Both the position numbers and the translations under genes were made by a program. From contig OZ316896.1 of NCBI GenBank assembly GCA_973895155.1, positions 9,931,525-9,995,524 on the forward strand: a stretch of DNA of 64,000 bases, given 5' to 3'. The DNA is from Marsupella aquatica. Lineage: Eukaryota > Plantae > Marchantiophyta. This document shows, piece by piece, positions 1-64,000 of the stretch (position 1 is the first letter of the stretch; each line of letters begins with the position of its first letter). The notes beneath the pieces were generated by a model, which did no database searches, was not told where the DNA came from, and worked only from the letters and a program-made list of their open reading frames with translations.

Positions 1-1
1 C

Positions 2-1975
2 CTACACCGGCTCACAAGAGAAAACCCCTTTGCTGGAGACAAGGAGAGAATCAGGCCTGAATCCAAGCCAGGTGTTCGAATGTATGTGGGAATCTCAAGC
101 TCCGAATCTGAGGCAGAATTGCCTGAAGCTCCTACCGACGAAGAGGAGAGGGAGAAGCCGGACGGCCAAGAAGTAGAGGAGGCAGTGGAGGACTGCAGCC
201 ATGATAATTCCGGCTATGGGTCGGACCATCACGTCCCAGGAGTAAGGACCTGTGGCCAGTTTGTCCCCACACTTCCAAGGGTAGTGCGAGGGGACCCCAA
301 CCAGCAGAGTAGCCCTGAGTCTCCCCCACCAGATGTTGCTCCCCCGAGCTTCGACGGCATAAAACAGACGGTGCAGGAATTTTAGGAGCGAATCAAGCAG
401 GAAGAGGAGGCAGCCCTGGCTAGGGAAAAGGATTTACCAGGAGGAGATTGGCCGGAGGACATCAGGCGGCTAGCCAAAAAAGGAAGCAAACCTCTAGCCA
501 CGATTGAAGAGATCCGCAAGATGGCTTGGGAGCAGAGGCCGCGATGGGCGATGCCGATCACTTCTACTTACTCCACCTACGCTAAGAATAGAGCCATGGA
601 GTATGGTGAGATGTGTGGGGAACTTGCGCTCGGCATCTTTGGAGAGGAGTTGGAGGTAGGACCCTTTTTCCATAGGGAGCAGTTGGAGAAGCACCAATTA
701 GAAGAAGCGGTGGCTTTAGAGAGAAGCAAGAAGGACAAGGTCATTCGACGGCTTAGGAAGATGGAAGCCGAGATTGAAGATCTAGGGGCGGCCAAGAAAG
801 CCCAAGATGAACTGCGGATTAAACGACATGAGCTGAACATCATGCAGGGGCAGTTGGACACCGCGCAGGCTGATAATCAGAATATCAAGGATAAACTGAC
901 TCAGACGTAGGGAGAGTTGGCCGACACGATCAAAGAGAGGGAGAAGTGGAAGCAAGAGCTGAAGAATACAGAGGAGGCCCACATAACAGCCAACAGCCGG
1001 GCCATGGCGGAGACCCAAAGAAAGGAATGGGCGTTGAAGGGGGAGCTCGAGAAAATCCGCGGAGCCCTTGAGCAGAAGGAGGCCGAGTTAGGGAAATCCT
1101 ATCAAGGGATTATGGCGCTGTAGCAGGAGCTTGCGTCCCTGACGGCCAGCTTCAAGGCCGACCTAAGGGAGAAGGACGAGATGCTCGAACAGACTTACGC
1201 CAAGATGAACCAGATGGAGTCTGTCATCATTGCAGAGCTCGACAAGGAGCTAAGAGCAACCCAGGAGGAGAGGACTACCTTGAAACAAGAACGGGAGGAA
1301 GCCCAGAAGGAACTAGAGGAGGCACGCAAGGACCTGGATGAGACCCATGAGGAGTTGGAGGAAATCATGAGGAAGATGGAGAACCTCCAGCGGCGGGCCG
1401 ACAACCAAATGGAGCGGCTGAAGAAACAAGCCGCAGTATTTAAGTGCTTGTCTTCATCAGGCCCAACTCCAATTGGGGCAACCAAGTTACCAGGAGTGGT
1501 ACTGGCCGAAGAAAAAGCCGCGCCAACTGCACCAGTGCCGGAAGTAAGTGGGAAGGGGAAGGGACCAGCTGCCGAACCAGAAAAGAAGAAAAAGCGGAAA
1601 CCTTCAGGGTCAAGGAGTAATCCGACTCCACAAGCCGTGGTGACCAAAGAGGTAGAACCAGCACCATCCTCCGGCATGAATACGGCAATAGATCCTGCTA
1701 TCATCACAGGTGGGGGTGGTGCGGCCCAAGCCGAACTACTCAGTAATGAGGCCCGTATTCCAGATCCGCCTCTTGAGCAGGCCGGGGAGACCGTAGCCGA
1801 GGCTGAGGCCGTAACCGATTCCCAAGCCGATGCCGACGCCGATGGTGGACCCAGTCAGGCCGAGGGAGAATTGACTCAGTCAAGGGCAGGTAATCTGTCA
1901 GGGAATGAGCCTACGGCAGTGGCTGAGGAGGAAGCGTTGGGGGCGTCCATTAAGGATCCACCACCTGTGTCGTGA
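2..1975 (+). pseudogene. Long E/K-rich coiled-coil ORF broken by three in-frame TAG stops; probably a degenerate retrotransposon accessory ORF
   Basis: ORFs 80..385, 521..910, 917..1123 and 1181..1975 are all in one frame and separated only by single TAG codons (383, 908, 1121). No introns are evident. The product is coiled-coil-like with a low-complexity tail. TE origin is inference. Confidence 0.55.
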
Positions 1976-3509
1976 CGGAGCAAGGGCGCCGTTCCTTTTA
2001 GGGAGGGCGGACGTGGAGGGAGGAGGCGTGAGTGGGCAGGGCGGGCGCTGATCTCCAAGTTTAGGATTAGGATCAGGACCAGGAGCGGCCCTGACACTTA
2101 GCTTAGTGGGATTGCGGTCCCACTGGTAGGAGCAACACTTGTGCTCCTGCCTTGCTGTACATAGGTAGATTCGGGCAAGTAGATTACTGTTAAGTAGATT
2201 AGGCTTACGATGCAAAGAATGGCGGATCCACTACCAGGATAAGTACCTGGGCAGCGGGGAGCTCAGGGCCTCTTCTTTAGCAAGTTTTTAGTTTGCACCA
2301 GCCGGGCTGGGATCAAGTAGTACGAGAAGCTCTCGGTTAGTCATACAGTGACCCTTGTGTATATTCATGTTTCCTCATGCCTAAGAGCTGAATAGAGTTG
2401 GCCTCACGGCTTAGTTCGCAAAACTTGTGTATGAGATGTACTGTTTGTATGGCAAGTGCATGGTATGACTCAGTCAGAATGAGTCATTTTGCTATTTGTG
2501 TGTCGCATTAACTTGTGTGAAGAGTGCCCACATCAACCAAAAGGAAGGAAAGTAAGCAGGGGAGTGAGAGTTGGATGTGTCGAGCTGAGAGAGGTCTTAG
2601 CGGCTTAACCAAGCCTATTGGGGATCATTCCGGCGGCGGAATCCAAACATACCTAACAAGACGGACGGGAAGACAGGGGAAGGCCTAGATTAGGCCGGCT
2701 ACGTATCTCATGACCCGATGAAGGATCTGTCCAGTATATGTGTGTAAAATGTTAATAGTAGTAGTAGAAGGTTAGCAGCGTCCCATGCCGCTAAGCCGCG
2801 GAAACGGCCTCGCCAAGCGCGAAACCTGCGGGAATCGGCTTGAGCTAGGGGGTTTCTTGGGTTTAGGGAGCCATGGGACGCACCACAAACATACCTTACG
2901 GATCCCTATGCTACAACTCCATATGCAGACACCTGAGAGAAAGGGCTGATCGAAGCTCTTGCAGCTTGGATTGTGATGCCAATCTAGACAGCGCGATTTT
3001 GTTTGGGGATGGTCAGGAGGCTTGGGTTAAATTGTTTGCGGTAGTTAGTTACAGATTAGCACTTGCCGTTTGTATTCTGTAGTCCTGTAGTTCGTCCGCA
3101 AGGAGACATTTTGGAATGCAAGATTAACTGAAGGATTTCAGAGGTTTTTTTCTCCTTGTATGTGCTCAATGAATGACTACTTGGAGTTGAGGCTAATAGT
3201 CTGGGTTTGAATCCCACAAGTGCCAATCAAGTACACTTGCAGGGAGCGAAATTGGACGTTAGACGTCAACATCTACACCCACTTGGAGGTACGTACATTC
3301 TTGATTTACTTTGGCCAGTACAAACTTTGCTTGTGTCGTCTCGAAATGTCTTAATGACGAAGTGTGAGGAGCGCAATCGGCACTGAAGACACAACGGGTC
3401 AATTTTACTGGATTCGGGATAAAGTTTGGCTTGCCTGGTAGGACTAACTCATTCTGGTGTCTTGCATTGTGCCTAATCGACTTCGCTCTGGCGCCGCAGC
3501 TCCTTTTGT

Positions 3510-4169
3510 GTGGATTTGGGGATTGTTTCTGATTCATTGTGTGGGACTTGTGTAAGGAGCTCCATGTCGAACGCGGATTCAAGCTTGACATCGGTGGACT
3601 ACAACCGTTCTCGCTTGCTGCCATGTCCTGTGAACTATGATACAATGTTGTGCGAGTCACTCTTCTCGCCCAGGCCCAAGGATCCTTCAAGTCCAGCTCA
3701 TGGACCCCAACATATGCAGACACTCTATTGCACCAATGTTAGCAATTGGACCAACGCATCAAAGGAGGCTTTTAGGACTTGCTTTGGCAAGGAGTTTCTG
3801 TTCAAATGTGTTGGAGTGGATGTGTATGCAATTGCAGTGCAGGTTCCTGCCGACATTTTCTTCCAACTTTCATCCATTCCACAGGACGAATACGACTTGG
3901 ATCCGAAGCATTTCACTTCAGATAACCGTCCACCCAAACAATCGCGAAGGGAGGCAACGTCTCCTCCCGACAATGCGGAATCACCTCGCGCCAGCGCTGC
4001 TGTACAAGATGAAGTTGGCACACATGTTTGTCGCGTCGTCGACAATGCTTTGACAAACTTTGACAGACGTTTACAACGGGAGGAGGCTGTGATGCTTGAA
4101 GAAGCTCGGGCGAGTATTAGACGGTGCTATGGACGAGCCCCGCGAACCAAAACGCGCGCCAAACAATAG
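3510..4169 (+). CDS. Hypothetical 219-aa ORF of unknown function (possibly TE cargo)
   Basis: Open frame only; no motif recognised and no convincing ATG context. Confidence 0.2.
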   Translation: MDLGIVSDSLCGTCVRSSMSNADSSLTSVDYNRSRLLPCPVNYDTMLCESLFSPRPKDPSSPAHGPQHMQTLYCTNVSNWTNASKEAFRTCFGKEFLFKCVGVDVYAIAVQVPADIFFQLSSIPQDEYDLDPKHFTSDNRPPKQSRREATSPPDNAESPRASAAVQDEVGTHVCRVVDNALTNFDRRLQREEAVMLEEARASIRRCYGRAPRTKTRAKQ

Positions 4170-5704
4170 CAGCGTTCTAAGTAGTTTAGAGAGATTGGAG
4201 CATTCCAAGTAGTTTACAGTGTAGTTGATGAGCCGTAGTAACTTTATCGATAGAAGCTCGAAGGCACTTAAAGGTGTTTTGCTTGCATGCTCTTCTTTAA
4301 GTGTGTAGACACTCAATTCTGTGATTTTGTCAAATTTTGTTCGGATTGAATCTTCCACGATTCATTGAATTTGTCAATGAAGTAGGCCTCCATCCGCTTG
4401 TGGATGATTTGGCTTTCAACATCTGAATAACACTCCTGCATTCTCCATGAAACATTGGATCTGTCTACATGTGGGCCTGTGAATCAATTAAGCACGAAAG
4501 ACAATCTCGAGGACAATCAATGCCACATTGGTAGAATCCTGAATGATAATATCTTCACCATGCCACATTGGTAGATCAACAATGGAAAAGAATTGATGCT
4601 TTTGTTGAATCAAGTCTTCAACAGTGGTGTCGATTTTGTTTACCTGAAATTTTCCCAATAAAAACCTGAAAATCTTCCAAAACCTTGGATTCTGCTCCCA
4701 TTCATAAGTTGCAGATGTTTTAGGTAGTCTAGAACCTAATCCTTCACTTTTCTCAAAGTCTTCATCTCGCTTCCTCTTTCCAGGTTGCCCTGAAAAATAA
4801 TCCACATTCTTTCGATCTTCTTTTACTTCTTTCTGTTTTGGTTTCATTTTTTTTAAATACTTGGTCCTGGTTGAGATGTACAGTTATACTCCCCTCAACT
4901 AGAATGTTAACGCATTTACGTACACAGGTGACCAAGTATTGAAAAAAAACTGCAAAGAGAGAATTGAAGTAAACAAAGATTTTGATTGTCCTTATGCAGC
5001 TTGAACCACGGTAATCTATTTAGAACTCTGCAACGATAAGTGAAAAAGAAAGGCTTTGTCAAAGAACAGATCACATAGCACATAGACCAAAATCTATTGA
5101 CAATTCTGCAAATCTATGTAGATTTTTGCACAGGCAACTGAAAAGGAAAGTTTTCGTAAAAGAACAGATCACAGAGTCACTCCAACCAAAAGATTGTTCG
5201 CCGTCAGCCTTTGCATAAGAAATGTGCATTAAACTCAGTAGAGTAAACTGAAAAACAATGTTTTGTAAAAAAACAGATCAAAGAGTCACGGCCACCAAAA
5301 AATTTGTCCAGATTGCATATAAAATTGCATTAAACTCTGTAAAGTGCAAGACTGTGTACAATGTTGGACTTTGCATGAAAGAATGAATGAAAATTAGAGA
5401 AAGAAATGAATGAAAGACAAGAAACTGACAAACTTTCTTAGGAACCGATAGTCCACTTAGAGCACAAAAGAAAACTTCTTGGAATAAGCAATATAAGTAC
5501 CTTTTGAAATGGATTCTGAATTGTTTCCTTCACGCTTTCACTTGCTGGCTGTTTGGAATCTAGCTTCTCAATAGCCATAGCTATAGATGTCGGCCCCACT
5601 GTATTCCAAGCAATATCCTTGTTGCTTTAATTTGATTCTCTTCCAGATCTATTACGTCACTAGTCCTCTCCAATCTGCTAAGTGAATAAAAAATAAAAAT
5701 ATAC

Positions 5705-8297
5705 ACACTTTTTATATACAAAGGGACCAAACAGAGTACAAATGAACAAACAAAAGAGGGCCCAAGTGGACAAAACCAATCGAAAAAGAAGTGAGCAAAA
5801 GGGAACCACTAAACACCAAGAAAGAGGAACTAAAAGTAAGAAATGAACAATAGGGAACCCCTAAAAACCAAGAAAGAGAGAGAGACTAAAACTAACCCAA
5901 GCGGACCGAGGTCCTCATCATTCCTACCGATTGTGGCAAAAAGCTAATGGTCCACATCAAGAGTCAAAACTAGATCGGCAAGTGGGATTGGAACATCCTC
6001 AAGGGGAGCTAGCCGTTGCGGAGGCACACTAGCACCCACTGTAAGAGATCGACGATAGATGGCCCGAGCTTGAGCACGCTGTAAGGTGACTGAAATGCGT
6101 TGGCGAAAGTGCGTGGTCAAAATAGAAAGCGGGGGTCCGGTGGGACCCATTCGGCCATGAACATCCCGGGCAGCTTGCCGAAGAAGCCCATCAAACTGAG
6201 GATGAAGACGCCCAAATAGCTCCACAGCAAGGGGGAGGAAGCTGTCGGATGAAGCTCGTGCAGCATATTTGGCCTCCTTCGTTGTTGCCGCACGTGACGC
6301 TGCTGCCCCTGCCGTAGTTGCCGCTGTCCCAATGATGTCTTGGCGCAATGGGTTTGCCACCACAACATCTGCCAAAGTACGTTGACCCTCACGGACCATG
6401 GTAAGATCCACCCGTAACCGCTGTGATGGAGGACCAGGTAACTCGAGTACCACCTCCCGCCGCACGCATACCAAAGAGCCAGAGAGAACCTGAGCAGTCG
6501 CATCTCGCACAGCGTCGTGAACAATAATGGTTTCACCTCCCAAACTGCACCGAAGAAGATGGACACCTGTGGCATCACAAGGCTTCCCACAAGTGCAAGA
6601 AGGAGGTAAACCTGCAAGAAGTGGGTGGGGCAGCCCCAGACGAAGACGCATGGCTGTGGAGAACTCCGTTGAAGACATCCGCAAATGAGGAATGACTGGA
6701 TTGGCCTGAAGCCATCCACCTGCGCCCTTCCCTCCGGAAGAAAGAATCCGAGCTCGGTCCGTGTCAGGTGCCTCGGAGAGGATGCTGGAAAGGGTGAAAG
6801 TGTGCATACGCCCAGCGAGGTCTGCCTGAAGACGAACGGGATCCAAGGATAAAAACTCCTGGAAAGAAGGTAACACGGCGCGAACGGGATCTGGTAATGA
6901 GGACCGCGCTGCGCGCAAATGAACCTGAAACGGGAGGGAACCCTCCTCTACCTCCATGAGAGATGAAAGTAAAAAAGGGCGATCCTCAATAAGAAAACGA
7001 TCGGCCAACAACGAGAAGGCGGCCGCCCATGCACCCAAAAAGGCCAAAGGTGCAAGGCTCTCAATGGAAGTAAGCCCAAAACCATCCCGCCGAATTAGGA
7101 AGACTGAGTTGTCGATGAAGCCACGGAGATGAGAGCAACGTACCCGAACCTAAAAGAGAGGCCAGGGTCTGACGAATGGAGACATCAAATGCTCGAAGGT
7201 GGAGACAAAGATCCTCGGTAGGGGGATGCGTCCTAGCCAGATAAGACGCACGAGGGTGGATGCACCTCAACAACATCCCAAATGCTGCCTGAGAATCTGC
7301 TAACTTAGGGAGCATAGGAGTATGGGCTAAGGCAGCCTGTATAGAGTCAGCGATGAAAGATGAGCAAAAGGAGGCGGTACCGACTGGGGAGCCAAGGACC
7401 CGAAGACCATCGGCTGGACGTAAGAACCCTGGGGGAAGCACAAGATCAGAGGGTAACCCAGGTGGACTCCATGCACGACTCTTCACAGGCTGAACTCGTA
7501 AACCGAGGCCCATCAAATGGGTGGAAAGAGTGGCGAGGGCAGAAGTAACCGCGGCAGGAGGACCAATGATGTGGGTGTCATCTGAAAGGGAGGGGAAGAT
7601 ACACTGGGGGTGGGCCATGGCAGCTTCCCGTAAAGCTGTAAAATGGGCAATGGCAAAAAGAGGCCCACCCAAAGGGTCACCCTGACGTGTACCTTCTGCA
7701 GAGGAAAGAGTGGTATACACACCTGTAGAGGAGTGATGACTATAGAAGAGTGGGGCCTCGAGTCCATAAAAACAACGGACAAAGGGGATCAGGGACTGGA
7801 TGTCTGGATCCGCCGCCCTCAAAGCACGAAAAATGGCTGCCCGAGAAACCGTATTAAAAGCGTTAGAGACATCAACCTGGAGGACAACCCAATCAGGGTG
7901 GAGGTCCAATGTAGCTCGAATACCCGCAATAACCGTCTCACAACCGCCAGGAACGCCAACTGCAAACTGATGTGGAGAGAGATGATCCGATAGTGCAGAG
8001 CAAAACTGTGAGGAAAGTGTGCGAGACACAAGACGAAGAAAAACCTCCCCAATAGCAATTGGCCGAACACCCGACGAAGACTTAGCCATGGCCAATAAAC
8101 GAGAAGCACTCAAGAGCCGAGAGACGAGAGGAGGCAAACGACCGGCTGCAATACACTGGCAAAAGGAGAAGAAAACTGGAAAACCAAACTGAGGATCCTC
8201 AGGGGGGAATAAATCACGAAAATGCTCAAAGACATAGCCGGAGGGGCCACCAGCAGAACAACGCGGGGCATGGAGGAAGGCATAGGTGAAGTGGTCC
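5705..8297 (-). mobile_element. 5'-truncated non-LTR retrotransposon with RT and restriction-like endonuclease (CRE-like clade), one frameshift near 7060-7090
   Basis: RT motifs: SAGGPSG, GVRPIAIGEVFLRL, QFAVG, DVSNAFNTVSR, GTRQGDPLGG, SLSDD. These are followed by a C-x-C...H...C finger (CTCG...HLLRC), HDAVRD, RVDL...LADV, KEAKY and FLPLAVELFG (RLE domain). The ends are approximate. Confidence 0.85.
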
Positions 8298-10600
8298 CTA
8301 CTAAGTCCTTATGAATTTGCTTAGTCCTCTTTGACTTTGCTGAACCTTAGAGATGCTAAAAATTTCCAATCCCCATAGCCATAGTGTCTCACATGGCCCC
8401 ACTCTAGTCCAAATCATCTAGATGTTGGTGCCTCTTCCAATCCCCTTAGCCTTTCGACATCGGCTCAATCCAGTCCAATCTACTCAGCCCTTATGAATCT
8501 GCTAATTTTCTTGCTCAGCTATCGGGTGGATATGCTCAACACTGTTCTTTGACCTCTTCCATACCTAAAAAGACTCAACTAGCTCCCGCTGTCCCCAACA
8601 AAACCAGACTGGAAAACCAAATGGGTAGTAAATGGTGCGAAATTTCATGTCGCGTGTTTCAATGGCGGGAAAAAATGTCCAAGAGTACCCGGGCCGAATG
8701 AGTCCCACATTTTAATAATTCCCAGTAAAAGTGGGTGAAACGGGACTGGTAAAAAATAAGATTGAACTGTTTCACGGACTGTAAAAAATAATTTCCCGGC
8801 CTGATGCATATGCAGTCACGAATTTGTGCGCTGGCCGTCCAATTTTCTGGATTTAATTATTTTCACCGCGAACCTAATGACGACTACGGTAGTGGAGAAT
8901 TTTTTCTGCAAATGGGCAAAAGCCTGACAGATCGAGCAATGTCGCGTGGAGGTAGAACGCTAACGGGTCATAAACTCTTTCTTAGAGAAGATGCAATGAT
9001 GGTATCTGAGGAATAAGCATTGGCTGACTCTGTGCCAGCAACTGTGGTAAGACAGAGGATGCAAGCCTTATCCAGAATGATTGGGCAAATACAAAATGTA
9101 AGAATATTCCAATCTGAATTTTCTAAACTGTAAGGGCTAAAAATCACTTAAAACAATTATCTACATATGTTCTGAAAACTTTGAGATTAATATAGGACAA
9201 AAAACTCCAAAGCATTTTGCACACATGAATCTTTTGAGGCTGATGCGCTCACAATTTTATTTTCTCCCGGTCTTATGAACTGGTCAACAAATTTTTTCAA
9301 ATGGATGCGTCTCAATGTCAATCTAGTGGGTCAGGTGCCAACAATATTTTAATATGTATCTCAAGGTCACATCTGCTTACGACTACAGTAGCAGCTATTG
9401 CACTCATCTCGCCATGCAAGCTACAACTTACTACGAATAGGGTTAGAGGACATTGTTGGGAACTTCTGCCCCCACCCAAAATGAGTGCTACTTTCTGACC
9501 CCACCGAAAATGAGTGCTTCAGCTGGGCATCTTACTTGTGCTCAAGTACACTTTTGCTCAACATCATTTACTCCCGCATTTACTATTCACAATATTGTGC
9601 AACGCAAGCATTGGGCTAGTACTCTATAAAATACAAAGCCAAAATTCAGTCAAAATTCTTACTCGTGTCTAAGTCCCGGTCTAAGTAATACAACCTCCCA
9701 TAAAAATGAGCTCTGACATATGAAAACTCATGGTTGGCTTATTGCATCGGTGCAGGAATCCAGGCAGCAATACAGTCATTGTCTGGTACACCCAAAAGTA
9801 ACAAAAGTTACTACAAAGAGTAATCCCTAAACCGTACCCCAAACACACAGTTGACAACAGCCCATGTCTTGACCCAAGCTACTTGTAACTTAACCATGGT
9901 TAGAGGCATAAGTAACCACTATTAGACAAAATACCTGATAATGGGGCCCTTGACGCACATAGAAAGCTGATTTTTTGCAAGAGCAAACAACATCTCTGGT
10001 AGAGAGAATACCAAAGATCTATCAAGTTTCACATTCCTCAGATTACCAGCACTTAGTGAAAGTTTGATTTTTGAGGATATGTGATTGAGTATTGGAGATG
10101 CACAGAAAATCCCCAGTCTTTTCACTGGGTAGCTTGAAACTTGAAGACAACACCAGACAATTTTCAGTTCAACGTACCAGAATTCATTGCGTGGCTCAAT
10201 CAAATATTGAGTCATTTACTAAAAATGAGCATTCTACACACTGAGGGTACCCAAATGAAGCACTAGCGGCTTCTGCAGAGGGGGGTAACCCTACATTGAC
10301 TGCTACACCCTACATTGACTGCTACTGCTACAGTGTTAGTTTCCAGACTGCTTGGTCAAGTATTTTTTAAATAAATTATGGGGTCGGTGAAGTCCTTTTC
10401 TAGAAACCGTTTTAATAATCTCAGATTGAAAGAGCACTCTCACTTACAAATCAAATACATGGTGGGGTCAATCTCGGAAGGACCAGGTCAACTTCTAGTT
10501 AACATAAATCCCTCGTGAATTTTTTTCTTTGTATTTGTGTACCAGGTTATGAGACATTACCACCAGGTGAAGTCACGGAGCCCCTGGGCTAGCCTGGCCT

Positions 10601-10716
10601 GATTATGAAATTTGAATGAGAAATAGGGTAACTGCAAGTGGCAGACAGTGACGGATTGAGGATTATGAAATTTGAATGAGAAATAGGGCAACTGCAAGTG
10701 GCAGACAGTGACGGAT
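10601..10716 (+). repeat. 60-bp tandem duplication (2 copies)
   Basis: gattatgaaatttgaatgagaaataggg(t/c)aactgcaagtggcagacagtgacggat occurs at 10601 and 10661. Confidence 0.9.
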
Positions 10717-10794
10717 CAAACTTTTACTATGTCAAACTGAACTAAATGTTGCACCAAAATTCACTCAAGCTTTACGCTGGGTAACTCATCCCCA

Positions 10795-10960
10795 CTTGAG
10801 TTCCCTCTGGGATTACATCCCATTACCCCCTCTTGGTCCCATTACCCCCTCTAGGGATGGGTTACCCCTCTTGAGTTCAAGCTTGGGATTACATCCCATT
10901 ACCCCCTCTTGGTCCCATTACCCCCTGGTCCCATTACCCCCTCTTAGGGTTGGGTTACCC
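10795..10960 (+). repeat. Imperfect tandem repeat of (ggt)cccattaccccc units
   Basis: Repeated gggattacatcccattaccccctcttggtcccattaccccc; this block is absent from the copy-2 upstream region. Confidence 0.7.
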
Positions 10961-11610
10961 TACACATATATATTTTGCCTGGGCTTTTGGCTCGAAAGCT
11001 CTATTTGGATTCCATTCACAAAGATATATAGCATGGGGTCGGTTATTTCAGTCCTCCTTTCATCACGGTGCCCGAGTATTGACAACTGCTCGCGTCAGCC
11101 TCTTCGGGAGGTACCCAGGTAGTCAATGATCTCTCAGAGGCCAGTGGGTGGAGGCCATGGATTCTGGAGAGCAAACACAATGAAGGGGTGGAGGCCATAG
11201 ATTCTGGAGAGCAAACACAATGAAGGGCTTTTCAGTCATCTGAAGATATTTACAGAGGGAGCGTGATGAGAGAGATACCCAGGAGTCGATGATTTCCTAC
11301 AGGCCTGTAGGTGGAGGCCATGGATGGACTGATTACTTCAAGTTTGGTTGCAGAATTCTGGAGAGCAAACACAGTGAAGTGCTCTTCAGTCCTCTGAAGT
11401 TTTCTACGGGCAGGGTGAGGAGATGCATATTTTTCAAGCTTGATTGAGTTTCTCTGTAGGTTCGGTTTGCTGTGAGCGAGTTGAGCAGGAACAGTCCATG
11501 TGGAAAGGCGCCTGACGTTGACGATTGGTGTGCCAAGTTCGGTCCGTGGGATCAATTTCAGGATGATGAAGGGTGGGTGGACATATTAGAGGAGCAAGTG
11601 GAACGAAATC

Positions 11611-14600
11611 ATGAAGTATCGGGGGGCCTTCGTGGTTTTACCGATATTTTTAAGCATTCTTGGGTTCGTCCATGCTGATAGGAGCTCCGATTTGTTACAA
11701 GCGATACAGGATCAAGCGAGATTACTTGCACTGGCAGCAGAAGAAAACTATGCCAATACTTGTGGTACATGATTAATCTCTGCTGGACTCTTCGCTCATA
11801 TATTCTTGATTGTTATTCCACGCACCTCGCAAGTTTTTTCTCGTTAGCGACTTCATTGTTGACGGTATCTTGTCAGCCTTGACTTAATCCATTGCCAGAT
11901 GCTAACGACCGTGTTCCACTGCTAAGGAACACGGTCATTAGTTACGGGTAGAGCTATTGGCATCGGGGGTAACTGATGACCGTCTTCCACTGCTTTTACA
12001 GAACTCGTGAGTACATGCCTCTCACCGCAGAATTGTTCAAAATTGGAATGCTATCCGATTGACCATCAGAGCAGCGAGACAACTTGTGCATCCACTGGCT
12101 ACAACGAGGTCTGTGACACGACAGGAGCACCTTGCAACACTACTGTCCAGGCTAATTTCCATAAATCATATGTCAGGTGAGTTGCTCTCTTAAGTGGAGC
12201 AAATCGACGCTTAAATTGGTTGACAGCGCATCGGTATCCGACTTTAATCATATTGGAGAGTATGTGTTTCAATCTATTAATTTGAATAATTCCAACGCAT
12301 GGCCACAACTTGCAAAGCCGCTCAGGGGCATTGTTTAGATTGTGAACCCAGGAAGAGACTCTTCGAGAGAGCAATTCCGCAGGCGCGGGCGGATGTATGC
12401 TGAAATCTACCGGCTCCATATGCATGTCTGCAGGGCTCCGCCGATTCGCTTCTCAGCGCAAGAACGAGAGATATACTTAGGAAGCACGATCTGTACCCAA
12501 CGAAATCTTGACCCAATATTCGTCAACGTGACTAAGACGTTAAGTAGCACCGCCAATATTAATTACTTCTACAATCTCTTTTTCGGCGCTGTCGACGGTT
12601 CATTTCGCCACTATCCTGGAAGAGTAAGCATTCTCCGGGAAGCATTTCTAATTTTGTCCGGGCAGTCACTACAGTCGTACCGTAATTGTACGAAAATGAG
12701 GATGTAAGCTTTCGACACGGACGTTCTGTCTTGACGTGTCCAAACTAATGGACTGCTCATTGCTTTGTCAGGAAAGTCTCAACCCCGTTTGTACCCAGTA
12801 TGACCCTCGACTACGAGCATGGTATTCAACTCTGAACCTTCGGATTGCTTATCTACTTCGAATGTATGCGCACTAATGCCCTGTTAAATTCCGTTATAGA
12901 AACTATCTGGTTAATTAGTAGTATTCCCTTGATCTTGTACGAGAGAGCTCGATATCAGGGCTTATATCGTTTCGTGCACTATGCAGGTATATTGGAGCTG
13001 TCTCCATTCTCAAAGATGTGGTTGTGCTAATTGATACTGGGACGGCTATGCAACAAAATGTTGATTTTCTGGATTCCACGACGTCATTGCTTGAAACGAC
13101 TACATCTATGATAAGGTGGTTTGTGCACACTCTCGCGTCAGGAGACCGAGTTACAGTACTTCCCGTCAACGCGTCTGGTAGCTATCCAGGACAGAGTCCA
13201 TATTATCAGGTAACTTGATCGCTTCTTACAGAATGGAGCGCCTTAGAAACCTTGACAACTCATCGTGTTATAGATTCGTTCCAATTTTCTCCTTTGCATG
13301 AAGATTATCTTGATCGTGATTCGTACACAATAATCTGAAAGCCGTGTACACCCGGAGCCCCAGCGTTTAACTTTAAAATTGTCTGCCGCTTGGTGCCCAT
13401 TTTCCAGTATAATGTCCCAGCCAACCAGCCCCTGGATCCCACGACGCCTGATTTCCAAGGACTGCTCTCATATTTAAACGCTTCAACATTCTCTGGAACC
13501 GAAGCGAATGGCAATGGGGCACCCACCAACTTCACAAAAGGATTCCTCAAGGCTAATTCTACCTTCAGCAGCTCATCACCCACCAACTCCATGAAGGTGC
13601 GGAGCTTACACTCATGTTCTGTATTGATGGTGAAACAATTCTTTTGTCTCCGTGAATCCTTTTGATACGATACCATTTGTATATCCAAGGTCACTTGTGC
13701 GATGATTTAAGGCGCTCTTGTTGCAAGCTAATTGATGTACTTTCGTCTTAAGAGTTGGAAACCTGCCGATTCTTCTACGTGCAGATCGTAATTCTGATCA
13801 CGAATAGCAAGGCTTATAATATTCCCCCAAATATTCCTGACAACGGCGACCTCGCTGCAGCGGGTGCGTTCAAGAAGTCAGTGTCGCAGTTGTTCGTGTA
13901 CGACTTGAGTCCTGGTGCAACTTATTGGGGCACATATGCTTGTCTAGACGGGGAAATGCAGAGCTTGTTTTCAGTCAATCCTCTGCTCTTCATGAGTTCA
14001 TATTACAACTTTTTGGCTAGCGCTCGTATTGCAGCCAGTAATAACCAAATCACGCCCTTCTGGCAGCAGCCTCACAAGGCTGCCAGTGGGTTTGGGCAGG
14101 TCATCTCGGTCGCCTATCCTGGTATGCTCCAAGTTGAAAATCTCCCGAAACAAATTATGTGCATTCTTTTTTGAACTTGTGAAGTACCTCATTTATGATA
14201 GGCTTCTCACAAAGAGTAGCTAAATTAAGGACATGTGGCGCTTTCCATCCTCTCGTAGTAACGGTTTGCAACTTGATTGACCTTTTCAGCAATTTCTCCC
14301 GACGGACAGTTGATTGGGGTGGCTGGAATGGATGTTCAGATAGCTGGACTTAAGAGTGATCCGCTTCTCAAATCAGAAGTTATAAGTACTCTGGCCAACA
14401 GCCCGTACATCCTCATTTCTCAGAATCCGAACGCTGGCAATATTGCCATCTGCCAGACGGTCAGCCTTCGTCTCCCTTTGGTTGCAGGCTTTGTCTATTT
14501 GGACTCCATTGTTATATATAGCCCCCCCCCGGCCCCTCCACACTACACCCACCCACCTCCTCCTCTTCACCGTCCCTTTTATTTGGAATTTGTGATATCC

Positions 14601-16782
14601 ATGCTCGAATAGAATGCATGAATGAATTTGAGAGGTTGGTATCATGGGTCCCTTATGCGTTTATTCTCAATCTCATGGACTCATTCGTTTACATTTTCTT
14701 AGATGTCTCATTAATTATGCGACTGACGTCTATGTTATTTTGTCAGTTAGAGTGCATTACTACTGTAGCCATATATGGCTGAATTTCCGTACATTTCTGG
14801 TCTCATTGCCTGCTTGGGCTCGTCATCCTTAAATTCCATTCAGCAGTAAATTTTCCGACATCAGTGAGTAGGAGATGAATCTGAAGAGCATTCAAGGTCG
14901 AAACAGTAGAGTGCGAGGCGGAAATGCATTCCTCCAAAATCTACATTATGAAAGTGGCAGATTTCTTCAACTACATATCTCTCCTCTCGAGAGCAGCACG
15001 TGAGCAAGCCTTGCGATGCTGTGCTCTGGCCAACACGATCATGCCAGAGTACGAGCTATAGGATGATTTCAAAATCTCCGGGACCGCATGGAATTTCAGT
15101 GCTATTTCTAGTGCCGAGACTTTCTACTCGTGAGGATCGATAGCGTAGGATGAATGAGTGAAGGTCCGAAGTAATTGCGGGACTGGTTGGCTGGTTGTTT
15201 CTGACATTGAGCCAAGAATATTGTAATTGATCTTCAGTTTAGGGGCTTGCATGTGAAAATGGGCTAAAGATGGTGGTTGGTTTTCCTGCAGGCATATAAG
15301 AGCAATTGTTCGGGCATTACAGTGGGAAGTACTGCGTCGCTCTGCAATCCGACAGGGGGGCCCGCAACAGACGAGGAATTGACACCATTGATATGCTGTC
15401 AGAACTGCCTTGGGGGTTCAAGTAATCACCTTTCCATAGTGGTGGGTGTAGTGGTGGGTGTGGTGGTCGGGCTGCTTGTGCTGGCGGTGTTGATTTTCGT
15501 ACGGAGAAGGTTGAAGCGAATCCCGGTCGGAAGCATAAGGGAAAGGCTCGCCCTAAATGATTATTCGTATGATGCGCTTTTTAAAGCCACAAGTGGTTTT
15601 TCTACTAAGAACATCATTGGCAAAGGAGCCTTTGGGGTAGTATACGAAGGGGTTCTTGCAAATGAAATGGTGGCGGTGAAGCAGTTGTCTAAACCAGCAG
15701 ATCGAGCCGAAGATTTCGAGGCTGAGATCAAGATTCTTGGTGTAACGAGTCATTCCAACCTGGTTGAGCTGAAAGGGACCTGTTTCCAGCCCACTAAGTG
15801 CTTTTTGGTGTACGAGTTGGTGGTTGGCGGTGATCTGCATGGTTGGCTTTGGCCTGCAGAAAAGAAAAGTGATGCGTGTGAGAGTGACAGTGAATTTAGG
15901 ACTAAGCGATTTCTGACTTGGAATAAGCGGAGAAAAATTGCCAGGGGGGTCGCTAGAGGACTGAATTATCTGCACCGTGGCCTGGAACCCAACGGGGCGG
16001 TTTTTCATTTGGACATAAAACCCCGCAACATTCTCGTGGAGTACAACTTCAATCCCAAGATAGCAGACTTTGGCACTTCGCAGCTCTACGAGCCGGGTTA
16101 CACGTTCCAGGCAGCGTCCGTGGTTTGTGGGACGTTTGGGTACATCGCTCCCGAGGTCCTTCAAGGTGGAGTCAAACCGAACTCCAAGATAGACGTGTAC
16201 AGTTATGGAATGGTCTTGTTACAGATCGTGAGTGGGCGGCAGATTAATGACCCAGAAGTGAAACCTTACTTGCTTCAGTGGGCGAAAACCCACGTAGAAG
16301 ATGGCCATGTCGAGAGGGTGGTGGATCAAAACCTCAGTGGGACAGTGCGGGTGGAGTGTAGAGAGGCTCTGATGTCGAATTGTAAACAGTTGATCAACTT
16401 AGCAATGCGCTGTCTTGCGGACAGACCAGACTTGAGGCCTGAGATGAGTGAAGTTTTGGAGATCATTGACGATTTACGAGATGTGCTTGACCTCGAAACT
16501 CCGCCTACCGGTGACGAGGACATATCAGGCTCTACCGACCATGATACGTCTACAGATGTTGAGCTCAAAAGGCTTACTTCCAGGCGCTTGAGATCCGTCT
16601 CGGGCGAACTCGAAGGATTGTACAAACACTTGAGTTCTGAATCTAAAGACGAAGTAGGAAGCATTGAGAGGAGCCCTGAAATTGGACCGTCAGTTACTTC
16701 ACCAGCAGAGGCAGTAAAGGGGCGTGATTTCTTTGGAGGCACTCAACATGGTTATATGTCCCTAGGGGCTTCACAAGAATGA
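11611..16782 (+). CDS. alpha2-delta/CACHD1-like (dCache+VWA) ectodomain receptor-like kinase, copy 1, 992 aa, 9 exons
   Basis: Exons 11611-11764, 12002-12176, 12434-12623, 12772-12821, 12987-13209, 13408-13596, 13785-14121, 14290-14459, 15292-16782. All introns are GT-AG, phases are consistent, total 2979 nt. Signal peptide MKYRGAFVVLPIFLSILGFVHA. Ectodomain motifs FFGAVDGSFRHYPG, YDPRLRAWY, KDVVVLIDTG, TNFTKGF, IVILITNS, GVAGMDV. TM IVVGVVVGVVVGLLVLAVLIFV then RRR. Kinase GKGAFG, VAVK, HLDIKPRN, DFG, GTFGYIAPE. Confidence 0.9.
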
Positions 16783-17005
16783 GCGGACGAAGAAGGCATC
16801 CCAGCCCTTAATTTAAGGTGGATGATCATAGAATACTATTGAGCCTTTTTCTTCACCAGCAGAGGCAGTAAAGGGGCCTGATTTCTTTGGAGGCACTCAA
16901 CATGGTTATATGTCCCTATGGGCTTCACAAGAATGAGCGGACGAAGAAGGCATCCCAGCCCTTAATATAATATAAGGTGGATGATCATAGAATACTATTG
17001 AGCCT
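16698..17005 (+). repeat. Tandem duplication (about 150 bp) of the last codons, stop and start of the 3' UTR of RLK copy 1
   Basis: ttcaccagcagaggcagtaaagggg...gaatactattgagcc occurs at about 16698 and again at about 16852. Confidence 0.9.
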
Positions 17006-17341
17006 CATTTTTTTTGTCCTTGAACTGAAATGGGGATGAAATACAATTAGACTCCCCCCATCCCAATGTGACAATTTTTCTGTAGAGAACCCAGACCAGA
17101 GTGAGCCCCAACGGATTCGACAGGGACCCGCACCAGGAAGGAGAGAGAATTAAATCAGGGTCACTGACAAAGTGGACAACCAGGGACCGAGCAAATAATC
17201 AGAACTCCAATCCACTACCCACAAAACCCATCCCACCCACATACATAATACCCTCCACACCCAATGTGTGGAGGAGGGATTGAACTTGGGACATCCCAAT
17301 TCCAGGCAAATCCCCTAGCCAATTGACCTAAGCCAATTGGT
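17006..17341 (-). mobile_element. tRNA-derived SINE with 13-bp TSD
   Basis: TSD tactattgagcct at 16993-17005 and 17342-17354. The minus strand starts with an A-box-like taggtcaattgg and B-box-like gttcaatccc, and ends in an A-rich tail (T run at about 17008-17016 on +). Confidence 0.8.
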
Positions 17342-17667
17342 TACTATTGAGCCTTTTTCAGCACTTGCATGCCCTAATGTAGATGGCACCCCAACTGGGT
17401 CTGTAAAACTACCTTTTGTAAATTTCATTAATTCTGAAAAAAACTAGACGTCATTGCACAAATTCAAATTTCACATCATTGCATAAATTCTCAATCATTA
17501 GATGTAGTTAATTGAAGCATTTCTGTGTGTGAGTATTAGTGTGGAACCCTTAGATGTAATCAATTGAATCAATTTTGTGTGGGAAGACTCTCCTAAGATT
17601 GTATGTTGGGATGCTAGATATGTGCATAAAAATAGTTAGCATCTAAGTATGTCTCATCACTATATAT

Positions 17668-17860
17668 AACATGCTTGAGTTCTTGTCTTGTGATTTGAAA
17701 GTAAATAAAATATGAAAACATGCTCATCCTCTAACATGCTTGAGTTTTTGTCTTGTAGTGATTTGAAAGTAAATAAAATATGAAAACATGCTCATCATGG
17801 AACATGCTTGAGTTTTTGTCTTGTAGTGATTTGAAAGTAAATAAAATATGAAAACATAAC
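17668..17860 (+). repeat. About 65-bp tandem repeat, 3 copies
   Basis: aacatgcttgagtt(c/t)ttgtcttg...gtgatttgaaagtaaataaaatatgaaaacat occurs three times. Confidence 0.85.
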
Positions 17861-19017
17861 TAGAAAGATTGGTGCATAGTGACCAATGAAAAGTACAATC
17901 AAGGATGCTACTATGTGTGAACTTAATTCAATGTACTCATGAATGACACTCATTTCAATAAAAACCATAAACTTAGGAAAGAGAGACATGAGGGGAACTT
18001 AAGACACAATCAGAATCATTTCTCTCATTCATGAGAATGTTCAAGTGGTGGAGCCATTCATTTCATCTCTAATAAATCACAAACATTAAAATTGATAAGG
18101 GGGCTGCCAAAGTAAGTTCAAAATACTTTAGAATCATATAAATTAAAGAAGTCATAAATTAATTAAAAATGTATATGATACACAGGCTGCCCCTTGAGGC
18201 ACATTGAAATAAAATATATGACATCAAATCTCTGGATAAGACAAAATCTGAAAGGTGGATTCACCATATAGCATATAGCAGTTTCACCATATACTATGTC
18301 TCACTATTATATCTTAGATCCTCCACAATAGTCAAGTTAGTGTGGTAAATAAAAAAGTAGTGTCCCCACATCCATGCAAATGCATCATTAATGTGTAAAG
18401 TAGATTCAATCTGCTTTTGCAACAGTCAAACACATACCTTAGTAAATGTACCTGCTAAAAAATGAGGGATCATCTGCTTAGAATATAGAAAAGAAGGTGC
18501 AAGCCAATCTTGGCCCTTCACTTAAAGAATTATGTTAGTGTCAGATCCACCCAATATGGAATGTTGCCCTTTTCTGGGCAGTGTCTATCTCCAAACACCA
18601 AAAACTGTGTGAATGGTTGAGGAAGGCCAAACCGGGAGACATGATCCCAAAGGCATGAAAGAAACCAATAAAGGGGGGCAGGCAAAGACCCCAAGAAGAC
18701 CAAAGATTGAGGCAAAACAAGCGGGGAAACAAGTCAACTGAAGAAGTATCCCACAAAAACAATAAAAACAAAGAAGCTTTGATTGGCCAGGGAAAACACC
18801 TCCATTGTCTCCCAACTGCCATCAGGCTCATCCTTGGTACTTTTGATGAGGTGCACGTGGGTCAGCCTGAATCTGAATAAGGTACTGTCAAGCAAGTTGA
18901 CAGACAAGGTTGTATATGATGAATCTTAATAAGGTCAAGCAAGTTGACAAAAAGAGTATATATATGATGAGATTCTTCATTGAACAATAAGAAAAATTGC
19001 ATGTGATTCACTCTTTT

Positions 19018-19899
19018 GAGATATATGCTTGATGGGCCTTTAGTGACCTTTATTAAACATTTTTAACCTAATACTCCCCTACAAAAAATTTTTGACCCAA
19101 TAGGCGCTCCCCCTCTTAATGAGCCTTACTCACTATTCTTGTGAGGTGCCAAACTGTGTAGTTGACCACAATGGGGTTCTAAATAGGGTAATAAGGTGGA
19201 TTTAGCCATGAAGACATATTGCATAATTATGTATTCATGTGTTGTAAGGGGTTTAGGGTTTTTGCCGCTACTTGACAATCGTCGCTCTTTGATCCTTTGT
19301 TTTGCGGGCAAGGTTGCAGGAGAGAAGCGCTCGGGTTTTTTTATGCTTGGGCTTTTGTCAATGTTCGATGCTCGCATTTTGTCAATACCTTCAGGTTGTT
19401 GATTGAAGCTCAGTGCCTAGTGCCTACTGCCTAGTGACAAAAATGAGTGCCCAATGGGCACTGACAGAAAAGTGCTAGTGGAACTACCAGGATCATAATG
19501 ACCACACATGTCCTCCAAACTGATAGTCACTTATCAAAAATGTCAAGAAAACCCTGTGTGGAGCACGTGAAAGTTAGCCCCATGCCTACCCCGCAGTATA
19601 GTAAAAACTCAAATCTGAAGATATAATATTGTCTTCACTTTGCAGTTTGGGTAGCGGGGGCGGGAGCAGGGGCCGCGCTTCCACGGTCCCCCTAACCACG
19701 TCATTTCACCTTTTTGTTTGATTGTGTAAGGTTGGGTGCAGGATTCGAAGGTGCAGTTGGTCATTGCATCAAGAAAAATTTTGTTAGAGTGATTGCTAAA
19801 AGAACAACTGACGCAAAAGTGTATTAGGAGGCCTATTAGGTAAAAAATGTTTTGTAGGGGCCCATCAGGTAAGAAAGTTACCCATCAAGCATATACCTC
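19018..19899. mobile_element. Non-autonomous Mutator-like element (882 bp)
   Basis: TIR gagatatatgcttgatggg / cccatcaagcatatacctc, with subterminal inverted similarity; 9-bp TSD cactctttt at 19009-19017 and 19900-19908. Confidence 0.85.
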
Positions 19900-19955
19900 C
19901 ACTCTTTTCAACTTCTGATCATATTCCCCATCATATTCACAATTAATACTTTGTT

Positions 19956-21747
19956 CTCCCGGGGGGTCAATGTATGAAGGGTCCTACATCACGTGCGATT
20001 TTTTAGGTCTAGACCCCCTAACTTATAAGTGAAAATTAATATTTTTTCTCACTCTTATGTGCTTTAAAGCAACCATTTTTTACTATGTTTACCCCTAGAA
20101 ACCTTTAAGTAAAATTTTGTTTTGAATTAAACAATACCTATGAAGAAAAGATAGTATCTCATAAGTTGGAGCCAAAATTTTGCAGTCATTCAATTTTCTT
20201 TATATTTACAGTCAATGCAATTTACTCTGCCTTTCCACTTGACAGTACATCCTACATCTCCTATATAGTCCATAGATCCTGTCATAGATCATGAAACTAA
20301 ATAATTCTATATATTATTCTATGGTTGTTCAACCATCAACTTGTCTATGTTGCCCTCTACACTCTGAGATAGTGTAGCATGGTGGGAACCATACACTATG
20401 AATAGGAAACTAGACACTCTTGGTTGCCTATTCAAGGTGCCATCAATTCTCTACCTTGCTTCACAAACCATTAATTGCATGATTGGATTATTTTCATATA
20501 ATGGAGGGGAATTCAGCCAATGAGAGCTTAAAACTCATTTGCTTGAGCTCATTGCCTCAAAGAAGAAGCAAAGGTCACCTAGCTTCATGACAGGTCATTT
20601 GAATACAAAAGAAAGGTCCTCCCAATACATGTGGGGCATTGAACACCTCAACATTGGGCTTATCACGTCGGGATGATCACAGTTCTATGATAATGATGGA
20701 GTAAAATAAATGCAAGTTACATCATAGTAGTTCTTCAAAACAACTAGAAATACTCTGACTTGCAATTATAAACACACTTGAGGCAATACAAGACACTCCT
20801 GAAGACACACAAACCTCTAAGATATAAAAAGTCAAGCTTTGCACTAGCTTCCTTCTTCACCAAACCTCCCTTCCTGGTTTTGTTGTCTTCCTTCTCTTCT
20901 CACGCATTCACATTAGAAATAGTCATCATCTTGAGCCAGATAGATAGGGCATTTAAACAAATGCTAGCAAAACAGAGAGCAACGGACGTATAGACATGAC
21001 ATTCAGACAAATAGTTGGAGACAAACAGAGTCGATTAAAACAACATACATGACTCCAAGGTCCAACGGCAGACCTCCTATATAGCCAACATTGTCCTTCT
21101 GCAATCTTGTTATGGCATCAAGCTCTAACTTCTGACCTTTGCCTGAAACTCCAAAGTCTTTAAACTGAACATTGGAATTGGGCAGGACGTTGGTTGCCCT
21201 ATAACTCCTTGACTTGAACCTCAAACTTGAATACCAAAAACCCTAGCCTAACCTAACCTAACCCTCAATTCCTACCAAAGTCACAATGGCCTTCTTAGGG
21301 TACACCCTTCCATAGCCCTGGCTTCTATAGCCCTCCAATAATAGCAATGGCAATTGAGGCCCCATGAATTTGCTTAGCCCCTAAATATGAAGGCCCATAC
21401 CCTAGCAACACCCATGTATACTTTTAGCTATTTTCTTGGGAAAAGTTAAACACAAATTACTATTATTTGGGAGTACATGTGTACCTATCGCATAGTGACA
21501 AGTGTACCAATTAGAACATGCCACATGTCATATACATGTACATAACCTTAAAAACCCTAACTTTCTTACACAATTTCATGGAATATGACCTATTAATGAG
21601 GGCCTATTGTTCTTTAAAGCACATCCAAAGCTTTTTTACCCTATTGTTCTTCCACAAAACTTTGGAAGTCTCTCCTCAACACCATTTAAATGACCATATA
21701 CTTTGTCACACCTGATGTGGCACTTCCATGGAAGAGAACCCCCCAAG
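19956..21747. mobile_element. Non-autonomous TIR element of the CTC/CTT-GGGG family (1.8 kb), 8-bp TSD
   Basis: TSD actttgtt at 19948-19955 and 21748-21755. The ends match those of element 39586-40132 in the opposite orientation. Confidence 0.7.
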
Positions 21748-22973
21748 ACTTTGTTTAAGTTCACTAACCCTTGGGGCTCCACTAAAAGTAAAACCCCGCG
21801 CACAGTACTAATCCCCTTAGGGGCCTCAAGCCAAGGGGTGTCTCATATCACGTGCGAAGTTTTGGGGGAATAAACACCCTAAAACTTAAGCCTTGGAATA
21901 AAGTTTTTTTGAGGAATTTGGTTTTGAAAAACCCTATGATTCTTATAATTCTCAAAATTGGATTAAAACAACCCTAATGGTCTTCAACAAAAATTTAAAA
22001 CTCTTTCACTAATCCAATAAAAAATCCTATACTTAATTATTTGCGCATGATGGGTTGGAAGAAAAGAAGTGAGGACCCTGGGCTAATCCCAGAATTTTCA
22101 TTTCATTTCTTCCAACCCAGTGTGCAAATAAATGTAGGGTAACTTTTATTAATCAAGTTTAATGAAAGTCTTTTACATTTTTGTGGAAGAACATTAGAAC
22201 AATTTTAATCCAGTTTTGAGAATTCTAATAATCATAGGGCTTACTATATTGAGGGCCATACATCACTGTATGTGAGGGCTTGGATCCTTCATGACCCCCC
22301 TAAGTTACTTTATATAAAGTAGTACGACACCAATCATGTGTTAACACATATGCATTTAAACAACATATATTTCTATTAAATTTAATAAGTCTTTCATCAA
22401 AATCATTTAAATGGTTCTATGCTTTTCTGCACATGATATGCCACTTTTGTGAAAGTGACACCCCCGAGCACCTCAAAAACTATAATACAAGGTTGTGCCT
22501 TTTTATATATAGTGTGGTTGTCATTCAAATTTGCACTGCTAGCAGAATGAGAAATATGAAAGAATGTGACACGCCAAAGAGAGATAATAAAACAAAAAAT
22601 TAATCTAGTGTGAATGAAAATGGAATGCATTGTTTCCAAGCAAAAAGGATCTAATAGGACAGAAGAAATGGGGAGGGCATGTAGAAATGCAAGAGGATGA
22701 AGGAGACCTCCCTTTAGAGGATTCAGATCCTAACCCTTTACAAACTAAAAAAAAATGAAAATCAATCTTGGTCCCATATGAAAACGTTGTTTTTTCCCAC
22801 ACCACCATATCCATACACCCCTTGTAAAAGACATTCCCTGCCGAAGCTGCCCTTTAGCGTACCTATACCTTCCACAATGAAAAATTCAATTAAAAACTAA
22901 TTGAAATTATTCATATATAAATAATTCTAAAAAATGGATATAAATAAAATATAGAAAATAAGTTTGTTGGACT

Positions 22974-23845
22974 CCCTGGGCCCTCACCAAGGGAAATGTA
23001 ATGAAATATACCTGTGACCAAAGGCCCCCTAGGTACCCCTTGTTATATTTTGGAGGAGCATTAAAACTTACCTTGTTTGTTCTACAAAGAATTTTCAATC
23101 CTATATAAAACCTACCTATGTTATTATAATCAGACATATTTTGGAATTTAAAATACCCTTCATTTGCTATAAAAAATTACTCACCCTAGCTCCCGGCCTA
23201 GCTCGCAATCCTGACCCCAGCTCCCCGCCCAGCTTGCAGTCCGCCCAACGTCAAACACTGGGTCAAACACGGGGTCAAACACTTTCGCCCAAACCCTGGC
23301 CCAAGATCACACAAGCTCTGTAGACAATGAAGAACTCGCTAAGAAATCCTGAAAGAAAGTGAGAAAGTGGGGCCCTAGCTGGGACCTCTCGGGAGACCCC
23401 TCCTGTCCTGCCTCATTGAGTCCCCTCCTCCCGCACTATCTCGCTCCCGGTCTCACTAGCCCCTTGGACCCACTGATAATCCTGGTCGTCCGATCTAGGG
23501 CATCTTACATCGGATGGCTCTTACAAAGTAGGAGGGGCAGGGGGAACACAACACTCTTTGGGCACTCTTCCCCCAAATCCCGTACACCCTAATCCATTGG
23601 TACGTTGACACATGGTCAAATCAACGGGTGACGCGTGTCATTGGGTATTTCCATGGCCCTTCAATTGAACAACTTTTGGACACATTAAAAAAGAGACTTC
23701 ATTTATTCTAATCAACATTGGAGGTATATAACTAAGGACCTTGTTGGTTAGAACCGTGTTGTAATATTATTTGCAAAATTGATATTTAATACCCATTGGA
23801 CGTTTGCACGTATATTTTGTTATTTTGTAAGCTGACGGCCCAGGG
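22974..23845. mobile_element. Non-autonomous CCCTGGGCC-terminus element (872 bp), 8-bp TSD; relative of the P-like element
   Basis: Ends ccctgggccc...ggcccaggg; TSD gttggact at 22966-22973 and 23846-23853. The subterminal ggtaccccttgtta...ttaccttgtt is shared with about 24789-24833. Confidence 0.8.
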
Positions 23846-24731
23846 GTTGGACTCTAAAAACCAAATTAAATGTAAAAAAACACATATTATGCTTGTCCGA
23901 CTCTATTTATAATGCAGTTCACCGTTATCTTGCATCTCAATTTCTATATGCAACCTTGGGGGCCTCACTCTAAAAGAAGTCTATAACACACTCGACATTT
24001 TTAGCAATATTAAACACCCTAAACATAAGAACAAGAAAATTGAACTGAATCTTGTTCATTGCAAACTTGCACTTGCTATATAGGTTTAGCAAAGAGACGA
24101 GCCTTTCGAAGACAATATAATACTTCTCTAAGCAACTGCTCATGCTCCTCCAACATTTTTTAGTAGATCAGGATATCATCAATAAAGACTACCACTCCTT
24201 GGTCTACCAAGCCATGAAAGATGATATTCATCATTTTTATGAACGTTGCAATTGCATTACACAACCCGAATGGCATAACCAAAATTTTGTAGGATCCGAA
24301 CCTTATGCGCATTGCGATCTATACTCATCTCCCTTAGCCATGCGGATCTGCTAATACCGAGACCACAAGTTTACCTTGGAAAACTTCTTTGCCTTGGAGC
24401 TCTAGGCAATTCAAGAGGTCATCCATGTGAGGTAGCGGATACTTGTTCTTTACCATTTGCTTATTCAGGGCCCGGTAATCTGCGCACAATCTCAAAGTAC
24501 CATCCTTTTTTGACACAAACAATGCGGGCGCCTTGTAAGGGCTCTTACTAGGACAATGAACCTTTGGTCAATTAACTCTTCAAGGGCATTCTTCAACATC
24601 ATTTGTTTGTTGAAGTTCAGACAATAAGGAGCTTAATTTTTGCTTGTGGAGCCAAACTAGGCTCCAACTCAACTTGGTGATCTACTTCCCTCCAAGGGGG
24701 CAAACCTTTAGGTAGCTTCTGATAGAGGACG

Positions 24732-27700
24732 CCCTGGGCCCCCACTCCTAGTAAAAAATCTCTACCCCCCTGTGAACGGACCCCCCTTGGTACCCCTTGT
24801 TATTATTTTTGAAATATTAAAAAATTACCTTGTTATTTAGAAAAACACACATTTTCACAATAATTAATATCCTTTGGATAATTATAAAATTTAGATTTGA
24901 ATATTTTTGTATAGCCTTCATTAGTTACATTTTCTTTGTTCAAAGATAATGATTCACAAAAATGAGAACCAAGATAGTTAATGCGATAAGTATGCACTTT
25001 ATTGAGAACACTATTACTAGAAATAGAAATTACTGGTATATGCCTATTTGACAACATGAGAGAAATAACAAAACACTATTTTTCTAGAACTGAGGAAATG
25101 TAAACTTCTCCAGTTCTCCTACTAATCTAATCACTAGGCTTCTCCTCACTAGACTTCTCCATTTCAGCTACATGCTCACCAGCATGCTCACTTAAGTAGG
25201 TCAATTGTAACGGCCACTCTGCACGCCAAAATATGTGCTTGTAAAAATGAGTCGGCACAGCTGCACGGACTTCTGCAAATTCCGTGACAGGAATAACTTC
25301 CAATATTCCCTTCACACCCACCTTGGCAGGAAAAATAACATCGGAAGTCTCTTCACATGAATTACATAGATCACTATCAACACCACAAACATAACTTTGG
25401 ATAACATCATCCCTCATCCTTTTTGACTTTCTGCTCCGCTCTAAATTATTATTGACATTCTGCCAATCAAAGATCAATCCCAATCTTGGCAGCTTGTCTC
25501 TGCTTTGCAATAGCTTTGCTCTTGTGACCCTTCATCATGCCACTTTTGAGCATATATCTATTCAGTCCTGAATTGACCTGATTCAACACAGGTCAAAAGG
25601 GAGTATCATCAATAGCGATTGCTGTTCTCTAATTACAAGTTGCATTATATATAAATTCCGAGCATATATGAATGAAATGAATGAAACAAGAGAAGTAGTC
25701 GGGGAAGTAGTAGGTTCAAGATGTACCTTCTCTGCACAACCTGATTACACAATGTTGTTCCTGACAAAATTGTCCAGAGCAATCACATCATCTGGATTTA
25801 ACAGGAACACAGATGGATACAGAGGGTCAATTGTAAAATTGACAGTTGATATCACGCAGTCTAAGTCAATGATTTGAGGATCACACACGTTGTAGTAGAA
25901 TTTGTGCCTACCAACCCCAATAGGAGTGAACCAATTGAAAACAACTTGACACGCTGCTTCAGAACCAGGCCTATCAAGTAAATCCAAGGCTTCTCTAGAT
26001 CTGGCAACACTATTTCCATACTTCCGATGGATGCTTTGCACTCTGCCAATCCACCAAACATATTTTGGCCCAGAAATAGAGCATGCTTTAACTGGTTGAC
26101 CTCTTGGCCTCTTTGGATTGCTGATAGGATCTTTTGATTTCCCTGCTCGTTTTTTCACCTTTGCTATTGTTTGCACAACACTTGTGCTGCGGGTAGTCCT
26201 AACCTGTAGTGTTTCATCAAGAAAAAACACACCACAGTCACTACCAACTGTCATGAACATAGTTGGAACACCTTCCTGATGGTTGGGTTTATCAACTAAA
26301 TTGTTGAAGTATATACTCTGCTTCACTCGAGTCAAACGGTCCTTACTCAGATGTGGGTTCCCAATCAATTGGCTAACTAAAGTACTCTTGTAGATCTGTC
26401 GGTCCTTAAAAGTAACAGTTGGTTTGACATCTACTATTGGCGCACCATACAACAAGTCTGAGTGCATTATGTTCAGTGTGGCCTCAAGTTCAGAGGCAGC
26501 TACCTCTATATCAGGGTCTACCATTCTCTCTATGGAAACTTCAGCTTTAGCAGATGAGGTAGGTGCCTCTCTATCTAGGTTTTGCAAAACCGGTCCATCT
26601 AATATGGAGACTTCCTCCTGTGAGATTGGAGCAGATGCGGCTGCTGCAGATTGACCTACAGTAGGACGGGGCCCTACTTCGCCATCCAAAGTATCCTGGA
26701 CATCTACTAGTGAATCCAAATTGATATCACACCAACCACCATACTTCACCCCTTTGGCCTCCACCTTCCAAGGAGATTTCCACCAGGTGATGTCCCTACA
26801 AGAGGTTGAAGGATTCATTTGCAACTCAGTTGCTGTAGTTTGTGCCAACTTTAACCCTTCTTGCAGAACAGTGACAACCTGTGCATCATTCTCAATCCCT
26901 GTACAGTCTGTTTGGTCTGCCTCACGTTCAGCACCATCCCCCATAGGGTGAAGTTTCATCCAAATGTTACAATGCTTCTTATGGCTCTTCGCCGCACCCA
27001 TCATTCCCTCAGCCACATCCATTGCAGCCAATCTGTTAAGATTAGTAGCACACTCCACTAATTCTGCCACATCATAGCTCCGCTCATTACCACACATACC
27101 CCCTACTTTTGAAAAGAATTGCTCACAAGCATCGGATCCCATTAAAAACAAAGGCACTGGCAAATGCCTAAAATTGTCCCTAAACTGAATTATGAGAAGG
27201 ACTACAAAGTGAACAAACATTTGAATGTCTAGAAATGTTTGCATGGGAATGCAATTTCGAGTAAAACTAATAGGCTGTGTGTTGCCCCCCACTGCATGGT
27301 TACCATGAAAGCACCATAGGCGCCACAGCCTGAAGAAAAAACCCACTTTTGCACAGAGTAAAATCCTCTCTCGCAATGTGAATTTGGTGTTCATGAATAT
27401 GTCTAAATAATCTGCACATATTCGAAGATACACCTCAGTTCCATGTGAGAGCTCCACCCTTACATCCTGCTGCAAATGCAACTCTCTTAAGGTGTCAATG
27501 ACCTTGTGGTTACAGAATCTCTGTGCACTAGTCCAGTTTTGCCTATCATTCCGGCTTACATCCTCACAGTTCAAGCCATGATCTTCGAGATCATACAAGT
27601 CAGACAGATGTTTGATGTGACTATAGTTAGCCACGGCTGCCCCTAATTTCAAAATCCGTGCAGTAGAATCAAGGGGATTCACAAGCTTCTTGCCGTTGTG

Positions 27701-30700
27701 AATATAATCTTGATCATGTAGCCCATAGGCATGGATCAATACACCATTGCTGGTCATTGAGTGGGTCAGTTGCCAACCTTCCCATCTCAGGCCAGCCCGT
27801 GGCCCTGCCTCCCCTCTGCCTGTGTAATCCTCCAACATAAGCTTTCTCCTTCGTGCATCCTCATCACTTGCATGGCCTAATATAGGCCCCACACTTGCCA
27901 GGCAATGAGTAGTCCACAGTGAATTAAGGGAAGTCCACTGACTCCTAACCCAAGGAGCTTTAAACTTATTACAAGTGGGAATTGCCATTGCACATAATCG
28001 AGGAAACCCTTCACAAAGAGGGTTCACCACTACACACCTTGCTTGGTGCCCTACCACAGAATTATCAAAAGCATCAATAATATTGTTGAACCCAACTTCT
28101 CCTTCACCCACAAAAATCTCCCCACCAACTTCACAGATATGGTCATTTTTTCTGTCCACAAAACCCAAGGAGGGTATCATGTTTTGCAAGCCATCTGCAA
28201 ACACATGGCAGATGAGCCAAGTGTAAGGCCATGATGTCTATGTAACTCTTTAGCATAGACATGAAAGTGAGTACAAGATGCAGTTTTACAAGTCATGGCA
28301 CTAGTAGTACCTGACTGTTCGCTTGACACAAGTCTCATCCTCTGCTAAATAGCACGGAATAGGCCCTGATATGTTAAGACGAGTTTTGATTTGCGAGTAA
28401 ACCTCTGCAATAAACACAAATTGCTCTGCATGGATCCCTGCTCTGAACACTTGCATTCCTCTCCTGTCTCGTTGAAGGGTGTTTAAACTCGGCCCAATTC
28501 TGTTGCTTGCCAAACAATCAACAACTCGCCTGCCCCCATGTAGGAACAATGTTTGACAAAGAAGCTTTGTTCCTGCCTTATACCTGTATCCCTCTTTTGT
28601 AGTATTGAGGTTTGAAGCTATATCCGACAGCATATCCCAAAGAGCACCTCTCCCACCAAACGCTCCTGTTCTGTGAGCCAAAACTATGGATTGGCATAGC
28701 TTAACCACCGACACCTTGTTTGGTCCCTCATAGTCCAAGCAAACCTCTTTGATGCTTGGGACCCGGGACTTCAACATTAGGAGTTTATGACTTAGATATC
28801 TGGTCAGCCGACACTCTCTGATAATGGAATTTCTGTAAATTTTGGCCTGCCTCTGAATCTCTGGACAAGTCAGGTAATCTAAGCGCCTACCATTGCCAGT
28901 GGTCCTTTCCACTCTTTTCTCAAGGGCCCTATCTTCTCTGAGTACCCTCAACCGAAAGTCATCTAGTGTTTTTATAGAAAAACACTTGGAACATGTCAAG
29001 TCTTCAAACCCTCCCCCTAGTTCGGACACTCTCCTACATTCCCTATGTCTAAATAGACCAGCGATGTAACAAGTTTGTTCACAAGTTAAAGACCAAACCT
29101 CTTCCCTGACCAGGGGCTCTGCATACCAGACACCACCCATTTTAAGCTGGTCGCTTAAGACTCCCTTGATAGGCCTGGATTCTGAACCATACTATACCTC
29201 ATCCCGCCAAAGACCCCAACACAACAACGACAAGTTATCAAATGTACCTCTCTCATTATCGGCTGTGGACACCCAAGATGAACTAGTGGAAGCACCTCCA
29301 GCCGATTTCTTAGTCAAGAACCCTTGGATTGTCCTCTGTTTGACATCCCTCCCATCCACACTACGGGGTCGTCCTGGGCCCCCAGTCCTGATAGGCTCAT
29401 TGCGAGCCGGTCTCTGAGATCTGGCCACATAATCAAGGTGGATGAGGCCAGTACAATGGGCTATCAGGTTGGCTTCAAGGTTCCGTTGTTTTGGAATCAA
29501 TGTTAAGTGGTGCAGACAGAAATTGCAGAAGAGTTTAAGTGTGTGTAGCTCCACTGGCTCCTTATGCACATCACCCTGAACTACAAATGTGGTACGACCA
29601 ACAGTCTGTGATGCATTGACCTTTTCTACAATCTGCATATGTAGGTCTAGTATGCCTCTATCACTTAGGGTATTAGCTGAAGCCCTCCTCGCAATCTCTT
29701 GGGCCTCAACTCTCTCACCCCTATTTGATGCCACATGACCTGCATGCTTCAGAGAACGCAGGTGCGAGTTTTTGAAATTGGTGAATGTATTATTGATAGA
29801 TGATCGATCCATCAATACACCTTTGGCTACTGCTTCAAAATGCCTATCACACTCGCAACACTCAATATGCCCCCATGGCAAATTATCCTTGTCCCAGGTC
29901 TTCACTCTCCACTTGTGGTCCCCACATTTAATGTCCTCCATGTGAATCTTCAACTTATCAACAAACTGGGACCACACTCTCTTTAGATCATTGCTCGTCG
30001 CTTGAGACATAAAGCTGACTTGGAGTTCAGCCACTTGCGATGGGTCAGCACAATCTGGACCTTCCTCGAGCACAGGTTCTTCCATAATGGGAGAAGCTGG
30101 AAGGACATCACTTTCTGTGCAAGACGGTCCATTTGAGGCATTGCTACTTCGGATGACTTGTTGCAACCCGATTTGGCAATTCTGGCAGGCACAATGGCAG
30201 GCTCCAGTTCATTCTTGCGGATGATAACAATGTTTCCACCCCAATCTTCGACAAGATTATAAATCTCCCATTTTTGGGGCATCCGAGTGCCAAGACTGAC
30301 ATCGATGAAGTGGAAGTCAAAATCAAACTGAGACTCCAACTTGAGTCGAGCATCAGCAAAGGATTCACCTATCTTGTAACTATACGACAAAATAGGTTTC
30401 CTTTCCCCACATTCTGTGTCTACTTGAAACAATGTTGCAGGCGGCATTCTCTCACTACCTCCACTTATACCCTATTATCTAGAAATGGGCCGCCAAAATT
30501 AATGATACATGTAATGAGACTGACATGCAGCCTTCCAGTGCTCTTCTAAAGCACTCAAACGTCTGATTGGATCTCCAACATTGCCTGTTGAAACCAGGTC
30601 ATTTTGTGTGAGTGAAAGAGGTATTTTGGGCGTAACTATAAATTGTTTAATTTGTGTATCTAGCAATACAGAACTTCAGCAAAACAAGGTTGCAAGATTT

Positions 30701-33700
30701 GAGTCTATAATATGACTGAGACTTAGTGCTTCCCAACAGTGGAGACCGCATCCACTGGACCAATCCCATGAGAGCCTTGCCCCATCCTGGCCATTTCTCA
30801 TGGTGATTGGCTTTTGCAAGATCCTTTGCTGCTTTCTCCAACATTTTGGGTGGGAAGGGTCGTACCCTTTGCATGCAAGGACTCCAGTTTCAGCGTAAGC
30901 ACAAGAGGGACAGGGATCTGCACATGGCCACTTTAGCTTGTCCCCATTCTAGCTTGTCCCGGTTCAGCGTCCCATGTGCTTGGTCCATGTACAGTCGGGG
31001 CAAAGCCCACACTCCAATCCCTCTCCTCCACATCTCATTTGGGCCGCATATGCTCAATCAACAATGACTTTAAGACAAAGTAGGAGACTTGACAACATTG
31101 AACAACCCTACACAGATAACCACCCAGACCCTAAGGACTGGCTCTAATCACTCAATCCTCATCGGGCTACCTGCTTCGAATTTAACAAGGAACGCTAGAC
31201 TGCCGGCGATGAAATCCAGCAGTCTCCAATGGGGGCATGACTTCCCCATGGGTTCCTTGCATTTGACGGGCCCTGCAAACAAGTCCAATGTCTAGAGCAG
31301 AAATTCACAATACAAAAAGATTGAAACTTACTGAGAAACACACAAAGCCCTGTACGTTAGTCTTTTGAAGTAGAACTGGACAAGACTATGACACAATTCT
31401 TCACAATCAATGAGGCAACGCAAAGTTACATGGCCATACCTTGGATAGAAAGAACAACAATGAAGAATGTCCCGACTCTCCCTTGTCGTCCACAAGTCCT
31501 TCAGTTCAAATATTGAGAGCAATGTCCCGACTGATACAAGAAAACCCACATGAATTAGTCTCTTGCAGTTGCACTGGAAAACACCAAAATTTTTCAATCT
31601 CACCTTACAATGGATGAAGCAAAGTAGAACTCCTTGGCCATACCTTGTCCAGAGACGGGAAGATACAAAGACAATCGGGAATGTCAAATGTCCCGACGCT
31701 CTCCATGCATTTGCCCTGATTACCAACAACATAGCATGGTGAGAGCTATGGGGATAGCATGAACTAGGTGGACATATTTTGTTGTGCGCAAACAACCAAC
31801 ACCTTTGAGAAAATTTAAGCAATAACGCACCTAGCTGTATATCTCCAAGTTAGCCTCAGGTGCTCAATTGCGTGCAACCCTAAACTGAACGCCTCCTTGT
31901 CCAAAGGTTCTTCAATTAAATCATTGAGTGCACTGTCCCAACTGACAGAAGAAAACTCGTGTCAGTTTTCAACCAAGCAAAGCGCAGCAGCATACATCAA
32001 TTATTACTATGATGCCTTCGGTTTCAATGGCAGGATTGCCATCATTGTTTCTATTGTAACAAACTCAGACTGCCAAGGCCGAGGATGACATACTAATTTT
32101 GATACTGATGTTTATACAAAAATATGCGTTGGCAAAAACATGAACGCATTGTACAAAATGACCGCACTGGTCATTTGAGATGCAAGCCTAAAACCCTGCC
32201 TAAAAACCAAGAGCTATGTACATACCTACTCGCCGTCTAGCAACTCTACCTTGCCTAATACAAACGGGTCGGTGTTACAAAGCTGACACACTTTCCAGGC
32301 ACGCTTTTGTAAAAACACCTCATTGTGCTTTACATCTGCGTCCGGATGAACATTGCATGCTGGGCACCTAGCAGTCAAAGGATGGATGCAACCAGCACCA
32401 ATAGCATACTCTACACCACGTATTGTACACGAGAACATGATTGATGTGGGGTCCATAAATTTCTCCCACACAGATTGTCAAGTCATCCGAGATGGAGGAG
32501 CAGAACCAAAGAGGAAAACAATGGGCACGTTCCCCTTAAGCATGCCTAAAGCCTTCAACTTACGGTGCAACCTGACTCCCTTCTCATACAGAAGACCTAT
32601 AGAACGGCTTCGGGTGGTTACCATTGCTCTACCCCCGACGTGTTACCTTGGCGTGAAATGTGCAAACTGCTAGACCCCAAAGGACAATAGACACACAAAG
32701 AAATGTACCTGCAAACATCACATCTAATTTTTTAGTAATTGAAGTGCAAAAGAAGGCATGTCTGGATTCAAATGCAAGCAAATTCAAGCTAGTGAAAGGC
32801 ATGGCAGATGTAGGCAATTCAATGCAATCAGGAATGCAATGGAGGACAAAGGTTAGAAGAACTTACTTGCTTGTTGGTTGCGTCTGTTGGCACGACACTT
32901 GGACACTGCTCTCCCGGGCCGCTCTCCTAGCTCGGACAATTTATAATAAACTTCTGTAGAAGCATAAACATAGACTTATGGTCATGACAGTAACATTTTG
33001 GGAAATTTAGCAACTAGCAACTCGGAAACTTCACCTCAGTAAATAAAAAGGCACAATGAACGGGGCTCACCGTTAACTCCTCCTTCAAATGATTGGGTCA
33101 CCACTCCTTCAATAGCATTAATTTCCACTGGCAGTGAATTGTTTATATCTGCACATTTGCCAGACATTTGAGTGTGAGTCCAGAGTGTGAGTTCACTGTG
33201 ATACAAAGGGTAAAACAAAAATCCAATACATGGAATTCACACTCCTTTACAAAACCGTGAGACAGACCAAGGCAGAAACAGACGCAATGGAGGGAACAGA
33301 TGCAAACCAAAACCTTTGCATCCATAGACAAAACATAAATGGAACTAAAGAAGAAGAAAAAAGACATAGCATATGAAAAATGAAGCAGGAAACAATTTAT
33401 CGAGGTACACAAAAGCAATGCAAGCGGGAACGCAGGCAGGACGCAACATACCAATTGTTGAAGATGGATCCTGAACAACCTAGTGTGTCCTCTGACCTTT
33501 GTTCACTTCTCTCTATGGCAACTCAACATGCTCCAAAATGTTTCCCACACTGCCGGCCCTCCAATTGACTTGTGCCCCAAAAATATGAAATGCTCCTCTA
33601 CAACTTAGAAGCACTGGCGAATCCTGCAAGGAAATCATAAGCACAGTAAGAGACAAGCAAAATTGGATAACTTAGTAACTGTGGCGGTCAGGGCCAAGGT

Positions 33701-35476
33701 ACTCACACTAACGGATATGGTTGTACAAGACCAGGACAAGGCGACGAGTACTCCCGCGAGTACTAGTGCAATGAGAGCTTCACCAATGGCCCCAACGATG
33801 GCTTCAAACAAGAGCAGCAAACCTGAGCACTAGCAAAATAGGCAAGAAAGTCAAATCATAAGCCCAAAATGAAACCAACAAAATTATAAGAGAAAGTAGA
33901 TGCGAAGGTCTTGAAGGCCAAGGTACTTACAATGGCATTCAGTGGAACCTCGGACAATGTTTCTGAAAAACCGGGATGAGGTGCTGGGTACTAGGGCAAT
34001 GACGATACCTGCAAGGAGATGGGCCTGGCAATGGCTATTCACAACAGAGCAACCACAACACTGAGAGATAGTCAAAGTGAAGCACTGCTAATCCAGGGAT
34101 GCAGAGGAATGTACGTGACCAAATGCAAGGAGGACTTGGCAGGGAACAAGGCGGGGAACTTGGACGCACTGTCAAACCATTGAGAAAGTCCCAGAGAAAG
34201 TAGCTGAAAATTAAAAGGTTAGGGAAGAGGTACTTACATTGGCATTGCAGCAGAGAAACACTGGATTGAAAAGCTTTTGAAAACCGGGATGAGGCAGTCG
34301 GTGCTAGGGCTCCCGTGACAGCTTCAAATGAGAGCAACAAAACTGTAGCAAAGAATGTGCACTACCACATGAGACAGCAAAGAGCTCTGAACCAAAGAAA
34401 GACAAACAACCCCAAAGCATCGAACGGATTCAAACAACGAGCGAGACACCCAGGGGGACGAGAGAGAGCCAAGCGCAAAAAGCATGAGCGGCTATGAGAT
34501 GGGACAATGAGCATCAGGTGAGCTTGAGGGCAAAGGCACTTACAATGGCATTTGCTGCAAGACCGTCACCAGGCCAAGGCAAATACTATCAACCAGGGAA
34601 TCAACTATGGCAATGGCTTCAATGACGAGCTTCAATCGGGGCTTCAGTGATGGCCACCAATGCGGACACGGGTGCGGACAACTTGAAAATCAACTGCGAC
34701 AGCTTCAGCGATGGCCACCAATGTAGACAATAGCAAGGGAAGAGCCTGGGAGGTAGCTGCGACGAGCTAGAGCCTGGGAGATTGCTGCGACGAGAGCTTG
34801 GGAGACATGCGGGCAAGGCAGGGGACCTTGGTTGCGAGGCTCTCTCCATTCGACATTCGGGCCCGCATTCGGGCAATGCAGGGGAGAGCAAATGAGGAGG
34901 GAAACCTGAGGCCGGGATGGTCTGGGCCCCAGAACCTTTGGACTCCAACCGGGACTCAAACCCGGTGACAATCAAGCCCCAAAACCTTAAAGCGCGCATA
35001 CCCTGGGCATACTTGGGCCACAGATCGATAATTGGAGGGCCCCGATCTTCCCTCCCTTGGATCCAATGGGCAGGGATTGGCCCCATGTGTTTCCTCATGG
35101 GGCACTTCAAAAAACCACCCTAAACCCCTCAATATACCCTACCCTAGATCCCACCCTAAACCCCGCCCTAAACCCCACAACCCCGCCCACAACTAACAAT
35201 GGCATACCAAAAGACATAGACACGTGTACCTATAGGATGATGCCATGTGTACCACTAAGATGATGCCGCATGGCGGAGATGATTATATACCCCCTTCCCC
35301 AAAAAAAATTGGACCCGAATATGAAGTGCCCTTCCTTATTTAGAAAGTGACATTTGTATAAAAGAGCGGGTTGCTTTGTTACAAGTCAATTCTAAAAATT
35401 ACTTCAATATGAATTAAATCGACCCTTGAATCGTTCTCATGTCCGACCCGTTTTACCTAAGAGTGGGGGCCCAGGG
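24732..35476 (-). mobile_element. P-element-like DNA transposon, 10.7 kb, with TIRs and 8-bp TSD
   Basis: TIR ccctgggcccccactcctagtaaaa / ttttacctaagagtgggggcccaggg; TSD agaggacg at 24724-24731 and 35477-35484; encodes a P-like transposase. Confidence 0.85.
25745..30447 (-). pseudogene. Disrupted P-element-like DDE transposase with N-terminal C2H2-like zinc fingers
   Basis: Consecutive ORFs 30447-29983, 30166-29192, 29140-28301 and 28204-25745 are broken by frameshifts and a stop. Motifs AEDET, HASDED, DQDYIHNGKK (DxxH), DRQNW and GSDACEQFFS appear in P-transposase order. Upstream are CCEC...HLRSLKH and CNFC...HCTGLIH. Confidence 0.7.
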
Positions 35477-36265
35477 AGAGGACGTCATTGAGTTCCTCTA
35501 AACTTTCGGGAATTCAACTGCAATTGCGCCTGACCTTAGCTGACTTAGATTTTGGCTGCTTAGCCGCCTCCTTAAGAGGGTGGAGATGAAAGAATAAGCA
35601 TTCATGTCCACCCTTGAAGTCCTTCCACCATTGCTTTGTCGATACACACAGAGACAACCACAATACTTTACTTTGTGAAATCTTTATTTATTTTTGGTAA
35701 CTTCGTGTACAATGATGGGCTCACCGCCCTTATCAAGAAAATTGAGCACTTCATACCTCGGTTTCAAGGTAACAGTGTGCTTCCTGAGATAGCTTATTGA
35801 CAAAATGAAGTCTACAGCTAGGCCCTCTAAGACGTAGAACATCTTTATGACCTCTACTGAAAGTCTATGTACCACTCTTCACACTATCCATTTTGTGTCA
35901 TTGGCAAACTTGCACACTAAGAGCATTCCCACCCGTCCCGCTAAATGCGGCCCGGTATCAACGGTAGTAGCGGAGACTTTTCAGAGTTTGTTGTGTTGCG
36001 TCTCAAAAACCCTGTCTCATACCCCACCCGAACGGTATCCAATGCCCCTGTACCACCAGCAACATAGTCAAAGAGTAGTCGACTACAGTTCGAGCAGTGA
36101 GCTTCGCGCGCAATAGGGCAATGTCCGTTTTAGTTGGAATTGGGCTTTCAACGCACGATTTTGAATGTCTGAAATTGGAACTCCTGATTCAAAGCTGAAC
36201 TTGAAACACGTTGAGCTGTCGACCTCGAATTGCTGTCAATTGAAGACGTTCAGTCAACTGACAAT

Positions 36266-37624
36266 ATGACTTCACTCGAATCATGGAGAACAAAATTGAT
36301 GAAGCAGATTGAGGAGGGCAAGAGAGATTTCGATCAAGACATGGAGGCCTGGGAGCAAATCATTATGTCTGGGCCACTCTCATTGATGGACTGCGCCAAG
36401 AGAAAGTATAGGGTTGCAAATCGTAGAGGGGGTTCGAGGCCAGGAAAGAGTAGAAATCTTGATAGAGAGAGACAGAAGGGGCATGAACGTATCTGGAGAG
36501 ATTACTTTTCAGAGAATCCCATTTACACAGACAGACATTTCCGAAGGAGATATCGGATGAGAAAGCCCCTTTTTTGGAGAATTCACAATGCAGTGATTGC
36601 AGCAGATGTCTACTTTGTTCAAAGAAGAGATGCTGCAGGCGTTCTTGGTCTATCATCAATTCAAAAAATGAATGCTGCCATTCGTATGCTTGCACTTGGG
36701 ATTTCTGGGGATGCTCTTGATGAATACGTTCGAATTGCAGAGAGCACGGCTATGGAGTCCTTGAAAAGATTTTGTCGTGCAATTCGGATTGCATTTGAGG
36801 CTGAATATCTAAGGCAACCAACAAGGGCTGACATGGAGAAACAATTCAATGTCAATGAGGCCCGTGGATTTCCTGGAATGTTTGCTAGCTTGGATTGTAT
36901 GCACTATATCTGGAAAAATTGTCCCGTTGGGTGGTAGGGCCTTTTTACAAATAAGGACGGTGAGAAATCTATTGTGCTTGAGGCAATAGCAGACCAATCC
37001 TTATGGATCTGGCACGCATACTTTGGGCTCCCGGGATGCAATAACGACCTCAATGTCTTGGATCGCTCACCTTTAGTAAATAATTTCCTGAGGAGTGAAG
37101 CTGATACAATTGGTTTCACAGTGAATGACAGGCAGTATCACCGCTACTACCTTCTTGTTGATGGTATTTACCCGGATTGGTCCATATTCATTTCTACAAT
37201 CACACATCCACAGGGTGATGCGAAGAAATGGTTTGCAAAGTGTCAAGAAGGAGCGCGAAAAGATGTCGAGAGAGCTTTTGGGGTACTTCAACAGAGATGG
37301 GCAATTGTGAGAAATCCAGTTCGAATGCACCACCAAAATGACATAAAGGATGTCCTTCTAGCTTCTGTAATCCTTCATAACATGATAATTGAGGATGAGA
37401 GACATGAGCATTTACCTGCCGATTGGGATCAATGTGAGAGAGCAGTTTCTAGACAAGGGAGATTACTACCGAATACTGATTGGTATCAGTACCTTGCTGC
37501 CACTCGAGTGATCGAAGATGCTGAAACTCATTATATGTTGAGGAATGACCTCATTGCACATCTTTGGGATTTGAAAGGAAAGGGGCATCGTTTTGAATAC
37601 ATAGGAAACCAGGATTGTTTGTAG
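36266..37624 (+). pseudogene. PIF/Harbinger DDE nuclease with one premature TAG (36935-36937)
   Basis: FRRRYRM, ASLDCMH, KNCPVGW*G, NNDLNVL, YYLLVDGIYP, RKDVERAFGVLQQRW, ILHNMI; both halves are in the same frame. Confidence 0.9.
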
Positions 37625-37858
37625 GGCAGCATGCAATTCAATTCCAATCTTATTTTCAAATCTATTCTCACTTTAATAAAGCGACGAATTGACGTGCACA
37701 AACATAGCAGACAACACTTGTATTGTGTACATGCCTTGCAAATTTTATTCAGCAATTGATTTGTACAAAATCAAAGTGTCGACATTGGTGGATGGAGTCT
37801 AACTAAAATCCAATCTTGACTAAAATTTCCTGCTCCAATTGACTTCAAGAAATAATAT

Positions 37859-38860
37859 TCAAATAGCTAGGCTGCCAGAGTGAGAGTCTTCGTCACATTC
37901 TGGCGACTGTGCCACATCCACCGGGTGCACAATGGGGCCATCGTTCTGAACCGTGTGAGGGGGAATTGGTAGAGCTGTTCTTGAGGCAGTTCTTCGAATG
38001 GCCCTAGATGCATTCTCTGCCTCTGCCTGGTCCTCCATCTCAATTTGTTTTTTGAACTTCTCCATATTCCTCGCTCTTTGAATCCTAAAATATTCTTGAC
38101 ATTCTGGATCAAGATCTGTTGCTCTCATTGTGAACAGGTTTTGAAGATTTTGTTCCTCCATGAGCTTGATTCGCTTGGCATTAAGTAAAGCCATGTCACG
38201 TTGTGCATAAGCAGCAATTCTGAAAGAACAATCTTCCGCTGTCAATTTCTTTGCAGCCTTGTTGCCGATCGGTCTCACCTGCCCAAAGCTTCTACCTTCT
38301 TCTGGGCCTGTAGTGTCTGAGGAAGAGTTTACATTGTTGTCAATAATGTCTCCAGTGGTGCTGCTTGGCTGGGCGTTCTCCTTCTCTACTGTCCCCCTTC
38401 CGTTCCCCTTTCCCTTTCCCTTCCCCTTCCCTTTTTGTGCCATGTCGTCCACCGTAATCGCAAATCGAGGGCAGTCCTTCAGAAGCTCCCAACAATCAAA
38501 GTTGAGGAATTGTTTTCCCTTTGGATGCTTGGTAGCATATAGCTCCTTGGCCTTCGTCAAAACGTCCTCATCATTTGCGCCAGAGATGCGCAGGTCTAGC
38601 ACTGTAGCATATGTGCCAGAAAATTTTGCCACATCATGTTTCAAATCGCCCCATTTGCTCTCCAACGATCTTGCCCCTCTTTCCTGTGTTGTTCGAGGTC
38701 GATGTGAGTTGTAGTGCTGAGCCACACGATCCCAAAATGCCTGATTCCTTTGCGCTGCACCAACAATTGGATCCTGCGAGATATGCATCCAAGAAATGGA
38801 CAGTTGCTTCAGCTCGGCATTGGAAAAATTCTGCCCTCGAGATTTGCCCGATTCTGCCAT
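37859..38860 (-). CDS. PIF/Harbinger Myb/SANT-like DNA-binding protein
   Basis: Starts MAESGKSRGQNFSNAELKQLSISWMHISQDPIVGAAQRNQAFWDRV, with SLESKW, CWELLKDCPRF and RPIGNKAAK; intact ORF inside the TIRs. Confidence 0.85.
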   Translation of the reverse strand: MAESGKSRGQNFSNAELKQLSISWMHISQDPIVGAAQRNQAFWDRVAQHYNSHRPRTTQERGARSLESKWGDLKHDVAKFSGTYATVLDLRISGANDEDVLTKAKELYATKHPKGKQFLNFDCWELLKDCPRFAITVDDMAQKGKGKGKGKGNGRGTVEKENAQPSSTTGDIIDNNVNSSSDTTGPEEGRSFGQVRPIGNKAAKKLTAEDCSFRIAAYAQRDMALLNAKRIKLMEEQNLQNLFTMRATDLDPECQEYFRIQRARNMEKFKKQIEMEDQAEAENASRAIRRTASRTALPIPPHTVQNDGPIVHPVDVAQSPECDEDSHSGSLAI

Positions 38861-39585
38861 GCTGCAGGTCCACGAGGAAAGAATGTACAGGACAAGCACG
38901 CGGAGCAACAGTTGCACACAGAGATCCAGAAAGCACTGTGCACCTCAGACTTCTTCTACTTTCGTACCACGTTCGGCAAAAATATCAATGGCCAAAGTGG
39001 GACCAGATCGTCCCAGATGGTTCGACATCTGCCGTGGATCCTTGATGGTGTGTAGTGGCGGAGGAGTTTGGCGCCCGCCAGATTCAATCATTTCTGGCGG
39101 AGCGCGCTCAAGTTCTGGCGGGCCCGGTGTTCAAAATTAGTGTTGGCGGGCTACGGTGGGGCATCAAAAAACGAGTTGGTGGTCCCCTCTCACTAAAGTC
39201 GTTGCGGGCTGGGCAATTTAACGGGCCGGTGGGAATGCTCTAACAGTTGTAATAATTCTCTTACCTTGCCTCCCCAACGCAAGCTCTAGTGGGAAACTAA
39301 ATGTGGCTTGGTTCCTATTTTGGCAGGATTTGGTAAGCAGGTGAGATAGCCCCTACAAAACCCAAGAATCCATGGACATCCCAGACCCAATTGAGCTCAA
39401 GAGGACGTAGTCCTCTTTGAGAGATTTCTAACACACCCAAGAAGTCCTCCAACGAGTTACCGTCGCTTTCATTTGGCGTTTCCCCTTGGTGTCGCGACCG
39501 CCGTGGCCCCTGGGAGACACCTTCACTCCGTGTAAAAGAAGTGGACCCCCTTGCGATCGGGCCCTTTTACTGTTTACCCCTTGTT

Positions 39586-40132
39586 CTCGGGGGGGTCACT
39601 TCCATGGAAGTGGCATATCATGTGCGACAAAGTATAGGGCCATTTAAATGGTTTTGGCGGAAGACTTATTAAGTATTCTATGCAAATATAGGGTTGTTTA
39701 ATTGCAAAATGCATACGTGTCATCACATGATTGGTGCCGTACAATTCTCAGGGGTCTCACTATATGGGGACCTCCCCATCGCCTACGACGTTTTTAGGCC
39801 TCGGACCCCCTAAAATGTAAGAAAAAAATTTATTTTTTAACCCCTATAAAGTTGGAATATTCTTGGAATATTCTAAAAATTGGATTAAAAAGACCCTAAT
39901 GTTCTTATAAGTCTCAAAATTGAATTTTAAAGACTATTGTTCTTCTACAAAAATTCTTAAGTCTTCCCTTAGAACCAATAAAATGACCCTATCCTTCGTC
40001 GCACGTGATATGCCATTTTTGTGGAAGTGAAACCCCCGAGGTACAATTTTATAGAAAGTGACTTAGGGGGTTCATAAATGACCCAAACAGTCGCACGTGA
40101 TGTATGACCCTTCATATAGTGACCCCCCCGAG
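39586..40132. mobile_element. CTCGGGG-terminus MITE, middle member of the nest
   Basis: TIR ctcgggggggtcact / agtgacccccccgag; TSD cccttgtt at 39578-39585 and 40133-40140. Confidence 0.8.
39747..40040. mobile_element. 294-bp MITE, inner member of the nest
   Basis: Ends ctcaggggtctcact / agtgaaacccccgag; TSD gtacaatt at 39739-39746 and 40041-40048. Confidence 0.8.
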
Positions 40133-42980
40133 CCCTTGTTATTTCCATTTTACTATTAACAGTTCTCTTATTACCGGTAATAATTATAATTATTAGTTCA
40201 AAATTAAGCGTTTGCACGTCCTCCACGTATTAGTTAAGACTGAGGGCCCAGGGGCCATGGCTCACGACTTGGGCTCACCCTTGGCCCCTAGGGAGACACC
40301 ACTCCCCTCATATATATGCTTTTGGAGACCTGCCACCGCCGGACAAACTTTGGTACTCATACTTTGGCCCCACACCTGGACCCCAACCCGCACGCCTAAG
40401 CATGCCACCAACTGGCTATGTCTATAACTTTCTAGTTAGACGTCTATAGGCAGACTGCCTTAGCCCATTGTGATCAGGCCGACCTAGTGCTCATGCCTAG
40501 GTCCTCAAAACCCATCGTCAATTGGGGTCCCCGGGCGGCCACACCTGGGCCGGGCCATATGTCATGCCCCAAGTAAACTCCATTAGCCTAAGTAAACTCC
40601 ATTAGCCTTGGGCCCAAGAGGAGCTCTCACTCAAGCCCTTAGAACTCAAAGTCCATTTGGGGTCCAGATGATCAACCTTGAGTCCGACCCTTTCCCATGA
40701 CCCAATCAGCCCCTAGCTAGTCTAAGTCCTTAGTGTGCGTCACCAGCTTAGTGCTTTGCCTTCCCTAGTGCAACGCCTTATTGCCCACAAGTCTCCCCAT
40801 GCTAAGTCCTCACTAGATGGCCGTTCTGGCCTTGGGCCATAGAGGAGCTCGACGTTGGAGTCAGCGACACTAGAGCTAAGTGTTAAGGTAGTTGACTTCC
40901 ACGACTGCCTCCATCCATATAATTATTTTATCATCCGAGGCCATGCACGGAGTTTGGGTCTAGAGGACACGAGGGAATCATGCTTGTATCAGGCCAGAAT
41001 GAAAAAGCAGAGCTTTTATTCGGTTCGGAAAGGACCCGCCCAAAACCTAGTACTCCGCCATACCTATGCCCATGCACTAACATCCATAAACAATTCCAAT
41101 CTTGACACCAGTAGAAAATCACTTGGACACATGATTTCCCCATTCACACAATAAATGCTTGGATAGAAGGAGAACAATACACTACCATTTTGAGTAGAAA
41201 ATTAACTAACTTAAAATCAATTTATAGAAGATTAAAAATAATTGTCTATTGAGAGACTGAGGAGAACAAAATCCTTAATTAGATTTCTGTTCTTTCTTAT
41301 ATACTAGACTATGAAGAATTTTCCAAGTTACCGGCCCTGACCCTAAATCCTGAATTCTTTCTTGCAACACCATCATTGACCAAAGACACAAATAATGGCC
41401 GTAAGCATAAAATGATGATGCCAATGATAGATTGATAGCCACAATGAAATGGCTTTCGTGACAATTGTGCAACGCATGGGCAATGGGTTTGTACCCTCAT
41501 AACAACGCATTAATAACACAATTTTGGAATGAGTGAGAAGGATGGCACAGTTCTTGTTCCGATAAAATGAGCTCTGACTTATGAAAACTCATGGCCGGTC
41601 TATTGATTGTTGCAGCGGGAATTCAGGCAGCAATACGTTCATTGTCTGGTACACCCAAAAGTAACAAAAAGTTACCGCAAAGAGTAATTTGGACCCCAAA
41701 CAGGCAGTTGACCACAGCCCATGTCTTACCCCAAGCTACTTGTAACCTAACCATGGTTAGAGGCATAAGTAACCACTATTAGACAAAACACTAGATAATG
41801 GGGCGCTTGACATACATAGAAAGCTCAATAATTGGCAAGAGCAAACAACATCTATCAAGTTTCACATTCCCATCACTTTGTGAATATTTGATTTTTGAGG
41901 ACATCTGATTGAGCATTGGAGATGCACAGAAAATCCCCATTTTTTTCACTAGGTAGCTTGAAAGTTGAAGACCACACCAGACAATTTTAAGTTCAACGGA
42001 CCAGAATTTATTTCGTCACCCAATCAAATATTGAGTACTACTAAAAACTAACATTCTACACGATGATGATGACTGTCCAAATGAAGCACTAGCGGCTTCT
42101 GTAGAGGGGTAACCCTACATTGACTGCTAGTGTTAATTCAAGACTGCTCAATTTTTGGATGGGCCTGGTCAAGTATTAATTAAATAGATCCTGGGGTCGG
42201 TGAAGTCCTTATTTAAAAGCGTTTTAATAATTTCAGATTGGAAGGGCACGGTCAGGGACTAGTCAAATACATGTTGGGGACTTGGGGTCAATGTCGGAAG
42301 GACCAGGTCAAGTTCTAATAAATATACTTTGGGCTTTTGCCTCGAAAAGCTATCTGGATTCCATGCAGCATGGGGTCGGTTATTCAAGTCCTGCTTGGTT
42401 GTTTAAGTCCTGCTTGTTTATTCAAGTCCTTATTTAATCATAGTTTCCGAGTATGGACAACAGCTCGCGTCAGCCTCTTAGGGAGGTAGCCAGCAGTCAA
42501 AGATTTCCCACAGGCCAGTGGGTGGAGGCCATGGATTGATCACTTCAAGTTTAGGTTTTGGTTGATAAGATTCTGGAGAGCAGACACACTGAAGGGCTTT
42601 CCAGTCCTCAGAAGATATTAATTCACAGGGGCAGCTAGGGTGACGAGTGAGGTAACCCAGGGAGTCAAATGAATGATTTACTACAGGCCATTGGGTGGAG
42701 GCCATGGACTGATTAATTCAAGTTTGGTTGCAGAATTCTGAAGAGCAAACACAGTGAAGTGCTCAGTGAAGTGCTCTTAGCTTCAGTCCACTCAAGATAT
42801 ACACAGAGGTAGGGTGATGAGATGCAATATTTTCAAGCTTTTCACAGCTCGGTTTGCTCTGAGCGAGTTGAGCAGGGACAGTCGCCTGACGTTGGCGAAT
42901 GGTGTGTCATGTTCGGTGGAATCAATTTCAGGGTGATGAAGGGTGGGTGGACATATTAGAGGAGCAAGTGGAACGAAATC

Positions 42981-45900
42981 ATGAAGTGTCGGGAGGCCTT
43001 CGTGGTTTTACAGATATTTTTAAGTATTCTTGGGTCCGTCCATGCTGATAGGAGCTCCGATTTGTTACAAACGATACAGGATCAAGCGAGAACACTTGCA
43101 CTGGCAGCAGAAGTCAACTATGCCAATACTTGTGGTACATGATTAATCTCAGCTGGACTGTTCGCTCATATATTCTCGATTGTGACTAAACGCACCTCGC
43201 AAGTTTGTTCTCGTTAGCGACTTCCTTGTTGATGGTATCTTGTCAGCCTTGACTTTATTGCCAGATCCAGAATCAATCATCGACGTACGGGTAGAGCTAG
43301 TGGCATCGGGATAACTAATGACCGTGTTCCACTGCTTTTACAGAACTCGTGAGTACATGCCTCTCATCGCAGAATTGTTCAAAATTGGAATGCTATCCGA
43401 TTGACCATCAGAGCAGCGAGACAACTTGTGCATCCACTGGCTACAACGAGGTTTGTAACACGACAGGAGCACCTTGCAACAATACTATCCAGGCTAATTT
43501 CCTTAAAGGATATATCAGGTGAGTTGCCCACTTAAGTGGAGCAAATCGATGCGTAAATTGGTTGACAGCGCATTGGTATTCGACTTGATATTGGAGAGTA
43601 CGTATATGTGTTTTAATCTATTTAGTAATTCCCAACGCATGGCCACAACTCGCAAAGCCGCTCAGGGGCATTGTTTAGATTGTGAATCCAGGAAGAGACT
43701 CTTCGAGAGAGTATTTCCGCAGGTGCTCACGGATGTATGCTGAAATTTACCCGCTCCATATGCATGTCTGCAGGACTCCGTCGCTTAGCTTCTCAGCGCA
43801 AGAACGAGAGATGTACTTAGGAAGCACGATCTGTACCCAACGAAATCTTGACCAAAACTTCATCAACGTGACTAAGACCTTAAGCAGGACCGCCAATATT
43901 AATTACTTCTACAATCTCTTTTTCGGTGCTGTCGACGGTTCATTTCGCCACTATCCTGGAAGAGTAAGCATTCCCCGGGAAGCATTTCTAATTTTGCCCG
44001 GGCCGTCAGTATAGTCATACCTAATTGTAAGAAAGTTTTGAGAATGTAAGCTTTCGACACGGATATATGTTACGTTGGTCTGTCTTGACGTGTCCGACCT
44101 GATGGACCTCTCATTGCGTTGTCAGGAAAGTCCCAACCGCGATTGTGGCCAGTATGACCCTCGACTACGACCATGGTATGTAACTCTGAACCTTCGAATT
44201 GCTTATCTACTTCGAATGCATCTGTTAATGCCCTCTTATTATAGAAACTATCTGGTTACTAGTTTCCCCTTGATCTTGTACGAGAGAGCTCGATATCAGG
44301 GCTTATATCGTTTCGTTCACTATGCAGGTATATTGGAGCTGTATCCATTCTCAAAGATGTGGTTGTGCTAATTGATACTGGGACGGCTATGCAACAAAAT
44401 GTTGATTTTCTGGATTCCACGACGTCATTGCTTGAAACGACTATGGCTATGATAACCAGTTTTGTGAAGACTCTTGCGTCAGGAGACCGAGTTACAGTAC
44501 TTCCCGTCAACGCGTCTGGTAGTTATCCAGGACAGAGTCGATATTATCAGGTAATTTGATTGATGCTACAGAATGGAGCACATTAGAAACCCTCAGAACA
44601 CATGGTGTTATTGACTCGTTCCAACTTTCTCCTTTGCATTAAGGTTACTTATCTTGATCCAGATCGTGATTCGTATACAGTAATTTGAAAGCCGTCTACA
44701 CCCGGAGCTCCAGCGTTTAACTTAAAAATTGGCTGCCACTTGGTACCCATTTAATTTGCAGTATAATGTCCCAGCCAACCAGCCCCTGGATTCCTCGACC
44801 CCTGAGTTCAAAGGTCTGCTCTCATATATGAGCGGTTCAACATTCTCTGGAACCGGAGCGAATGGCAATGGGGCACCCACCAACTTCACTGACGGATTCC
44901 TCCAGGCCAATTCTACCTTCAGCAGCTCCTCACCCACTAACTCCATGAAGGTGCAGAGCTTACACTCATATTCTGGATTGGTGGTGAATTGTCTCTGTCA
45001 ATCCTTTTGATACGATACCATTTTGCTTATAAGAGGACTTATGGGATGATTTAATTAGTGCGCTCGATCGTGCTGAAGCTAATTGATGTACGTACTTTCG
45101 TTCTAAGAGTTGGAAGCCTGCCGATTCTTCTGCGACTTGCAGATTGTAATTCTCGTCACGAATAGCAAGGGCAATAATATTGCCCCGAATATTCCTCACA
45201 AGGGCGATCTGGCCGCAGCGGGTGCGTTCAAGAGCTCAGGGTCGCAGTTGTTCGTGTACGACTTGAGTCCTGGTGCAACTTATTGGGGCACATATGCTTG
45301 TCTAGACGGGGAAATGAAGAGCTTGTTTTCTGTCAACCCTCTGCTCTTCATGAGTTCATATTACAGCTTTTTGGCTAGCGCTCGTGTTGCAGCCAGTAAT
45401 AACCAAATCACGCCCTTCTGGCACCAGCCTCACTACTCTGCCAGTGAGTTTGGGCAGGTCATCACGGTCGCGTATCCTGGTACGCTCCAAGTTGAAAATC
45501 TCTCGAAACAAATGTCCATTCGTTTTTGAACTTTTGAAGTACCTCATTTATGATAGCCTTCTCACAAGGAGTAGCTGAATTAAGGACATGTGGCGCTTTC
45601 CATCCTCTCGTAGTAACTGTTTGAAACTTGATTGACTTTTTCAGCAATTTCTCCCGACGGACAGTTGATTGGGGTGGCTGGAATCGATGTTCAGATAGCT
45701 GGACTTGAGAGTGATCCGCTTCTCAAATCAGGCGTTATAAATACTCTGGCCAACAGCCCGTACATCCTCATTTCTCAGAATCCGAACGCTGGCAATATTG
45801 ACATCTGCGAGACGGTCAGCCTTCCTCTCCCTCTGCTTGCAGGGTTTTGTCTATTTTGACTCCATTGTTATAGTCCCCCACTGGCCCCTCCACACTACCC

Positions 45901-48404
45901 CACCCACCTCCTCCTCTTCACCGTCCCTTTTGTTTTGAATTTGTGATATCCTTGCTCGAATAGAATGCATGAATGAATTTGAATGGTTGTATCATCGGTC
46001 ATTCATGCGTTTAATTCTCATTCTCATCCACTCATTCGTTCACATTTTCTTAGTGTCTCATTAATTATGCGACATGCAGTTTTGGTTGGAGGAGTTCTAA
46101 CTCAATCCAAAGCTGACGTCTATGTTATTTTGTCAGTTAGAGTGCATTACTACTGTAGACATATATGGCTGAACTTCCGTCCATTTCTGGTCTCATTGCC
46201 TGCTTAGACTCGTCATCCTTAAATTCCGCTCAGCAGTAAATTTTCGACATGAGTGAGTAGGAGATGAATCCGAAGAGCATCCACGGTCGAAACAGTAGAG
46301 TGCGAGGCGGGAATGCATTCCTCCAAACTCTACAGTGCCAGATTTCTGGGTCTACATATCTCTCCTCTCGAGAGCAGCACGTGAGCAAGCCTTGCGATGC
46401 TGTGCTCTGGCCAACCATGTCTAGGTCTGCCTTGCAAGATGGGTACTTAGGTCATATTGCCATTTCCAACTAGAAACTAGTGTTTGGATGCGTTCTTCGA
46501 CATGCTGAATTTGGTAATAGTTATTACATCTTCCAATTAGCCTTCACGTGAAAACCTGTTAGTTTGATTGAAGGATTTCGGAAGCCACGTAGGTACAAAC
46601 TACAAACTTGAGCCCTCCTCATAGTCCTTCAACGATTAGTATCTGCTTCCACCCCCCCACGAGATATAGGATGATTTCAAAATCTCCGGGACCGCATGGA
46701 ATTTCAGTGCTCTTTCTAGTGTCGAGACTTTTCTACTCGTGGGGATAGCGCATGATGAATGAGTGAAGGTCCAAAGTAATGCGGGACGGGTTGGCTTGTT
46801 GTTTCTAACATTGAGGCTATAATAATGTAATTGATTCAGTTTAGGGGCTCCATGTGAGGATGGGCTAAAGATGTTGGTTGGTTTGCCTGCAGGCATATAA
46901 GAGCAATTGTTCGGCCATTGCAGTAGGAAGTACTGCGTCGCTCTGCAATCCGACACGGGGGCCCGCAACAGACGAGGAATTGACACCATTGATATGCTGT
47001 CAGAACTGCCTTGGGGGCTCAAGTAATCACCTTTCCATAGTGGTGAGTGTAGTGGTGGGTGTAGTGGTCGGGCTGCTTGTGCTGGCCGTGTTGGTTTTCC
47101 TACGAAGGAGGTTGAAGCGAAGACCGGTCGGAAGCATAAGGAAAAGGCTCGCCTTAAATGATTATTCTTATGATGTGCTCCGGAAAGCTACAAATGATTT
47201 TGCTACAAAGAACATCATTGGTAAAGGAGCCTTCGGGGTAGTATACAAAGGGGTTCTTGGAAATGAATTGGTGGCGGTGAAGCAGTTGTCTAAACCAGCA
47301 GATCGAGCCGAAGATTTCGAGGCTGAGATCAAGATTCTTGGTGTAACGAGTCATTCCAACCTGGTTGAGCTGAAAGGGACCTGTTTCCAGCCCACTAAGT
47401 GCTTTTTAGTCTACGAGTTGGTCGTTGGCGGTGATCTGCATGGTTGGCTTTGGCCTGCAGAAAAGAAAAGTGATGCGTGTGAGAGTGACAGTGAATTTAG
47501 GACTAAGCGATTTCTGACTTGGAATAAGCGGAGAAAAATTGCCAGGGGGGTCGCTAGAGGACTGAATTATCTGCACCGTGGCCTGGAACCCAACGGGGCG
47601 GTTTTTCATTTGGACATAAAACCCCGCAACATTCTCGTGGAGTACAACTTCAATCCAAAGATAGCAGACTTTGGCACTTCGCAGCTCTACGAGCCAGGTT
47701 ACACGTTCCAGGCACAGTCCGTGGTTTGTGGGACGTTTGGGTACATCGCTCCCGAGGTCCTTCAAGGTGGAATGAAACCGAACTCCAAGATAGACGTGTA
47801 CAGTTATGGAGTGGTCTTGTTACAGATCGTGAGTGGGCGGCAGATTAATGACCCAGAAGTGCAACCTTTCATGCTTCAGTGGGCGAGAACTCAAGTAGAA
47901 GATGGCCATGTCGAGAGGGTGGTGGATCAGACCCTCAGCGGGACAGTGCGGGTGGAGTGTAGAGAGGCTCTGATGGCGAATTGTAAGCAGTTGATCAACT
48001 TAGCAATGCGCTGTCTTGCGGAGAGACCAGAATTGAGGCCTGAGATGAATGAAGTTCTGGAGACCATTGACGGTTTACGCGATGTGCTTGACCTCGAAAC
48101 TCCGCCTACCAGTGACGACGACATATCAGGCCCTGCCGACCATGAAACGTCTACAGATGGTGAGCTCAAAAAGCTTACCTCCAGGCGTTTGAGAGCCGTC
48201 TCGGGAGAACGCGAAGGATTGTACAAACACTTGAGTTCTGAATCTAAGGATGAAGTAGGAAGCATTGAGAGGAACACTGAAATTGCACCGTCACTTGGTT
48301 CACCAGCAGAGGCAGTAAAGGGGCGTGATTTCTTTGGAGGTACTCAATATGGGTATATGTCCCTAGGGGGGCTTCAGAAGAAGGCGTCCCAGCCCATAAT
48401 GTAA
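42981..48404 (+). CDS. alpha2-delta/CACHD1-like (dCache+VWA) receptor-like kinase, copy 2, 999 aa, 9 exons
   Basis: Exons 42981-43134, 43344-43518, 43774-43963, 44126-44175, 44328-44550, 44762-44950, 45143-45479, 45645-45814, 46893-48404. Exons 1-8 have the same lengths as in copy 1. Motifs YDPRLRPWY, GVAGIDV, HLDIKPRN. Confidence 0.9.
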
Positions 48405-49192
48405 GGTGGGATGACCATAAAAGGCTTATGGGCCACTTCAGCATTGGCACACCCAACTTATCCATGGCTTTATCCATGGCTGATTAGTAGGGGAACAATT
48501 ATGGTACCCTGTACATGCACTGTTTCCAAAGCTTAGAGGCAGTCTAAACTTTTGTCCTCTTGAACTCGTGGAATGCATTTCCATCTACAGTAGACCCTAT
48601 GTTAGTCAGAGGCATGGAAGCTAGATTTCAGGCTTAAAGCGTTCCACCTGATTTGGCCTGGGAAAAGTTTTACTGTTGGCTCACTAGTTCTTGTAAAACC
48701 ACCCTTAGTAAACCTGAAGAGTTCTGTAAAAAATACATATCATCTCCTTCTCATTAATTCTCAACCATTAGGTGTACATAAGTAATAAAAGCATTTTGAT
48801 GTGTGACTACTCGTGTGGAACCATCAGATGTTGTTCTTTGAAGCAAAAACTGGGCAGAGGTCCTGAGCAGATTTGTGGGCATTGATAGGTCAAGGTTCTA
48901 TATGACCTTCCATAAGAAAAAGTGCAGTATAATAAACTATTTAACTTTAGGGTTGGAGTCTTTTGCAAATGTTACCAAGTCAGAGGATTGATATGAGTTT
49001 ACCATAATTTGGACTCTGCAGTTGTTTGTGCAAACTACTAGCCTAAGAGGTGGGAGGCTTGAGGGGACAAATCCTGCTCCCAATCCTGCTTGATCCTCCT
49101 GCCTTAGTTTCCAGTTTCTTTGTGCCTCTTGCTTGTTCTGCTACCTCCCAGTTTTTGTTTTGTTTTGTTTGGGGGGGGGGGGGGGGGGGCTG

Positions 49193-49610
49193 TGTTAAGC
49201 ATAGACTATAATTGCAACAACAAGCCCATGACCCATTCAACGCACAAGTAGTTGACACAAGAGATACGTGATTCACCTCCTCGAGGCTACGTTCACGGGA
49301 ATACACAAGAGAGCTTTACTGAACTCTAAGCCCATGACCATACCAAGTCTCCACAATATTTAAGCTCTCCTCATTTTCCGCCTCATCTCTCAAGTGGCTC
49401 CGTAACAATGAACCTTAGTTCCACTTATCCTAGTAAACACAGCTTAGGATATAGTGTGCAACTTAGTTAACCTAATCACATCTCTGACCACGACTAGCTT
49501 AACTAAGGTTGCATGACATAACCCTAGACGTAAGAGTAATACCTACAAGCCTGCAATGTTATATGACTACCTCTATATTTAAAAATGGGAGTGTCTACTA
49601 TAATATTTAA
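49193..49610. mobile_element. Possible solo-LTR fragment
   Basis: Begins TGT after a poly-G run and contains tacgtgattcacc...ggctacgttcac, which resembles plant Copia LTR sequence. No TSD was confirmed. Confidence 0.3.
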
Positions 49611-50233
49611 TAGCCGTTTGGGCCTCCTGGTTCCCCCATCCACAAGGGATAGGGCAAGGGCATATTTAAGCAATGCAAAACACATAGATGAACCCCAGGT
49701 GATCAAGTATTTTAATCTGCAGATAAAGCAAGAAAACTTCTATAATTGCTCATTGTTAGTCTGCAGTGTTGTAGAGTACTAAGGTAGAGTGGGGTTAAAT
49801 CTCAATCCAGTCTCAATGCTTGCAATTGCATGATTATGGGTCACAAACTCAGCTACTTAGGATTCACCAAATCCTCACATTCATTATAGTGGGTGCAGTC
49901 ATGACATAGGCCACAAACAATTCAATCAAAGGAAACTCTAGCCCTAACTAAGTGTAAGAAAATTTTGATTTAATTACCTCTCACCCCATTCTAAATTTCA
50001 AACCATGGCTACAGACTCCACCTGGTTTAAGCGGATAATTAGATTAATGACAATCCTTTGACACGCCCATGAACTTTGTGTCAATTACTTGTGCAATGGA
50101 TGTTCATGCTTGTCATTGTAAATGTCATCTTTGCTCAACATTCCTGGCTAGATTAAGCAGGACCATCCGATCTGGCAACTATCCCTTGCAGGCAAGTATG
50201 GATTTGGCTAACTAAAGCACCATGCAAACCTCC

Positions 50234-50528
50234 CTTGGGGGTCTCACTATATGGAGACCTCCCCAACACCTGTGACATTTTAGGCCTAGGACCCCCTAAA
50301 ATGTAAGTTTTTTTAAAAAAAATTAACCCCTATAAAGTTGGAATAAAGTTGGAATATTCCAAAAGTTTGATTAAAAATACCCTAATGTTCTTATTTAAAA
50401 TTGGATTTAAACAACCCTATTGTTTTTCTACAAAAGACTTGTTCTTAAGTCTTCCCTTCAAACCAATAAAACAACCCTATACTTTCTCGCATGTGATGTG
50501 TCATTTTTGTGGAAGTGAAACCCCCAAG
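50234..50528. mobile_element. 295-bp MITE, same family as 39747-40040
   Basis: Ends cttgggggtctcactatatggagacc / gtggaagtgaaacccccaag; TSD aaacctcc/aaaccccc (7/8); internal similarity to 39747-40040. Confidence 0.75.
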
Positions 50529-53500
50529 AAACCCCCCAAAACTTCTTTGAAGTTTGCACTGAAATTGCAAGGCAAGAATTTTTTGAAAATATATCAATTA
50601 AAAAGGCGTCTATCAGTGAGTATTGTACACAGCAGGCACATCAAACTGAATATTTAAATTTTTTTGTATGGCTGCTACAAAGCCACTACTCTTCATTGTT
50701 GATCATCCGCAATCTTCATTGGAATGACTTGGAGTGAAAAGAATTTTTTTTAAGTTCTTTTTCTCAATTATTTCTAGCAATTCTGCCTGCTGCATGTCTC
50801 AATTTTAATGTTCCAGACTTTTGGATTCTGACCCTTCTAAAGGGTCTCTCTAGCTAATATTCTGCACTTCTGGATTTTGCACTTAGAGAGAGATGCATGT
50901 ATTAGTGTTGGGTGGGTATACTATTGGCAAGGTATAGCATCCAGGTAAAGCTAGGTATTAAATTTTGATATATCTTGTGTAATACCTTACCTGGCAGGTA
51001 TCCTCTCTTCCTATATCCACCTATATACCCGACCTGGAAAATCTATACCTATATTAATACCTATACATTCCATGCATGTCTAGAGGGAGGTATACGCCAG
51101 GTATTGAATTATGAAAAAATACTAAAAGTAGGTGTAAGGGTTTGGGGAAGGAGTACTTGAGGAGGTGCCTCTCTCTCTCTATCACATTATTTATCACAAA
51201 AAAGACAAAAACTTATATGGTATAGGTGTTAGTAAGGGTTTTAGGAGGTTGTAGGGGAGGTGCCTCCCTCCCTAGGCTAGCTTGGGAGTGTACAAAAGTG
51301 CAGTTTTTGGCTAGATAGTTCCTTGAAATTCCTCGCTCCCACTTGAATGCAAGCCACATTGAATGCAAGCACACATTCTCAATTTCTGGTGTGTTGACAT
51401 ACCTTCAACGACATAGGCTTGGGTTGGAAAATCTTGAGATGTTGTGATGATCTTCAAGAATTGGCCAGACGATTGTAAGGTGGACATGTACAATCTTGGA
51501 GAGTACTGGTGACATTGGTGACAGAAGGCGATATCATTATTTGATGCTGCCAAGGATGAGTTGGTTGATGCGGGATTGCTGGAGGATGAGCATTGACTAG
51601 CACTTATTATTTGTTATGGAGGTTGTCCCTAAAGTCAAAGCATAGTTGTATCACCAAGTGTTATATGCATATTGTGCACGTTAAAGGTGACTATGTTTTT
51701 ATTTATTTATAATTTTAGGCCCAACTACTTGTTCTTTGAACGTGAATAGCAGGGAGGACAATAAAATTGTCACCAAATATATTTCTTCTCCACATTTCTT
51801 TAAGGTTAAAGAAATGATAAACAAACCACCATGCATGTCATTTTAATAATCATGCATACATACTCGTTTCTAGGGACATTGATCCCTCTTTCTATGCACA
51901 TATTTTCTATGCACATATGTTATGGTGGGGCTATCTTGGAACTCATTTTTAATATAAATAGAAATCATGATAAAATGCATGTATAATTATCATTTGTTAT
52001 ACATCATTCATAGTCATGATTTTCACATCGACATGATGAGACATGGAGTTACGGTCTAGAGGCTTTACTCTAGAAGCTAGGCCGCAAGTCTAGCTTATAG
52101 TTGGCTCTTTATAAGTAAAAATATTTGAGTAACTTGATTTTCAATTTCTGCTAAGTAAGTATTATGAGTCTTAGTTTGCTATACCTTTACCTATACCCTT
52201 AATACCCCAGTGCCTGTCCTAAATTCTATACCTATACCAGGTCTACAATCTGAGAATTTGTTTTCTTACATATCTCTATATCTTGAAAACATTTGGGAAC
52301 CTTACATTAATATCAGTTCAATACCATACCTTGCCAGCTAGGGATGTAAGCTACACCTTTACCTGCCGGGTATAAGGCTTGGTATAAGGAAAACCGAGAT
52401 ATATGCTTAGTAGACCCCCTTTGAGAACAAGTTTGCTAAATGAACCCCCTCTAATTTTTCTCCAATCTGGACGGTTGATGGACCTTTCGATCTCAGATCT
52501 GGACTGTTGATGGACCTCAGGGGGTCAATCAAGTAACAAGTTTCATTTTGGGGGTTGATCAAGCAAATACCTCAAGGAAAACCCTATTCCTGCAGGCCGA
52601 CTGTACCACCTGATGAGGTGGCCCTAAACTTTGGCCAAAACTGCACTCTCCACTCTTTTGTAAAAGAGTGGAAAGCTATAAGTGAACCCCACCTCCGGGT
52701 GGCATCTGTGTCAGACAATTATTTGTGTCAAAAATAATGAACACATTGAAGTCCTTACACTTGCTTACACCTGGCCGGGCCCACTCATCTGGTCTACCAT
52801 TTGACACATAGTCTGGTCCATGCTCTGTTTCCCTCATGCTTATTATTATTTCAATAGTAGGGTGGGCAGCAGCCCCGGCATCAGCCTCCCTAATTACAAG
52901 GGCTGCATTGATTAGGGTCAAAGTTGCCTCTTTCCTCGTTCTCCATTAGAGCAATCAAAACTACAAAGAGAAAAATCATGAAGGGCATTAACAATAAGAT
53001 AAGGCTGGTCCTGATTAGAAGGCATTCTGGAATATTATACCCCCAATCGGAGGGCTTTAGCCCAAGTTTGTAGGGAAGTTACGGCCCACAATGTGGGTAT
53101 CCAGAATGTCAACTTAAAAACTTGAGTGACTTTTGGAAAAAACCCAAAAAAAGTAAACTCCCTGAACTTAAGGTCATTTAATTGTAAAGAAATAAGAAGT
53201 AAAGCCAGGATTTTAGGCCAATTTTTGTCTTAAATGGTAAAACTGTTTGTAATTCGAGTTACATGTGCCTAGATTGATGGATCAGTGCATAATTTTCTCC
53301 TCGGAGGAAGGCGTGTATTGTAGAAAACTAGCCTGTCTGATTGTAACCCCTTCCTTGAACGTAAATAGGGAGGAGGAGCAAAGAAAGGGATCCACACAAT
53401 GCCATGTAGGATGGTAAACTTGTATCATACCAGCTGGATTACCTGTTCCTTGAACATAATTAGAGATGAGATGAGATGAGATGAGAAAAAAATTGCCTTA

Positions 53501-54795
53501 CAGAAAACACCATTCCATGCTAGTTACTGTTCATCTTTAACTGCCCCCATCCATGTTTTTTCTTTATCTGGTTTCACTTTCACTTCCATGTATGCCCTCA
53601 GTTAAAGTCAAGGCCTGCAGGCTTCACTCTAGACAGTATACTTGGAGAATAGCCTAAGATGGCATGTTAATTAGTTAGAGAAATGGTATCAAAAGCACAA
53701 ATCTAAAACCCAAGAGCTTCAAAATACAAACAATTTAAAACTCATGAAAAGTCTTAACTCATACACTAACCCCTAAGAGTACATTGTTAGACTTAACCCC
53801 CAGCAAACAGTCCAGGGCTTTACTTCAAGTTTTGAGGGGCTATTATTGCTGGTAATGCTCTCTTAAGAGTAGCTTGGTTCACCTAAAAGCCTAAGCAATT
53901 TACTATTAAAACTACTTTCACTACATGCAAGTATAGTAAAAGATAGGAGAATTTGACAAGGCCCCTTAAAAATTTGGACAGTTCCTTTTCCATAAAATAC
54001 TGTAAACACAAAGACAACACTCACAAAATCAGTAAATTCAAAGAAGCAGGGACAGCTGTTCTCAAAGCAGGGCCAGCCCCTTGCCGCATGTCCTTAATGC
54101 CTTGATTTTGCATTTTCTCTTTGTAATTTTCACGGCATTTATGAAGAAGAATCCACAGCCAAATATGAATTTGCTCATCATGATAATTCTCCCTTACTCT
54201 TATTAAATTAGGACAAACACAAATCTCTTAGGCCTTTAAGTATCTAGTTCAATGGTGTTGGCAAGGCCTTGTGTCCCATAAAGCCCCCCAAAATAAGAGC
54301 CATGGCTCTAGTTTTGATCGAGGGGCTATTATTGCCCATAGTGGGGATATTATACACTTATAGGCCTATGAGATTTTTATTTCTCATAATGTTAGTAAAT
54401 GTAGAGGAGAATCTTCCCAATGAGCTTATCCAAACCTTTACATGTGCATTTTTCTCTCGAAATCCCCAAAAACTTACACAGGAAAAACTCACCCAAGTTA
54501 TAAGTTATTGCACTCAAGGCACTCAGCACTTTACTATACTTCGGTAGTCAAATACCCCTTCTTTGAACTCAAATATAGATGAGGACAAAAAAACTGAAAA
54601 GCTGCCCAACCTTGACCAAGTAACTTCCCTAAATAGCTGGTATGGGCATCTGACACCTGACGATTGAAATCTTCAAAACCTAGCAACAAAACCCAGTAAG
54701 GAATTGAGTACTGTATAATCTTTTCCTTACACAGATCCACTAACCAAAAAACCCCATTCTTCAAAAACCCAATAGCACCAGTGCGTGGGTTTGAC

Positions 54796-55071
54796 ATTTT
54801 GCATTTTCTTTACTAGGTTTAGTCATTGACTTTTTGCATTTTCTTTACTAGGTTTAGTCAACACCTTCTTAGAGGTGACAAATCCAGGCTGGGTTGGAGA
54901 TGCTCTACTGTAGTGCCTTTGGATGCCAAATAATAATTGATTTGCAGATGCTATAATGTCCATCTTTGGATATCAATAATTGGTTGGGAAATGCTCTAAT
55001 GTCCAAGCTTTCGACATCAATAATTGGTTTGGAAATGCTCTCATGTCCAAGCTTTAGACATCAATAATTGG
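54796..55071 (+). repeat. Two short tandem repeats (about 36 bp x2; about 41-45 bp x3-4)
   Basis: ttttgcattttctttactaggtttagtca x2; caataattggtt...aaatgctct...tgtccaagcttt repeated. Confidence 0.7.
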
Positions 55072-57166
55072 TGAGCACAGAAAGGAGCTCATTTCATTTC
55101 TCATCCCCATTGATGGTATGTATTTGTTACTCTTGGCTCGAGTCACGATCCAGAGTCTTCACTCTAGACAATAGCCTTTATTGAATCTGGAATCGAGAAT
55201 TGATAGATAGATACATAGGCGATAGAGCGATACAAAGTTGAAGATAGAGAGATTCAAAGAGAGATTCTTGTTGCGTAGTCACACTTCTCCACCACGTCGT
55301 TGGAGTTGAGCCTCAGATGGCGTCAATTGGGCTGCACTCCCTTGTATATTATATTATTACTTCAACCTGCTCGCCCGCCACCACTGACTAGATTCAACTT
55401 ATCGTCTGGATGCTAGTGGGGGCCAGCATTCACGGGCAGGTCTCGCATCGTGACCATGAATTCTCTCATTGAACCCATCTGCCTTTTTTTAGTGGCAGGT
55501 CTGGTTTGAGAGTCAACTTCAGAAGCGTTCAAAACCACAATGGAAAGTCAAACTTCAGACAGAATGACAGACCGTGTGGAGGAGTGATAACTATCCTGTA
55601 CATAGGGAAGTGATCCCACATGAGAAGACAACATTTGAGAATCTTCAAATCTGGCTTGATCTGCTTCCGCGAAATTACAGTTTCGCTGGTTGAAGCTTGA
55701 TGAAGGTCCAGAGCACGGTCAACAGAGAGGTAAGCCAGGAACATGTAACATGTTGGGAGGTCACAAGTTGGGCCTCAAGTAACATCGTTAGCAGTCAAAT
55801 TCCTTGTGAGTGGGCGCTACTGTAACAACGAATCGTTCTGTTGAAGAGGACTTTTTGTTCGTGACCGTGTGTTCGTTTTTTGCCTTGAAAAATCTTTTTG
55901 AAGACTGTGTTCGTTCTCCTTTTGCTGCAAGTCAACCACCTGCCGATAGCGTCAAAGCTCTAGCTGGGGACTTTTTAATTATAATTAACAGTCTTGAGTC
56001 CTTTTTTGGGTTACTGGTTTTTTCTTCGCTCGTTTTGACAACAGCAGCCCCGTTTGCGTGGCTGGTGCTTTCCAGGTAATGCGGGGCGTCAACTGTTCCA
56101 AACTTTCAGCTGATGAACTGCTTTCCGATCGAAATTCATTTGTTCGATCAAGCGTGTCCGTTGCCAAGTTGTGGAACCCAGATCATGTCGATCTACTAGG
56201 ATCGGATCGATGCCGTGAGCAGTCAGCACCGTCTCTCCAGGGGAAAGAGGGAATCTCGGGAAGCTAAAGATTGATGGCACTGGTTTAATTTGAGCGCTCC
56301 CAACATTTAACTATTGTACTGCAGAGTTTGCACTCTCATCAGCTGCACCATTGCAAACCAACTGTTGCAGGAGAAGAGAATCAGCACGGGCGGTGCAGTA
56401 GAAGCTGGCCTTCCTCAGCTAACATAGCTTCCGAGTATGGACAATTGCACATTGTTTGGCAGTGAATGATTTCGTAGAGGCCAATAGGTGGAGGTACGAG
56501 GCAGGGAGGGTCATGGGATGATGCACTTCACGTTTTGGTTCGAGTAATCTCGAGCGCAGACACAGTGAAGAGCTTTTCATAGACTATGGCAGCGGGGGAT
56601 ACCGAGGCAGGGTGATGAGATACATAATTTCAAAGCTTGTTCGGTTTGCTGCGAGCGGGTTGAGCAGGGAAGGTCGCCAGCTTTTACGCTAGGAGGGATC
56701 TAGGGTTTTCAATCCCATCGCTACTCTTTTGACCAGTGTAATTGGGCTGGATCATGGAGACGTGGAGTTCTCGGGCAAGGATTTCCTCCAAAGAAGAGAT
56801 TTCCATTGGAAGCAGGATCAGGATGATGGGATCTGGAGTATTGAACGTAATCGTTGCACAAGCGAACGGAGCAGACGGAGCCAAGGAATTGTGCTGTGCT
56901 TCATCGTTTGAGGCCTCCTGAATGTTGCAGGGCGAAAGGGCCCATGGTCTGTCTGGTGACGTGCGGATGCATGCTTTGGGTCTTACGGAAACTTGAATAC
57001 CTTCGGTGAGCTGCTGACGGACTTAATGGCAGCTCTTCGATTCGTACTAGAGGACAGCGGTGGGAACGCTCCTGACAATGGCCACTGGTACGAAATTTTC
57101 GGTGGGATAATTTTCAGGGTGGTGAAGGGTGAGTGAACATGTTAGAGGAGCGAGTGGAACGAAATC

Positions 57167-60100
57167 ATGCAGTATCGGGAGGCCTTCGTGGTTTTACTGA
57201 TATTATTTAGCATGCTTGGGTCCCTCCATGGAGACAACAGCTCCGATTTCTTACGAACGATACAGGATGAAGTGAGAACAATTGCTATGGGAGCACAAGA
57301 CAACTATGCCAATACTTGCGGTAGATAATTAATCTTACCTTGACTGCTCGCTCATTCTCGATTGTGACTAGAATGATTGGACCTCGCAAGTTTGTTCTCG
57401 TTAGCGATTTTTGTGTTGTTAGCATCTTCTCAGCCCTGACTTAATTGCTAGATGCAAAATCAATCATCGACGGGTACGTAGAGCTAATGGATCTGGGATG
57501 ACTGATGACCGTGTCCACTGCTTTTACAGAACTCGTGAGCACATGCCTCTCATCGCAAAATTGTTCAAGATTGGAATGCTATCCGCTTGAAAATCAGAGC
57601 AGCGAGACAATGTGTGTATACGTTAACTATAACAAGTTGTGTAACACGACAGGAGCACCTTGCAACAGTACTATCGCGGCTAATTTCCTTAAAGGTTACG
57701 TCAGGTGAGTTGCCCACATTAAGTGGAGCAGATCGCGCTTGAATTGGTTAAAAGCTCATCGGTATTCGACGTGAATCATATTGGATAGTATGTGTTTCAT
57801 TCTATGTTGAATAATTCCCAATGCGTGACCACAATGCGTGACCACAGCTCGAAAAGTTCAGGGGCATTGTTTCGTGAACCCAGGAAGAGACTCTTCAAGA
57901 GAGCAATCCCGCAGACGCTGACCGATGAATGCTGAAAACTACACGCTCCATGTCTGCAGGACTCCACCGCTTGGCTTCTCAGCGCAAGAACGAGAAATAT
58001 ACTTAGGAAATACGATCTGTACCCAACGAAATCTTGACCACACATTCGTCAGAGTGAATAACACGCTAAGAAGCAACTCTAGCGTTAATTACTTCTACCA
58101 GCTCTATTTCGGTGCTGTCGACGGCTCATTTCGCTACTATCCTGGAAGAGTAAGTTTACTTAATGTTGCGCGGGCCATCTATAGAGTCGTACGTATTAAT
58201 TGTAAGAAAGTTTTTAGATGTGAGCTTTTCGACACGGATGTTACTAGTTGTCGTGTCTTGACGTGTCCGGCCTGATCGACAGCTCATTGCTTTGTCAGGA
58301 ACTTCTCAGCGCCGATTGTGGCCAGTATGACCCTCGAATACGACCATGGTAGTTAGCTCTGAACCTTTGAATTGCTTATGTACTCGAATGTACTAGTATG
58401 TGTTAATGTCGTTAGAATACTCTAATGTAGCCCTGTTGAATTCTGTTCTAGACAATATATGGTTACTTATTTTCTCTTGAACTTGTACGAGAAAGCTCGA
58501 TTTCATAGCTTATATCCTTTCATGCATTATGCAGGTACATTGGAGCTATATCCGTTCTCAAAGACGTGGTTGTGCTAATTGATACTGGGACGGCTATGCA
58601 ACAATATGTTAATTTTCTAGATACCACGACGTCATTGCTTCAAACAACCACATCGATGATGAGGTTGTTTGTGCAAACTCTCGCGTCAGGAGACCGAGTT
58701 ACAGTACTGCCAGTCAACGGGTCTGGCAGTTATCCAGGACAGAGCCAATATTATCAGGTAATTTGATAACTGCTTACAGAATGTAGCACATTATTTAGAA
58801 ACCCTGTTTCCTTTGTATTAGAGGTTATCTTTATAAAAATTGGAAAGCCGCGTACACCTGGAACTCGAGCGTTTAACATGAAAATTGCCTGCTACTTTGT
58901 GCCCAATTTCCAGTATAATGTTCCAGCCAACCTGGCTCTGGATCCCACGGTCCCTGCTTTCCAAGGACTGCTCTCCTATATAAGCGGTTCAACATTCTCT
59001 GGAACCGGAGCGAACGGCAATGGGACACCGACCAACTTCACAGACGGATTCCTCAAGGCTAATTCTACCTTCAGCAACTCCTCACCCACTAACTCCATGA
59101 AGGTGCAGAGCTTACACTCATATTGTGGATTGGTGGTGAAACAAAATTTCTGTAGCTGTCAATCCTTTTCATACCATTAGTTTGATTTTGAGAGGTCATT
59201 TGAGGAATGATTTTATGAGCGCGCTCTTGTTGCAAGGCAATCAATGTACTTTCGTTTTAAGATTTAGGAACCTGCCGATTCTTCTACGTGCAGATTGTAA
59301 TTCTCATCACGAATAGCAAGAGCAATAATATTCCTCACCGCGGTGATCGCTCTGCAGCGGATGCGCTGAAGAAAATAGGGTCGCAGTTGTTTGTGTACGA
59401 CTTGAGTCCTGGTGCAACGTTTTGGGGCACATATGCTTGTCTAGACGGGGAAATGCAGAGCTTCTTTTCTGTCAATCCTCTGCTCTTCATGAGTTCATAT
59501 TTCAGCTTTTTGGCTAGCGCTCGTGTTGCAGCCAATAGTGGCAAAGCCATGCCCTTCTGGCAGAACCCTTACAACGATGCCAGTGAGCTTGGGCAGGTCA
59601 TCACGGTTGCGTATCCTGGTATGCTCCAAGTTGAAACTCTTTCGAAACATATGTCCATTCCTATTTGAACTTTTGAAGTACCTCATGGGATGGTATCCTT
59701 TTGACAATAGTAGCTTAATTAAATAAATGTGGCGCTTTCCATCCTCTCGAAGTAACGGTTTGCAACTTGATTGACCTTTTCAGCAATTTCTTCCGACGGA
59801 CAGTTGATTGGGGTGGCTGGAATCGATGTTCAGATGGCTGGACTTGAGAGCAATCCGCTTTTCGAATCAGGCGTTGAAAGATTGTTGGCCAACAGTGCCT
59901 CTCGCTTCATTTCTCAAAATCCGAATGCAAGCGATATTGCGATATGCCAGACGGTCAGCCTTCATCTCCCTTTCTTTCAAGTTTTGTCTATTTTGACTCC
60001 ATTGTTAGTGCCCTCACCCACCTCCTTCTCCTCAGTTTCCCTTTTGTTTTGAGTTGGTGATATCTTTGGCTGGCTATCTAGTGTCTGACTTTCCAAAACT

Positions 60101-63100
60101 ACACAACAAATGCCACCGAAATGCAGGACCATTTGGAAATTCAGGAAATAGTTAAGGTTTTTTATGGTAAGTCATACTAAAAATCCAATTTGAAAAGAAT
60201 TCAAAGCCCAGACAAAGCAAGGGCTTTTGTTCTGCTGATCCTCATGGACTGGGTCAAATGAGCCAACCAGGCTACACCAGAAAGAAAAATTGTGACCCAT
60301 TGCTTTAGAATGGTGCTTCACTTTTGTGAAGCAGTCCCAGGTAGTTTTTCTTTGTGTCCCAATTAATTTATTTATATGCTGTTGGTTTTTGGCAGACTTG
60401 TGTTGAAGACTTGTGAATTCATTAGTACATCTTTTGGATCTCTGTTTAATCTCAAAGTTTTCCAGCATGCTCTTTGATATCCAATCTATTCTATATGATC
60501 AAATATATATACCAATAAGCCAACTACCCACAAAAGTTTCACTTTTGTGAAGGACTTCCCTTCCTAAGTAGTTTGGGCATGAGCAACAAGCTACCACTTT
60601 TGGAAAAGACACTTCACTTGTGTGAGGACCCCCTGAATAGTTTGGAGATGAACAGTTAATTACCACACCACCGGGTAAATTAATCAAAACCAGCTGCAAA
60701 CGATAAGGAGCCGATTTAATTTACAGGTCACATTTCAGTCAAAAAGCATAAACGATGCCACCTGAGTCTTTGAGATGTTCTGTGCTAGTCCATATTAGCT
60801 TTGGATATCCATCCAGCCCTAACAGCAAACCCCTTGGTTCATTCTACCTTTATTTACGTTCACGTCTACATTGGTTCATCCTACCTTTATTTACATTCAC
60901 GTTTACATTGTAAACACTACGATAAAACTAGGGCTTTCTGTATCAAGTCTTGGAATAGGAAAATAGATAAGAATAAGAATGACAAAAAGAATTTTTTCTT
61001 TTGATATTGTAGAGCAGGAGAGGGGGCTCCATATAGTGAGACCCACAAGTGAAATGAATGCATGACTGATCATTTTTTTTCTTTGGTATCAATGGTCATT
61101 CATGCTTTTATTATCGTTCTCATTTCCTTAGTGTCTCATTATCGGACTTGTAGGTTTGAATGGAGGATTTTTAATTCATAGCTGGACTAGATTTGCCACC
61201 TGAAGTTAATTACTGCTGTTGTTATGGGTGAACATCCTACATTTCCAGTATCATTGCGTGATTGGGCTCGTCACCTTGAAATTCCATTCATCTCTAAATT
61301 TTCCGACATAGGAGATCACTGAAGCTCAAGTAGATACAGTAGGGGCGTGGCGGGAATGCTCCCCTCCACACTCTACAACTTCCAGAATTCTTCAACTACA
61401 GATCTCTCCTCTCGAGAGCAGCAATGAGCTTGCCTTGCGATTCTGTGCTTTGGCCAACAATTCATGGCTACATCTGTCTTGCAAGATAGGTGCTGAGAGT
61501 CATCCGTAGGGTCATATTGCTACTTTCAACCAGAAGCTAGTATTTGGGTGCGTGCTTAGGCAGGCCGAATCGGGTGCTGAATTCTGTTGTGATATTACAG
61601 CTTCTCATTAGTCTTCACGTGAAACCATCTCATTTTGATTGAAGGATTCCGGAAGCAAGCAGGTTAGCTTGAGGTCTCCCCGGCCTGCTCCTTTCTAGTC
61701 TACGGACTTCAACGATTAGTCGAAAGTTGTCAGCATTTGCCCCTATTCACTCTCTGCCCTTGGCCACCCTGGCAGTCAAGTATGCCGTCCTTGCAATCAT
61801 TTCAGACAACGAGATATAGGATGATTTTAAAATCTACGGGAGCGCATGGAATTTCAGTGCGTTTTATAATTGTTTGGAATTTTCTACTTGTGTGGATAGC
61901 CTGAGGGTGATGAATGATAGAGGACGTCCAATATAATGCGAGACTGGTTGGCTCGTTGTTTCTAATTGAGTCAGGATTAGTTGCAGTTGGATGATCATCA
62001 GTTCTGCATTCTGTGAAGATTGGCATCTTCAGTTCTGCATTCTGTGAAGATAGGCTAAAGACACTGCGTTGGTTGGTTTGCCTGCAGGCGTATAAGAGCA
62101 ATTGTTCGGGCGTTACACTAGGAAGTACTGCGTCGCTCTGCAATCCGACAGCGTCACCCGCATCAGACGAGCAATTGACAGCCTTGCTATGCTGTCAGTA
62201 CTGCCTTGGGGGTTCAAGTGATCACCTTTCCATAGTGGTGGGTGTAGTGGTGGGTGTAGCGGTCGGGCTGCTTGTGCTGGCGGTGTTGATTTTCCTACGG
62301 AGGAGGTTGAAGCCAAGACTGGCCAGAAGCATAAGGAAAGGGCTCGCGTTAAATGATTATTCTTATGATGTGCTCCGTAAAGCCACAAATGGTTTTGCTA
62401 CGAAGAACATCATTGGTAAAGGATCATTTGGGGTAGTATACAAAGCGGTTCTTGGAAGTGAAATGGTGGCGGTGAAGCAGTTGTCTAAACCAGCAGATCG
62501 AGCCAAAGATTTCGAAGCTGAGATCAAGATCCTTGGTCTTACGAGTCATTCCAATCTAGTTGAGCTGAAAGGGACGTGTTTCCGGCCCACTGAGTGCTTT
62601 CTGGTGTACGAATTGGTAGATAGCGGTGATCTGCATAGTTGGCTTTGGCCAGTAGAAAAGAAAAGCGATGCACGTGAGAGTGACAGTGAATGTCGGAGTC
62701 AGCGATTTTTGACTTGGAATAAGCGGAGAAAAATTGCCAGGGGAGTCGCCAGAGGACTGAATTATCTGCACCGTGGCCTGCAACCCAACGGGACGGTTTT
62801 TCATTTGGACATAAAACCCCGAAACATTCTGGTGGAGTACAACTTCAATCCCAAGATAGCAGACTTTGGCACTTCGCAACTCTACGAGCCGGGTTACACG
62901 TTCAAGGCAGCGTCCGTGGTTTGTGGGACGTTTGGGTACATCGCCCCCGAGGTCCTTCAAGGTCAAGTCAAGCCGAACTCCAAGCTAGACGTGTACAGTT
63001 ATGGAATGGTCTTGTTGCAGATCGTGAGTGGGCGGAAGATTAATGACCCTGAAGTGAAACCTTACTTGCTTCAGTGGGCGACAACTCACGTAGAAGATGG

Positions 63101-63701
63101 CTACGTCGAGAGGGTGGTGGATCCGAACCTGAGCCTCACAGTGCAGGAGGAGTATAGAGAGGCTCTGATGGCGAACTGTAAACAGTTGATCAACTTAGCA
63201 ATGCGCTGTCTTGCGACTAGACCAGAATTGAGGCCAGAGATGAGTGAAGTTTTGGAGACCATTGACGGTTTACGGGATGTACTTGACCTCGAAACGCCGA
63301 ATACCAGTGAAGAGGACAGATCAGGCCCTGCCGACCATGGAAAGTCTACAGATGTCAAGCTCAAAATGTCCAGGCCTACTGCCAGGCGCTTGATATCTTT
63401 CTCGGGAGAACGCGATGGATCCCAGGATCGATCTTTGAAACGTTTTAGTTCTGAATCTAAAGATGAAGTGAGAAGCATGGAGAGGAACTCTGAAATTGCA
63501 GCGTTAGCTATTTCACCAGCAGATGCTGGAAACAGGCGTGATTACCGTGAAAGTAGTACCAAAGGTAATCAAGATGGTCCTGGTTCTGATGGTGTTCGTA
63601 CATTATCTGTAGATTATTCCTCGCTCAAAAGTGTCCTGGAAGTGCCAAATACGCACATAGATCCGAAGTCCAGGAATTTACGGAGAAGTGCCTCGAGCTA
63701 G
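57167..63701 (+). CDS. alpha2-delta/CACHD1-like (dCache+VWA) receptor-like kinase, copy 3, 1029 aa, 9 exons
   Basis: Exons 57167-57320, 57530-57704, 57960-58149, 58299-58348, 58535-58757, 58914-59102, 59294-59618, 59784-59953, 62088-63701. Exon 7 is 12 nt shorter (in frame). Motifs YDPRIRPWY, WQNPYNDASELGQVITVAYP, GVAGIDV, HLDIKPRN; longer Ser-rich tail. Confidence 0.9.
60070..61049. mobile_element. About 1-kb insertion in intron 8 of RLK copy 3
   Basis: Absent from intron 8 of copies 1 and 2. The right end ctccatatagtgagacccacaag is the reverse complement of the 50234-family terminus. The left end and TSD were not resolved. Confidence 0.5.
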
Positions 63702-63867
63702 TACATAATCTTAGCACAAATTGTGCAGTTATAGCCGAAACATCACTGGGAATCCCCATGGCGTGTCCGGGAGGCCATTCGAGTCACATATATAGCAGAA
63801 TGGCAGCCGGCAAATGGGTTCTGGAGCTGTATTCCCTCCGAGATTCTCGCATGGTCGTAGGGGATGG

Positions 63868-63936
63868 CTCATCATGAACACGATGCTTCACATTGAGTGG
63901 GACTCATCATGAACACGATGCTTCACATTGAGTGGG
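63868..63936 (+). repeat. About 35-bp tandem duplication
   Basis: ctcatcatgaacacgatgcttcacattgagtggga x2. Confidence 0.85.
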
Positions 63937-64000
63937 AAATTGTAAAACACCGAAATTGAGCTCGTGATTGAAGCAAAGTACTCCGCATAAGGATGATGGT

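Follow-up and report, generated by a model that had tools for sequence, protein, structure and literature searches.

Tandem genes for predicted VWA-split Cache receptor kinases in the liverwort Marsupella aquatica

Introduction

Ser/Thr kinases with a dCache_1AA domain split by a VWA domain were reported in Streptophyta in 2022 (Gumerov, PMC8915833). In the accessible text of that paper, they occupy one sentence and entries in Dataset S3, among them XP_024373479.1 and XP_024368103.1, and the proteins titrated include no plant protein and no eukaryotic kinase-linked member. In 2026, metaRLK 2.0 (PMC13174206) catalogued a bryophyte VWA RLK family, given in its accessible portions as 60 proteins from 8 species (7 as VWA;dCache_1 and 4 as VWA;MCP-like_PDC_1). 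These proteins come from five moss families and the Marchantiaceae, with leafy liverworts absent, and the amino-acid pocket is not linked to the family in those portions. A literature search that had most subscription papers outside its coverage found no functional study of any plant member.

Several better known proteins share parts of this design. Alpha2delta-1 (CACNA2D1) has, in its first dCache_1 domain, the same fold, order of elements, split motif and pocket sites as the proteins described here. However, it carries two nested dCache_1 domains, an intact MIDAS and a GPI anchor and has no kinase, whereas the present proteins have one Cache module, a broken MIDAS (DTGTA, Asn334), a transmembrane helix and a kinase. 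CACHD1 is likewise a transmembrane protein with a VWA-split Cache fold, but it lacks a kinase and has its intact motif in a second dCache_1 domain that is absent here. Bacterial dCache_1AA chemoreceptors of the PctA type have the motif residues in common with the present proteins, but they lack a VWA, span the membrane with two helices, contain two PDC modules and carry other output domains. The EFR-type non-RD immune kinases (PMC8463890) are also Pelle kinases without the catalytic-loop Arg, although EFR combines this kinase with an LRR ectodomain, a peptide ligand and a known co-receptor.

Here we describe three genes in a 64,000-nucleotide stretch of contig OZ316896.1 of Marsupella aquatica (hereafter the window). 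A preliminary description had proposed them as a candidate class of RLK that senses amino acids or other small molecules. In view of the two earlier reports, a new class is not supported; the genes are instead new members of a known, apparently uncharacterised receptor design.

Results

Three nine-exon genes form a tandem array

Three intact nine-exon genes, with products of 992, 999 and 1029 amino acids, lie in tandem on the forward strand (Table 1). The array bounds given in the preliminary description, 11611 (the copy 1 ATG) and 63701 (the copy 3 stop), are exact. The spacers of about 26 kb and 9 kb contain transposon remains, and no further partial copies were found within the window by tblastn. 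In each copy, the ectodomain is encoded by exons 1 to 8 and the transmembrane helix and kinase by exon 9.

Table 1. Positions of features in the window
Feature	Position	Strand	Details
Copy 1 gene	11611..16782	+	992 aa; exons 11611-11764, 12002-12176, 12434-12623, 12772-12821, 12987-13209, 13408-13596, 13785-14121, 14290-14459, 15292-16782
Likely signal peptide, copy 1	11611..11676	+	about residues 1-22, judged by eye from sequence
Exons 3-4, copy 1	12434..12821	+	N-terminal Cache-pocket half; predicted carboxyl-binding Tyr183, Arg188; Trp190 spans intron 4
VWA insert, copy 1	12987..14003	+	about residues 198-400, exons 5-7; MIDAS broken (DTGTA, Asn334)
His424, copy 1 (motif Tyr site)	14073..14075	+	codon matched without difference by contigs of four DNA runs, from two organisms
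Exon 8, copy 1	14290..14459	+	last Cache strand with predicted amine-binding Asp454; Cys-rich stalk begins
Predicted transmembrane helix, copy 1	15436..15513	+	hydropathy peak starting at residue 545
Pelle-type non-RD kinase domain, copy 1	15601..16461	+	catalytic loop reads HLD; remaining catalytic motifs intact
Copy 2 gene	42981..48404	+	999 aa; exons 42981-43134, 43344-43518, 43774-43963, 44126-44175, 44328-44550, 44762-44950, 45143-45479, 45645-45814, 46893-48404
His424, copy 2 (motif Tyr site)	45431..45433	+	departs from the published motif
Non-RD kinase domain, copy 2	47202..48062	+	sequence
Copy 3 gene, canonical pocket	57167..63701	+	1029 aa; exons 57167-57320, 57530-57704, 57960-58149, 58299-58348, 58535-58757, 58914-59102, 59294-59618, 59784-59953, 62088-63701
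Tyr420, copy 3 (canonical motif Tyr)	59570..59572	+	agrees with the published motif
Non-RD kinase domain, copy 3	62397..63257	+	sequence

All 24 introns begin with GT and end with AG, and their phases (1,2,0,2,0,0,1,0) are identical across the three copies. Exons 1 to 8 are of equal length between copies, except that exon 7 of copy 3 has lost 12 nt in frame; internal stops are absent. When copies 1 and 2 are aligned, exons 1 to 8 contain no gaps and introns 1 to 7 contain 29, of which 21 are not multiples of 3; between copies 2 and 3 the exons show a single gap, of 12 nt, and the introns show 40, of which 30 have lengths not divisible by 3. The contrast between exons and introns lies in the indel pattern only, because substitution identity between copies 1 and 2 is about equal in both (0.87-0.93 for introns and 0.88-0.96 for exons). 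An NCBI-annotated protein of 1044 amino acids from Calypogeia fissa, called P0001 here, is 67-72% identical to the window proteins and aligns without a break over all eight junctions, including that between exon 8 and the kinase exon. The spliced window proteins also match a profile from which the C. fissa protein was left out (E 1e-102 to 1e-110). The GT-AG ends, the identical phases and the P0001 alignment thus support the earlier proposal that eight short exons splice in frame to a transmembrane-kinase exon in all three copies, with the exon 8-exon 9 junction predicted from the DNA and the homologues.

Intron 8 is long (832-2134 nt in the three copies), as would suit a different gene model in which the secreted product of exons 1 to 8 is distinct from a membrane kinase encoded by exon 9. 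We consider this model very improbable, because the same phase-0 GT-AG junction joins exons 8 and 9 in all three copies and the Cys-rich stalk crosses this junction in alignment with intact homologues. Moreover, the annotated proteins of C. fissa, Riccia and Physcomitrium are fused, and a Physcomitrium ORF found only in Logan (670 amino acids, on a 4.3-kb contig that is probably a transcript) contains Cache, transmembrane and kinase segments. The read-through tails of exon 8 differ between copies, which argues against the same model and led us to reject a conserved kinase-less isoform made by reading through exon 8. A search of intron 8 for a hidden exon found none (best E 0.38). Four sequencing runs matching copy 1 keep the introns and lack GT-AG joints and therefore represent DNA.

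A VWA domain splits the Cache module

The fold was predicted for P0001, as a close relative of the window proteins. Its ectodomain model (pLDDT 83.7, pTM 0.89) most closely matches alpha2delta-1 (Foldseek E 9.5e-19; Z 26.6, rmsd 4.2 over 401 residues), followed by CACHD1 (E 1.2e-12; Z 22.6). The family profile matches alpha2delta-1 (residues 83-502, E 1e-73) and PctA (E 6e-9), the latter match spanning the N-terminal half of the motif. In the P0001 model and the family profile, and by alignment in the window proteins, the VWA domain sits inside the distal Cache module, between the two motif halves. The VWA fold of the model scores Z 17-18 against isolated VWA domains, and the Pfam VWA cut-off is passed by the Riccia and Physcomitrium homologues. 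P0001 misses the Pfam dCache_1 (PF02743) cut-off of 45 bits, scoring 23 bits (E 6.5e-5), a score reduced by the VWA insert. These matches, with the fold taken from P0001, uphold both the proposed homology to alpha2delta-1 and CACHD1 and the proposed VWA insertion that divides the amino-acid motif. The alpha2delta-1 motifs that the preliminary description had given are all present in our alignment to that protein. The ectodomain motifs that it listed for the window are also present, with corrections: TNFTKGF occurs in copy 1 only (TNFTDGF in copies 2 and 3), copy 2 reads IVILVTNS, copy 3 reads YFGAVDGSFRYYPG, and intron 4 interrupts the WY of the YDPRxRxWY motif.

None of the three copies has an intact MIDAS. 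A second, membrane-proximal PDC module is predicted to be missing, since the P0001 model has no strand of at least 3 residues after position 458, where pLDDT is 57-91. Only 85 residues separate the motif Asp from the transmembrane helix, the alpha2delta-1 profile match stops at residue 502, and intron 8, as noted above, yielded no hidden exon. The ectodomain has 16 cysteines, all kept in the three copies, and 8-14 N-glycosylation motifs.

Copies 1 and 2 depart from the amino-acid motif

The published dCache_1AA motif is [YFWL]....[RK].W[WYF](215-245)[YF](27-34)D. Copy 3 satisfies it with Tyr183, Arg188, Trp190, Tyr191, Tyr420 and Asp450, at spacings of 228 and 29, and thus has both the architecture and the motif of the streptophyte kinases of PMC8915833. 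In contrast, copies 1 and 2 fail the motif because His424 occupies the [YF] site, the remaining motif positions (Arg188, Trp190 and Asp454 among them) being retained. The amino-acid pocket proposed for the whole array therefore agrees with the published motif in copy 3 only. His was found at the motif Tyr site in none of 94 homologues. When pocket-lining sites are taken from the gabapentin structure, copies 1 and 2 also lose a pocket Asp (Ala or Ser at 426). The window proteins have Phe167 at a site occupied by Ala in alpha2delta-1 and by Phe in alpha2delta-3 and -4, where docking models this Phe as a steric gate that keeps bulky ligands out (PMC9901441). The copy 3 pocket equals the outgroup pocket, and therefore the copy 1 and 2 changes are derived. 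Residues 23-150, which lie away from the pocket motif, took 16 substitutions on the stem of copies 1 and 2 as part of its fastest change.

Pelle-type kinases on an old eukaryotic ectodomain

The ectodomain, a single transmembrane helix and a cytoplasmic kinase lie on one predicted polypeptide, which is the RLK/Pelle layout. The best PDB matches of the P0001 kinase (BAK1, BRI1, PBL2, BIK1 and IRAK4) and the intact catalytic motifs bear out the earlier Pelle-type assignment. All three window kinases have an HLD catalytic loop and are non-RD, whereas a moss relative (P0153) has an RD kinase. In trees where bryophyte kinases are under-sampled, because the kinase search was dominated by angiosperm tandem-kinase proteins, a single clade for the kinases of Cache-VWA receptors is rejected (AU p 0.005), which suggests that the kinases of these receptors came from more than one source.

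An HMMER search with the ectodomain recovered 661 proteins, and word-indexed searches recovered 1 and 2. The two Physcomitrium proteins of Dataset S3 were recovered as homologues, both with a kinase. Among 150 homologue matches only 3 carry a kinase, and most relatives found lack one, including those of Klebsormidium, Chara, Selaginella, Psilotum and Ginkgo. The VWA-split module, as judged by sequence comparison, is an old eukaryotic unit, so that the earlier picture of a bacterial-style sensor wired directly to a kinase misstates its origin. Recent bacterial transfer was rejected, as the nearest relatives are plants and other eukaryotes. By architecture, the window genes fit the metaRLK 2.0 family as bryophyte RLKs with a VWA-containing ectodomain.

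The Cache module changes faster than the VWA and kinase regions

Among the three window copies, pN/pS is 1.22 for the Cache module versus 0.40 for VWA plus kinase (Fisher p 5e-6), with these regions pooled after the pairwise counts were known. The kinases are under purifying selection (0.34, p 4e-8), and the VWA ratio of 0.49 likewise indicates purifying rather than diversifying selection. Neither the Cache ratio (p 0.20) nor that of the pocket strands (1.86, p 0.08) is significantly above 1, so these data do not show positive selection on the module. Because this excess is not significant and the Cache ratio falls to 0.81-0.87 when set against whole-gene pS, relaxed constraint fits equally well.

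Discussion

We regard it as about an even chance that the three genes encode single-pass VWA-split-Cache receptor kinases of which copy 3 is a receptor for a small free amino acid outside the cell, signalling through its non-RD kinase and a co-receptor, probably in microbe or damage surveillance, and copies 1 and 2 receive a different small ligand. By analogy with PctA and alpha2delta-1, copy 3 would hold the ligand carboxyl with Tyr183, Arg188 and Trp190 and the amine with Tyr420, Asp422 and Asp450. The ligand may be limited to small amino acids because Phe167 lies at the bulky-exclusion site of alpha2delta-3 and -4. Without a MIDAS, the VWA domain would serve as a scaffold or partner surface rather than as a metal-dependent adhesion site. 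With the proximal Cache module apparently absent, recruitment of a partner by way of the Cys-rich stalk would take the place of the piston route used in bacteria. After duplication, the ancestor of copies 1 and 2 would have acquired Tyr159Phe, Tyr169His and Tyr424His and then lost Asp at 426 to Ala or Ser, while retaining the Arg, the Trp and the last Asp; judged from sequence, these altered residues likely change or remove ligand binding. Non-RD status, MIDAS loss and the missing proximal module are undiscussed in the accessible text of PMC8915833. We add these features, as well as the copy 1 and 2 pocket changes, the Cache rate and the apparent polyphyly of the kinases, to what has been described.

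Changes in copies 1 and 2 might instead mean that relaxed selection is letting their ligand site decay, so that the products would be receptors blind to ligand, co-receptors or decoys, an account compatible with the explanation of copy 3. The His absent from all homologues compared, the failed motif and a Cache-module pN near neutral against whole-gene pS speak for such decay. Nevertheless, the retained Arg188, Trp190 and Asp454, the full set of ectodomain cysteines, the open frames and the presence of the copy 1 His codon in DNA runs of two organisms make it a doubtful, if serious, possibility.

Two further accounts, each of which we judge unlikely, concern the input itself. The same amino-acid chemistry could serve nutrition, symbiosis or development rather than defence, with cues from organic nitrogen, fungal partners or reproduction. 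Tandem arrays and fast ectodomain change are usual in immune receptors. The retention of the family from Klebsormidium to gymnosperms, mostly kinase-less, does suggest an old general role, and bacterial dCache_1AA domains are nutrient sensors (PMC8915833), but non-RD kinases are typical of immune receptors, a link that is itself a correlation (PMC8463890). Alternatively, the pocket may be filled by an amino acid with a structural role or by the end of a peptide, the true input being a protein or peptide bound on the VWA or Cache surface. Alpha2delta binds channels, CACHD1 binds FZD5/LRP6, and the CACHD1 structures are, by their titles, protein complexes; the stem substitutions off the pocket motif and the rarity of kinases among the homologues point the same way. 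For alpha2delta-1, the amino acids Trp or Phe on their own had no measurable effect on surface expression (PMC9901441), so that pocket occupancy need not equal signalling. Against a protein input stand the MIDAS broken in every copy, the purifying selection on the VWA domain and the several derived changes at known pocket-lining sites.

A broader reading, which we hold to be rather unlikely, makes these proteins immune-type RLKs that use the pocket known to bind gabapentin in humans to detect free amino acids or similar small molecules. The tandem copies would form a diversifying repertoire, with copy 3 reading a small amino acid and copies 1 and 2, by way of His424, a new class of ligand. Bryophytes would have fused different kinases several times to an ancient Cache-VWA sensor lost in flowering plants.

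The surprise is limited because the architecture was already in print. Should small-molecule binding and signalling prove true, these would be plant receptor kinases whose small-molecule pocket can be predicted and whose defined residues can be mutated, and a eukaryotic case in which a kinase is driven by a Cache pocket; what the natural ligand does in alpha2delta is unclear (PMC9901441). The locus has a built-in control, since the canonical copy 3 lies beside two copies with altered pockets. Non-RD kinases combined with fast sensor change would then suggest a route of surveillance outside the flowering plants.

Gene structure of the three receptor kinase copies

A six-frame motif scan of the window located three plus-strand occurrences of the ectodomain and kinase motifs. 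When spliced at GT-AG sites, copies 1, 2 and 3 yield open proteins of 992, 999 and 1029 amino acids, each from nine exons with identical intron phases, and exons 1–8 are equal in length across the copies except that copy 3 has lost 12 nt in frame. Copies 1 and 2 are separated by no gaps in exons 1–8 versus 29 in introns 1–7, of which 21 are frame-breaking. Substitution identity among the copies is at least as high in introns as in exons, and that measure gives the gene model no support. Of 275 candidates searched with exon 7, only one matched: P0001, an annotated Calypogeia fissa protein, which is 67–72% identical to the three copies and collinear with the window proteins at all eight junctions. 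The host is probably a leafy liverwort allied to Calypogeia. Two genomic fragments from other samples (P0008 and P0009) break off at the same edges of exon 7 and of exon 8. The preliminary description had eight short exons joining a kinase exon in frame in every copy, and the GT-AG sites, common phases and collinearity with P0001 bear this out; the nine-exon receptor kinase gene is a real feature of all three copies. The four runs matching copy 1 are DNA, and the splicing is inferred from genomic sequence and from P0001.

The C-terminal tails vary between the copies, and the unit duplicated between copies 1 and 2 reaches about 1.4–1.9 kb upstream of the ATG. In all four sequencing runs (X1–X4), a contig at window positions 14030–14125 carries seven differences and a flank unlike all three copies, and probably represents a fourth paralogue that lies beyond the window.

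Features of the window
Position	Strand	Feature
386–1975; 3477–4169	+	G+C-rich ORFs of coiled-coil and low-complexity character, no above-cut-off Pfam match; likely retroelement remains
5944–8308	-	Pair of ORFs that overlap in different frames, with an RVT_1 match (E 6e-11) in the upstream ORF; likely a frameshifted non-LTR retroelement
9703–10506; 41564–42326		Upstream part of the copy 1/2 duplicated unit, 79% identical
11611–16782	+	Copy 1
16694–17005		Tandem duplication of 153–158 nt across the copy 1 stop codon
21638–22471; 39583–40040; 50238–50529		Related A+T-rich repeats in both orientations, MITE-like
21929–22242		Palindrome in an A+T-rich repeat
25745–30471	-	Series of long ORFs (830, 296, 338 and 162 aa) without Pfam matches at E 0.001; probable mobile element
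36215–38944		Transposase ORF (Plant_tran, DDE_Tnp_4) broken by an in-frame stop and faced by a second ORF (NAM-associated match); PIF/Harbinger-like layout
42981–48404	+	Copy 2
57167–63701	+	Copy 3

The ectodomain is homologous to alpha2-delta and CACHD1

By using the P0001 ectodomain as an HMMER query, we recovered 661 proteins with an E-value of at most 0.001, the best 150 of which were listed. An alignment of P0001 with 94 matches or cluster members, hand-picked for coverage, gave a model of the P0001 ectodomain (rather than of the window proteins) with pLDDT 83.7 and pTM 0.89. Foldseek ranks 12 alpha2delta-1 entries first for this model (best E 9.5e-19), followed by CACHD1 (1.2e-12) and isolated VWA proteins, and VIA-align yields Z values of 26.6 for alpha2delta-1 (rmsd 4.2, 401 residues), 22.6 for CACHD1 and 17–18 for VWA alone. 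The family profile matches alpha2delta-1 at residues 83–502 (E 1e-73) and the bacterial chemoreceptor PctA (E 6e-9), and, without its P0001 row, still scores each window protein at E 1e-102 or below. ESM Atlas features are consistent with this type of assignment. These matches uphold the homology first proposed from motif order.

In that model, no beta-sheet lies beyond the last Cache strand; this region has short helices and a Cys-rich stalk, and only 85 residues lie between the motif Asp and the transmembrane helix, so the ectodomain is predicted to be one Cache module, not a distal and proximal pair. The metal site (MIDAS) of the VWA domain is broken in the window proteins (DTGTA, Asn334); its two Ser are kept in 63 and 74 of 94 homologues and its last Asp in 78.

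Copy 1 Cys380, in exon 7, corresponds to a profile Cys that aligns with alpha2delta-1 Cys404, a Cys of the alpha2-to-delta disulfide. The structural alignment of the P0001 model with alpha2delta-1 runs out in the delta region, so that the stalk may represent a delta-like segment.

Copies 1 and 2 carry an altered pocket

Pocket-lining sites from the gabapentin structure paper (10.1101/2022.12.05.519047) were mapped through the profile/alpha2delta-1 alignment. The supplement of PMC8915833 defines an amino-acid-binding motif, which copy 3 and the two C. fissa proteins carry in full. Copies 1 and 2 retain Tyr183, Arg188, Trp190 and Asp454. Both have His424 at a site that is Tyr in 92 of 94 homologues and His in none, and Ala or Ser at a site occupied by Asp in 68 of 94. 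They also have Tyr159Phe and Tyr169His in common, both at sites variable in the family (Phe occurs at the former in 17 of 94). Rooting with P0001 places the pocket changes on the stem of copies 1 and 2. Contigs in each of the four DNA runs, which come from two studies, match the copy 1 His424 codon exactly; one of these runs may be the source of the window itself. Phe167 is found in all three copies and Phe occupies that site in 41 of 94 homologues; in alpha2delta-3 and -4, Phe at the equivalent site is modelled as barring bulky ligands (PMC9901441).

Kinase domains, selection and family distribution

All kinase catalytic motifs are intact, the catalytic loop (HLD) is of the non-RD type, and the best solved relatives of the P0001 kinase are Pelle/IRAK kinases. 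The kinase (pN/pS 0.34 across the three copies) and the VWA domain (0.49) have lower ratios than the Cache module (1.22); the regions were pooled only once the pairwise counts had been inspected. The Cache module differs from VWA plus kinase (Fisher p 5e-6); its ratio is not significantly above 1, and is 0.87 against whole-gene pS.

Three of the best 150 HMMER matches listed (of 661) carry a kinase, and one further cluster has kinase-bearing members. Named taxa among 30 looked-up proteins comprise liverworts, mosses, a hornwort, Selaginella, Psilotum, Cryptomeria, Ginkgo, Chara and Klebsormidium, with no angiosperm among them. We built quick trees with few bryophyte reference kinases. The kinase tree (57 of 276 domains, hand-picked, plus the Ceratodon kinase) groups the window kinases in one clade with those of C. 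fissa and Riccia fluitans (SH-aLRT 97), places two Physcomitrium kinases in other groups and leaves the Ceratodon kinase very distant. An AU test (34 rows) rejects a single clade of the seven Pelle-type kinases (p 0.0047), and kinase-bearing and kinase-less proteins are intermixed in the ectodomain tree (48 rows). Because of this rejection, the scattered kinases and the mixed ectodomain tree, repeated fusion or kinase swapping appears likely from the sequences.

In P0154 of Ceratodon purpureus, a long insert connects the same ectodomain with a highly divergent RD kinase, far from Pelle kinases. Elsewhere the Cache-VWA unit is joined to C-type lectin, ANF_receptor or folate-receptor domains (P0057, P0076, P0083, P0107, P0128, P0079, P0070, P0101 and P0102). 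The module is widely reshuffled.

Discussion

Starting from the architecture, the close relative's fold, the residue states and the selection pattern, we infer the ligand, co-receptor and output steps of a scheme to which we give even chances. Copy 3 would be a receptor for a small apoplastic amino acid; once bound, this ligand would alter the ectodomain or the contacts it makes with partners, the non-RD kinase would be switched on by a co-receptor, and the output would be surveillance. According to PMC8463890, non-RD kinases are tied to innate immunity and EFR needs BAK1. A rival output is nutrient or developmental sensing, and a protein could be the ligand in place of an amino acid. In copies 1 and 2, the carboxyl clamp and last Asp are kept and other amine-side residues are altered, so under the amino-acid receptor scheme they would bind something else or nothing; the rival here is pocket decay.

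The architecture had been put forward as a candidate receptor kinase class for sensing amino acids or small molecules, but it was already reported for Streptophyta in PMC8915833, whose dataset includes Physcomitrium proteins recovered here with kinases and also Marchantia, Selaginella, fern, cycad and algal entries. It is also catalogued in metaRLK 2.0 (PMC13174206), which places 60 proteins from 8 species in a bryophyte-only VWA receptor kinase family (architectures VWA;dCache_1 in 7 and VWA;MCP-like_PDC_1 in 4) and cites Lehti-Shiu and Shiu 2012. The accessible text of a 2023 receptor kinase review (PMC10317173) mentions neither Cache nor von Willebrand domains, and a literature search mostly confined to non-subscription papers turned up no functional work on any plant member. 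The class is thus known, yet apparently functionally uncharacterised. What the analysis adds is a natural series of pocket variants, the non-RD kinases and the probable repeated kinase fusion, all of which are testable.
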